In this document: piece by piece, positions 1-64,000 of the stretch
Layout of the letters: every line of letters begins with the position of its first letter
How positions within the stretch are numbered: position 1 is the first letter of the stretch
DNA from: the human T2T-CHM13v2.0 reference genome, Homo sapiens
NCBI RefSeq assembly: GCF_009914755.1
Contig: NC_060947.1
Direction: 5' to 3' (one strand)
DNA: 64,000 nt
Made by a program: the position numbers and the translations under genes
Notes under the pieces: model-generated
Database searches by the model: none
What the model was told of the DNA's origin: nothing
The model's input: only the letters and a program-made list of their open reading frames with translations

Positions 1-679
1 GAATCTCTTGGAGTATTCCACGTGGGTTTCTAGGGCCTCTGTTTCTCTCCTTCCCCATTTACCCTACGCTGCCCAAACAATTACCCTGACACTTCTGGAT
101 GTTTCTCACAGGGGAGAGAATCTGGGTCAATAATCATAGGCAGTGGAGAGGGGAAAAAAGTTGAATGTTCTAGGTATTATTCATATGCAGATTACATGAA
201 AATAGTAGCAAGTTTCTCCTTCCCATTTATCTATACATCTAAGGGTGTGCAGGTATGTAAGGGACGGGCAGGTGCAGCAAAGGAGAATTCTAAGTAGACC
301 GTCCTACTAAAGAGTGTGTCTGATTCCTGGGAAATTTTGCCTAGGGCTAGGGAAAGATTTATAGTCAAGGTCTGTTTATTTTGAGTTAAAGTTAGTATAA
401 CATTAGTATAAAATGTTATAGCTGACATTATTTAAGGTAAATAAATTCTTATAAGTACATACTTCTGGAGAAATATGGAGTTTATGTTGCTCCTTGGGTA
501 ACTTTATAAAAAAATCTTTCTGTTGTTGAAGTGTCTCTTCTGGGTCATCTGGTTCTTTTATCCATTCAGAAAAAAATGCCAGTTTTCTTATGGAATCTCA
601 GGATCTTGGCTTCGTATTAGATTTGAGACTAGATTCAAAGCCTCTTCATCCTTCTTGAGTTAATAAATCTAGACAGCAT

Positions 680-681
<2 letters not shown>

Positions 682-719
<38 letters not shown>
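682..719. repeat. (GT)n microsatellite
   Basis: Pure GT dinucleotide run. Confidence 0.95.
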
Positions 720-723
<4 letters not shown>

Positions 724-2029
724 GGCTGCTATCTGTGGTGGTTGGTGCTCTCAGAGAAGGCTTGTTGAAGCAGGAGTTGGTTTGTTTGTGTCCTAAGCTC
801 ACAGTAGTGTCAGCTCAATTGGAAACTCTCCATTTGCCCTTGGGGAAGTCACTCACTTGGTACAAGTTTAGCTGGGCTGTGATGCATGTTTGCCATTGCT
901 CTAGAGAAGTTTCAGCCAGCAATTGACTCCTTCCTCATAGCAAGGATGTAAAAATCAGATGAACTGCTCAGATCCAATATGTGGGCTGAAAGATGGCCTC
1001 TTCTGGGTACCCAGTTCAGACAGGGGCTACCCCTTGCTTTGAGCTGTGTGTTAGCCAATTTATTCTATTTCCCAAATACTGTTTTCTGTGAGCCATTACT
1101 ACTTGATAATTCATAAAGTAAATTTTCAGCACATGTTAAGCTCTGACCTCAATTCATCCAACCATGGAAAGAAAAAAAGTCACACATGCATATACGCACA
1201 AACCCCAGCTTTAACTTTTTCCCTTTCCAAAGTTGTTCATCATTTTGCCCTCCTATAGTGACAGAGAAAGTACACCAATTCATTGGGCATTTGAGCAAGA
1301 TAAAGCCCTCACTACAGTTTTGGTGAAGCTCTTGAGAAATACACAGATGGCAGTCAAAAGAACTATTTGTGGTGTCAGGGATACACACACAAACATATGC
1401 ACATATTCAACAAGTCATGGGAGGTGAGACATGGGTGATGTGCAGTTGAGGCAGACAGATAGAAAATGGGATGGGAAGCTTGAGAGTTTGGTTTGTTTTA
1501 CTCCCTTGCCCCGTATTTTCCAGATATACATTAGATAGATATATAGATAGATAGATTCTTCTTTCCTTTTTGATAATTTATTTTTACTCTTGACTTAGTA
1601 GAAATGACCCCATCTGTGATATATTAGCTAAAGAGAAAATCATTTTGCTTTGGTTCAGATCCAGAATGACCTAGCCCAAAGAGGAAAGAATGACCAGCTG
1701 CCTTTGTCCAGGAGTGTCAGAGGGGCTTCTGAAAAGAATTGCTTTCTCCAAATATTTTCTTTGGGGGAAGTAGTCCCAGGCATGTGTACATGTGCCTGGA
1801 TGTGTGCACATACACCCTTCTACCCATACGGACACATGAACAAACTCATACATAAGACTTTATGTTCAAATTGGGGAAACCTGCTTTTTTCTGAGAGTCT
1901 GGCAGCTCAACTTACTAGAGAAAGAGGTTCCTAAATTCTGAAACAATTGTCAAGAGTCTCTTTGGAAACACTTCCTTGACGTTCTAATATATAGGGCATT
2001 TTCAGTGTTTTTTTTTTTCTGTCATTGGT

Positions 2030-3125
2030 TTAGAGTAAACTTCAGAAACCTGGAAATGATACTTAACTCTTTCTTTTCTCTCCTCCTATCACCTATGTCC
2101 ACTCAATCATCAAGCCCTGTCATTTCTGGTCCTAAATTAGTTCTTACATCAGTCCACTTCTCTCCATGCCCACTGCCACTCCATCGCCATCTCACACCTA
2201 GACCATTGCAATACCTTCCTAACAAGGTTCTCTGATGCCTGCAGTTCTGCCCAGATGCATCTAATCCATTCTCCACGTTGCAGTACAGTTGACCTTTAAA
2301 CAACATGTGTTTGAACTACGTGGGTCTACTCATACATGGATTGTTCTCAACCAAAGGTGGATTGAAAATACAGTATTCACTGGATGCAAAATCCACATAT
2401 ACAGGGGCCCAATTTTTCTTATCTATGGGTTCCACAGGGCTGACTGTAGGACCTGAGTATGCACGGATTTTGGTATGGGAGGGTGTCTTGGAACCAATCC
2501 CCTACGTATACTGAGGGACAACTGTACTTTGCAGCCAGGGTGCTCTTTCTGAAGCACAAGCTATGTCACTCCCCTGTCCAATTTTCTTCAATGGTTCCTC
2601 ATTGCTTACTGAATAAATTCTGAGTTCCTTGATTAAGACTCTTAATACATGGATCCTGCCTACATAATACCCAGCACTCTACCCCCATGCCCCCTCAACT
2701 CTGTTCCCTTTCCCCCCCAACACATGGCTCTCTGAAAGTACCAAATTATGCATGGTTTCAAGTACAACCTGTTCTCTTGTAACTCTCAGCCTTTTTATAA
2801 GCTATTATTTCTTTCTGGAATACCCTCCACTTCATCCTTGTCCATCTGGTAAACCTCTACTCCTTCTTCAAGTCAGTACAGAATTCACACTTATAGAAAG
2901 AAACCTTCCTTTGCACCCTTAATCAACCTTAGACTGTTCTCCCTTGATATTCTTACTACCTCCTTTGTATCTCTCTATTATGGTGCTGCTTATATTTTAT
3001 TGTACTTGTTTCTTTCCCTGTGCTGGATATTCTGTGAGGGCAGGAACCATGTCTGGATCCTCAATATGTTCCTCAGTACAGGACCTGGACATAGTCGATG
3101 TTCAATCATCGCTAAATACATGACG
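2030..3125. mobile_element. L2 LINE fragments, interrupted by MER8
   Basis: Pyrimidine-rich degenerate L2-like text ending in an L2 3'-type motif (tgtgagggcaggaaccatgtc...cctggacatagtcgatgttcaat). Boundaries approximate. Confidence 0.6.
2286..2524 (-). mobile_element. MER8-type Tigger MITE
   Basis: TIRs cagttg...caactg flanked by TA on both sides; internal ggaaccaatcccc motif. Confidence 0.8.
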
Positions 3126-3749
3126 TGGGCCTGGAATACCAAAGGCATTTTTGGTTATATAAGAATAACTTTCTGGCTATTGTGTTGATAGATCTTTTAA
3201 TCATGGAGTGGAATATGAGGCTTGCCCCACGTAGAGTGGCCAGCAAATGGGACACCTCAGAGAGGCTCCTCTAGTGACTTAGAACCCAAAAAAGAACCCT
3301 GGGACTAACCCAGCTCCAGGCCTAGGAAACGTTCTACTTTGATGCTGTTTACTGTTACATGCTACTGGAGAACTAATACAAAAATGTAACAATTTGGCTG
3401 GATTATAGACAAGGACTATAAGGAATGTTAATTGTCATCTTCCTAACATGTATTCCAGGTGCTCCACAAACTGACCCCTGCCTGGGTTTCCAGCTTTGTC
3501 ATTCCCTCCTCTGACTCACACTTTACCCTCTGGCCACACCAAACTGCTTACAGCACCTGCTATGTCATGATGTGTCATACCTCTATGTTTTTATCCATGC
3601 TGTCTTTCTGCCCAGAGTAGCTTTTCCTTTGCTTAGGTAATTCCTACTAACAATTTAAGACTTAGCTCGGGCCTCACTTCTTCCAGGAAGCCATTTCTAA
3701 CTAATCAACATGCACACACACACACACACTGAGTCTAGATAGATGTCTC

Positions 3750-4170
3750 TATGAATCAGGACTCTTTTGCTTGTAAGTCACAGAAATACAATGCAAATAT
3801 GCTTAAGCCAAAATAAGGGGGTTATTGATACTAAGAAAAATTCAGGCATAATTTTAGGCAGTTCTAGATCCAGGTGCTCAAATGGTGTCTCAGCAATCTC
3901 CTTCTATCTCTTGGCTCTGATTTCTCCTATATTAACTAAACTCTCAAGCAAATTTTCCCACATGATGGCCAAGATAGCCATCAAGAACTATAGATTTGCA
4001 TCTTACCATTTAGCAACCCCAGTGGAAACACAGATCCATTTTCTTAAAAGTCCCAGCGAAAGTTCCAGAATTGAGTACATGTCTGAACCAACCACAATGA
4101 CCAAAGAAACAGAATCTAGGTGGGATGAGACCTGATACCAAAAGCAGATATGTTGGGCAGCAAAAGCACT
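3750..4170 (-). mobile_element. Old MaLR LTR fragment (MLT1K/L-like)
   Basis: Start tcaggactcttttgcttgtaagtcacagaaa...gcttaagccaaaa is typical of old MLT1 ends. Confidence 0.5.
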
Positions 4171-4245
4171 ATATGCTTATACTCAGTTTTCCTCTTCTAT
4201 GCTCCCATATTCCTCTCCCCCACCAGTAACTCTGATTACACTGTA

Positions 4246-4276
<31 letters not shown>

Positions 4277-4674
4277 ACCTGTCTCCTCCACTAGAGTGTG
4301 AGTTCCTATGTTTATTTGCCTCTGTATTGCTAGAGGTCAGTATGGGGGCTTGGCTTCTAGTAGGTGCTCTCAATCAATGAAGGATGAATGAATGGCTCTG
4401 CCGTGCATTTTTAACAGATGATTAAATTACAGAGAGCGATACTGAAAGCCAAATCCAGGCAAACAGTTTAATTTGATACTTAGACAAATTAATAACATGA
4501 CTCTAATTTATTTGGTTATATGCATAATTATTACTGGGTTGCATGGTAAAGAGGCATAAATAGTAAACGGTTCATTTGACGTTCTAAATGTAATAAATGT
4601 CTTCTATGGGTCGGGGCTGTACTAGACACTAAGATTAGCCTTTGCCTGTTCATTAACCCCTTAACATTAATGGA

Positions 4675-4920
4675 AGTCAGTATAGTATAGTGGTTGTGGC
4701 TCTAGGGTCCTGGATTGAACTAACATCTGCATTTACTATAATAGTTCAGTGACCTTCGGCTGGTTACTTAACCACTGTGCCTAGTTTCCTCTTCTGCCAA
4801 ATGGGAATGGTACCAACCATATAGGGTTGTTGTGAGGATTAAATGCAGAAATTGATATGAAGCATTGAGAATCATGCCTGGAATATTTTTAAGTGCTTAA
4901 TAAGTGTTAACTCTTATGGT
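4675..4920 (+). mobile_element. MIR SINE
   Basis: MIR core: gtgaccttcggctggttacttaaccactgtgcctagtttcctc...gggttgttgtgaggattaaatg. Confidence 0.75.
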
Positions 4921-5364
4921 TAGGTATTAACAGCAGCTCCTCCCTACTTAAATATCACTTTACCTATTACACTTGACCTGAGGCAAAGCCCTGGGTTAGA
5001 GATTTAAAATTGAGCTTAAATATACCTTCTGGGCTTCAATAAAAGAAAATTCAACAGAATGGTAGCTCATCTCTGGCCTGGCGGATTCTATTTTATTATG
5101 GAACTTACGATCTTGGATCTCTCAGTGTGAAAAGATTATTTCGCAGTCAGCCAGTTTCCAAGCCTCATGAATCCAGAGAAGGAAGAAGTGGTCTTTCCCC
5201 TCGGGGAAGAGTTGGTGATCCACAAAAGCTAGGAAAAGACTTTCTTAAATTCTAACATTACCACTTCATATGGCTTACTATGAGAACTGGAGTACAAACA
5301 AATAGCTTGTGTGGCTGACCAGGTTTTGCTAACAACGTATATTGGTTCTAAGTGGAGCCTTTGA

Positions 5365-5995
5365 TGTAATGATGAGAGGATAACATTTGGAGGTCAGCGG
5401 ACATATGCTGGAATCCAAGCTCTCCTCTTTACTGACTATGGCATCTTAGGTAATAATAATGATTACAGCTTAGTGTGAGTGCTTACTGTGTGCTTGTCAC
5501 TGTTTAAAGCACTTTTCATGTATTACTTCCTTTAGTTCTTGCAAACAATCTTATAAGGTAAGCTTTTATATTAATCTTCCTTTACCAGTGGAAGAGGTTG
5601 AAGGGCAGAGAAATTAAGTAACTTGCCTAAAGTCACATAACTAGTAACATGGGAAGCCAGGTTTCCAACGAGCTTTTGCTACCAATTTACGCCTAGTGTT
5701 CCATTATTGGAACGCTAAGCATGTGGGAGTTATTTATATCCTACTGCTCAACGTCATCGCAAAGGTCTGATTGCAAAAATTAAAAAAATTGCAACCTCAG
5801 GCATAAATGGGTTAACCACCTCTTCATGTTGTCTGCCAGCTCAACCTCTCTGAGCCTCAGCTTCTTCATCTATAAAATCGACTTAATTGTACCAATCTCA
5901 GTGTTGCTATGAGAATTCAAGATAAGCTCGGGGAAGCATTTAGCACAATATTGGACACATGGAAAGTGCTCTTTGAATAAGCATTGCTATTATTC
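5365..5995. mobile_element. Nested MIR copies hosting MER85
   Basis: MIR core motifs in both orientations (aagtaacttgcctaaagtcaca; ctctctgagcctcagcttcttcatctataaaat). Confidence 0.65.
5682..5811 (+). mobile_element. MER85 piggyBac MITE
   Basis: TIRs ccaatttacgcct...aggcataaatggg, right-side TTAA, internal palindrome GTTCCATTATTGGAAC at 5698-5713. Confidence 0.9.
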
Positions 5996-6559
5996 TGTTT
6001 CTCCATTGTCCCTAGAAGCAGGGGCCTGGACTTCCCTTCCTTATTGCCAATGCTACTTCTTGATTCTAATTAGTCTGAGTACAAATTATTTTCTGTATGA
6101 CGGAGATACTACTAGGTTAATTACAAAACGGAGAAAACTTTGTTGCCAAAGATAGTTATTAGTCCATCCTCAAACCGTTATTTTGCCTTCTGTTTCTTGG
6201 TTACAGCACTCACCAGGTCCCCCAACACTGGCTGATGTCCGTTCCCACTGTCAACCTAAGCTTTCCCAACTGGGGCTCCTGCCAGGCTGGGTGTACTTCC
6301 ACCTGCCATCTCATTATGGAACAGTAGATCTGAAAAGTAATGAAATGTTAGACTGCTGGGAGACCCCATGGACACAAATTTATCTCAAATGGATTTAAAA
6401 TTGTAGCCAGTTATTTCATTCCTTAATTGTAATATTTTCTTTATTGATGCCTTCCTGCTATTTTGAGTATATACCTCATCATAGAAGCAATAAAGATTAA
6501 ACTCAACTAAAAACATGGAAAGAAAAATGGCTACTAAAAAATCCATTTGCCATGATGAG

Positions 6560-6960
6560 CCTGCCCTCTTACAACTACAATGCAAATAGGTCCGATCCTT
6601 TGGGAAACTGGCTTGGTAATTTGCTTCACGAACCATAATTATGTTCCTGCCCTTTAATACTACAATTCCTCTCTGGGGATTCTGTCCTAAGGACAGACTT
6701 TAGCAGAAGTAAAACAAAAGCCTATAGACACAAAGATTGTCAATGCAATATTACTTTTGCTAATGAGAAATGGAAAATAATCTAAATGTTGAGCAATTTG
6801 ATATATATTAGGGCCTATCAGTAAATGAAATATGAATGATAAAAGATTTACTTTAAAATATTAAATGAATACATTACAAAGCAGTTACAACAATGTAAAA
6901 TTGTATTATATGGATACAACCTAGAAAGGACTGCAGAAAATGAAAATTCTTATGTTAGGA
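6560..6960 (+). mobile_element. Ancient L1M 3' fragment
   Basis: Degenerate L1 3' motifs (caattcctctctggggattctgtcctaagga; aaatggaaaataatctaaatgt). Confidence 0.5.
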
Positions 6961-7475
6961 CGTGGGTCAAAGTATAGTCTATTCCTCCACACTCAATGCC
7001 TTTGATTATTGATGTCAGAATTAGAAGTTTTAATGTGTGTTTGGGTAGGAGGTGGGGAGTGGGAAGGAGTTGGAGAAGGAATTTCAAATTCCAGCCCTTT
7101 TAACTCTATTTCCTGATCATCACCTTAGAAGTAACACCATCTAAGAAATTGACCTAATTTTGTTTTTAAATAAAAAGATATACAGTAGCCATATCCACTC
7201 ATCCAATCAGACATACATATTCAGTCAGGCTCCCACTTTCCAGTCCTTCCTTTTCTTGTCCCCTTGTGGCATACAGCAGGACATAGGAGCAAACATGCTC
7301 ATATTTCCATCCCTGAACTGTCACTATCACCTGTGTGACCTTAAGCATGTTACTTTAGCTTATCTACACTAAGGCCTAGTTTGTTCATTTGAATAATGGG
7401 GCTAATAATGTTACTTACATTTTGAGTTGGTATGAGAATTAAATAAGTTAATGCATGCAAAATGTTAACATAGTA

Positions 7476-8149
<674 letters not shown>

Positions 8150-8718
8150 GTACCTGGTATCATGCAAATGCTGAATAAGTGTTAGTTTCTGGCTATAAAA
8201 TTGAGATAATACCAGTACCTACCTCAGAGGGTTTATAGGGATTAATTGGGAGAATAAATGTCACACCCCTGGCCAAATAGGTGTTAAATGTATGGTAAGT
8301 ATCATCATCAAAATTGTTGCACTGGGCAGTCTCTTCCGGTAACAAATTATCAGATAATGGAGGGAGCATTTAATGATCATGCTGATACTGATCAGATTGG
8401 TGCCTGGAGAGAAGTACCTGCTAAAAATTTGTCTAAGCAAGCAGTACAAAGCACAGTAATCTGAAGGTCAAGGGGAGCATGAGGTGGTGATTCAGCAGGG
8501 AAAACATTTGCAGAATAGAGACAAAGCTCTTTTCAAAACCACGAAGAAACTGGAAAGTAAGCAGGATGGTTAATGCAGATTATAGAAATCTATGGGGCAG
8601 CTCCCAAAGAAGTATACTAAGAGGTCAGAGGCAAGTCAGCTAGAAAACCTTAAAAGAAATTTTAGGAGAGTTGAGCAAAAGTGGGAGGTGTGATTTGAGG
8701 CTAGAAAAGAACAGGGCT

Positions 8719-9030
<312 letters not shown>

Positions 9031-9289
9031 GGGCCTAATGATAATAGCTAATACAAAATCTGTATTTATTTAGCACTTACTATTTTTCAAGCATTGTGCT
9101 AAGCAATTCATGTGCATTATAAAACTTTGTCTTCCTTATCCTATGAGGTAAATTTTTATTATTACCTCTGTAGTATAGTCTAGGCCCACATAAAACCTTA
9201 TATTATACCAAGCCCCAAAAGAGTGGTTTCTGGAAATAAGTCATTGAATGTGGTTTAGAGGGTCCAAGATTAAATTCATCATCTTTCAT

Positions 9290-10435
9290 CAAGGAATCCA
9301 TCCTTTGCTCTGTACTTGCCATCATAGCACTACCATCCACTCAGTCACCTACATCAGAAACTTGGGAGTAACTACTGAGTTTTCATTTTTTAGGTAAACC
9401 AGTCACTAAGGCCTTCCCATTTTTCTTTCTAAATATTAATACTTCTCAAATCCATCTTTTCTTCTCTATCTTCTGTAGGGTTCTCATCTTCCCCTACCTG
9501 GAGTATGCTAGTAGTGTCCTATCTGGATTCCCTGCCTCTAGTTTTGACTTCCTTGTAATCTATCCTACAAAGATTGCTTTGTAGAAAAAAAGTGTTTTTA
9601 TACAAAGTAATCTTTCTAAGATGCAGTCTGACCATATTATTTCCCTCTTGAGAACTTAGTTATTCCATAATTATCTCTGAGTGATGTCTATGACGTTACT
9701 TTCTATGCCCTGACTTATGCCTACTTCTCTGGTTTCATCTCTTGCCACTCTCCATCCCATGAACTTCTTGTAGTTCCTTCTTACTCACCTCGCCTATGAC
9801 TTTGGTTGTGTTCTATTTTCTGCCAAGGTCACCCTTCCAATTCCTTTCCTCTCAGGATGCCTAAGCTTTAAGTCTAAGCTTAGGCATCAGCACCTCCAGA
9901 AAACCTTTCCTGATTCTTGCCTGTGCTAACTGACTTTCCTGTACCCTCTGTACTCCACACCCCATGTCTGATCACTTACTACAATATGTTGAAAAGATCC
10001 TTCTGGCCATGGATCATGCTTTGTTCATCTTTATACCCCCTAAAACCTATCACGTGCTTGAGCCATACTTAGGTTTTGATAGATGTTTTTGAACTGTTGC
10101 AAGCACTTAGGACCTGTATCCAAGGAATGCTTGAGTTATAGACACTAAAGATCCCTAACAGAAATAACTACTATTTCTGAAACATCTATTGTGTGGTGGC
10201 CTCCAACTCTGACTAGCACTCACTTAGCCCCATACCTTGTCTTATTTTTCTCCATGGCACTTATCATTGTTTGTTATATTATACTTTTATTTATTGAGTT
10301 GTTTGTCAGACTTCTCACACTACAATATCAATTCCATGAAGGTAGGAATATTTGTCTTTGTCCACTGACAATCCTCAATGCTTATGCAGGGCCTGGCACA
10401 TAGTAGGTTCTCAGTAAATATTTTTTGAATGAATG
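9290..10435. mobile_element. L2 LINE fragments
   Basis: Ends in the L2 3' motif gcctggcacatagtaggttctcagtaaatattttttgaatgaat. Confidence 0.65.
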
Positions 10436-11847
10436 TGGTAGGTATGGACTTTCAACATATAATCTAATTTAGTCCTCCCAAGATAAGTATTAATGTTTCT
10501 GTTTTAGAGGCGAGGAAAGGAAAGCTCCTCATCACCTATACAAAAAAGGACAGAGGTTTTGAGAAACGGTTGTGTATATGTTGAGCCTATAGATTCAAAG
10601 ATGATTGATTCAAAGATCAGGGTCACAAGATATGGGGATACAACAAAAATGTGAGCCCAATAAAAATACCAGTTAATGAGTGAATCTCTGCCAAGCTGAA
10701 CTGAAGAGAAACACTGTGTACTCTTTCCCCCAGATATTTCACATTCTACAAGTAGAATCAGTTTTGAAACTTAAATAGTTAATTTTCTTTCTGTTGTTCT
10801 TAAAGAATCTGGGGGCTTGTGAGGACTTCCATAGGAAAATTAGGAGGCAAGGTCATTGGAGCAAGGGTGCAATTTTTGTAGACAAGCCGTTAAGGATTTA
10901 CAGAGAAAGGTTAGTTTGTGGTACTGAGAGTTAGGATACCTCTTGTGTGGCCTCTATAGTCACAAACCATACTTACCTTGATAAGAGTAGATGAGAACCA
11001 AGCACTTTGCAAAAGTCAGAGTCTGGAGTTTAACCATTATTATCTGGGAGTTGGTCAAATCTCAATAAAGGTGACATACCCTCAGAATCTTTGAATTCTA
11101 CCTCAAGTTTTGCCTTCTGTAGTCCCCTCATTTCAGCTCTGGATTCTTCTGCCTCCTTTAAGACTTATTTCAACGTCTCTGACCTGACTATTTTTAGTCT
11201 AGATAGATTAGGATGAGAGGAAAAGACAGGCTTAGGACGGGCAAGTCTGTTCCTAGGGATTCTTGGCTCTTTTTATTCCTCTAGAGGGGAAATGTTTCCT
11301 AAAAGATGACCCAAGAATCAAGCTTTTTTTTCTCTGTGTCAGCTCTCCCCAAAAGAAAAATATCTGGCATCTGTATCATACATCACACTTTATTGATAGC
11401 TTTTCACTTACACTAGGACATTTTAATCATCACAATCATTTTATAATTGAGGAAGTGGAGCAAAGGCATATAGCTAATTGAAGGCCACACAGGTAGAAAA
11501 TAGTAAAATTTGCTTTGTGAATCTTAAATGATAGCAAAGCCCAGCCAAGTTTAGCTTGATGTCAAGATTACCACGGCTAAAACTCAATTCATCATCTTTG
11601 CCCCCCACCACCTCCAAAACCCCTCTACTTCTCTGTTCCTTATCTCAAAGGGTGGAGCCCTTTTCCACCTGGGAGTTAACATTGACTTTTATTCTCATGA
11701 TGTCTCTTGAAAATGTTCTCTCTTCAATAACTACTCTGCCCCACTATCCTATCTTAGACCCTCAACTCCTCTCATCTGAGTTGATGCAATGACCCTTCCC
11801 TGCCTGCATTCTTATACTTCTTCATTATCCACACCAAGGGGACATTT

Positions 11848-12160
11848 CTTTTCTTTTCTTTTCTTTTCTTTTTTTTTGAGACAGGGTCTCGCTCTGTCAC
11901 CCAGGCTGGAGTGCACTGGAGCAATCTTGGCTCACTACAACCTCTGCCTCCCATGTTCAAGTGATTCTCATGCCTCAGCCTCCCAAGCAGCTGAAATTAC
12001 AGGTGCCCGCCATGACATCCAGCTAATTTTTGTATTTTTAGTAGAGACAGGGTTTCACCATGCTGATTAGGCTGGTCTTGAACTCCTGACCTCAAGTGAT
12101 CCGCCTACCTCGGCCTCCCAAAGTGCTGGGATTACAGGCATGAGCCACCGCACCCGGCCC
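11848..12160 (-). mobile_element. Alu (AluS-like)
   Basis: Antisense Alu flanked by a gggacatttct duplication. Confidence 0.95.
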
Positions 12161-12354
12161 AGAGGGACATTTCTAAAGCACAAATTATTAATAGAGCAAG
12201 TCATTAAAACTCTTCAATAAATTTACATCAGCTTTAGGCTAAAGTACAAATTCCTTAGCTTGGCATCACATCCTCCCTCCTGTCTCTCTACCTTCCCTGC
12301 TATGAACCCTGCACTTTACTGATTGAAACTTTTAGTTTCCTGAAAGGGACATGA

Positions 12355-12590
12355 ACTGAGCTAATATTTATTGGACACCTATTATGTGCCAGGTAGTGGC
12401 CTAAATGTATCATATCTTGTAATTTAATCATCAGCAACTATCCTACGTGGTAGGTGCTGTCATCATCCCCATGTGGCAGATGAGAAAACTGAGACAGAGA
12501 GAGACAAACTAACTTACCTAAGGTCATGCAGTAAAATAAGTGGTAGATTTGGGATTTGAGCCCAGACAGTCTGTGTTCTTAACTACTACC
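12355..12590 (-). mobile_element. MIR SINE
   Basis: cagatgagaaaactgagacagagag...cttacctaaggtcatgcag...gggatttgagcccagacagtctg. Confidence 0.8.
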
Positions 12591-13689
12591 CTGCCTCTTT
12601 CATTTCTTACAATCTGCCAAGAATGTCCTTTTTCCCATCCTACTGTTCACCAAGCAAAACCCTTCAAGGCTTAATTTGAGTCTTCTTTGGGAAATGTTAC
12701 CTGACTTCTCCACATTCCTTACTACCTCTGATCCTCACCCATGGCTGAATAAGGTATCTCTCTTCTGGCTTCTCCTAGAACCTGTGCATACCTCTAATTA
12801 TAGCACTTGACACACAGCTTACATGTCTGTTCACGAATTTCTTGAGAGCATGAAGTTTGCCTTAGTTGCCTTTTATCCCAACATGTATGCAGCACAGTGC
12901 CTGGAACACAATAAATCCTTCTTGAGTAACTATTCTTCTCCTGGAAGATCTCCCGCAAATGATTGTGGTGAGTTTCTATTGTCAAAACTTATAAATCCAC
13001 AGGTGACATCTTTCGCTATTCTGGAGCCATGAGAGCCTCTGCAAAACTAAGCAGAGAGGGCTTCTAAATAGGATGGTACGGATTGTGACCTGTATTTGTT
13101 CATACTTTATTTGAATATACTTGCACATTTACAGAAAAATTATGAGAATAAGAATAAAAAGAGTACTCATACGTTTTTTACACAGACTCACCTATTGCTA
13201 ACATTTTCCCCATTTCCTTTATGATTTGCCACTCACTCTATCATCTGTCTATCTATCTGTCTATCTATCTATCTATACACACATATAGTTGATTTTTCCT
13301 GAACCAACCATTTAGAGTACATTGTATATATCATAGCCCTTTTAATCATAAACACTTCACTATTCTCTTACATATCCTCATACCATTATCACCAGCATTA
13401 AATTTAACATTTACATGCTACTTTAATATAACCTACACTCTACATTTCATTTATGGAATATTCCATATTCCAATTGTGGCAATAAACTGTCCTTTATAGC
13501 ATTTTTGTTCTGATGATTATCGACTGGGTAACCTTAGGGGCAGTGGCTTCATCTCTGAGCTTCAGTTTTTTATTTGAAACATGAAGGTGATAATGAATGC
13601 CTTAATAAGCTAGATGTTGGAAGAGTAAATGGTGGTAATTTATGTGAAAGCACCCTGGCATATTGTAGTAAGGCCTGTTCGACCATATA

Positions 13690-13940
13690 AATACAGCATA
13701 GTGGGTAAACATGTGGGCTCTGAAGTCAGACTGCCTCAGTTCAAACCCTTGTTTAGTCACTTACCAGGTGAGCCATGTGGGCAAGTTAAAGCATCTCCAG
13801 GTTTAAATTTCTTCAACATCAAATAGTGACAATAGTGGTGTCTACCTCAATTGTTGTATTAAATTAGGCTCTACATGCAAAGTGCTTAAAATAGTGTCTG
13901 GCTGAGTAAGTGCTCTATAAATGTTTAACTATTATCATTA
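13690..13940 (+). mobile_element. MIR SINE
   Basis: gggctctgaagtcagactgcctcagttcaaaccc...gtgggcaagtt. Confidence 0.75.
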
Positions 13941-15113
13941 AGTTTGACAGGTATTTCAAGGAGGATCCTTGTATTACAAAAAAACTGGTATAATCTACTG
14001 TACTAAGACCTATCGGAGGAATAATAACAGTAATTAACAAATCCCAACTTAAAGATTTTAAAAAAACTTTTCCTGTCCTTCATCATAAGCTCTTGGAACA
14101 TATTAATTAACTTTATAATATTAAATTCACCTTGTTACAAAGAGCTTAAGTGTCTCACCTCAGGTCACGATGCTGGGAATTAGGACCTAGCCCTTCATTG
14201 ACTTTTCTTCCTGACAGAAATCACTCCATATTTCCTCTCTATGTACAGTGCAATAGCATTCTTCTAAATTTGGCTTTTTGCCATGGAAATGCTTGACCAC
14301 AAGTCTCATGTTTCCTCTCCCAGACAAAAGACCTGGGACCTAATTAGGTGGTAATATTCAAAATATTTAACCACCCTTGGTCTCAGTAGGAGCTGGGTTT
14401 TGGAAGGCCCCTTTGTGTTAGTCATTGTCCTGTAGTCGCTGGATCAAGTTGGGCAGTAGGAGGAGCATAAGGAGGAGGAGGTTGAGTGGCCAGGACCAAG
14501 GGAGTCCATGAGGGACTTGGGGCAGTGATTATTCACAAACCATTACAGAAGCGTGTTAATATTTTTAACTCCAGGTTTTTAATCACTGTGCAGAGCATCT
14601 CAGTCCTGGGCCTAGGAAAGCATTCTTAGCTAACAATTCCGTGTCCACCTCTAATGCTGCCACAGAGAATTCTTGAATTCCTTGAGATCTTCCTGCCAGC
14701 GATAATTAGGCAGACAGCCAATACCATAGCATTGCAAAGAGATGATTTAACTAAGTCTCTAAAATCTTCTATCATTACCCTTGGAAAAGTATATCAATGA
14801 CACTAATAACACTGGTATTTTGGTCACATTGCAAACCAGGTGATAACCTGTATTCTTGGCCTTTTCCTTAAGTCATGCTGTTGCTATTACATTTATACTA
14901 AAGCCAAGGTGGGGCTTATTGGATACAGGGATTACACAGCTTGCTGGAGTTAAGCTAGGGAGTTTCCAATTCTATTCTTCAAGTAGAAGGTGTCCTATAG
15001 TTTGAGAATGGCCAAGGGTAAAAGTGAGTCTCATCTCAGTGGCTCACATTTATCCAGCTTCGGCTGCCAAGAGTAGATGGTACCCTAAGTCCATTCTGCT
15101 CCTCTGCTCTTAG

Positions 15114-15610
15114 GATTAAAGCTCAGATTCAGGATGGTGGGCAGGGGAGATGGCCACAGTGTGGACTTGGGACCCTGACTGCTGCTGGAGAAGCAGCCCA
15201 TGTGTCTTTGGGAAGACAGAGGTTCCGGTCTCCCATCCTGGACCCCACAGGCTTCCCTTGGCCACCCAGGGATCAGGCAGGACTAGAGCTGGGCAGCCAA
15301 GAGACAGACAGAGCTGACCCAAGGCACCAGAGTGTCAGGTGCAGAAGGGACCCGCAGGCTACCTGCCCTCCTTGGTCAGCCCTTCTCTCTCCAGGCCCTT
15401 ACCAGGCTCAGGCTAGAAAAGCTTTCAGATTACCTGTTATCACCCTCTCTCCCTGCTGCCAGGTTTCCCTCCCCAGCCTTCCTGCCCAGTGCTCCCCATG
15501 TATCTTCCAAGTGGGCTAGGATGGATCTGGAAGCTCCCTTCCTCTCTCTGCAGGCACAGGATTCCACTTGTCAGAACGTTCTTTCTGCTGGTGAGCCAAG
15601 CCTTCTCCCT
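15114..15610 (+). repeat. Outer inverted duplication, left arm (partner 45383-45878)
   Basis: Hand alignment to the reverse complement of 45383-45878 gives about 48 differences over ~490 bp. The shared ORF peptide LELGSQETDRADPRHQSVRCRR appears on opposite strands. Confidence 0.95.
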
Positions 15611-15627
15611 GCCTCTCTCTCCCACAT

Positions 15628-15870
15628 AATTTTATTGATATATAATTCACATTCCATACAAGTTTCCCATTTACAATGCACAATTTAGTTTTTTCCATTT
15701 ATTTACAGTTGCCCAACCATCACCACAATCAATTTTAGAAAATTTTCATGAACCCAAAAAGAAATCCTGTACTTATTTGTAACCCATTCCTCCCCACCAC
15801 CTAAGCCCTAGGCAGCTACTTTTCTACTTCTTGTTTCTATTGATTTTTCTATTCTGGAAACGTCATATAA
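15628..15870 (-). mobile_element. L1M 3' end fragment
   Basis: ttttattgatatataattcacattccatacaagtttcccatttacaatgcacaattt... antisense L1MB-type tail. Confidence 0.75.
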
Positions 15871-16192
15871 GTTTGGGTAGCATGGGTTTGATCCACCTTC
15901 TCTGGGAAACTTTGGGTAAGTCACTTCACCTCTCTGTGATTCAGTTTCCCAAGCATAAAAGCAGAAATATTGGTTTCTACCTCATAGGGTCATGATGAGG
16001 CTTAAATAAGCTAATGCATGTAAAACACTTAGCAGAGGGTTTGCTTTTATTACTGCTTTTTATAAAGTGATTTTCCTGATTACTGCTGTCATCCTTAACT
16101 GGTGTGTTCTCATTGGGATGGGGTAGAGTAGGACATGGGGGTGATAATGCAAGTATTTACATAATATCCAATATATTTAATAATGCATTAAA

Positions 16193-16421
16193 GCAAGTTT
16201 GTCCAAACCATGGCCCATGGGCTGCATGTGACCCAGGATGGCTTTGAATGTGGCCCAAAACAAATTTGTAAACTTTCTTAAAGCATTAAGAACTTTTTTC
16301 GTGATTTTTTTTTTTAGCTCATCAGCTATCATTAGTGTTAGTGTATTTTATGTGTGGCCCAACACAATTCTTCTTTGTCCAATGTGGCTCAGGGAAGCCA
16401 AAAGATTGGATACCCCTACTG
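16193..16421 (-). mobile_element. MER30 hAT MITE
   Basis: ttgtccaaaccatggcccatgggctgcatgtgacccaggatggctttgaatgtggccc...gaagccaaaagattggatacccct. Confidence 0.85.
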
Positions 16422-16659
16422 ATTAAAGCGTGGACATAATCCATCAGAATGTGTGAGCAATGATGAAAGTCCTGTGGTATTTCTGTTGGGTCTGGCACTA
16501 ACCCACCAATTTCTGATCTATAGAAAAGTCAAGGGTCCAGGATATTACTAGTGTAACAGAGGAGGAACTTGGAGGGTTCTCAGCTGCTGCCATATACTAA
16601 TCGGCCTGGAAGGATTTTAATATTTTAATACTCAGTATGGCCATGCCATCATATGCTGG

Positions 16660-16915
16660 CTGTACATTGGGCTTGTGTAGGACTGTCATCTTCCTTGCTA
16701 TGGACACCACACTTTTGGTTATAAAACTACTGCATCCTCACTGCTTTTTTGGCAGCTACACCACACTGCACTGAGGCCTGGGGTTGAAGCCCTCAAGTCT
16801 TTTCTATTCAGGTTGCTGCTAAGTTCCATCATCCCTTAATAACCCCTACTAGGTTGTGTTTTGGGCCTATGTTCAGAATCTTAGATTTCTAAGTGTGATT
16901 CATGTTGATTGTTAA
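16660..16915 (-). mobile_element. L3/CR1 LINE fragment
   Basis: Reverse complement reads gtgtggtgtagctgccaaaaaagc...gtggtgtccatagcaaggaagatgacagtcc, matching CR1 ORF2 3' consensus style. Confidence 0.6.
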
Positions 16916-17767
16916 GCTCCTTGAATTAGGGTGTGTACTTTATACCAGACATAATAAAGGGGCTTCAAGGCTTCCAGGCAGGCAGGCAGAGCTGGCAGTG
17001 GCAGCAATGACACCTGTCCCTACATATGTTCTTTGACTCCTCAGAAGTGGAAGGGACTCTGTTTAGCCTTGCCCTTGACCATGAAATTCGAATATGCTAC
17101 ACATTGAGAAAAGAGGAGAAGGCCTGAGGGAAGAGAAGGAGATGAAAGACTATTAAAAAGGATAAAATCTCCAATCTATATAGAGATGTGGCAAAGCCAT
17201 ACCAATTCTAGTTCCAAGCAGTTCTTCAGGTAAAGGCTGATTTGAAAATAGCAGCTAGGAAGGCGGCTTCAGAAGTGCAAGCAGAACGAGCTTCAGGCAA
17301 AGCAGAGACATTCCAGGAAATTTAACTGAAAAGGAGAGCAAGGTGACTAGGAAAATGACCCTGAAATGAGGACAGCATATGGGCTTCTGGACGGATGGTA
17401 GTGTGTGAGGTATTGTAGGGGGTGGCAGCAAGCACAGGTAAATGGGGTGGATGGAGGTGGTGTCTGGAACTTGTTTCCTGGGGCCCAGGCAAAGCAAGGT
17501 ATTTCAAATCTTGTCATAGGGAGGGTTGGGTTTTGTTTTTTGTTTTTTGTTTTTTGTTTGTTTGTTTGTTTGTTTGTTTGTTTTTTGCTATTGGTCTGGC
17601 TAGCCTTTCAATGATACAGCAAGTGAGGAGAAAAGGCAGCCAGCGCAAACAGCCAGGGCATGGCTTTATCAGGGCTGAGGGCAGACAATCTGATGAGCCA
17701 GTGTGGTGATTTGTGTAGCCTGTCTAGTGAGGAAGGGAGAGGCTTTTTCTAGCTAAGCAGCTGGTAT

Positions 17768-18457
17768 TGTAACTGTCCCGTGGGTTCACCTTGCCTGCTG
17801 CCTAGACAGAGCCGATTTATCAAGATAGAGAAATTGCAATAGAGAAAAAGTAATTCACTCAGAGCCAGCTGTGCAGGAGACCAGAGTTTTATTATTACAC
17901 AAAGCAGTCTCCCTGAACATTTGGGGATCAACGTTTTTAAGGGCAACTTGGTGGGTGGGAGGAAGCCAATGAGCTGGGAGTACTGATTGGTCAGGTCAGA
18001 GATGAAATCACAGGGAGTCCAAGCTGTCTTCTTGCACTGAGTCAGTTCCTGGGTGGGGGCCACAAGATCAGATGAGCCAGTTTATCAATCTGGGTCGTGC
18101 CAGCTGATCCATCAAGTGCAGGGTCTGCAAAATATCTCCAGCACTGATCTTAGGAGCAATTTAGGGAGGGTCAGAATCTTGTAGCCTCCAGCTGCGTGAC
18201 TCCTAAACCATAATTTCTAATCTTCTGGCTAATGTTAGTCCTACAAAGGCAGTCTAATCCCCAGGCAAGAAGGAGGTTTGTTTTGGGAAATGGCTGTTAT
18301 CATCTTTGTTTTAAACTATAAACTAAGTTCCTCCCAAAGTTAGTTCAGCCTACGCCCAGGAATGAACAAGGACAGCTTAGTGGTTAGAAGCAAGACGGAG
18401 TCAGTTAGGTTAGATCTCTTTCACTGTCTCAAGCATAATTTTGCAAAGGCAGTTTCA
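17768..18457 (-). mobile_element. 3' LTR (LTR8)
   Basis: Reverse complement starts TGAAACTGCCTTTGCAAAATTATG...GAGACAGTGAAAGAGATCTAACCTAAC, the LTR8 start. Confidence 0.9.
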
Positions 18458-18470
18458 ATCCCTCCCTTTG
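18458..18470 (-). promoter_or_regulatory. Polypurine tract of the provirus
   Basis: Minus strand caaagggagggat directly precedes the 3' LTR. Confidence 0.8.
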
Positions 18471-19321
18471 CGTTTTATAACACCTTGATCTTAAGGTGTT
18501 GGCTAATGAAGATGGAAAAAGAGCAAAGACTACTCTAACTTCTTCCTTCTGATCAGGGGTGTAGTGGAGGTAGGTGTTGACCCCAAGGTGAGAGGATTAG
18601 GACCACTTTGCCACTGTCTGAGCACACTCATGCAGGCCTGGCTGGGGTTCCAAGGCTTGCATCGTGAAGGTGTTAGTATTGTCATCTATAGTTTTAGTAC
18701 TGCATTTAAGGGAACAGCATACTATAAGGTAAATAATGTGTACTAGGGTAAGGAGTGCAATTCCCAGTTTTAAAAGTAAAGATCTGAAAGCATTAGTTTG
18801 GGGACTTGTAGCCCACAAAGAATTTAGGATTTAGTCCAAACTGCAGAAAAAACTCAAGAACAGCTAACAAGAGGTGTACTATAGTTTTTCTTTTGAAGCA
18901 TAATTTTTCTCTCTCTAGTCCTCATTTTTATTAAAAACAAATCATGATAGAATTGATTTGTTTATAAAATAAACTTTAGTCTTATTGTACTTGGCCTGAT
19001 TATTTGCATAAAGTACAGCAAGAATAATTATTTTTCACATAGACTTTTAAAATTGGCTTTGATGGAACTCTGTTCCGTAAGGAATCTCATATAAAGCTTT
19101 TTTAAAGCTGAGCCCAGCCATGGGTTTGTACCCTCAAATACCTATGATTTGGGTAAATTCCCTTCCTTTTGAGGTCCCAAGATAACTTGGGGCTCCTGGG
19201 CCTCTCAGAAAGTGACATTCTTTACTTACCACAGGTCAGGAACCTTGTACAGGGACTGTGTAGACAAGGTATGAGGCCAGATTCCCCAAGGGGTTATTAC
19301 TGGCTCTGTAAGTCAACTTTG

Positions 19322-19621
<300 letters not shown>

Positions 19622-20075
19622 AACTTTGATTCTTTAAAGAAAGCATACCATTCCAATGAAAGCCTTGGTAAAATAACCAGTTTCTCCAAATGTGTCTGTT
19701 ACAAAAGAAAACAGATTTTTATTGCACGTATGCAAATAACTATACTGCCATAAGTTGAGAATACTCACAAATAGTTTCCAAATTTTGGAGAAATCAGGTA
19801 GAGGGAAACAAATATGCTCCCAATTTTGTTTGCAGGAGTACATTTTACTCAATTGTTAAAAGCTGTAAATAGTTCAAAAGAAAAGCCTTCTTGACTCTGG
19901 AAAACATAAAAGGATTAGCAATGTTTTAAGTGAAAAGTCAAAAAAGATTACTTCAGCCTTCTATTTGAAAGTGTTTCCTCTATTGTAATGTGACGATTTC
20001 CAGAGTTATCAATCAGAAACTTGCATTTAAGAGCACCTGATAGAGTTTCATAGCTGATTATAAAACCATCATTTA

Positions 20076-20398
<323 letters not shown>

Positions 20399-21970
20399 TC
20401 AAAACAAGACAAGAATTGTCTGTGGATGACAAAAAGATTAGGGCAGCCACAGTTAAAGACAATTGACAAGGAAATTTGTTACCTCCGTGGCACACAATAA
20501 TTTAACATAACAATTATAATTATTACTGATAATATACACTAAGTCATATCAGAATTATAGGAGTTTCACATAATTTTGGAACATATAACAATAACACATT
20601 TACACAAATATAGCCCACAGAAAGTCAAGCACCATTTCATATTTGGCAATGCTTCCTGTATGATTTTTATATCAAATAAGCCAAATGTGTCATTTTTGGA
20701 CTTCAGAGGGCCTAATGTCTAGAGGATTAATTAGGTCAGAAAATCACATACTTTATAACTAAGCTGATTTTTGAAAGTCTGTCAAATATCAAAGGTTTAA
20801 AACACTGGATCTCACAAAATAGGATCACAGCTTATTTATTTATACTAAGCGGTAACTCAAAAAAAATTTTTTTAAAGGCAAAAATCTTTACTCTGATAGA
20901 AGAGACTTAGCTTTCCAAACAAGACCCAATGAAGATAACAAGAGGCCAACTGAATTTGTTTCTTTTCTGTCCTTTTTTCCCCCTCCCACTTACCCAAAGG
21001 GGCAAACAAAAACCTTTCATTATATTACATAAAAATCTTTTCCAAAAAACCAAACTTCATGTTTGCATGAGTACATCTTTCATGCTAAAGCTGGTTTTTA
21101 CATAAAATTTTATAAATCTATCCAGTTTTAATTAATTTGACTATAAGGTAAGATTTTCACAAATGTTTTAGAACCCTTTATAATTTTCCATTAAATAGTC
21201 CATTAATGTTCTAAGAAAACCCTGTTATTCAGACACATAGGCCCAGATTCTGACCCCAAATCATTATGATTTTAATGTTTTAACCTACAGGAAAAAAATT
21301 AAATAATCCCCTTCAAATCTTAGCCAATTTGCTCATAACCACAGAGCTTTCTTTACAAGACCAACCCTTCACAAACCCTTTTCACTTTGCTTAAACCTTC
21401 AGTTTTGTCTCATTACTCTTTTAGGTTAAGATAATCTTTAAAACCCTATGAACTATACAAAATTACATTCCCATTAAAAGAAGCCATATTCCCATGCCTT
21501 CTCATAATCTTTTACCAAAAACTCATTCTACTTTCCTTACATACCTTGTATGTAAAACTGTTTCTCCAGTAGTCTCAATAACCTGTTACAATGTTAACTC
21601 TTAGCAACTTTTACTTTTGGTGAAAAACCTAAGAAGCAATTTTAATTATGTACTAAGGGTGGAACCTAGGACATTATACAGAAGTGAAGATAAGGTATGA
21701 CTCTTTCTAGCATAGGTAGTGGGAGCATGGCTAACTCCACATGTCCCCAGGCCTTATCTAGAATCTAATGCTCCAAAGTAGATAAATTGAACAATTTTCA
21801 AAAGTCAAAGAAGCAGTTTATGATCTTAAAGCATTTAGCACAACTGATATCTGACCTTAATTTAGACCAAATGTCTATGTTTTGAAGACATTTTATTTTA
21901 CCAATAATCTTTAAAACTGTCTTTATTTCCAAAAGATTACTAAAGTCATGTGAACAAAATAGCATTACAG

Positions 21971-22284
21971 TTTATTTTTATTTTTATTCATTTTTTTTTT
22001 TTTGAGATGGAGTTTCACTGTTGTTGCCCAGGCTGGAGTGCAATGGTGCGGCTTGGCTCAATGCAACCTCCACCTCCTGGGTTCAGGCAATTCTCCTGCC
22101 TCAGCCTCCTGAGCAGCTGGGATTACAGGCATGTGCCACCACACCCAGATAATTTTGTATTTTTAGTAGAGATGAGGTTTCTCCATATTGGTCAGGTTGG
22201 TCTCAAACCCCCAACCTCAGGTGATCCACCTGCCTCGGCCTCCCAAAGTGCTGGGATTACAGGTGTGAGCCACCATGCCCAGCC
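21971..22284 (-). mobile_element. Alu inside ERV
   Basis: Antisense Alu dimer with T-rich head. Confidence 0.95.
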
Positions 22285-22940
22285 CTAAAGTTTCTATTTT
22301 TATAACAAAATATTTGACTTAAGTGCTTATTTTCCTAAGCCAATTAATTAGAGCTCTTTTATATAAACATCACACACATAACACATACAAATAGACAGAC
22401 AGAAGATCCAGTAGTTGTAAGATTTTTCATTTGCCAGATTCTTTATTGGATTACAGGCTTCAAGGTGGAGCCCTTGGAGAAACAGGGCCAGGAAACCATG
22501 CAGTTTCTAGGGCCTAATAAAGAGACACAGATGAAAGGCAAAGATAGATCCCCAAAATTAAGGGTGCCATTTTATACTGGATCCTGGATCCCCAAAAAGG
22601 AGGGAAAACTATGGGAGAAGACAGTGCAGTGCTTCTACCGTGCCTTTCATTGCAAGGCAACCCAAAGCCAACCAGCCCATTTTGTAATCAGTTCATCCCC
22701 CATGGGAGTCTCATCTCTTAGTGGGGGTTTGGGATGTTTCCATCTATTCCAGGTGGCCAAAAGCATGCTTCTCTAATCGAAACATCAAAGAGCCAAGTAT
22801 CCCCCCATAACTGCCATTAACCATCCTCAAAAGTGTATTTCCTACCTAGTTATTACACACCAAGCTTCTTTCATAATGCAAAGTAATTTCTGGCACCCAC
22901 AAAGGTCAAAACCATCAACTAAGGCAATGCAAAACAGAAC

Positions 22941-23218
22941 AGAACCTTATATTTTGAGAGGGATCTATTCTCTTTCACTTCCTGGGCTTCTGTGAGGAAA
23001 ACAGAGGTTTTTCCCAGAATGGTCTCTGTGGTGCCTCCTCTGCTTTTCCCCAGGAGTCTCAGGCTGTTAGAATTATCTTAGAACCTTATATTTTGAGAGG
23101 GATCTATTCTCTTTCACCTCCTGGGCTTCTGTGAGGAAAACAGAGGTTTTTCCCGGAATGGTCTCTGTGGTGCCTCCTCTGCTTTTCTCCAGGAGTCTCA
23201 GGCTGTTAGAGTTATCTT
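22941..23218. repeat. 139-bp tandem duplication (2 copies)
   Basis: agaaccttatattttgagagg...ttatctt at 22941-23079 and 23080-23218, about 4 mismatches. Confidence 0.95.
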
Positions 23219-23225
23219 AGGTTCT

Positions 23226-23860
23226 CCACTTTTACACTGCTGGTGGGACTGTAAACTAGTTCAACCATTGTGGAAGACAGTGTAGCGATTCCTCAAGGAT
23301 CTAGAACTAGAAATACCATTTGACCCAGCCATCCCATTACTGGGTATATACCCAAAGGATTATAAATCATGCTGCTATAAAGACACATGCACACATGTGT
23401 TTATTGCGGCACTATTCACAATAGCAAAGACTTGGAACCAACCCAAATGTCCATCAGTGATAGACTGGATTAAGAAAATGTGGCACATATACACCATGGA
23501 ATACTATGCAGCCATAAAAAAGGATGAGATCATGTCCTTTGTAGGGACATGGATGAAGCTGGAAACCATCATTCTCAGCAAACTATCGCAAGGACAAAAA
23601 ACCAAACACTGCATGTTCTCACTCATAGGTGGGAATTAAACAATGAGAACACTTGGACACAGGAAGGGGGACATCACACACCGGGGCCTGTTGTGGGGTT
23701 GGGGTGGGGGGAGGGATAGCATTAGGAGATATACCTAATGTAAATGATGAGTTAATGGGTGCAGCACACAAACATGGCACATGTATACATATGTAACAAA
23801 CCTGCACGTTGTGCACATGTACCCTAGAACTTAAAGTATAATAAAAAAATTTTAAAAAAA
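23226..23860 (+). mobile_element. 5'-truncated primate L1PA inside ERV
   Basis: ORF2 C-terminus MFIAALFTIAKTWNQPKCPS, 3'UTR and A tail; 18-bp TSD at 23208-23225 and 23861-23878 (1 mismatch). Confidence 0.95.
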
Positions 23861-24004
23861 AGAATTATCTTAGGTTCTTTCATGTAGGCATCAAGAGTGG
23901 CAAGAAGACAAAATGGAGAATAACAATTCAGTCTACCAAGAAGAATAAAACTTTTTTTCGGAAAAACGCAATCCAAGAAGAGGAAAAAGATAAAGTCCTT
24001 TTAA

Positions 24005-24337
<333 letters not shown>

Positions 24338-26088
24338 TAATTAAGAAGATTTTAACCACAGAGCTCCTTTTGTAAAAAAAAAAAAAAAAATTAAAATATT
24401 TTATTGCCAGACTCTAGCCAGGACAGTCAGTCAATATTTCTGGCTTTTGAACTTTACTGCAGGCAACCTCCCATGTGAAATTAATAAATTTTAACTAAGG
24501 TTATGACTTAACCACGGACACATACGGTGTCTCAAAGGAATGGTAAGCAGTTTTTTGTTTTTTTGTTTGTTTGTTTTTACCAAGACAAGAACAGAAGAAC
24601 AGAAGCTATCGATGGGTTAATAAAAAACCCTCAATAAATGGCAAAGTTACACACATAACAAACCAGAAATGAATTATTCCAGAAGCCAAGAATTGAATCC
24701 AGGCTGCCATTGTCAAAAAGACAAAGGCTTAGCTACTGAGTTATACAGCATTGAGCAGTTTCCATTGCTTTTCCCAGAAGAAGTCTAGAGCAGCTAATTT
24801 CAAGCTTGCAAAGGCTTTTAACTGCTCAAGATAATTTTTAGGGCTATGACATGAACCCCCAAATTCCTGTCCTCTGGATTGCAGAAACCAAGAGAAAGTA
24901 TCCCCACATGGTCACAAGGTTAAGCTCTTAAGGATACAAAACAAGACAGAGATATTTCATCCTGTATTCGTTTCAGGAACCCATTGCAAAGTTTTAACCA
25001 ACCAGCCTGCTGGGCTGGCTTGAAAAGCCACCCTTTTCTGTTTTATGGAACCATAGGCAAAAGATTGTCAATTTTGCAAGATGTTGCCCAACAGGCTGCA
25101 TGGGTAACCGAATTAACATTTTCCAGCCCAACAAAATACACGTAACAGAACAGACACTAGTCACCTCATTCAGCACCCAATATCAACCTGGCAAAGTTCG
25201 GACTTTCTTCTGTTGGTCCCTGTTGTCTTTGATCCACTCCAGGTGGGGAGGGCTGACTTCCAAATAATAATTCACAATGGGTGATCTTTGGGCAAGGCAA
25301 AGACCAGATAGTCACCCTGAGACAAGCCTGTTGAGCTTTTTTTAGGGCTTACCGAATGGAATGTGACCAGACAAATAAGGGGGTTCTCTGAGTTAGGCCT
25401 GCTGGACTTCCGTCAGCAATTCCTTCTGAGATCCCCTCCACGTATACAAATGCACACAAAGACAAGACAGACAGAAGGCCTTCCAAATCAGATCCTTAAC
25501 CAAGAACTCCAAGAATATCCCTTCCAAACTACCCTCCCCTTCTCTGTCTGAGAAATCTCCCCCAAATTTTCCTGATTGAGAAGTCTCCTGAACCAAGATT
25601 CTTCCTACTAGTTAGGGAAAGCCAACCGAGACCCTCCAGGAGCCGAACCAAGACAGACACCACCCAATGGAGCTACAGACAAACTGAGACCCCTGAAGGA
25701 GCCAAACCGAGACAGACATCCTGAGGTGGAGCTGCAAACAGACACCCCACAATGGGGCTACCAACACCCCACCATAGGGCTACAGAGCCAGTCAGGAGAA
25801 GGAAGGAGGCATTGGCAATGCCTAGGATACTCACCAACCCAGATACCCTGCAATGGGGCTACAGACCGACACCCTCTAATGGGGCTACAGTTATGGGATT
25901 CCTTCCCAGGACTATTTCTCCATTGCAATTAAATCCAATGCACATTGGGTCAGCAGCACCAGATAGAGCATAAGTAGAGAACCAGAGTCAGACCCCAGTC
26001 CAAGAGAACTAGGTGGCCACTTGGGCTGGCCTCTGGATCCATCGCCAGGTGGATGGCGATGAACCATGGGCAGGTAGCCACAAGGGCA

Positions 26089-26106
26089 ATCCCAGACGAG
26101 CTCCCA
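26089..26106 (-). promoter_or_regulatory. Primer-binding site, tRNA-Pro
   Basis: Minus strand TGGGAGCTCGTCTGGGAT is 16/18 identical to the Pro PBS TGGGGGCTCGTCCGGGAT and lies 4 nt after the 5' LTR. Confidence 0.85.
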
Positions 26107-26110
26107 AATT

Positions 26111-26836
26111 TGTAACCGCCCAGTGGGTTCACCTTGCCCACTGCCTAGACAGAGCCAATTTATCAAGACAGGGAAATTGCAATAGAGAAAAAGTAATTCA
26201 CTCAGAGCCAGCTGTGCAGGAGACTGGAATTTGATCATTACTCAAACCAGTCTGGAGCATATTACTCAAATCCAGAGCATTCAGGGATCAGACTTTTTAA
26301 GGACAACTTGGTGGGTGGGGGAAGCCAGTGAGCTGGGAGTACTGATTGGTCAGGTCAGAGATGAAATCATAGAGAGTCCAAGCTGTCTTCTTGTGCTGAG
26401 TCAGTTCCTGGGTGGGGGCCTCAAGATCAGAAGAGCCAGTTTATCAATCTGGGTGTTGCCAGCTGATCTGATCCATCAAGTGCAGGGTCTGCAAAATATC
26501 TCAAGCACTGATCTTAGGAGCAGTTTAGAGGGGGTCGGAATCTTGTAGCCTCCAGCTGCACGACTCCTAAATCATAATTTCTAATCTTGTGGTTAATGCT
26601 AGTCCTACAGAGGCAGTCTAGTCCCCAGGCAAGAAGGTTTGTTTTGGGAAATGGCTGTTATCATCTTTGTTTTAAACTATAAACTATTATAAACTGTAAA
26701 CTAAGTTCCTCCCAAAGTTAGTTCAGCCTACACCCAGGAATGACCAAGGACAGTTTGGAGGTTAGAAGCAAGATGAAGTTGGTTAGGTTGGATCTCTTTC
26801 ACTATCTCTAGTCATAATTTTGCAAAGGTGGTTTCA
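26111..26836 (-). mobile_element. 5' LTR (LTR8)
   Basis: Direct repeat of 17768-18457; 13 mismatches in the first ~130 bp compared by hand. Confidence 0.9.
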
Positions 26837-26890
26837 GTATGCAGAGGAAGATAAATGCTGGCATCTGGGCACCTGATGAAAGAAAAGTAT

Positions 26891-27173
26891 GTCCTCAGAA
26901 AGGCAATGGAGCAGTTCGGAAAAAGAAGGAAAAGGGTAGAACTGCAGCTTCTGTTTTTGCTCAACTCTGGCAGCTGAGTGTTGTGGGTGGGGTACTGGAA
27001 TTCAAGAGACCCTAAAATGCTCTCTGCAGACCTCAGAGCTGATGCCCACTGATGATGATTCCAATCACAAAATCTCAAACACTGTGCTATGAGTACTTGC
27101 TAATGAAAACCCTGTGCTGTCTAGCAGGGCAAGGGTGTGTTTCTTAGGTAAAACTTCCAAGTATAGTTGGGAT
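26891..27173 (+). repeat. Inner inverted duplication, left arm (partner 28329-28590)
   Basis: Aligns to the reverse complement of 28329-28590 at roughly 85%, e.g. tgattccaatcacaaaatctc vs gagattttgtgattggaatca. Confidence 0.95.
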
Positions 27174-27394
27174 ATTTTTCTCTAGAATGTCTTCCTGTCC
27201 CCAAGGCTAGGTCTCTCTTTGACTTTATCTGGGTTCATAATGTTGTGACTAAGAGCAGATACTTTCTCTGTCTGAGTTCCAATTCTACCCCTGCTACTTA
27301 CTAGCTGTGTCATCCTAGGCAAGTTGCATCACCACTCTGTGACTCAGTTTCCTCATCTGTAGAATGGCTATAGTGAGAGCACCTGCCTCATTGC

Positions 27395-28003
<609 letters not shown>

Positions 28004-28328
28004 CCTCATTGCATTATTTATAAGGAATCATAACACAGGTCAAATGCTTAGAACAGAGTTTAGCATGTACTAAGAACGCAATAAACATTATAACTTGGGT
28101 TTTGAGTCATTCTCCACCTTAGTCATTGCCCTTCCTGCTTTGTGTCTTCTGTAAATGTCCCTAATCAAGCCACTGAATAAAAATAATGTTGGCATGAAAA
28201 GAAATCTCTCTTCCTTTCTTACCAGCCTCCCATTCAGTTCTCTGAGCTGTCTGAACACTTCGGGCACATACATGTATATGCACTGTGGCTATTAAGGTCT
28301 CACCCCTTAACTCTGCTGCACTCAGACG

Positions 28329-28590
28329 ATCCAAACTATACTCAGGGGTTTTACCTGAGAAACACCCCCTTGCCCTGCTATTCAGTACAGGATTTTCATT
28401 AACTAGTATTCACAGCAGTGTTTGAGAGAGATTTTGTGATTGGAATCAGCATCAGTGAGCATCACCTCTGAGGTCTGCAAAGAGTGTCTTAAGGTCTCCT
28501 GAATACCAGCACCCCCCACAACACTCAACTACCAGAGTTGAGCAAAAACGGAAGCTGCAACTCTGCCCTTTTCCTTCTCTTTCTGAGGAC
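28329..28590 (-). repeat. Inner inverted duplication, right arm
   Basis: See 26891-27173. Confidence 0.95.
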
Positions 28591-28755
28591 CACTCCTCAC
28601 ATCCTTTTCTCTCCTTGTATTACTACACTTCTTCCCCCAGGATGCTGCTCCTTCTATCTTTTCTCCCTCCCTCTCTACCTTCTTCTCTCTCTATCTGCAC
28701 CGCCTACCCATCATCCAGTCATATAAGCTGGGTACCTAGAGTAATCATCCTAGAT

Positions 28756-28975
28756 CAGGGATCAGCAAATATTTTTCCATAAAGAGTCAGACAGTAAATA
28801 TTTAAGGCTTTGAGGGCCACATATAATCTCTGTCACAACTACTCAATTCTGCTGTTGTGGCACAAAAACAGCCATAGCCAACATGTAAATGAATGGATGT
28901 GGCTGTGTTATAATAAAACTCTTGTGCAAACACAGGCAGTGGGCCAGTTTGGCCTGCAGGCTGTAGTTTGATAAG
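28756..28975 (+). mobile_element. MER58A hAT MITE
   Basis: cagggatcagcaaatatttttccataaagagtcagacagtaaatattt...ggccagtttggcctgcaggctgtagtttg. Confidence 0.85.
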
Positions 28976-28999
28976 AATTATTGCAAGGCATAACTTTTT

Positions 29000-29740
29000 C
29001 CTCAAAACCCATTCTGTCATCTAGTTCATAAAAATATGTTCAATTTGTCCACTTCTTGCCAACTCTGCTACTTCCACCATGGATCAAGCCACTGTCATCT
29101 CATGCCTGGACCGTTCATTGCAGTAGCTTCCTGATTGGTTTCTTTCACTCTACTTTTGTCCTACAGTTCACATAGCAGCCGAAGTGTTCCTTTCAAAGTT
29201 AACATTTCATTTCTATTTAAAACCATTCAACGGCTTCATACTTTTCTTAAGATAAAGACTCAAATCTTTATATGGTTTATACGATACTACATGATCTGAG
29301 TATGCCTACTTTTTTCAGTCTTTCCTTTTACCACCCTTTCTTGATGACTATGCCTTAGCCACACGGGCCTTTATTTAGTTCTTCAAACATGCCAAGCACT
29401 TTTATACTTCAGGGCCTTTGCATAAACTGTTCCCTGTACTAAAAATCTGCCCCCTTCCCCATCTCTTCATTTCCATTAATCCACATGGAATGAATGCCTA
29501 TTCATCTATCAATCCTCAATTCAAAGGACATTTGCTTAGGAAAGCCTTCCCTACTCAGTCCCAGACTAGAAGACGCCCCACAGAAATATGCTTTCAGAGC
29601 TCCACATAATTTTTCTTCCGAGAACATATCCCAATTTATAATATGCAGTGGTTCATGTGATTATTTGATTAAAGCCTATTTCCCCTACTAGGATGTAAGC
29701 TCCATGATAGCAGAGACTGGGTCTATCTTCTACCTTGTTA
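29000..29740. mobile_element. L2 LINE fragment
   Basis: caagccactgtcatctcatgcctgga...cagggcctttgcataaactgttccct...taggatgtaagctccatga. Confidence 0.65.
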
Positions 29741-29887
29741 TTAACATAGACCCAAAATCTTTAATAAAACTGATTTGTATTAAGTTTAATTTTCAAAAAT
29801 ATTTTGTTGGGGTATAATTGGTATATAATAAGCAACACATTAAAAATGTACAATTTAATAATTCGGACATATATACATATATACATA

Positions 29888-30218
29888 CAGTTGGTACTCT
29901 GTATCTGTGGGTTCCACATCCAAAAATTCAACTGACTTCAAATTAAATATATTCAAAAGAATAAACTTTAAAAGTTACAATACTTTTAAAACAATAAAAA
30001 TAATGCAAATAAAAAATAAAGTATAACAACCATTTACATAGCATTTACCTTGTATTAGGTATTACAAGTAATTTAGAAATGATTTAAAGTATGTGGGAGG
30101 ATGTGCATAGGTTATATGCAAATATTATGCCATTTTATGTAAGGGACTTGAGCATCTGTGGACTTGGTATTTATGGGAGATCCTGGAACCAATATTCTGT
30201 GGATACCAGGCGATGACT
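29888..30218 (-). mobile_element. MER2-type Tigger element
   Basis: cagttggtactctgtatctgtgggttccacatc...tcctggaaccaatattctgtggatacc. Confidence 0.8.
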
Positions 30219-30824
30219 CTCTCTTTCTCTCTCTCTCTTATGTGTGTGTGTATATACATATACACATATATACACATATGTATATATACACATGTGTGTC
30301 TGTATATGTATATATAACATCATCATAATCAACATAACGATTATGTCCATCACCCCCCAAAATTTCCTCATGTCACAATAGATCAGTTTGCATTTTCAGG
30401 TTTTGGGGTTTGTTTTTGCAACTGGGAAGTTATTTTCATTGTTTTCATTTCTTTCTCTTCCAATTTAACCACCTCCTCTCCTCTCTTTTTTTTTTGTGGT
30501 AAAATATATATAGCATAAAATTTGCCATTTTAATTATTTTAAGTGTACAATTCAGTGGCATTAATTGTATTCACAGTGTTGTACAATCATCATCACTATC
30601 TATTTCCAAAACATTCTTATCAACCCAAGTAGGTACTCTGTAAGCATTAAGCAATTAACTCCCCATTCTCCCGCACCCCAGATGCTGGTAACTACTAATT
30701 TACTTTCTATCTCTGTGAATTTGCCTTTTGTAGATATTTCACATAAGTGGGATCATAAAATATTTGTCCTTTGTGTCAGGCTTATTTCACTCAGCATAGC
30801 GTTTTCAGTGTGCACCCATGTTGA

Positions 30825-31263
<439 letters not shown>

Positions 31264-31732
31264 TAATGCTGCAGTGAATAGTAGTGTATAAGTATCTGTT
31301 TGAAAACTATTTTCAATTCTTTTGGATATATATCTAGAAATAGAATTACTGGGTCACATGGTAATTCTACGTTTAGATGTTTGAGGAAGCATCAAACTAT
31401 CTTATACAGTAATTGAACCATTTCACATTCCCACCAGCAATGTATGAGAGTTCCAATTTATCCGCATCTTTGCCAACACTGAATATTTTCCATTTTCTTA
31501 AATTACAGTCATCCTAGTAGGTATAAAGAGGCATCTCATTGTGACTTTCATTTGCATTTTCCTAATGACTAATGATATTGAACATTTTTATATGTTTGTT
31601 GCCATTTATATATCTTCTTTGAGGAAATATCTACTCAAGTCCTTCTCACATTTTTAAACTGGGTTGTTTATGTTGTTAAGTTGTAGGTTTTCTTTGTATA
31701 TTCTGAATATCAAACACTTCTCAGATATATGA

Positions 31733-32068
<336 letters not shown>

Positions 32069-34239
32069 TTACTTTCTTAATAACACCCTTTAATGCACAA
32101 AAGTTTTAAATTTTGAGGAAATCCAATTTAGTAATTTTTTCTTTTGCTGCTCATGCTTTTGGTGGCATATCTAAGAATCCATTACCAAATCTGAGGTTAT
32201 GAAGATTTACTTCCATGTTTTAAGTATTTTATGATTTTTTACTCTTGTATTTAAGTCATTGATCAGTTTTGAGTTAATTTTTGTACATGGTTTGAGGTAG
32301 GAGTGCAAAGCCCTTTTCTTCGCATGTAGAAATCTAGTTGTCCCAACACCATGTACTGAAGAGACTATTTATTTCCCCATTGAATAGGCTTGACAACCTT
32401 GTCAAAAATCAACTGGGTATAGATGTATAGGTTTATTTATGGGCTCTCAATTCTATTCCATTGATCTATATTTCTCTCATTATGCCAGTAGCACACTGTT
32501 TTGATTACTGTAGCCTTTTAGGCAGATTTGAAGTCTGGAATGTGAGTCCTCCAACTTTGTTCTTTTAGAAGATTATTTTGGCTATTCAGGGCCCTTGCAG
32601 CTCCATATGAATTTGAGGATATGCTTTCCCATTTTTGTAAAGAAAAGGGGAGCTGTTGGAATTTTGGTAGATACTGTGTTGAATCTGTAAGTCTCTTTGG
32701 GTAGTACTGGCATCATAAAAATATTAAGTCTTCTTACCCATGAATATGAGATGTCTTTCCATTTATTTAAGTCTTTAATTTCTTTCAGCCATGTTTTATA
32801 ATTTTCACTGCACAAGTCTTTCACCTGCTTGGTTAAATTTATTCCTAGGTATTTTATTCTTTTAGATGCTACTGTAAGTGAAATTGCCTTCTTAATTTCT
32901 TTTTCAGATTGTCCATTGCAGGTATATAGAAACATAACTGATTTTTTCTGTGTTTGTCCTGTACCTGGCAGCTTTGCTGAATTCTTTAATTAGCTTTATT
33001 AGCTGTCTTCTGGTTTCCTTGGCACTTTATATACATTGGATCATATTATCTCCAAGTAGAGATAGTTTTACTTATTTCTTTTCAATTTAGATGCCCTGAA
33101 TTTCTTTTTCTTGTTTAATTTATCTGGCTAGAATTTTCAATACAATGTTGAATAGCAGTAGTGGGAGTGGGTATCTTTGTCTTGTTCCTGATTTTAAAGG
33201 GAAAGTTTTCAGTTTCTCACAATTCAGTATGGAATTCATTATGGGTTTGTGTAAATGCCCTGTAACATGTTGAGGAAGTTCTCTTCTATTCCTAGTTCTG
33301 AGAGTTTTTTTTTATCATAAAAGAGTATTGGATTTTGCAAATGCTTTCTCTGCATCATTGGAGACGATCATGTGGATTTTTCTCCCATCTATTAATGTGT
33401 TTTATTACATTGATTGATTTTTCTCTACATTGTGCCACTCTTGCATTCCTGGGATAAATAAGTTTAGGTAGTTTGTGTGTTTCAAATAATTTATCTATTT
33501 CATCTAGGTTATTAAATACTTTGGTGTACAATTGTTCATAGTATTCTTTTATAATCCATTTTTATTTCTGTAAGATTAGTAGTAATGTCCCCACTTGATT
33601 ATTTTATTTATTTATGTCTTCTCTCTTTTTCTCCATCAGATAGGTAAATATTTGTTAATTTTATTGACCTTTTTAAAGAACTAACTTTGGGTTTCATTGA
33701 TTCTCTCTTTTTGTTTTTCTATTCTCTGTTTTCTTTTTCTCCACTCTAGTCTTATTTCCTTCCTTCTGTTAGCTTTTGTTTTAGTTTTCTCTTCTTTCTC
33801 TAGTTCTTCAAGGCATAAAGTTAGGTTACTGATTTGAGATATTCTTTCTTTTTTAGTGTAAGCATTTACAGCTATAAATTTTCCTCTAGGCACTGCCTTT
33901 TCTGCATCCCATAAGTTTTGGTATGTTGTGTGTGTTCACTGAAGTGTCTGCTCCCTAGCTTATATTCAGCTACTAGTGTTTTGACAGCGATTTCCTTGAA
34001 TGTCCATAGCTCAAAATAAACAAACAAATAAAGAAATACCTTTCGCAATCTTTGCAGACTGGCTAATGATCAGCCCAAGCTGAAAGCTTAGGGGCATCTC
34101 AGCTCTTTTCTGAGCATGTGCCTCTCCCTAGGCATGCATGTGGCCTTCTTAATTCTTCTGTATGAGTGGCACTTTTGAATGTTTGAATTTCCCAAAGAAA
34201 CTCTCCCCAGCTTTTATTCTCAGGCCGTGGGCAATCTAA

Positions 34240-34273
<34 letters not shown>

Positions 34274-34594
34274 AAATATATATAATAAATATATAATATA
34301 TATATATTTAGAGACAGGATCTCACTCTGTCACCCAGGCTGGAGTGCAGTAGCTCACTGGATCCTTGAACTCCTGGACTCAAGTGATTCTCAAGTGATTC
34401 TCCTGCCTCACCCTCCCGAGTAGCTGAATCTACAGGTGCACACCACCACACCCAGCTATTTATTTTTTATTTTTTGCAGAGATGGAGGTCTCACTGTGTT
34501 GCTCAGAGTGGTCTTGAACTCCTGGGTTCAAGCAATCCTCCCACCTCCACTTCTCAAAGTGCTAGGGTTACAAGTGTGAGTCACTGTGCCTGAC
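34240..34594 (-). mobile_element. Alu (AluJ-like) with AT-microsatellite tail
   Basis: Antisense Alu preceded by a (TA)n-rich run at 34240-34308. Confidence 0.9.
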
Positions 34595-35014
34595 TAATTG
34601 TAAATTTTAAAAGTAATATTTTGGCTGAGGCATCTGTGGGTTGCCAGTTCAACTTTCAGTGTTTTCAAGCAATGAGAAATGCTTTTTCAGCCTGAATTTC
34701 AAGCCAGGTGAAACAGAGATGAGCACCTTGTGTCTATCCTTCAGGTAGCCCCTAGACAGGTTAGAATAGACATACTCAGTAGTTTGGAAATAAGATCTCT
34801 GCTTCTCTTTCTGGAACCAGGGACCAAGATCCTATACTGGGAATGCGAGCTAAGACTACTGCCGCACAGAGGAGAAGGTGAGGGAAGGGCAAGTAAAAGT
34901 GCCACAGAGCTTCCCTACCACTTTGAAGTTGCATTTTTCATAATTAAGCATTCACTTGATTGGTTGTTGTAAACCCTTAATTGTTTTACAGAATTCTGAT
35001 AAACTGGTTCTTCT

Positions 35015-35670
35015 TTTTTTAAAAATTAGTATTTTTGGGTACATAGTAGATGTATACATTTATGGGGTACATGAGATATTTTAATATAGGCATACAATGC
35101 GTAATAATCATTGTTATAATTTGGACATTTGTCCCCACCCAAGCCTCATGTTGAATTATAATTCCCAGTGTAGGAGGTGGGGCCTGGTGGAAGGTGATTG
35201 GATCATGGGGGCAGATCCCTCATGGCTTGGTGCTCTCCTCGCTATAGTGAGTGAGTTCTTGTGAGATCTGGTCCTTTAAAAGTGTGTGGCACCTCTCCCC
35301 CGCTCCCTCAACCCCACCACTCTCTCACTCTTGCTTCTGCTTTTGCCATGTGATGTGCCTGTTCCTGCTTCACCTTCTGCCATGAGTATAAGCTCCCTGA
35401 GGCCTCCCCAGAAGCCACGTGATGCCAGTGCCATGATTTTACAGCCTGCAGAACAGTGAATCAATTAAATCTCTTTTTAAAATAAATTACCCAGTCACAA
35501 ATATTTCTTTATAACAATGCAAGAATGGCCTAAAACAGTCACATCAGGGTAAATGTGGTATCCATCACCTCAAGTATTTATCTTTTCCTTGTGTTACAAA
35601 CGATCCCATTATACTCTTTTAGTTATCTTAAAGTGTATGATAAATTATTGTTGACTGTAGTCACCCTATT
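35015..35670 (-). mobile_element. L1MA 3' end split by an MST LTR
   Basis: gggtacatagtagatgtatacatttatggggtacatgagatatttt...atccatcacctcaagtattta. Confidence 0.75.
35112..35537 (+). mobile_element. MST (MSTB-like) MaLR solo LTR
   Basis: tgttataatttggacatttgtccccaccc...ggaggtggggcctggtggaaggtgattggatcatggggg...caatgcaagaatggcctaaaaca. Confidence 0.85.
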
Positions 35671-37769
35671 GATTCTGATAATATTTGCTTTCTTTATGAT
35701 GTTTTTGTTAAAGGACAGAACTTCTGTAAGCCGTCTAGGTGATTCTGATGCAAGATCTTGTTTGAGAACCTCTGGTCTGACCTGCAATATGGCCTATAAC
35801 CTGTGGCTCATTTTCCTAATGCCGTAGCTAGAAACTTTGTGGCAATATCTGGCAGCACTGTATCAGGATTCTTTGAGAAATCCAGAACAGGTGTCCAGTA
35901 GTGAGTTGACCTCCACTCGTGTCTCCCTTTCCTACTGCTCCCAAGTGGAGAAGACAGTCATGTCACTCACCAGTGGCTCCACAGCCCTTATACTAGTGGA
36001 CTTTTACCTAGGTGAATCAATATCTGAGTAAATAAAGCCAGACCAGCTATGGCTGGACACAGATCTTGGCTTAACCCCATTCTACAGAGACAGGGTTGCT
36101 GGTCATAACAGCCATATAAAAGGCCATAGACCCCGAATTCAGAGATTGAAAGAAATTCAAGTAATTCTCAAATAAATGATGCTCTGGGGAAATGGAGACA
36201 CCTGAGTTTCCAAGTAGAAGAAGCTTGGATAATTGTTCTGTTTGTAAATGTGCAGGGTGAGGGCAAACTAGGGAATTTGTTCTGAAGCTTTTGCATAGCA
36301 AGCATACTATTTTGAATTAGGTTGTATGCTTTTCTGGGGACTTTGAGGGTGACTAATGGAGATCATAAGGAATTTAAAGTCCCAATCCTGCCCTAATGCC
36401 AACCCAGGTGTTTCTCCCCTAGCTGGCCCTAAATTCTCTTGGCCAATAATGACAAATCATGCAGAAATGGACTCGATTGGGTTGAGGAAAGAACTGGCCT
36501 GATGAGACAGCAAAAATCTCCAGCCTCACTGTCTAGGGTCAGAGTTCTCCTATATAAAAGTTAGAGATGAAAAGTCTAAACTGGAGTCACCAGACTTGAA
36601 ATCGTGTACACTCAGACCCCTGCACTCACGTGGTTCCCTAAGAGACCACATGCCACACCCCACACACATGCTTTGAGCTGAGACACAGCATTATTCTACT
36701 CTAAAACAACAACAACAAAGCATTTATTTCCAAAAAAGGGACAAGGTCACGAGAAAAGGCCTATAATAATTAACTAACTCAATGGAAAACTCATTTTTAA
36801 AATACCCCCCATGGAGTTTTAGGACAAAACAACAGCTTAGTGAATGTTTGGTTACAGTTTATAGCTATTTCTTTCGCCCTTGATACACTACTGTGATTTT
36901 TCAGCTTTCTCTGCCAATCTTGCTCAGCACTAGTGGTTCTAAGATTAAAGTCCAGGTATGTAAATGGAATAGCCCTATTTGCAGCCTTGGTATGTGGGCT
37001 CTTCTGAGCCTAGTGGCCCCTTTTGTTCATTTTTGTCAGTTGTTAGCCTGGCAAAGGGAGTAGGAACTATACCAGTTAGAAAAGTAGAGCCTATATCAAA
37101 CGTTCAATAGATGAAATTTAATAGAGAAAACATGTTGGGAGGGCTGAAAGGCCGAAGAAGAGAAAGCGAGGCAAGTCAGAGATCAACAATAGTAGAAACC
37201 TGCTTACTACCACTAGGGCTGCAAGAAGACAGGAAAGAGGTAGTGTTACTATAGCTCAGGTGCCAAGTTCATTGCAGAGACTGCCAGGTAAAAGCTATAA
37301 CAATGGAGGGAAAGTTTGTCATCAGAAACTAGAACTTAGGAGTAGACCCAGCCACAGCTAGAGATGCCACTTGAATTAGACGACACTGCTGGATACCTTT
37401 TGATTTTGACCAAGCAGCATCCATTCTCACTTCTTGTGATACCTACGCCATGATTTTCCTTTCCAGGGAACTCTTCCTAACCCATTGGGTACAGTTTTAG
37501 TAGTACTGTCAATCAGGGTGCTATGTCCAACCCTAGCCAAGGCATGGGTGGGCATATAATATAAAGTATGTCAAACACACCCTCTCTCAGGAATTTGAAT
37601 CTTGAGAATAAGGACAGAAAAATGTTGGAACTGTTTCAGCCATACTGTGGTACCTTGAAAAGACCATGCCTCTTTTCCTATATACCTAGATCCCCAGAGA
37701 CACTCTAGTTTGTATTTTATCCCTCCTCAAGTCTTTATCAATTTAGCCCAAGTTTTCGTAAGTCTGAAA

Positions 37770-38170
37770 AGTTTGAACTACAATGTTTGCCATGCCCCCA
37801 TACACCAAGTCCTTGTTTACAATCCTCAGAATGCCCTTATATGCCTCTGTGGCCTTAAGAGTGTCTACTCATCATTCAATAACCAACCCAGATATAACTT
37901 CTGTGAAATCTTTCCCAGTCCCTACCCTCTCAAGAAAAGTTTAGCACTTATCTCCTCTAGTTTCCCATGACACTCTATACATATTTCCGTTTCAGTACTT
38001 ATCATATTGAATTATTTTATGTTTACTTGTCGGTCTCCCTTCTAGATTGTGAGGTTAAGGGCAGGACCATGTCTTATTTTAACTGAGGATTCTCAGTACC
38101 TAGCTGCTTGGCACATAGTAAATGCTTATTAAAACATTTGTATGAATGTATGAATAAATAAATGGATAAT
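37770..38170. mobile_element. L2 3' fragment
   Basis: ctagattgtgagg...gggcaggaccatgtctt...tggcacatagtaaatgc...tgaatgtatgaataaat. Confidence 0.65.
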
Positions 38171-38521
38171 ATAGCCAGCATATCTCCATTCAATTATAGT
38201 ACAAGCCAGAGTTCTTTCTTTCTTTGCATTTAAAAGGGTTTGGAGCTCCTTAAGGGTTTAAAGGGGAGAAATGAGTCCAATATATGCTCCCAATAAGAAG
38301 AGATATAAAGAGATATTTTTATAAAGACAGGAGACAGAAATGACAGAAGGACATTATGGGGAGGAGACAGAGAGAATGTGAAGAGGGCAGTAAGGAGTAA
38401 CAGCCAATTACAAGGCTGTACAGGAAATACCATTTGGGGCATAGAGATATGCAGAGAGGTCTTAGTATTCCACTTGAGATGATGGCCAATATACTCCCTA
38501 GAGACTTGAGGGAGACAAGTC

Positions 38522-38918
38522 CAATGGTATGCTGGTAAATATTTAACAACCAGCTCTCTGGGGAAAAGGACTGTAATTTGTGGCATTTGTCATTTTCCTT
38601 CTTGTAAATACTACCACCATGGCCAATTTCAAGCTCTCCATGTGGCATCACTGAATGCAGAGTTGAGAAGAGATGCAAGCCATCATATAGGATTTCCGCC
38701 ATATAGATAAAAACAGATACAAATAACTTCAAAATCATAGATAACAGTAAATGTAGTAAAATAATTAATAAATGATGAGTGGGTATTTATTCTCTTTGAT
38801 TATAAGTTTATATAATTTAATTTGGAATAATGGTTGTATTTAATAGCCTCCTTGCGATCTTCCTGAAAATATAACTATCAGCTTTTATGAGCAGGTGTGG
38901 GCCAGTAACATACCACTG
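38522..38918 (-). mobile_element. MER63-type hAT-Blackjack element
   Basis: Imperfect TIRs caatggtatgctgg...acataccactg; internal aaatatttaacaacc. Confidence 0.75.
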
Positions 38919-39302
38919 CAGGTAGCTCTATCTGTGGACTACTTGGTGACTCAGATGCAGCCTGAATAGCTATAACAAAGTGAGATAAGGATTGCTGGTC
39001 AACTGTAGCTGTAATATGATCAAGAGGATCTAGGCCTACTAGGTGATTTCATGGTTCCCAGGAGAAAAACTCTACCTGGTAGCCTCAAGCACTAGATGGC
39101 CCCAAAACAGAATGCCTGTGATTCATTGTGTTATCTTCCTTAATGCTAAAAATTATCTTCATAATTCACTTTGAACTGGTGAGATAAACGACTTGTTCTG
39201 TTAAGAGCTGGATATCCCTGGACCAAGGTGGTCTTTATAGAGCTATGTTGAGAGCCATACTGTCTGATATTTGTGCAATCAACAATTTAACCTTCTTTAT
39301 AA

Positions 39303-39640
<338 letters not shown>

Positions 39641-39889
39641 AAATACTCTTCTTTTAATCAAATAGAGAAAATGGACACTGGTTCTGATTTGATGCATACA
39701 AGAAAAAGGTGGTAGCAATTACGATCTGCCAGAAAAGTCTCACCTTTGCAAACTCAAGTTGTCTTTGTGGTGAATTGGGCATATTACTAGTTCCTCATTT
39801 CAACATTATATTTTTGATCTTCCTTAATTTTGGGTTCCATCCTCACAGGACATTTTTAGTACTGAAAAGAACAAAAAGGAAATACAGCT

Positions 39890-40145
39890 CAATACCTGGT
39901 ATTGTAATTATAAATGCACCTACTACATGCTAAGCATGCTATTATACATCATCTCATTTAATCCTGAAAACAAAAACCAACTGGTGGGCACTATCATTTC
40001 CCCATCCTATAAATGAGGAAGTTGCAAATCAGGAAGGCCAAGTACCTTGCCCAAGATCACACAGCTTATGAGAGGAGAGCTGAGATTTGAAGCCAGATTT
40101 GTCTGAAACCCAAGTCTCCCAGGCTTTTGCACTACACCATGCTGC
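39890..40145 (-). mobile_element. MIR SINE
   Basis: ccttgcccaagatcacacagct...gagctgagatttgaagccag. Confidence 0.8.
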
Positions 40146-41699
40146 TTGAAGAGCCCTCTCCATTTCAGGAGGCTAGTCTTGGAGATTGGGTGGTCTGTGC
40201 ACAATATCAAAGGATAAATAGAAAGGCATGTGTCTTTCTGGAGAGTCACATGGGAATTCTGAATTCAGGGCCATAAGATTTAAAAGCACAATTCAGTACC
40301 CCACCTCCTTATATCAAACATATGGCCAATCTTAAGAGAACTTTAAACAAATATCTCCCTTTAAAAGCTGATACTTTAGGGCAACTTTGAAGCAAGCCAT
40401 TGGATACAATTAGATATCTTTGTTTCCTTTCTTTTATCCTTAATTCCCTTTCCTTGCCATATTTTGGAAAGGAATGCCTTTCCTGGCAGGCTAGCCTGCA
40501 CTTCTTGCTCAGCCTCAAAATCTCTTCAGCCTTCATCTCTGCTGTCAGATAGAAATTTCCTTTCTATTTTGTCTCTCCCTCTCATAGCCTGAAAGAACAC
40601 GTTAAGTGGAGGCAAGGAGGTAAAGGAGAGAAAGGTGATTTCTCTCCTCTAACATTTCTTCCTTCTTCCCTTCCATGAGTAAAAGAAAAAATGCCCCACT
40701 TATTAGGTTTACTCCAGTCATACAAAGTTTTATAGCCGTTTTGCCGGGACAGTTTTTCCTTGTGTGTGTGTATTTCCACCCCCGCTTCCCTATTAGAGTT
40801 CACTTCGCATTCCATCCTTCCACAAGAGTGCCTCAAGCAGGGAGTTGCTTACATACATTGCTGAGGTTACTGCTAAATTTCTTAGCTAGTTCCCCCTAGA
40901 AACAACTGACATATTTACAAACTGCTCTAGAAAATTGAAAGAGACCATATGTATTCCATCTGAACTAAATAATTCGAATAAAATTTGAACTGAAAATTAA
41001 ACCAGTTTTATTACAAGGCCCCTTCTATCTTCCTTTTTATTAGTGTCCTCTTCTCTTCCCAGCATCTCCCTTTCTCTGTTGCTAGGTGTTCTTCCCCCTG
41101 CAGCTCTGTCAGGAGCCCAAGAGCCCCTACCCCTAACCCCACCTCGACATTAAAACAAAACTGGCTGGAAGCGTGTAGACCAGTGGTCAGTGATTCTCAA
41201 CTCTGATTGCATGATGGAATCATCTGGGGACTTAGGAAAATCAATTGTCTATGGTGGAGCCTGGATATCAGTATTGTTTCAAAGCATCCTAAATGATGAC
41301 TATAATCCTATGGTCTGGCCTGTCTTTCCCACCCCAACTTTTTCCCTACAAAAATTTGTTCTAATCTATCAATTACTTGGGAAAAGATCTAATCAATTCA
41401 CCTGCAAAACGACATTGAAAACTGGCAGAAGCTTAATGTGCTAGTGTGTCAGTGGGATTTTCATTTTGATTATAAATTTTTTTTTAAAAAACTCTCACAG
41501 CAGAAATTCAGGCATGCAGGGATATTTTTGGGTTGGAGGTTTCCCAGTCCCCAGTCCATATTATATAGGTTAGTATTTTCCATGCTTTTGATACACACAC
41601 ACACACACATACACACACACACACACAAATATCCATTACAAGCTTTAAGAACAAGTAAACTGACTTTTAAAAATCAATGATAATAATTTTATTATAATG

Positions 41700-43620
41700 A
41701 TGACAATAATTTCTTTGCAATATTTCACCATGACACCTATATCTAGATAAATAATGACTGAGTTATAGGTTAGATTTGATATCCCTTTGGGTTCTTTTCT
41801 TAGCTGTATTTTCACTAAAAAAGAAAATTTTGATCCATGAATTTAAGTTGTTGGGAATGGCAGTGAGTATTTGGTGGCTTTGACAGACAGTTTTGGGTAT
41901 TTATATTTGAATGGAACATTAACCTAGAAATTATAGAATGATTTCTCACTAAAGACTACTTTCAATACTTCATTAGACAGGAAAATAATAAGCATTTCAC
42001 AATTAAAAGCTGAAAGGTTTAAATGTTTCAACTTGGAAGATGAATCTAATTATTTCTTTGATTACATATAGCTCTGAAAGGTGTTTTTTTCACATTTTGT
42101 TACAGCATGTGGATGAAGTTTTTTAAAAATGCCAAATTATCTTATTCATTAAGGGAAGATAATCATCAAATCAAAACTATTGCTGATTAAACCATTTGTA
42201 TCACATTTAAGTAATCCAAAGAAATCCTGATATCATAACATTTAATATTTAAGCCCTGAAGTGATAAGCTCAGGCTGTTGAAAATACAGAATGTATTGCC
42301 AAGTTATACCTCTTGAACAATTCAATTGAAATCATACAGATAATCTTTTCTGGTGTTATCACTGTTGTGAAGAAATGCTTTATGCTTCACCCTTCAAAAA
42401 ACTTGGGAGAATATCTTTCTCCTTGATAGCTCTCATAAATCAGTGTGAAAAAATAGATCTGTCCTATGCTATCCATTTCTTCACTTAGCATCATGAAAAG
42501 ATGAACATTTGATAGGAGATACATTGTCATAACTCCAATATTGATTCTTTTCTTCAACACTGAATCAAAGCCATGAGAGATATTATCAACCACTAATGTT
42601 TCTTTGACCACAACTTAGTATGAATTGACATTCAGACACAACTTCTTTATTCATGTGGCTGCAGCATCCTTCCTTATTGTGTGCATAGCTGCTGCTTTGT
42701 CAATATTAATTTCAGCCTGATTTTTTCCAGTCTTGATTCACATATCACAAAATGATCTTTAAGATAGTAAATATTATCTTCTCTTGAAGGATTGTTTTTG
42801 AATGATACATGGAATAAATGTTCACTAGCATTTCTGTTGCATATGTGTATCAGATATGTCAATTGAAAATATCCCATAGCATGTTCACATTCATGTATTG
42901 TTCTTTAATTCAATAATATTATCCAACATATGATAGTGATAAAGGAATTGTGCCAAAAATTCATTCTGAACTTTTTCTGAATATAATAGTAGCCATAAAC
43001 TCTTTCATTAGCGTTATAAATTCTTGGAAATACTGTTAGAACTAGTGCATATACTCTAAGCAGTGAAATTTTGGTTGATGCCATTGTAGTTTGGGCCTGT
43101 TATCTCCCTTTAGTAATAATATGCATCAATGTAGTATGGAAAACCATTATTTCTGCTTTTTCTGGAAACATTTGACTGATTACCAGAGAGGTCCCTGTGC
43201 TTTGTATGAAAATGTTGTGAAAGCTATTGTGGCATCGCTGGATAAAGTTTTACAACAGACATAATCTTCACCCAATAAAAGTCAGTGTTTAGATATTCAT
43301 TGTTTTAATTTCTCCTTAATTTCTGAGGCATTTTAAATTTGTTATATTAAATCATAATATTTGCATATTTACCGGTCCCAATGCATATATCTTCATATTC
43401 TATATTTACCCCAAATTCAAGTTCACTATGTTTTTAATGTTACCTTTAGTTACTACTGATTTTCATAACTGCATTTGTACTTGAATGAACCACTTTTGAG
43501 CCATTGATACATTTGGGAAATTAGGGATAAAATGGAAAACATAGTAACCATGAAACATGAAAAATTAAGAATATAACCAATGACAAGAGCAAATGTTACA
43601 ACATGAACAACAACTTGTTA
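41700..43620 (-). mobile_element. Probable highly degraded hAT transposase relic
   Basis: AT-rich block without recognisable SINE/LINE motifs. Minus strand near 42690 encodes DKAAAM, resembling the hAT D-G-A-x-x-M motif. Weak evidence. Confidence 0.35.
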
Positions 43621-43634
43621 GCTAAATGTTACCC

Positions 43635-44850
43635 CAGATGAACCAATCATATCCATAACCTCACATACTTATCATTACTTTGTGGTGAGAACGTTTAAAA
43701 TCTACTCTTTTTGCAATTTGAAATATACATTATTATTAAATATAGTCATGCTGTGCAATAGATCACTAGAACTTATTCCTTTTGTGTAACTGAACTTTGT
43801 ACCCTTTGATTTGCATTTCCCTTTTCCCTGTCTATCCCCCACCCCCAGCCTCTGATAATCACCATTCTACTCTCTACTTCTATGAGTTTGACTTTTTAAA
43901 ATTCCACATATGAGTGAGATCATGTGGTATTTGTCTTTCTGTGGCTGGCTGATTTCACTTAGCATAATATCCTCTAGATTCATTCATTTTGTCGCAAATG
44001 ACAGGATTTCCTTTTTAAAAAAGGCTTTAGTATTTAATTATATACATATACCACATTTTCTTTTGTAAAAGTTTTCAATTTTAATTTTTGTTAGTAGTAG
44101 GTGTATATATTTATGGGGAACATGAGATGTTTGGATTCAAGCATGCAATGTAAAATAATCACATCATGGAGAATGGGGTATTCATTCCTTCAAGCATTTT
44201 TTTTTGTAGAGATAGGGTCTCCCTATGTTGCCCATGCTAGTCTCAAACTCTTGGGATCAAGTGAGGCTTCTGCCTCTGCCTCCCAAAGCACTGGGATTAC
44301 AGGTGTGAGCCACTGCACCCAGCCATTTATCCTTTGTGTTGCAAGCAATCCAATTACACCATTTTTAGTTATTTTAAAATGTACAATTTATTATTGACTA
44401 TAGCCACCCTGTTGTGCTGTCAATAGTAGGTCTTATTCATTCTTTCTAACTATTTTTTATACCCATTAACCATCCCCACCTCCCTCCCAGTTCCCCACTA
44501 CCCTTCCCAGCCTCTGGTAACCATGCTTCTACTCTCTATGTCCATGAGTTCTATTGTTTTGATTTTTAGATCCCACAAGTAACTGAGAACATATGATGTT
44601 TGTCTTTCTGTGCCTCGCTTATTTCACTTAACATAATGATCTCCAGTTTCATACATGTTGCAAATGATAGGATCTCATTCTTTTTATGGTTGAATAGTAA
44701 GTACTCCATTGTGTATAGGTACCACATTTTCTCTATCCTTTCATTCATTGATGGACACTTATATTGATTCCATATCTTGTCTATTATGAATAGTGCTGCA
44801 ATCTCTTCAACATACTGATTTCAATTCCTTTAGATATGTACCCAGTGCAT
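43635..44850 (-). mobile_element. Nested L1MA-type 3' fragments
   Basis: Antisense L1 3'UTR/ORF2 end; ORF 44566-44748 (KMWYLYTMEY..KKNEILSFA). Confidence 0.85.
44197..44325 (-). mobile_element. Alu monomer (FLAM-like)
   Basis: Single antisense Alu left arm with poly-T head. Confidence 0.85.
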
Positions 44851-44925
44851 TCCTTGTATATGCACATGTACGTAATATGCATACGTATACAAGGAATGCA
44901 CTGGGTACATATCTAAAGGAATTGA
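44821..44925. repeat. Perfect inverted repeat: 40-bp arms, 25-nt spacer
   Basis: 44821-44860 is the exact reverse complement of 44886-44925. Confidence 0.97.
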
Positions 44926-45204
44926 GAGCCTATTAAGGCCATATTGGGATTTATAGAAAAAATCATGATTAGCCATATATAAGCTTGCCATTATATCCCA
45001 CAAGAGAGCATAGCATGTAAACACATTTCATTACCAGAAAGAAAAATATCACATACATGGGAAACTGAGTCTTAGAGAGGCAAAATGACTTACCCAAAGT
45101 TTTACGAGTCTGAATCAAGCCCAAGTTGCCCAAGTTGGGCATTTATATACCTCACTGTAGTACTTCTCAGACACCAGTATCAGCATCAACTCCTTTGGCA
45201 TTGA

Positions 45205-45590
45205 TGAAGACTGGCTGAAAGAGTTGAGAGTATTTTGTTTAGGGAAGAGAAGCCTAGCTGTGGAGCAAGATTGGCAGAGGTTGCTGTGTTCAAATATGTG
45301 AAGGGCATGCCTGAAAATAAGGAGCAGTTATGTCTGGGTGGTAGTCCGAGGACAGAACTTGAGTGAGTAGGAGGAAGTCATAGGGGAGCAGGCTTGGTTC
45401 ATCAGCAGGAAGAACATTCTGACAAGTGGAATCCTGTGCCTGCAGAGAGAGGCAGGGAACTTCCAGGTCCATCCCAGTTCAGTTGGAAGATATATGGGGA
45501 GCACTTGGCAGGAAGGCTGGTGAGGGAAAGCTGGCAGAAGGGAAAGAGGGTGGCAACAGGTGACCTGAAAGCTTTTCTAGCCTGAGCCTG
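45205..45590 (+). mobile_element. L3/CR1 3' end
   Basis: ggctgaaagagttgagagt...gaagagaag...gctgtgttcaaatatgtgaagggc...aggaagaacattctgaca follows the L3 3' consensus order. Confidence 0.65.
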
Positions 45591-45878
45591 GTGAGGGCCT
45601 GGAATGAGAAGGGCTGACCAAGGAGGACAGGTGGCCTGCAGGCCTCTTCTGCACCTGACACTTTGGTGCCTTGGGTCAGCTCTGTCTGTCTCTTGGCTGC
45701 CCAGCTCCAGCCCTGCCTCTTCCCTGGGTGGCCAAGGGAAGCCTATGGGGTGCAGGATGGAAAACTGGAACCTCTTCCTCCCAAAGACACACGGGCTGTT
45801 ACTCCAGCAGCAGTCAAGGTCCCAAGTCCACACTGTGGCCCCTTCCCCTGCCCACCATCCTGAATCTGAGCTTTAATC
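45383..45878 (-). repeat. Outer inverted duplication, right arm
   Basis: See 15114-15610. Confidence 0.95.
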
Positions 45879-48802
45879 TTTTGAGCAGAATGGGCTCAGG
45901 CTGTCATGGGCTTTAGCTCTTGGTGTTACTGCCTCTGATTAGATCCAGGAAGCCCTGTTCACTTCATGGGGCTATTATATGGGTTCCTTGCGGTGTTCAC
46001 CATTGTTAGGAGCATGTGGATGAGGGAGGGATAGGTAAGAGGGTGAATTTCCTTCAGGTTAAGAGTCTGGGTGCCTGGCCCCATCCTGTGGCCAGCTCAG
46101 GCCATTCCGCCCAGGCATTCGTAGTTTTTCCTGGACTGTGACTATGGCCAGTCAGCAACATGCCCCCACAAGTGTAGAAAAGAGGCACCACTCCTCCTTG
46201 ACACCTTATAGCTGAGTGGTCCATGTTGGTGTCCCTAAATGGTGAGTGACAGCTGATTCCGAGCTAGCTCAAGGGTAGGGGAGAGGAGGTCTGAGACTCC
46301 TGTTACAGCCATCCAGAACCCCAGGAACAGTCTTTAACATCTGTTTGAATACTAACCTATAGGACATTGGCCTCACAGTCACATGTGAGTCACATGCAGC
46401 AGGATCATCTGTGTTCCTTGTGAGAAATACATTTTCCCAAGCCCCATCATAGGTCTAATAAACCAGAATCTCTAGAAATCTGCATTCTTTACAAGCTTCT
46501 CTAGTTGTTTCTAAAGAATACTAACCTATAGAAAACACTTCTGTGATGATTGAAGCCGAAATAGACTGTAAGAACCATCTTACTTTCGCCCTCCATCCCC
46601 TATTGTTACAGATTGGAAAGCAGAGAACACAGAGAGTAAATGACCTGTCTAAGGTCATATAGTCAATTAGTGTAGTGGTAAACCCAGAATAATGAACCAT
46701 GGTGCTGTTTCCTGACCCAGGACTACTCTCCTAACTATCAAGCCAATCCTTTGTTAGATCAAAGAGTGAAGAAAGTGTTTTGAATAAGCATTAAATGTTA
46801 CATTGCATGAAGATCATGTGTTTAGAACAGACTATGCTCATCCTAGCCTCCATGGCTTTACTAAAGTACCCTCTTCCCCTCCTTCCCTACTTTTTCTCTT
46901 TTCCACCTTCACAAATCTACCCATCTTCAAGGTCCAGCAACTCAGTCCACTTTCACCTTCCTGTGGTCTCTGAGCCTACTCATATGGCCCTTCAGTATAT
47001 TTTGTAATGGAGCCAAAGCGTTTATTTTCTGTTCCCAATTAGGTAGCAAGGACTAGATTTCAACCTCTTTTTATCTGCTATAGTCCCCTTCTCCTGAGGC
47101 TAGGCCCCAATTAGGGGCTCAGAATATCCATATTAAAATCCAGTTGTTGAGCAACAGATTCAGTACAAGCCAGCCAAACAGCTAGCCACGTAGCTCTAGC
47201 GATATATTTTTGTTGTAATCATATTAAAATTCTACAAGATGTATAGCACAGCTCTCACACCTAGTCTGAGGTCTCCTAGGCTTTCCAAACTGCACTAAGT
47301 CCTCGCTCAGCAGCCCTTTTGCTGTTAAACAGTCAGTGGAGTGTTTGCATGGCCATCCCTATGCTAGTCACTGTGGGTATTACAAAACAAAAAGAAAATA
47401 CTGCAAGTTGTGCTCCAGCTTCCACATGGGGAGAATGGCTGCATCCTGCACTCACTGTTATCTCTGGTTCCAGTCCAGGCATTGTATGTTCTTATACTCC
47501 AGCCTCCTTTGGATCAGTTTCTTGTTCTGGCCTGTCCATAAATCTCTCCCTCCCTTCCTTCTCTGCCTCCTTTGTACCATCTGTCTCAAACCCCAGTCAG
47601 CAGCTGCTAGCAGTAAGGGGCTCTGAGAACCCAAGTGGGGATTTTCCAGACACTTCACATTTTCCTCACTGTTAAAAAATGTGTTTTGCTTGCTTAAAGT
47701 GACTGGATTCCTCTTGCCCTCAGTGAGGCTGGGTGAATGAGACTCTTGTCCTAAGAAGATCAAAGAGAGTCTACAGCCTAAACAAAATTTAGCTGTCATT
47801 GTCTCTGGAAATCCTAGCATGTATGAACTGTAATCTCCTCAGGTACCGCCTACATACTAGCCCAAGATGTTAGAGCAATGTGTGGTTATTTTCCTCCCTA
47901 CTCCCTTCCTTCTTGAGAACCAGAGTTGCTGGACTGCTGCTTGACTCCTTATCCTCCTCCCCACTGCTCTCTCTCTCGCTCATGGTGTCCAACTCATTTG
48001 CTCTGTGCCTTGGTCATTCCCCTTTCTCAGTGGAGACCTAAGGTGCGTAGGGCGGAGCCTTTTCCTAAGGCTTCACAGATCCTCTCTCCTTGCCATGTTG
48101 CTTGATATAGTCTGTTCCTTTTTGTTCCCAGGCACTCTTCCCACCAAGTCCTAACCACCTCCTGGCCTTTTAAAGGGGCAAATGCCAGACAACCATAGTC
48201 TACATGAGGGACAGTGTCTACATATATAACACCGTGCTCACACATACTCTAGAAGTTGTGGGCCTCTTAGCACGGGCAATGCCATCCCTACTGGCTTTCT
48301 CCAGACTTTTGGGAGTTTGCCTCTCATTTGTGAGTGTGAAGCTAAGCTACACTGAACCAATGTTTCAGGACCTGAACAAATGTTTTGGGACAGTTACTAA
48401 GTTTAGCTTTAGCATCTACACTGTGCTGTTCACATGACAGGGCATTTCCACAACCGTTGTCTCATTGAATCCTCACAACAGCCTGGTGAGATAAATATTC
48501 TTATCCTGATTTTTATTTGTGAGCATGCTAAAGCACAATAATATCATTAATGACTAACATTCGTGAAGCGCTTGCTATGTACCAGACAGTGTTCTAAGCA
48601 CTATGTATATATTAACTCATATTTTCCTCACAACAAACCCATTATCTGGTTATTACAATTAGCTTAATTTTTCAGAATAGGAAGCTGAAGCCCAGAAAGG
48701 TTAAGAGTCCGGCTCAGGGTCACACAGCTAGTAAGTGGTAGAGCCTTATTTTGAACATAGGCAGCCTGATTCCTATGTAAATCTAAATATGTAAACACTA
48801 TG

Positions 48803-49437
<635 letters not shown>

Positions 49438-50918
49438 AACACTATGCTACTTGGACATGGAAAGGTTGAAAGGTTAACTCACACACTCAAAGCCACAGGA
49501 ATCATTCGATGATAGATTCCAAGCTGTACAGTAGGCTTTCTGATCCCAAGTTCTGTACTCTTTTCACTATACATTCATGTTTTCACTCATCCAATAAACA
49601 TTTATTAAGCACTACTATGTGCCAAGGTTTGTACTATGCACTGGGCATAAAATTGTTGCTCAAAAGGAGCTCAAAGTCTAAAGAGAGAGATAGACAAGAA
49701 AACAAAAAGCAAACCATGGCATGATGACTGAGAGCATGGCTTTCATCTTCAATGTATCTGAGTTCAAATCAGAACACTACTATATTTTGCCAGTAATATA
49801 TTAACCTTTATAGTCTCATCCACAGAATGGAAATCATAATATCAGTTCATTCCTAATAGGATTGTCATAGTGAAGACTGGATGAATTAATATATGCAATA
49901 AACTTAGGAAGGTACCCAGCATATAGACACTATAATAATAATTATTATTATAGGTTTCTCTGTTTTATGATAGAGTGCGAATGGCTAAGAGAAGGTCCTA
50001 AGCCAGTGTTTGAAGAAGAGACAGAAGTTGCCTGGATGGAGGATGCAGAAGAGGGAGGCAGGGGCTAGAGCAGGAAGAGCTTTGAAAAGCATGTACAATG
50101 CCAAGCTAAGAAGCAGAATGGGCTTGGGTCAGTTGAATAGCACCTACATTTCTGCTACTTTCAAGGAAGAGCAGGCTGATGACCAACCTGTGTAAGTGGT
50201 CTGGTGACCCTAGCATGCAACAAACATTTTTTCCTTAACTCAGGTTCAGATTGAATCGCTGTGAGTGGCCATATGAACTGCTGGTCTGTCTCTGAAAGAG
50301 GCTCAACCCTCCCTTAGCTGTCAGCAGCCTTGTACTCCACCTGGCAACAGCTGGGAAGAATGAGCCTATTGGATAATGGCTTTTGGAGCTGACTTGTACG
50401 TGGGGATTTGGAAGAGAGGTGGATGGAGACAAAGAGGGTGAGGCATTGCACTGAGCCATTGGATAGTGTGTGGCCAAAAGAGCCAGGCACCTTCAGGATC
50501 TGCTAGGATGACTTTCAAACAGCTTGCGATGATTCAATCTGCCCCCCAGGGATTTTTTTTTATAAAAGTATATTTTACAACTTGGGCCAGACAAACCAGT
50601 GTCAGTTTTATGGCCACTATAGTTTTTGGTTATTTATTCCCCATCTTCTCTTTGTTTTTTCCAGGTGACCTGCTTTAACTGCTAGACCCTGGAGAGTCTA
50701 AAAAGAAAAGTAATAATTATTCCTTATATTGGTACAATGCTTTATGATTTACAAAGAAACCCCACATTCATTGGATTTTACAGTACTTCTAGAAGGGAGG
50801 CAGGACAAGCAATTACATGGTCATCATTTCCTATGTTACAGATGAGCAAATCAAGGCAAAGAGAGGGGAAAGCACATGTCCAGAGTTATACTTCCAGGGA
50901 GCGGTGGAGCTAGGACTC

Positions 50919-51410
50919 TGTATTAATTTTCTATGCTGTATATAATAAATTACCACAAATTTAGCAGCTTAAACCATTACATATTTATTATTTCAGAGTT
51001 TCTTTGCTCAGAAGTCTGGGCATGGCTTAGCTAAGTCCTCTGCTTAGAGCCTTACAAAGTCACAACCAAGGCATTGGCCAGGTTTGGGGGCTCATCTGGA
51101 GGCTTGATTAAGGAACAATCTGTGTCTCCATTGTGTGGTTGTTGGCAGCATTCAGTTCCTTGTTGCTGCAGGATTCCTGGCAGCTCACTTCTTGAAAGCC
51201 ACCAAGGGGTAGAGAGTGAGTCTGCTAGCAAGAGTGTATCTTATAAAACAGAATATAATCATAGAAGTGATATCCCATTATCTTTGTCATATTCTATTGG
51301 TTTGAAACAGGACACAGGTTCCATCCATATTCAAGGGAAAAGGCTTACACATGGGCAGGAACACCAGGAGATGGAGACTGTGATTGCCACCTTAAAGTCT
51401 GTTTGCCATA
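50919..51410 (-). mobile_element. MLT1 (E/F-like) solo LTR inside a MIR
   Basis: tgtattaattttctatgctg...aattaccacaaatttagcagctta; TSD GACTC at 50914-50918 and 51411-51415. Confidence 0.8.
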
Positions 51411-52509
51411 GACTCCAACCCAGCTTTGTCTGACGCCAGATCAAGCGGTCTTTCCACTGGATCACACTGTTGCCATTAAGGATGTGTGACATACATTATC
51501 ACCACTCTCAAATATACATACACTCATTCAAAGATACATTTGCCAAGCACAGAGTGGAGTACCTCTAAGAAGCCTGCTCTTCCCCTTAAACCTGTGTCCT
51601 GGGTTACACAGCCTAGAATCCTAACTGACTAACTTATGAATACACCCAGACTCTCTTAACTCAGAAAAAAATTTTATCACTTCTAAAGATGGAATGTTGT
51701 TTTGGGACAATTTCGTGCAAACCCTGAGCTTGTTATCTTCAAAAAAGAACGCGTGTCTTTCTCATTTAGGAGACTTAAACTCTTATCCCGACAACTTCCA
51801 AATTACTTACAAAGGCAAAGGAAGTCGTGCTGTGTTTTGCTTCTTTAGCTTTTGTGGCTAAGTCTCATTATTTTGATCCTATTAATGACTGTCAGAGAAG
51901 ATATGGCCCCGGAGGAAAGGGGTTAAAGAGAATTCTTTAAATCTCTCAGCCAAGGCCAGAAAGCTCTCTGAGGATAGCTTCTGAGTTTAGGCATGCCTGC
52001 AAAGAAGCCCGGCAGCTCTCTCCAGATGCCTGCTCTTCACTGACAATAGGGGCTACCTTAACTATTCATTTCGTCATTCATTCAGTCAGTCAGCAAGTAT
52101 TTATTGAGCACTTCTTTGTGCAAGGCAGCATTCTAGGTACTAGCCATACTGAGACCACCATCCTCATAAGCAAGAAGCTGACAGTGGAGTGAAGACTCAG
52201 ACAAGAAAGCGATTACAAGGCTATAGAATTGCTTTAATGCAGGTATGCTCTGAGCCTATGGTATTCTGTCTGATGGGGTTAGGAAAGATATGTGCTTGCT
52301 CCAGATTGCAAACCCAAAGCCTTCAGGACCAGGCCAATGAATCAAACAGGTGGATGCAGGGAGTGGTAGAGTTTGCACCAAACTGGAGGGCACTGTAATA
52401 AAAAAAAAATTAAACACCATGTGGTCCTAATAAAACATGCCCTGGAAGCTGCCAATTTATGACCCAAGCTTAGACAAAGGAGGTAGTGTTTATGCTGAGA
52501 TTTAAATGA

Positions 52510-52760
52510 TAATAGCAAACACTTACATAGAGGTTACTCCGTACCAGGTACTCTTGTAAACAATTAAATGTATTAACTCATTTAATCTCCATAACAAGCC
52601 TATTAGGTAGGTACATTAATTAGCCTTGTTTTATAGATGAGGAAATAGAGGCCTAGAGAAGTTCGACAACTTGCCTGACATCACACAGCTAATGACCGCA
52701 GCTGGAATTCAAACTCAGACAGCCTGGGTTCACAGCCCATGTGGCAGACTACCATGTCCT
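52510..52760 (-). mobile_element. MIR SINE
   Basis: ttttatagatgaggaaatagaggcctagagaag...cttgcctgacatcacacagcta. Confidence 0.8.
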
Positions 52761-52887
52761 CAGCCTCTGCTAAAAAAATGACTAAGCGTTTGAAAGGCAG
52801 CCAGATAGCGAGAGAACATGTCACGCAGAGGAAGCAGCATCTACAAAGGCGGAGGCCTAAAGAGTCTGAGGGATTCCAGGGTCCTTA

Positions 52888-53412
<525 letters not shown>

Positions 53413-54243
53413 TTACAAAGCATCATGCTAAGGAGATAGATCTAGGCACATAGTATTTTTTTTTGGAGGGGTGGTCCAGAGAAGGGGCATCAAACTCAGC
53501 ATGAGGGAATCTGGAAACATGTCCCAAAAAAGTGATTGAATTGACCTAAGCCTTAAAGGATAAGTAGAGGTTGGCTAGGCAAAGGAGACACGAAAGGGCA
53601 TTGCAAAGAGAGGGAACAGAGTATGGAAAGGCATTTCTGAACTCATGGTAATAATGGTTGTCCTTCTTGTCTCAAGTTTTCCCCTTCTTTCTATTCTCTC
53701 ACCTATTCACATGTCACAATGGGAGATAGAAAGCCAGAGAAGAATCAGACCCAGAGTTGCTCCATAGGATGCTTATGTTCTGGCATACCTAGCAGAGGAA
53801 AGGGGGTAAAGGGATAAATTTGGGATTAGAATAACTGAATTTGGGCTCAAGCACTTTATGCACATTAACTCCATTTAACTCTAAGGCTCGAAGGACTGAT
53901 ATGTGAGGGAATCATCACATCAACCTTGCAAACTTTTCCTTTTGATCCTTTATCCCTATTTTATAAATGAGGAAATCGAAGGTCAGAGAGGTGATGTCAC
54001 CTGCTTGAAGTAACTCTGTTAGTAAGTGGCATGATTTGGGCTTTGAACCCAGGAAAGTCTGGCTCCAAAACCTGTGTTCCCGTGTTCTCAGCTTCCGAGG
54101 ACCTTCTCTCCCCTGAAAGCATGAAGTCTTTTAGTAACAATAGCTAAAAATCACTTATTGCAAGCTCAGTCTATAATTTCAAACTGCTTCCCTCAACATG
54201 TCAGTCCTTTGAGCCTTAGATTTATCAGCTGTAAAAGAAGACT

Positions 54244-54671
54244 GTGGTAGAAAATACTACTGTTCACCAATATTCAGTTCCTTTCTACTTTCAGTAATAT
54301 AGGGGTGCTATACCTCTTTTCTTCCTTGAAGCTAGATATGGCCATATGGCTTGCTCTGATCAATGAAATATGAGTAGAAGTGACATGTGTCACTTTAGGG
54401 TGGAAGCATTTAAGAGATCATGTGATTCTCTGTCTTCTCTTAACGCTACTACTAGATAACATTCCGAATGATAGTACCTCCACTGGCCTGGGTTTCTGTG
54501 TAAAAATGACATGTACCAGAGTCCTCCACTGGCTAGCAATGGACATGAATGAATATATTACACACACATGCACACACACACACATACACAAAAGCTTTCA
54601 TTGGTTTAAGCCACTAAAATTCTGGAGTTGTTTGTCATCTCAGCATAACCTATTATATCCTAACCAATATA
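54244..54671 (+). mobile_element. Old MaLR solo LTR (MLT1I/J-like)
   Basis: tgtggtag...ggccatatggcttgctctgatcaatgaaatatgagtagaagtgacatgtgtcactt...tttaagccactaaaattctggagttgtttgt. Confidence 0.75.
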
Positions 54672-55606
54672 GAGGTTAATGGTCTCTATCTCACAGATTT
54701 GTCGTAAGGATCAATGGAATAATGGAAGTAGAGGTGCTTTATAGATTCTGAGGCTGTGTGCACTTGCCAAGTGGTATGTCTGAGTTCAGGTCCTATTGAA
54801 CTGTGCTCTAATGGAATATCACTGTACAAATAAGATATTTTTAGACACTTGTATCTTTTTATATTATGGGCAGATATTTACTTGTCTGCATAGCATTCTT
54901 GTGTAGGAGGCTTCCCTTTTATAGATAGGAGGGAACCAATTCTGAAAACTGAAATTCATTTCCCAGAGACTATGGGTAGCTGATACAACCAGCCATCCTG
55001 ATCAAAATGGTTACTACTGGTTCCAATTTTTTTCCATCTAGGCTCAAAGAAGCAATTTAGGGAGACCCTGCCCTGATCCTCTCAAGTAGCAACTCTGGAT
55101 TCTACTCCTAGAACAGAGGAAAAGCTGCTGATCCTAGGCCTGATAGTTCCAAGCTAATAACCCTGACAGAAACTGACTTGCAAAAAAAAAAAAAACATTG
55201 GCCTGAAAGGGCTAGTAATGACATTTGTCATGTGGGGTGGTTTAGATGGTCTATGACCATGGGAAAAAGCCAATTCCCCCCCAGGCCTAATAATCTCACT
55301 CCTTAATCTAGCAAACTCACTCCTGAAATTCAATTCTAAAGTAAAAATTTAATAGAAAAAAGGCTATATCTATGGATATTTTTATGATAGTAAAAATACA
55401 GAAAAACACTTAAAACTAAACAACAGGGTAAAGGCTATACAAAATTAAAAGGATACTTACAAAAACGGTGCAGAAACATGGAAATATATGTCAGAGGTGA
55501 GAAAACTGATGCAGAGGAAAGCCAAATCAATAATGTGAGTTCACCTGCTCAACAAATGGTAAAGCTGGGACTTGAACCGAAGCAATGCAGCATCAGGGTT
55601 TGTGGG

Positions 55607-55786
55607 TGCCTTATTCTGCTCGGGCTGTCACAATAATATACCATAGACTGGGTGGCTTAAACAACAGAAATTAATTTTCTCACAGTTCTGGAAGCTGCAA
55701 AGTCCAAGACTGAAATTCTTCCTGGCTTACAGATGGCTGCCTACTTGCTATGTCCTCACATAGTGGGAGGTGAGGGTGTGTGTGTG

Positions 55787-55826
<40 letters not shown>

Positions 55827-55996
55827 AGAAATAGAGATCTTTAGTGTCTCTTCCTCTTTTATAGTAATGCAAGTTCTTACATCAGTGTTCCACCCTGATG
55901 ACCTCATTTAACCTTAATCACCTCCTTAAAGGCAATATGTGGGGTGTTAGGGCTTCAACATATAAATTTTGGGGAGACACAATTCAGTTCATAGCA
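55607..55996 (-). mobile_element. MaLR LTR (MLT1A-type), 3' LTR of the composite element
   Basis: ataccatagactgggtggcttaaacaacagaaattaattttctcacagttctggaagctg...gggcttcaacatataaattttgggg...ttcagttcatagca. Confidence 0.85.
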
Positions 55997-57288
55997 TTCT
56001 ATCTCTGGGCCTCTGAAATTCATGTCCTTATAGCAGGCAAAATACCTTCATATCATCCCAACAGCCCTAAAACTCTTAATTAATTTTAGTATCAACTCTA
56101 AATTCTGAAGACCCAAGTTTCATCTAAATATCACCTAAATCAGAGATGGGTGAGAAATGAGGTATGATTGATCCTGAGGCAAAATTCCTCTCCAGCTGTG
56201 AACCTGTGAAACCAGACAAGTCATGTGCTTCCAAAATACAATGATGAGACAGGCATAAGATAAAAATAAGTAGGAAAGAAGGAAGGGGTGCAGGGTCCCA
56301 ATCAAATCCAAAGCCTAGCAGGACAAGTTTTATTAGATCTTAAGGTTCAAAAATAATCCTCTTTGGCTTGATATCCACCTTTCAGACCCAATGAGGCAGT
56401 GGCTTCACCCCCATGTCCCTGTTTAGAAGCTGTTTAGTTTCAGTTGAAACTGAGGCAATGGCACCACCCTTTGAAACCAAGGAGGCAGACATGATGATCT
56501 CTGAATCACCTTTGGGGTGAGTCATTCTTCCCTTTTCTTGAAGAATAGTGCATGTTCGCAGGTGAATGACTCTATGGTCTGGTCTTGTAGGACCTAAGAA
56601 ATCCAACAGCCTTCCTCATTTAGTCTCATTTTTTTTCTGTCTTCTTTAGTTCCTGTTGGTATGTTTCTCCCAGTATAATCCCATCTCTATTCCTGGCTTC
56701 TGCTGAGATAGTTGGTTAAATCCATGTGTTGCACCCATAATCTCTTCATCAAATGATTATTCAGCCACACCCTTAGTGTTCTCTTCAGAAACAGCTTTCT
56801 CATTTTTTATAATATGGAAAAATTGAAAATTTTCCAATTCTCCAAGTTATTTAGAATTGGATAATGGGTAGAGTGTTAGGCAAAAGGTGACTTTTTGCCT
56901 AACAATTCCTTCTTCAATTCATCTCTCTCCTCTCACATTTTGCTATAAGCAGTAAGGAGGATCCAGGCTTCACCTTCAACACTTTGCTTAGAAATCTTCT
57001 CTGCTAAATATCCATTTTCATCATTCACAAGTTCTACTTTACACAAAACACTAGAACACAATGAAGCCACATTCCTTGCCATTTTATAACAAAGATTGCT
57101 TTTCTTCCAGCCTCCAATAACCTATTCCTAATTTCCACCCAGGACCTCACCAGAATTGCCTTTAACATCCATTTTTCTAGCATGCACCTCAAAACTCTTC
57201 CAGCCGCTACCCATTATCCAGTTCCAAAGCTACTTCCACATTTTTAGATATTTGTTACAGCAGCACCCTACTTCTTGGTACCAAAATT
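55997..57288 (-). mobile_element. MaLR internal region (MLT-int)
   Basis: aaattcatgtcctt...tcctgaggcaaaattcctctccagctgtgaacctgtgaaacc...cccattatccagttccaaagctacttccacatttttag...cttcttggtaccaaaatt, typical of MLT/MST-int. Confidence 0.8.
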
Positions 57289-57329
57289 TGTATTAGAGTT
57301 CTCTAGAGAAACAGAACCAACAGGAATGC

Positions 57330-57365
<36 letters not shown>

Positions 57366-58017
57366 GTATATATATATGTATATATATACGTATATATATA
57401 TGTATATATATGTATATATATATGTGTATATATGTATATATATGTATATATATATGTATATATATGTGTATATATATATATACACGTATATATATGTGTA
57501 TATATACACGCATATATATATATGCATATATATATATGCATATATACATTTGGCTCCTGTGATTATGGAGGCTGAGACATCCCAAGCTCTGCAGTTGGCA
57601 AGCTACAGACCCAGGAGAGCCAATGGTATAGTTCTAGTCCAAGTCCAAAGACCTAAGAACCAGGAGAGCCAATGGTGTAAGTTCCAATCTGAGAATTGGC
57701 AGGTTCAAGATCCAGGAAGTGCAGATGTTTCAGTGTTTGGGTCATAAGGCAGAATGAGGAGATGTCCCTGTTCAAGAAGGAAGGCAGGAGGAGTTCCGTC
57801 TTACTTGTAGGAAGGTCAGCTTTTCTGTTCTATTCAGTCCTTTAATTTATGGGATGAAGTCCACCAACATTAGGGAGAGCAATCTGCTCTACTCAGTCTA
57901 TTAACTTAAATGTTGATCTAACCAAGAAACATCCTCATAGACACAATCAGAATGTTTGACCAAATGTATGGGCACTGTGTGGCCCATTCAAGTTGACACA
58001 TAAAAGTAACCATCATA
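57289..58017 (-). mobile_element. ERVL LTR (MLT2B-type), in the 5' LTR position of the composite element
   Basis: tgtattagagttctctagagaaacagaaccaacagga...(TA)n...gattatggaggctgag...caagttgacacataaaagtaaccatcata. Confidence 0.85.
57329..57548. repeat. Compound (TA)n/(TATG)n microsatellite
   Basis: About 220 bp of alternating purine-pyrimidine sequence. Confidence 0.95.
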
Positions 58018-61000
58018 GTGGGTTTAACCACAGGGTTATTTTCCTAGTGTCTGCATTTCTTGGCCCTTATTAATTGGCCTTTTGTACAATTTTCTTAATT
58101 ATTTTGCCTGTTTACTTTCCTAGTATATGTTATTTTTTCAGGCTTCAAGAAATTATTATTAGATTTTCATTGAAATTGCCTTTCTCCAATTCAACCTCCT
58201 CACCACTGCCAGGGAAAACTTCTTCGAGTACAAATCACATCTGTTGCTCTCTTGATTAAAATATTTTAATGGTTTCCTAGGCTCCTAAACTCCTCAGTAA
58301 AGATACTAGGCCTTTCATGATCTTACCTCTACCAACCTCTCTGGCTTCCTGCCACACTTCTCCTGCTACACTCTAGTTATCTCTCATAATTTGCATTTCC
58401 CTAAGTGGAGTGTGTGCTCTCTTTTTCTCCCATGCTCTTGCTCATGCTTAGAATACCTTCTTGACCCACCCATGCCAAGTGAACATCTACACTTATTGGG
58501 CCCCCCTGGGCCCAGCACGAAAAGAAGTTTCAAAGAAGAAGAAATCAGCAAAGTTAGGAGATCAAGAAGGAGGCAGACAGAGATTTAGATCATGTGGAGG
58601 TCACTGGAACCTCTGAGATAAAGTATAGGTTGAATGGCAGGAGCCAAAGTCACTGAACAAGTAATTATGAAGCCAGATGTTTGATGGTGAAACGAAAGAA
58701 AGAGACAAAAATAGATCTCCAGAGAGTAGAAACATTGAGAGGAAAGCATGTTTAAGATGGTTACTTGTAGAGTTTCTTACATAAGCCATTGAGCAATTTA
58801 AATATCACTCAATTGATGGCAGGGCAAAAATCATTTTCGAATGCTCCTAGCTGTACTCATAGCTACAAAACCATTAATAATCCTGTAAACATGTCCATGT
58901 CATGCAATAGAAACTCATATTTTCAATCTCTATGTTAGGTGGCTCAAAGCAAGGCCCTCCAATTGGACCACTCAAACAAATTCCACTCTTGGCAAATAGA
59001 TAGTTATGATTTCTGGTCTCAAATTCTGCAAGTTAAATGCCAAACCATACCCCTTCTTATGCAAAGCATCTTTTTAGAGCACCTCTCCAGTGCTGTTTTC
59101 TAAATCTCATTCTCCTGCTAATGACACCCTGTCTTTCTTTCTATCTCTCTCCCAATTTTCACCCTCCTCTTCCTTTCCCCATGGAGTATCCAGAGATTCA
59201 TAGTTTGTGAATAATTATTAGTCTGTATAAAAGCTTGGTTTGATGGTGGGAGTTGGGGCAGGAGGGTTCTGGGTCTGTTTAGAAAGCTACTAGAGTTGAG
59301 AAAACAGAGTGGTATATACAAGACAACATACGTGCAAATTTGAGCCAGGCAGGGTAAAAAATCCAGACTTTTTGCTGTCACAGACCCTGTTACATCACTC
59401 ACTTATGTATTACCCTCCAAACTCAGCTTATTTATATAGAAGGTACCCAGACAATAATTCCCAACTAGAGTTGTACTTTATCAATTCAAAGACCCTCCCC
59501 TCTACAAATCCCATCTAAGTACTTACCCAAGCCCTTTCTGCTCAACTTAGACCTCAGGACTTCAAAATACTTGTCCCTCAGAACAGGATTTACCTACCAC
59601 CCCATCATTTTCCATAAATAGGGGAAAAATTAACTAGCATTGATTGACTACCTCCTGGGTAGCAAGAATTTAACCCTCATATGGGTGAACTTGGCACTAT
59701 AACTTCATCTTACAGGTGGGGAAACTAAGACCCAGTGAGGGACATTTTCAAAGTCATATAGGTAATAAGTTGGCATAAGTGGAATGGGAATAAAGCAAGT
59801 TCAAGGTCCATACTTTTTCCACCACCCTTCAACAACATCTGTGGGAACAGATTTTTTAAAACAGGACCGTAAAGCTTATTTGTATCGTATGCCTTCTCAA
59901 GTTCTGTTTCCTATCCAATCCTCAAATTTCCTTTTCCTCAAATAACTAATAAAATTGGCCAGTGCAAGGAAGGTATGTTTAGTAGTTTACAAGGAGTAGA
60001 GTTTCAGAGAGAAAGTATAATGGAGTTTTATTTTCTTACTTCCTGTCTCCTGTTACAGTTCTTGCAGAAGAGTGGGAATCTTTTGATCTGGGGTACTGAA
60101 ATCCCAGAAATATCAACCCTAGTCAGCTCCAAAAAGCCCATAGGACTGGGTGGGTTTAATCTCCTTCTCGGTAGGCCTGAAAGTGACCAGAGGAGGAAGC
60201 CTCTTGGCTTGTTCACCAGGTTTGTGATACTTATGAGCCAGGTGTCCTTTTGGCCCTCCACAAGGACTATGAAAAGCTTGTGACTTTCTGGATCTGTTTA
60301 TCTCATGGACTTGGCTCTGCTGGGGGATCCTAATATACCCACGCCACTGTGTCTCAAACCCAGAGGGATCTGCTGGAAGGGATCTATCTTTGGAAATGGC
60401 CTGAACCCTCCTGCTGCATTCTACTTAGTTCTCTATCTTGGGCATCTGGGATGGAGAGTAAAGGTGATTTTAATTGCTTTTTAGCTCAACAACAGGATGA
60501 TTAAAATTGCTTAAAGTATGTTTTAAGCTGCAAATCAACCTTTACCCTGTAGTTACTTATATTTTAAATTGGCTTGTTTCTGTTCCCGTGCCATCACAAC
60601 AACATCAGTTCTGAGCAAAATGGTACTGTTAACTGTTTCCTATCACCTACCTCTCACTTCCAGTTTCTCCATCTGGGCCCCTCTTCCTTTTTTAGCACTT
60701 CTGCCTCCCTCAGGGACTTCCAGTAATACCAATCCCTTGCTCAGGAAAATGAAACTCTCATGGGATATGATCCAGAGACAGTCTAATAGGAGTGATGGTT
60801 TAATGCAGTGAGGACCTCAATGATTTCCAGAAGTCCCACCACTTAAGTATCCTTCAGCTTCCCCAAATAAACACCCCACTCATTACTATGTACAGCTTCT
60901 CTCAAAAAGTGCCAAGGAAACTGAGGTAAAGTCATTCATTCCTTCATTTGCTTATTCATTTATTTACCAATTTTTGTTGACCACCTCAGCTGAAGGCGTT

Positions 61001-61579
61001 CTAGGCAAGGCAAGCAGCATGAGAAATGGCAGGGAGGATTAAGGGAGAGACTGGCTGGTTGAAAGAATGGTTAGTACTTTGGTTTGAATGGAGGATAGGA
61101 TGCAAATGTGGATATGAACATAGATGAAGTCTGATAAATACTTATGGATCAAATCAGATCAGAAAGGCCTTGTTTGTCTTTCTGAAAAGTTTGCGATGTC
61201 ATCCTGAAAGTAGTGGAGAACAACTGAAATGTGTTAAGCAGGACAGTGACATAATGAGACGTGCTTTAGAAAGCTTACTCTTATAGTCGCAGTATAGATG
61301 ATCTTGAACATAGCTAAGGACAACATTAAGTTATCATCCAAATGAAAAACAGGGCCTTAGCCTATTAAACTTACAGATAAACACCTCTTTCTTTAGGGGA
61401 CATCAGAAAAACTAAGTATAGCTTATTTAAAAGCAATTGAGAGCAGTCTATTTGAGTCTGATCAGGGCACCCCAAGGAAATCTGCTTTTGTTGGCTGTGG
61501 GCCCAAGCTTTCTGTCTATGGCCTAACCTTAACCAATTTCTGGTTTTTGGATCTTGAAAAATAGAACTGGTACATGACA

Positions 61580-62120
61580 TCAACACTTACAACTTTCTCC
61601 CACTAAAAATTTTTCTGGACCCCACATTTCCCTTCAGCTACCATTTTTCTCTCCTTATAACAACACTTCTATAAGGATTTTCTAGCCTTTTTCCATTGCC
61701 TCTCCTTCTATTCACTTTCAAACACAAAACGATCACATTAGTGCTACTTCACTCCACCAAACAGAACTATTACCTGTTTTCTATGACTTTGATGCTAAAT
61801 CTAATGGTCACTTGTTTGCTCTCATTTTCTTTACTACTGTGCATAATTCAATACAGTTCATCATTTTCGTCTTCCTGAAACACTGTCTTTGGCTTCTGGG
61901 CTCAGCACTCTCCTAGCTCTTGTCCTGCCTGTTTGTCCCTCTTAGGTTTATCCAATTTTCAAATGTTGGCATCATCCAGAGTTTCACCCTAGGCTCTCTC
62001 ATTTTCTCACCCTGTACTTTATCTACATGAACTCAACCATTCTCATGTCTTCAATAACAGTGTATATGCCAATGAATACCAGTTTTATACTTCTAGATTT
62101 CTCTTCTGAGCTTCAGAATG
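61580..62120. mobile_element. L2 fragment
   Basis: Degenerate pyrimidine-rich L2-like text (aatctaatggtcactt...cttcctgaaacactgtctttggcttct). Confidence 0.5.
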
Positions 62121-62123
62121 GTA

Positions 62124-64000
62124 TAGGCTTACCTCAGAGATATTGCAGATTTGGTTCCAGACCACCGCAATAAAGTGAATATCGCAATAAAGCAAGTTAC
62201 ATGAATTCTTTGGATTTCAGTGCAAATAAAAGTTATCTTTATACTATAACACAGTCTATTAGGTATGTAATAGCATTATGTCTAAAAAATGTACATACCT
62301 TAATTAAAAATACTTCACTGCTAAAAATGCTAATGATCATCTGAGCCTTTAGTGAGTCCTAATCTTTTTGCTGGTGGAGGGTCTTGCCTTGAAGTGTATG
62401 GCTGCTGATTGATCAGGGTGGTGGTTGCTGAAGGTTGGGGTGGCTGTGGCAATTTCTTAAGATAAGACAGCAATGCAGTTTGCTACATTTACTCACTCTT
62501 TATTTCATGAAATATTTCTTTGTAGCATGCCATGCTGTTTGATAGCATTTTACTCAGAGTACAGCTTCTTTTCAAAATTAGGGTCAGTCCTCTCAAACCC
62601 TGCCACTGCTCTATCAACTAAGTTTATGTAATATTCTAAATCCTTTGTTGCTATTTTAGCAATGTTCACAGCATCTTCACCAGGAGTAGATTCCACTTCT
62701 CAATAAACTACTTCATTTGCTCATCCATAAGAAGCAACTCCTCATCCATTCAAGTTTGGTCATGAAACTGCAGTAATTCAGTCACATCTTCAGGCTCCAT
62801 TTCTAATTCTTGTTCTCTTGCTATTTTCACCACTTCTACAGTTACTTTCTCCACCTCTCAAAGTCATCGATGAGGGCTGGAATCAACTTCTTCCAAACTC
62901 CTGTTAATGTGGATATTTTTACCTTCCCCTATTAATCATGAATGTTCTTTTTTTTTTCTTTTGAGATGGAGTCTTGCTCTGTCGCCCAGGCTGGAGTGCA
63001 GAGGCATGATTTCGGCTCACTGCAACCTCCCGGGTTCAAGCAATTCCCCTACCTCAGCCTCCCGAGTAACTGAGACTACGGTGCATGCCCCCACGCATGG
63101 CTATTTTTTTTTTGTAGCTTTAGTAGAGATGGGGTTTCACCATATTGGCCAGCCTGGTCTCAAACTCCTGACCTCAGGTGATCTGCCTGCCTCGGCCTCC
63201 CAAAGTGCTGGGATTACAGGTGTGAGCCACCGCACCTGGCCATGAATTTTCTTAATGACATTTAGAACAGTGAATCCTTTCCAGAAGGTTTTCAATTTAC
63301 TTTGCCCAGATCCACCAGATGAATCACTATCTATGGCAGCTATAGCCTTATGAAATGTATTTCTTAAATAATACCTTGAAAGTCAAAATTACTCCCTGAT
63401 CTATGGGCTGCAGAATCATATTGTGTTAGCAGGCATGAAAATAACATGAATCCCCTTGTACATCTCCATAGAGCCCTTGCATGACCAGGTGCATTGTCAA
63501 TGAGCACTAGTATTTTGAAAGGAATCTTCTTTTTTCTGAGCAGTAGTTCTCAACAGTGGGCTTAAAAATATTCAGCAAACCATGCTGTAAACAGATGTGC
63601 TGTAATCCAGGCTTTGGTGTTCCATTTACAGAGCACAGGTCGGGTAGATATAGCATAATTTTTAAAGGCTCTAGGATTTTCAGAAAGGTAAATGAGCACT
63701 ACCTTCAACTTAAAGTCACCAGCTGCATTAACCCCTAACAAGAGAGTCAGCCTGTCCTTTGAAGCTTTGAAGCCAGGCATTGACTTCTTTTTATCTATGA
63801 AAGTCCTAGATGGCATCTTCTTCCAATATAAGGCTTTTCGGTATATATTGGAAGTCTGATATTTAGTGTAGCCATCTTCATCAGTGATCTTAGCTAGATC
63901 TTCTGGATAACTTTCTGTAGGTTATTCATTATTCCTTGCTGCTCTACCTTGTGCTTTTATGTTATGGAGATGGCTTCTTTCCTTAAACCTCGTGAGTCAG
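62124..64000 (-). mobile_element. Tigger1 DNA transposon with transposase relic, runs off window end
   Basis: TIR after TA: taggcttacctcagagatattgcag; ORF 63562-63816 ([26 protein letters not shown]...KAWIT) is Tigger1/pogo DDE-domain sequence. Confidence 0.92.
62947..63241 (-). mobile_element. Alu inside Tigger1
   Basis: Antisense Alu flanked by a catgaat duplication. Confidence 0.95.

What the first reader, a model, noticed from the sequence alone, without database searches (positions are those of the whole stretch)
15114..45878. ~500-bp inverted duplication with arms 30 kb apart, ~90% identical
Seen: 15114-15610 matches the reverse complement of 45383-45878 (about 48 differences in ~490 bp by hand), with weaker similarity for ~50 bp further outward. 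About 200 bp is an L3/CR1 3' end and about 300 bp matches no repeat I recognise. Independent L3 copies are normally far more diverged and do not share flanks. Each side also seems to retain L3 sequence outside the shared core (16660-16915; 45205-45382). Inference: either a local inverted duplication, or two opposed L3s homogenised by gene conversion or recurrent inversion. The arms could be inversion breakpoints, paired regulatory elements, or a long-range RNA duplex.
Basis: partly seen in the sequence, partly recalled or inferred. Interest (0 to 1): 0.7.

Follow-up and report, generated by a model that had tools for sequence, protein, structure and literature searches.

The report
Fossil gene-converted inverted repeat on X
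Two mirror-image 500-base copies lie 30 kb apart on the human X between SHROOM4 and BMP15 and are 90% identical; their flanks suggest the duplication is likely much older than that, so the copies were likely kept alike by gene conversion that later stopped, a tiny gene-free echo of the big X palindromes.

Summary
15103-15609 matches the reverse complement of 45384-45889 (507 columns, 89.7%), and the genome search finds only these two copies. It is one duplicated segment, not two independent L3s.

The duplicate is longer than reported. About 250 bp further in, a second island (15873-15956 / 45053-45133, 78% identical) is also shared. Between core and island the right copy keeps the old repeat intact, while the left carries an old L1 3' end (21% from its family majority). 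The duplication therefore likely predates that L1, which predicts arm divergence of about 0.3-0.5. The core shows 0.11.

The differences are evenly spread and transition-rich, the longest identical run is at chance level, and the arms are the window's two most GC-rich 500-bp stretches. Best reading (0.6): an ancient inverted duplication whose uninterrupted block was homogenised by arm-to-arm gene conversion until roughly 40-50 My ago (inferred), then released.

No sign of current conversion, no listed human inversion polymorphism, and no support for an RNA duplex or a gene. No other mammal could be examined, so constraint and a single younger event remain open.

The parts
15103..15609 (+). Left arm core (about 307 bp unique plus about 200 bp old LINE 3' end, L3/CR1 by recall)
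   Evidence: 89.7% to the reverse complement of 45384-45889; 2 copies in the genome; GC 57.8%, 3 CpG
15067..15102 (+). Weak outer fringe of homology, with an 8-bp tandem duplication on the left
   Evidence: Alignment; anchored extension reached by 14 of 400 random segments
15627..15870 (-). Old L1 3' end, left copy only; replaces about 250 bp that the right copy keeps
   Evidence: 1274 candidates, best 39 non-self hits 70-80%; 50/240 from the majority of 29 hits; natural 3' end at 15627; 9-bp microhomology to the right copy at its truncated end
15873..15956 (+). Left inner island (MIR piece plus 5' flank); the MIR runs on to about 16035 on the left only
   Evidence: Reciprocal best match to 45133-45053 (4460 vs next 2502); only non-self genome hit spanning query 8-86; MIR alignment
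16630..16915 (-).
   Evidence: Weak: 1 of 31 family loci clearly above controls
17768..26836 (.). LTR-bounded provirus in the spacer, used only as an internal clock
   Evidence: LTR pair 60/687 = 8.7% diverged; 4-bp target duplication; not different from the core divergence, p=0.48
45053..45133 (-). Right inner island
   Evidence: 18 substitutions in 81 sites versus the left island
45206..45383 (-). Continuation of the old LINE beyond the core, right only (pre-L1 state)
   Evidence: Profile hit 45435-45206 crosses the core boundary, E 6e-12
45384..45889 (-). Right arm core
   Evidence: GC 56.5%, 1 CpG
45890..45923 (-). Right outer fringe

Best explanation
A segment of about 870 bp is present twice in inverted orientation 30 kb apart; it was likely duplicated before an old L1 landed in the left copy, and its 507-bp uninterrupted block was likely kept alike by arm-to-arm gene conversion until roughly 40-50 million years ago (inferred). 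Shown: two copies only; a 90% core and a 78% island in register; a left-only L1 between them; the ancestral repeat intact on the right. Inferred: the L1 insertion, with a deletion of about 250 bp joined at a 9-bp microhomology, cut the island off from the core; the 84-bp island was then too short to convert and diverged; the core went on converting and gained GC. Conversion then stopped, at about the time a 9-kb provirus enlarged the spacer (coincidence or cause unknown), and the arms have drifted neutrally since. No present function is required.
For: Common descent of the island: reciprocal best match in the window; only non-self hit of 5 to cover its 5' part; MIR part 36/43 identical, reached by 0 of 591 unrelated pairs, with 6 shared derived sites, reached by 4 of 591. 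L1 after the duplication: the repeat crosses the boundary unbroken on the right; the L1's natural 3' end sits at 15627 (3 of 406 copy pairs similar beyond it vs 241 of 406 beyond the truncated side); no close donor among 40 scored hits. Age gap: L1 K2P 0.245 (its hits 11-29% from the same majority) vs core 0.110 pairwise; P(<=51/506) is 2e-10 even at 0.12 per lineage and 8e-22 at 0.17. Core vs island p=0.004. Conversion rather than constraint: differences are even across 10 bins (p=0.99), equal in the unique and LINE parts (29/307 vs 22/200, p=0.65), with no codon periodicity (p=0.49); the in-core LINE is no closer to its family majority than other copies (0.53 and 0.49 vs 0.52+/-0.12; low power). 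The arms are the two most GC-rich 500-bp windows and are CpG-poor; in-core LINE GC is z=3.0 and 3.5 above a regression on 20 copies, vs 1.5 outside the core.
Against: No second species was available, so no arm tree exists. The island is short: its MIR part alone (7/43) is not more diverged than the core (p=0.20); the signal comes from the other 38 sites (11/38, p=0.002). The island is less diverged than twice the L1's own value (P=0.006 at 0.245 per lineage, 0.18 at 0.17). Polarised W>S changes show no core excess (18:4 in, 26:8 out). The GC excess falls to z about 2.4-2.5 on the best-aligned 83 bp, the two arms are not independent, and retained ancestral GC under constraint would look similar. 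Dates rest on recalled rates.
Confidence: 0.6

Rival explanations
1. One neutral event about 40-50 My ago made the 507-bp duplicate (staggered-break inversion or template switching). The island and L1 pattern has another cause, such as precise loss of the L1 from the right copy or a complex copy.
For: Core divergence equals that of the provirus LTR pair (p=0.48) and is uniform with neutral Ts/Tv. The MIR part of the island is not significantly older than the core. Staggered breaks are known to leave inverted duplicates (PMC2817401 passages). The right outer flank (51% GC) resembles the core more than the left one does (41%), while the distal inner sequence is native on the left, as an inversion would leave it.
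Against: It needs precise excision of an old L1, or an L1 donor that is not seen. The whole island differs from the core (p=0.004). It does not explain the GC peak.
Confidence: 0.2
2. The duplication is old, and both cores are under purifying selection as paired regulatory elements for SHROOM4 or BMP15, which slowed their divergence three- to four-fold.
For: Same age gap as in the best explanation; GC-rich; gene-free interval 25-56 kb upstream of SHROOM4 and 40-70 kb upstream of BMP15 (annotation given with the finding).
Against: Divergence is not patchy and is equal in the decayed LINE part. The LINE part is not closer to its family majority (low power). RefSeq lists no functional element here.
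Confidence: 0.12
3. The arms pair as a long-range RNA duplex, and selection keeps them complementary.
For: The arms could pair on paper (duplex energy -982 kcal/mol; no control was run, and any 90% inverted repeat would do this).
Against: No transcript is annotated across the 30 kb; 0 Rfam matches.
Confidence: 0.04
4. Two independent, opposed L3 insertions were homogenised, and conversion spread into their flanks.
For: About 200 bp of each core is an old dispersed repeat.
Against: 307 bp of unique sequence and a separate MIR island are shared in register; unrelated copies are only 62-65% alike.
Confidence: 0.03

Closest known systems
FLNA-EMD inverted repeat (HsInv0389 / palindrome P24; Caceres et al. 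2007, seen only second-hand in PMC2817401 and PMC3961182 passages)
   Same: X-linked inverted duplicates around a spacer of tens of kb; reported present across placental mammals, with recurrent inversion of the spacer.
   Different: Arms are 11.3 kb and still active and polymorphic, with genes in the spacer. Here the arms are 0.5 kb and 90% identical, no gene is annotated, and no polymorphic inversion is listed.
Primate X-chromosome palindromes (Jackson et al. 2021; PMC8327919, PMC8981503)
   Same: Inverted arms on X; arm GC above flanks (46.3% vs 41.2% in human), attributed to GC-biased conversion.
   Different: Defined by arms of at least 8 kb and at least 99% identity; 21 of 26 carry arm genes. 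This element fails both thresholds and looks extinct.
Terminator mutations of concerted evolution (Walsh 1987, as summarised in PMC3449122)
   Same: Large indels and mobile-element insertions break homology and release duplicates from conversion. The L1 here would be a partial terminator.
   Different: The idea concerns gene duplicates; this pair is non-coding, and release appears to have come in two steps.
Inverted duplicates at staggered-break inversion breakpoints (Ranz et al. 2007, via PMC2817401)
   Same: Short inverted duplicates flanking a segment.
   Different: One event predicts one age along the whole duplicate; core and island differ here (p=0.004).

Membership tests
X-chromosome palindrome | Arms of at least 8 kb | tested here: not met
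   507-bp core, about 870 bp in all; criterion
X-chromosome palindrome | At least 99% arm identity (ongoing conversion) | tested here: not met
   89.7%; longest identical run 44 bp, P=0.35 under random placement
X-chromosome palindrome | Arm GC above flanks | tested here: met
   57-58% vs 40% for the window; the two highest 500-bp windows
Inverted repeat under past concerted evolution | Arms more alike than the age of the duplication allows | tested here: met
   Core K2P 0.11 vs 0.34-0.49 expected from the left-only L1; depends on the inferred order of events
Inverted repeat under past concerted evolution | Arms cluster within lineage in a multi-species tree | not testable with these tools
   The genome has no relatives here
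Inverted repeat under past concerted evolution | W>S bias of fixed changes | tested here: inconclusive
   18:4 in the core vs 26:8 outside; the majority sequence is AT-biased
NAHR-mediated recurrent inversion (FLNA-EMD type) | Spacer polymorphic in orientation in humans | tested here: not met
   No row between chrX 47,811,385 and 50,964,482 in Table S1 of PMC10150506, 44 samples (32 of 85 chrX hits seen)
NAHR-mediated recurrent inversion (FLNA-EMD type) | Spacer orientation differs among mammals | not testable with these tools
   Macaque and ape supplements were unreadable; the gibbon file was cut when stored and gave no match
   2 matches
L3/CR1 LINE (200-bp part) | Match to the curated L3 consensus | not testable with these tools
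   No repeat library is held; shown only to be an old dispersed family (40 motif matches vs 0 control); the name is recalled

The most novel reading that the evidence does not exclude
A gene-free inverted repeat with arms of only 0.5 kb was held in concerted evolution for 50 My or more across placental mammals. It is still near-identical and flipping its 30-kb spacer in some non-primate lineages, and so toggles distal elements between SHROOM4 and the oocyte gene BMP15. It would be a miniature FLNA-EMD system that went extinct in simians, and the first of a class of fossil micro-palindromes datable by one-sided retrotransposon insertions.
Probability: 0.15. Interest if true: 0.7.

Novelty: new variant of a known kind. 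Interest (0 to 1): 0.42.

Why it matters
Described X palindromes are large and near-identical, and are thought to persist through selection on their genes (PMC8327919 passages). If confirmed, this element shows that arms about 16 times below the size cut-off, with no gene, can be homogenised over a long period and then released. It carries its own clocks: a one-sided L1, an isolated island and a provirus in the spacer. That makes the birth, partial termination and death of concerted evolution testable with existing mammalian alignments. In present-day humans it is most likely inert.

Tried and rejected
1. An outer colinear inverted match (7470-8143 vs 56002-55612) looked like a larger duplication. 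It is two LTR-type repeats at about 68% with unrelated flanks (MLT name recalled), so it was rejected. An Alu pair near the same diagonal (7768-8089 / 53312-52983, 73%) was not a reciprocal best hit.
2. Homology beyond 15067/45923: none. Searches with the left outer flank, the right inner flank and the distal LINE piece found only self, so no repeat spans a junction and the spacer's past orientation could not be read.
3. Recent conversion tracts: none (longest run P=0.35, sum of squares P=0.22).
4. Coding role: stop-to-stop frames of up to 163 and 156 aa exist, but substitutions show no codon bias. They were not searched against protein libraries.
5. Structured RNA: 0 Rfam matches.
6. The first LINE majority was Alu-contaminated at both ends and was rebuilt on masked, trimmed copies. 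The GC tests used 20 of 31 copies, those whose profile envelope reached the in-core segment. A plain in-minus-out GC difference was not significant (+0.06 to 0.08 vs range -0.08 to +0.12).
7. Print searches: SHROOM4+BMP15+inverted repeat, 0 papers; SHROOM4+intergenic+duplication+gene conversion, 0; SHROOM4+inversion+Xp11.22+breakpoint, 1 unrelated review by its listing; BMP15+upstream+enhancer+SHROOM4, 2, of which the one read had nothing on this element. The library lacks most subscription papers, and several supplements could not be seen, so a catalogue entry may exist.

Full report
Observation. Self-BLAST of the window finds 15103-15609 against 45889-45384 on the opposite strand: 507 columns, 89.7% identity, 51 mismatches, one gap. 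It is the longest inverted pair in the window. There are 36 transitions and 15 transversions, and each 50-bp bin has 43-47 matches. A search of the whole genome returns these two places only, also at E<=10 for the unique part with the right outer flank; the tool notes that such counts are lower bounds.

Anatomy. About 200 bp at the inner end of each core belongs to an old dispersed repeat. A 24-base motif from it has 40 genome matches against 0 for the control, and a profile built from 31 such loci hits 45435-45206 at E 6e-12, crossing the right inner boundary without a break. Unrelated copies align to the right arm's repeat at 62-65% (2 of the 3 tried). The L3/CR1 name is recalled. Outward, homology fades over about 36 bp (14 of 400 random segments extend as well) and then ends.

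The missed island. About 250 bp inward on both sides, nearly on the same diagonal, 15873-15956 matches 45133-45053 (score 90 vs a maximum of 48 in 200 shuffles). It contains a MIR piece, so I tested for chance. It is the reciprocal best match in the window (4460 vs 2502). Of 5 non-self genome hits, it is the only one that covers the 5' part of the query. Against a majority of 49 MIR-like hits, the two pieces are identical at 36 of 43 sites, which 0 of 591 unrelated pairs reach, and share 6 derived sites, which 4 of 591 reach. The duplicated unit is therefore about 870 bp.

The one-sided L1. Between core and island the left copy has 245 bp of an L1-type 3' end instead of the LINE continuation. 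Its best 39 non-self hits are 70-80% identical. It lies 50/240 (K2P 0.245) from the majority of the 29 hits fetched as loci; those hits lie 11-29% from that majority, biased low because they built it. Position 15627 is the family's natural end: 3 of 406 copy pairs are similar beyond it, against 241 of 406 beyond the truncated side. At the truncated side, the family sequence and the right copy share a 9-bp microhomology. Inference: the L1 entered the left copy after the duplication, and about 250 bp were lost with it or later. The reverse order needs precise excision from the right copy.

The age gap. If the copies split before the L1 arrived, they should differ by about 0.34-0.49 substitutions per site. 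The core differs by 0.110; P is 8e-22 at 0.17 per lineage and 2e-10 even at 0.12. The island differs at 18 of 81 sites (JC 0.26, interval 0.15-0.43), more than the core (p=0.004). Against this reading: the island fits 0.17 per lineage (P=0.18) but not 0.245 (P=0.006), and its MIR part alone (7/43) is not more diverged than the core (p=0.20).

Conversion or constraint. Core differences are even (10 bins, p=0.99) and equal in the unique and LINE parts (p=0.65), with no codon periodicity. The in-core LINE is no closer to its family majority than other copies are (about 53 sites, low power). The homogeneous block runs from the outer limit of homology to the L1, which is what conversion confined to the longest uninterrupted block would give; mobile-element insertions and large indels are proposed terminators of conversion (PMC3449122, passages). 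The arms are the two most GC-rich 500-bp windows of the 64 kb, with 3 and 1 CpG. In-core LINE GC exceeds a regression on local GC over 20 of 31 copies by z=3.0 and 3.5, against 1.5 for the continuation outside the core. On the best-aligned 83 bp the excess is z about 2.4-2.5, and polarised changes show no core-specific W>S excess. The GC evidence is suggestive only.

When it stopped. The longest identical run (44 bp) is at chance level (P=0.35), so there is no recent tract. The core's divergence cannot be told from that of the LTR pair of a 9-kb provirus in the spacer (60/687, p=0.48), which makes up 9,070 of the 29,090 spacer bases. About 0.055 per arm suggests 40-50 My at recalled rates. A review passage links 10% X-Y divergence to a split before the simian radiation (PMC3308322), a loose comparison. 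That the provirus ended conversion is speculation.

Inversion, regulation, RNA. Table S1 of the T2T inversion paper has no row between chrX 47.81 and 50.96 Mb (PMC10150506 supplement, 32 of 85 chrX hits seen). Cross-species catalogues could not be checked: the macaque map is described as covering the autosomes and its supplement was not searchable; the gibbon file was cut and gave no match on terms from recalled hg38 coordinates; the ape-genome supplement had no text; the ape sex-chromosome supplements gave only two rows in the last species' columns, which I read as siamang coordinates. The right outer flank is 51% GC and the left 41%, while the distal inner pieces are on the left. That would fit a past inversion, but no repeat spans a junction to prove it. 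Rfam has 0 matches, and no gene or RefSeq element is annotated.

Comparison. It works like the FLNA-EMD repeat and the X palindromes: inverted arms on X, higher GC, inferred conversion. It is not a member, since it has 0.5-kb arms at 90% against at least 8 kb at 99% (PMC8327919 passages; PMC8981503 abstract and one results section; PMC3961182 and PMC2817401 passages). Caceres et al. 2007 was not held and is cited second-hand. Four locus-directed searches found no description of this element; unseen supplements and subscription papers may hold one.

Verdict. A real, two-copy, probably ancient inverted duplication with an anomalously young core. Past gene conversion 0.6; one simian-age neutral event 0.2; constraint on both copies 0.12; RNA duplex 0.04; independent L3s 0.03. 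New variant of a known kind; interest 0.42. A multi-species arm tree would decide it.

Noticed in passing
window 17768-26836: Provirus with two LTRs (17767-18457, 26110-26836 by BLAST), 8.7% substitutions and a 4-bp target-site duplication; ERV1/MER4-like by recall. The listed RefSeq masked stretches cover only part of it.
   Followed up: partly
window 44821-44925: Perfect 40-bp inverted repeat with a 25-bp loop at the edge of an old L1 block. Perfect arms inside an old element suggest fold-back or template-switch repair.
   Followed up: no
window 7470-8143 and 55612-56002: Two independent MLT-type LTRs (name recalled) in inverted orientation, about 68% alike; the left one is split by an old Alu (7768-8085).
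   Followed up: yes
window 45928-46427: Right outer flank is 51% GC, single-copy and the fifth most GC-rich window; it may be the native flank of the core or a lost part of a longer arm.
   Followed up: partly
window 26916-27173 and 28329-28586: Inverted pair at 84% over 262 columns, about 1.2 kb apart; probably repeat copies, not examined.
   Followed up: no
window 16190-16420: Short DNA-transposon-like insert (MER30-like by recall) between the left MIR and the distal LINE piece.
   Followed up: no

What the first reader, a model, noticed from the sequence alone, without database searches (positions are those of the whole stretch)
55607..58017. One integrated LTR element with two unrelated LTRs (ERVL 5' LTR + MaLR body and 3' LTR)
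Seen: read on the minus strand, the order is MLT2B-type LTR (58017-57289), a PBS-position junction (aattttggtaccaagaag), MaLR internal sequence, a purine-rich tract, then an MLT1A-type LTR (55996-55607). The same 5-mer GTGGG sits immediately outside both ends (55602-55606, 58018-58022). The flanks rejoin into a plausible MIR end (cttgaaccgaagc...tgtggg|tttaaccac). Established: reverse transcription normally yields identical LTRs, class III elements make 5-bp TSDs, and MaLRs are non-autonomous and thought to use ERVL machinery. Inference: this may be a fossil of co-packaging, in which plus-strand strong-stop DNA from an ERVL genome jumped onto a MaLR minus strand through their similar PBS-region sequence and the hybrid integrated. 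That would be direct evidence of MaLR parasitism on ERVL.
Basis: partly seen in the sequence, partly recalled or inferred. Interest (0 to 1): 0.8.

Follow-up and report, generated by a model that had tools for sequence, protein, structure and literature searches.

The report
Recurrent two-family LTR hybrid element
The element with two unrelated end repeats is real, but it is one of many built the same way in the human genome, which points to a repeated copying accident between a parasitic retroelement and its helper virus.

Summary
On the minus strand, 58017-55607 reads: an MLT2-like LTR ("M2"), a 5-nt spacer, an 18-nt primer-binding site, a 1.29-kb internal part without pol ("INT"), a purine tract, then an MLT1-like LTR ("M1"). 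CCCAC abuts both ends. The flanks rejoin into one MIR.

It is not a one-off. Of 29 other INT copies, the 5' LTR is M1-type in 15, M2-type in 11 and chimeric in 1. The 3' LTR is M1-type wherever seen and never M2.

Thirteen hybrids were tested for 5-bp duplications. Four match 5/5 and two match 4/5; none of 156 mismatched control pairings reached 4/5. So each hybrid integrated as one unit.

The family switch lies within the last bases of U5, the spacer and the primer-binding site. Right after that site, M2 LTRs elsewhere continue into a different leader, presumably ERVL.

Best explanation (about 0.55): plus-strand strong-stop DNA of an M2-LTR element repeatedly landed on a MaLR minus strand. 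Hybrids then resisted collapse to solo LTRs, so they are over-represented among survivors. Reciprocal products are rare at most (7 or fewer of 36).

Four literature searches found no report. The family names are recalled, because no Dfam library was available.

The parts
58018..58022 (-). Upstream copy of the 5-bp target-site duplication (CCCAC on the minus strand, GTGGG on the plus strand)
   Evidence: Read directly. Scored 5/5 against the downstream copy.
57289..58017 (-). 5' LTR of M2 type (MLT2-like by recall). It is about 512 nt plus an internal TA microsatellite at 57330-57546.
   Evidence: Homologous LTRs sit at the same place in front of INT in 11 of 29 other copies. The U5 end aligns with M2-type ends.
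57284..57288 (-). 5-nt spacer between the LTR end and the PBS
   Evidence: The same spacer position is shared by M1-INT copies, M2-INT copies and the other-leader loci L064 and L065.
57266..57283 (-). Primer-binding-site position, an 18-mer starting TGGTACC
   Evidence: the only PBS-like match in the window. The tRNA identity (Leu) is recalled, not tested.
55997..57288 (-). Internal sequence INT (MaLR-type, no pol), 1292 nt including the spacer and PBS
   Evidence: 40 scored genomic matches out of 3380 first-look candidates. M1-type LTRs lie on both sides in other copies. No ORF is longer than 77 aa on the element strand. 5 ORFs gave 0 Pfam families.
55997..56013 (-). Purine-rich tract at the PPT position, directly before the 3' LTR
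   Evidence: It aligns with the same tract in 9 M1-type, 1 chimeric-LTR and 14 M2-type copies.
55607..55996 (-). 3' LTR of M1 type (MLT1-like by recall), 390 nt, with a GA repeat at 55789-55837
   Evidence: An M1-type LTR follows INT in every copy where a 3' LTR is visible.
55602..55606 (-). Downstream copy of the 5-bp target-site duplication
55460..55601 (-). Downstream part of the interrupted MIR-like SINE (host target)
   Evidence: Matches another MIR-like copy at window 12471-12562. The joined flanks align across the insertion site. The MIR name is recalled.
58023..58045 (-). Upstream part of the interrupted MIR-like SINE
   Evidence: the alignment spans the join.

Best explanation
The window element is one of many hybrid LTR elements that were made before integration.

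Proposed route:
1. A non-autonomous MaLR RNA (M1 LTRs plus INT) and an element with M2 LTRs (most likely an ERVL helper) were reverse-transcribed in the same particle.
2. The M2 element's plus-strand strong-stop DNA (a whole M2 LTR plus the copied PBS) annealed to the PBS end of the finished MaLR minus strand, instead of to its own minus strand.
3. Completing both strands gave M2 LTR - PBS - INT - PPT - M1 LTR.
4. The integrase inserted this product with one 5-bp duplication.

The short MaLR minus strand reaches its PBS long before a full-length ERVL minus strand does, which would favour this capture.

The two LTRs of a hybrid are not homologous, so a hybrid cannot collapse to a solo LTR by LTR-LTR recombination. 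Hybrids are therefore over-represented among the internal-bearing copies that survive, and the rate of formation may have been only a few percent.

Shown here: the anatomy, the recurrence, the separate duplications, the position of the switch, and the 5'-only asymmetry.
Inferred: co-packaging, the strand-transfer step, the kinetic argument, the survivorship bias, and that M2 elements are ERVL.
For: 1. Integration as one unit. CCCAC abuts both ends. The flanks rejoin into one MIR-like copy.

2. Recurrence. Of 29 other INT copies taken by INT similarity alone, 11 have an M2-type 5' LTR, 15 M1-type, 1 chimeric and 2 none. With an M1-type copy as query, 19 of 39 places could be classified, and 8 of those are M2-type.

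3. Separate integrations. 13 hybrids were scored at their projected ends: 5/5 in 4, 4/5 in 2, 3/5 in 5, 2/5 in 1 and 1/5 in 1. None of 156 mismatched pairings reached 4/5.

4. Asymmetry. The 3' LTR is M1-type in 19 of 29 copies, plus 2 more in wider loci. It is M2-type in 0.

5. Switch zone. In M1-INT and M2-INT copies the sequence is the same from the spacer and PBS rightwards, and differs by LTR type leftwards except for about the last 9 nt. In L064 and L065 an M2-type U5, the same spacer and a PBS starting TGGTACC are followed at once by a different leader.

6. That other leader is a real family of matching age. 40 matches lie at 73-80% identity, and 29 of its 39 copies extend into M2-type U5.

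7. INT copies of hybrids are not a separate lineage. The tree of 31 rows is a star with 0 starred branches, and the M2 label needs 8 changes against a shuffled mean of 10.3.

8. The PPT/3' LTR junction is the same in both classes.

9. Established knowledge: plus-strand transfer uses PBS complementarity, and plus-strand pieces can anneal to the minus strand made from the co-packaged RNA (review PMC3187697, passages read).
Against: Reciprocal products (M1 LTR in front of the other leader) were not found. Of 39 old-leader copies, 29 carry M2-type U5, 3 are 5'-truncated and 7 could not be classified. Reciprocals are therefore at most 7 of 36, far below the roughly 40% of hybrids among INT copies. 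A symmetric model fails and needs an extra assumption, for example that only the short cDNA is finished or integrated, or that most ERVL RNA is packaged as homodimers.

In studied retroviruses plus-strand transfer is held to be essentially intramolecular (recalled: Panganiban & Fiore 1988; Yu et al. 1998; not read here).

The PBS of INT copies differs from that of L064/L065 by an indel and one or two substitutions. The same tRNA is therefore not shown.

I did not show that the other leader belongs to a pol-bearing ERVL.

Seven of the 13 hybrids match at only 1-3 of 5 duplication positions. That is expected for copies of this age, but it means single-unit integration is not shown for those seven.

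The samples are the best-scoring 40 of thousands of candidates and may not represent the family.
Confidence: 0.55

Rival explanations
1. Same parents, but joined as DNA. Two finished or nearly finished unintegrated cDNAs (one M2-LTR element, one MaLR) recombined in the particle or nucleus across the roughly 30-nt shared tract (end of U5, spacer, PBS). The recombinant was then integrated.
For: This fits the same facts: a single duplication, the switch confined to the shared tract, and recurrence.
Against: It does not by itself explain why only the 5' LTR is replaced (0 M2-type 3' LTRs). A 30-nt tract is short for homologous recombination. No sequence test here separates this from strand transfer.
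Confidence: 0.15
2. The hybrids are a lineage that copies itself as M2-INT-M1 by some unusual replication scheme, or the layout is a composite family already known to repeat curators. In that case no repeated accident is needed.
For: The fraction is high: 11 of 29 and 8 of 19. The library name 'MLT-int', without a number (Kojima 2018 table, PMC5753468), could hint that curators saw both LTR types; that is speculation. Smit 1993 could not be read.
Against: An RNA running from R of M2 to R of M1 would give progeny with two identical U3(M1)-R-U5(M2) LTRs, not the hybrid layout (established reverse-transcription scheme). Only 1 of 29 copies has such a chimeric 5' LTR, and its 3' LTR is plain M1 (L028). 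Hybrid INT copies do not cluster in the tree.
Confidence: 0.12
3. Events after integration: a normal M1-INT-M1 element lost its 5' LTR to a nearby or nested M2 LTR by deletion, gene conversion or ectopic recombination.
For: Old elements often carry nested insertions and deletions. Two copies show odd layouts (L043/L019 and L044/L030).
Against: This needs exact replacement from the first base of the LTR to the PBS, leaving matching 5-bp duplications. That pattern is seen 5/5 in 4 and 4/5 in 2 of 13 hybrids, against 0 of 156 controls. No M1 remnant lies outside the M2 LTR in the window. The window's flanks rejoin into one MIR. Ectopic recombination between two proviruses would give unmatched duplications.
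Confidence: 0.03
4. Chance: two unrelated neighbouring insertions that happen to share a flanking 5-mer.
For: A single 5-mer match at loosely chosen ends is not rare.
Against: Recurrence at many loci with exact junctions and the duplication control.
Confidence: 0.01

Closest known systems
Retroviral recombination through the obligatory strand transfers, including the strand displacement-assimilation model (review PMC3187697, passages read)
   Same: It uses PBS complementarity for plus-strand transfer. It lets plus-strand DNA anneal to the minus strand made from the co-packaged RNA. It requires two genomes in one particle.
   Different: That model concerns near-identical genomes and yields proviruses with two like LTRs. 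Here the partners belong to different families and the product keeps two unrelated LTRs. No experiment is available for these extinct elements.
LTR swapping between autonomous and non-autonomous retrotransposons in soybean (Du et al. 2010, Plant Cell; only the title was seen in reference lists; paper not held)
   Same: A helper and its non-autonomous dependant exchange LTR sequence.
   Different: I could not read the paper. As I recall it, the swapped LTRs became the LTRs of new lineages (both ends alike), rather than dead-end units with two different LTRs.
Hybrid LTRs in new ONSEN insertions (Sanchez et al. 2017, PMC5668417, passages read)
   Same: Recombinants between co-expressed elements arise at high frequency during reverse transcription.
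   Different: Those arise within one family, and the mosaics lie inside the LTRs. Here whole LTRs of two families sit at the two ends.
Complex LTR-internal-LTR-internal-LTR elements made by abnormal template switching in Triticeae (Sabot & Schulman 2007, PMC1950507, abstract read)
   Same: An aberrant reverse-transcription product is integrated as one unit.
   Different: That is a fusion of two whole elements sharing an LTR, not a swap of one LTR.
The 'aba' hybrid LTR, MLT2A2/MLT2B3 (Zhang & Frith 2024, PMC11319637, first part and passages read)
   Same: A recurrent hybrid with fixed breakpoints among class III LTRs in the human genome.
   Different: That hybrid lies inside a single LTR and is interpreted as a new MLT2 subfamily. 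MaLR internal sequence and MLT1 are not mentioned in the text read.
Ordinary MaLR (M1-INT-M1) and ordinary ERVL (M2-leader...M2) elements
   Same: Each half of the window element matches one of them: the PBS, INT, PPT and 3' LTR match the MaLR type, and the 5' LTR matches the M2 type.
   Different: At integration an ordinary element has two identical LTRs. This one did not.

Membership tests
LTR retroelement integrated as one unit | Terminal TG...CA, with a short direct duplication of the target directly outside both ends | tested here: met
   The window element ends in CA and starts TA where other copies have TG. CCCAC lies on both sides. Of 13 hybrids, 6 match at 4/5 or better, against 0 of 156 controls.
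LTR retroelement integrated as one unit | PBS next to the 5' LTR and a purine tract next to the 3' LTR | tested here: met
LTR retroelement integrated as one unit | Two LTRs identical at integration | tested here: not met
   The two LTRs share no BLAST hit. Single-copy local alignments score at shuffle level.
MaLR (MLT1A-type LTR with MLT-int) | Short internal part without pol, flanked by this LTR type in other copies | tested here: met
   INT is 1.29 kb. 5 ORFs gave 0 Pfam families. M1-type 5' LTR in 15 of 29 copies, and M1-type 3' LTR in all 21 visible.
MaLR (MLT1A-type LTR with MLT-int) | Match to the curated MLT1A0/A1 and MLT-int models | not testable with these tools
   No Dfam or Repbase library is available. 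The pairing of MLT-int with MLT1A0/A1 is taken from the Kojima 2018 table. The assignment of this sequence to those names is recalled.
ERVL (MLT2-type LTR) | The same LTR type joined through a PBS to a different, ERVL-type internal sequence elsewhere | tested here: met
   L064 and L065 show M2-type U5, spacer and PBS followed by a non-INT leader. 29 of 39 old-leader copies extend into M2-type U5.
ERVL (MLT2-type LTR) | Internal part encodes gag-pol of ERV-L type | not tested
ERVL (MLT2-type LTR) | Match to the curated MLT2B models | not testable with these tools
No Dfam library is available.
Product of intermolecular plus-strand strong-stop transfer | The family switch is confined to the PBS tract | tested here: met
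   the switch lies within about the last 9 nt of U5, the 5-nt spacer and the 18-nt PBS.
Product of intermolecular plus-strand strong-stop transfer | Only the 5' LTR is foreign | tested here: met
   11 M2-type 5' LTRs against 0 M2-type 3' LTRs.
Product of intermolecular plus-strand strong-stop transfer | Reciprocal product exists (M1 LTR in front of the other leader) | tested here: inconclusive
   0 shown. 7 of 36 non-truncated old-leader copies could not be classified.
Product of intermolecular plus-strand strong-stop transfer | Both partners primed by the same tRNA | tested here: inconclusive
   Both PBS start TGGTACC but differ by an indel and one or two bases further on. The tRNA was not identified.

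The most novel reading that the evidence does not exclude
Hybrid M2-INT-M1 units may be a large class of fossils, plausibly hundreds of copies, that record MaLR RNA being reverse-transcribed in the same particle as ERVL RNA. Each hybrid would pair a MaLR subfamily with the ERVL lineage that mobilised it. The class would show that heterologous plus-strand transfer was a regular by-product of MaLR replication. Because hybrids cannot collapse to solo LTRs, they would now make up about 40% of the surviving internal-bearing copies of this MaLR family.
Probability: 0.4. Interest if true: 0.75.

Novelty: new variant of a known kind. Interest (0 to 1): 0.6.

Why it matters
MaLRs are the most numerous LTR elements in mammals. 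They are assumed, without direct evidence, to have been moved by ERVL proteins (stated as background in PMC11319637 and PMC5538554, passages read).

A recurrent class of integrated units with an ERVL-type 5' LTR, a MaLR body and a MaLR 3' LTR, switching exactly at the PBS, would be physical evidence that the two RNAs met inside one particle. It would also allow three things:
- pairing each MaLR subfamily with its helper lineage;
- estimating how often plus-strand transfer went astray;
- correcting copy-number and age estimates that assume paired LTRs.

Practical consequences follow. Dating by LTR divergence and 'full-length element' callers will misread these units. The survivorship effect (no solo-LTR formation) is a general bias worth knowing about.

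If curators already know the pattern, the value is smaller. Even then it seems not to be in the searchable literature.

Tried and rejected

- Three M2 LTR hits that reached the LTR end were fetched in the hope of finding ERVL internal sequence. All three are solo LTRs.

- A BLAST test of MIR continuity with strict scoring gave 0 hits. With lenient scoring it gave 2 hits, neither spanning the join. A direct alignment to the one good MIR copy in the window did span it.

- I looked for homology between M1 and M2 that could mark a shared R region. Four single-copy alignments scored at shuffle level, so I make no such claim, although L028 switches type near a short shared motif.

- I tried to fetch 37 further M2-PBS junctions to count hybrids against ERVL-type junctions. 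I classified a few by cross-reading places instead: at least 4 hybrids and at least 6 with the other leader, out of 40.

- A reciprocal-product test by query coverage is only indirect, and 7 copies stay unclassified.

- Papers not held: Smit 1993, Du et al. 2010, Lauermann & Boeke 1997.

- Rejected explanations: chance, nested insertion plus deletion, ectopic recombination between proviruses, and L1-mediated copying. L1 copying is rejected because the ends are TG...CA with 5-bp duplications and no poly-A.
Full report
**What is in the window**

Read on the minus strand, the region 58017-55607 has the full anatomy of one LTR element.
- A first LTR-like block runs 58017-57289. It holds a TA microsatellite at 57330-57546.
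- A 5-nt spacer and an 18-nt primer-binding-site (PBS) position follow at 57288-57266.
- A 1.29-kb internal part ends in a purine-rich tract at 56013-55997.
- A second LTR-like block runs 55996-55607.
- CCCAC (GTGGG on the plus strand) lies directly outside both ends, at 58022-58018 and 55606-55602.

I call the blocks M2 (5' LTR), INT (internal part) and M1 (3' LTR).

Further checks on the window element:
- M1 and M2 do not hit each other in BLAST. Four single-copy local alignments score no better than shuffles.
- No M1-like sequence lies beyond 58022.
- Neither LTR has a duplication of its own.
- INT has no long open frame. Five of its frames gave no Pfam family.
- The two host flanks, joined in a script with one copy of the 5-mer, align across the join with another MIR-like copy at window 12400-12680. 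BLAST versions of that test had no power.

**It is not a one-off**

The window's own genome could be searched. A search with INT alone (40 scored of 3380 first-look candidates) gave 29 other loci, L012-L040. I mapped them with real M1, M2 and INT copies as references.

| Neighbour of INT | M1-type | M2-type | Other |
|---|---|---|---|
| 5' LTR (29 loci) | 15 (one, L012, lies 820 nt away and is uncertain) | 11 (L013, L018, L019, L030-L032, L035-L039; in L019 only a 63-nt piece) | 1 chimeric (L028); 2 with none (L024, L029) |
| 3' LTR | 19, plus 2 more in wider loci (L045, L046) | 0 adjacent | not visible in the rest |

One 52-nt M2-like piece lies 500 nt beyond the 3' LTR in L020.

A second search used the INT of an M1-type copy as query and gave 39 other places. 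Of these, 19 could be classified from loci in hand or from the query coverage: 11 are M1-type and 8 are M2-type. The fraction, roughly 40%, therefore does not depend on which class supplies the query.

Both samples are the best-scoring copies only, so the figure is rough.

**Each hybrid was integrated as a unit**

I fetched 20 wider loci. Thirteen of them show M2 - INT - M1.

For 12 of these plus the window I projected the first base of M2 and the last base of M1 from alignments to real copies, then compared the 5-mers outside.
- Left out: L049, because its M1 end could not be placed.
- Also left out: L043, L045, L047, L048, L054, L059 and L060, because one end was missing or unclear.

Matches at the exact projected positions:

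| Matching positions | Hybrids |
|---|---|
| 5/5 | 4 (window, L055, L056, L058) |
| 4/5 | 2 (L046, L050) |
| 3/5 | 5 |
| 2/5 | 1 |
| 1/5 | 1 |

Of 156 mismatched pairings used as a control, none reached 4/5 and 21 reached 3/5. A few M1-INT-M1 copies with both ends in hand give similar 4/5 matches by eye (L016, L020, L034).

End branches of about 0.14 changes per site fit duplications that are only partly preserved.

**Where the families switch**

An alignment of 29 junctions shows that M1-INT and M2-INT copies are the same from the spacer and PBS rightwards. Leftwards they differ by LTR type, except for roughly the last 9 nt of U5.

Both have the same spacer position and a PBS starting TGGTACC. 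Immediately after the PBS they continue into a different leader.
- The two leaders are homologous to each other.
- L064's leader family is young: 40 matches at 89-92% identity.
- L065's leader family is as old as the INT copies: 73-80% identity.

The switch in the hybrids is thus confined to a tract of about 30 nt: the end of U5, the spacer and the PBS. This tract is shared between the two kinds of element.

At the other end, the purine tract and the start of M1 are the same in hybrids and in M1-type copies.

The PBS of INT copies differs from that of L064/L065 by an indel and one or two bases. The INT copies also vary between CA and TG at one dinucleotide, the pattern of CpG decay. Use of the same tRNA is therefore likely but not shown.

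**How it most likely arose**

Standard reverse transcription makes both LTRs from one U3-R-U5 and cannot give two different LTRs (scheme in PMC3187697, passages read). A whole foreign 5' LTR joined at the PBS, with the element's own 3' LTR intact, is what results from this sequence of events:
1. The plus-strand strong-stop DNA of another element (its whole LTR plus the PBS copied from the tRNA) anneals to the PBS end of this element's minus strand.
2. Both strands are then completed.
3. The product is integrated.

That requires two minus strands in one particle, hence co-packaging of a MaLR RNA with an M2-LTR element's RNA.

Two inferences make the high fraction less surprising.
- The short MaLR minus strand reaches its PBS long before a full-length helper's does. 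A waiting helper strong-stop DNA can therefore be captured.
[quoted passage not shown] If 95% of ordinary copies collapsed and no hybrids did, a 40% share today would correspond to about 3% at integration.

The INT tree is a star with no supported branch, and hybrids are scattered through it. That fits many independent events from one pool of RNAs, though a star tree has little power.

**What speaks against it**

- The reciprocal product was not found. Of 39 copies of the old leader, 29 extend into M2-type U5 when U5 is added to the query. Three are 5'-truncated. Seven were not re-listed and remain unknown. Reciprocals are at most 7 of 36, so the process was asymmetric and needs an added assumption.
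- Plus-strand transfer is regarded as essentially intramolecular in studied retroviruses (recalled, not read here).
- I did not show that the other leader leads into pol, so 'M2 = ERVL LTR' rests on recall and on the literature's general statement that MLT2 LTRs belong to HERVL (PMC11319637; Kojima 2018 table).

**Rivals**

- Recombination between two unintegrated cDNAs across the same tract fits the same facts, apart from the strict 5' asymmetry. It cannot be told apart by sequence.
- A self-copying hybrid lineage is unlikely. Its RNA would yield progeny with two identical chimeric LTRs. Only L028 has a chimeric 5' LTR, and its 3' LTR is plain M1.
- Replacement after integration, and chance, are excluded by the duplications and by the recurrence.

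**Comparison with what is known**

The mechanism is a variant of known retroviral strand-transfer recombination. Analogues in print:
- hybrid LTRs within the ONSEN family (PMC5668417);
- fused complex elements in Triticeae (PMC1950507);
- the MLT2A2/MLT2B3 'aba' LTR (PMC11319637);
- by title only, LTR swapping between an autonomous element and its non-autonomous partner in soybean (Du et al. 2010, not held).

Four full-text searches found no mention of units with an MLT2 5' LTR, a MaLR body and an MLT1 3' LTR. Nor did reading passages of the MaLR and HERVL papers found. Smit's 1993 MaLR paper could not be read. Supplements were not consulted. Repeat curators may well know the pattern.

**Verdict**

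- The element is one member of a recurrent class, not a unique fossil. That makes the evidence for MaLR-helper co-packaging stronger and countable.
- Novelty: a new variant of a known kind. Interest: 0.6.

Noticed in passing
L028:1031-1495 and L028:2691-3370 (G000:C6:159728458-159731827): One INT copy has a chimeric 5' LTR. It starts as M1-type and ends as M2-type, switching near a short motif that both LTR types share. Its 3' LTR is plain M1 and is interrupted by an Alu. It may be a product of a hybrid RNA used as template, or of a minus-strand transfer between families.
   Followed up: partly
L043:3101-4439 (same locus as L019; G000:C7:41135500-41143500): Odd layout: an M1-type LTR end, a gap of about 430 nt, then only the first ~65 nt of M2 abutting INT at its position 16 (inside the PBS). 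L044/L030 similarly joins M2 position ~165 to INT position ~908. These look like deletion derivatives of hybrids.
   Followed up: no
window 57330-57546, and the same LTR position in L041-L060: The stretch just upstream of the M2 U5 end carries a different simple repeat in almost every copy (TA, CT, TG, TATC and others). This position in the M2 LTR appears prone to forming microsatellites. In the window it has grown to 217 nt of TA, the only part of the element masked in NCBI's file.
   Followed up: no
window 7732-7775 and 8085-8143: Two short M1-like LTR end pieces on the plus strand, probably one further old MaLR LTR split by an insertion (masked stretch 8713-9083 nearby).
   Followed up: no
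window 12471-12562: Another MIR-like SINE copy, used here as the comparison for the interrupted MIR at the insertion site.
   Followed up: partly
junction alignment (PBS column block): INT copies split between CA and TG at one dinucleotide of the PBS, in both LTR classes. This is the signature of a decayed CpG. The INT PBS is one base longer than the PBS in L064/L065.
   Followed up: partly
G000:C16:20383670-20384011 (+) and G000:C16:20506186-20506238 (-): Two M2-PBS junctions 122 kb apart on opposite strands have the same span and identity to the query. One is followed by the young leader. This is probably an inverted segmental duplication holding a young provirus.
   Followed up: no
L012 (G000:C2:130317369-130321616): This is the best-scoring other INT copy, near full length at 70% identity. 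It has no M1 LTR within 1.5 kb downstream, and its upstream M1 pieces lie about 820 nt from INT. Later insertions or a rearrangement are likely.
   Followed up: no
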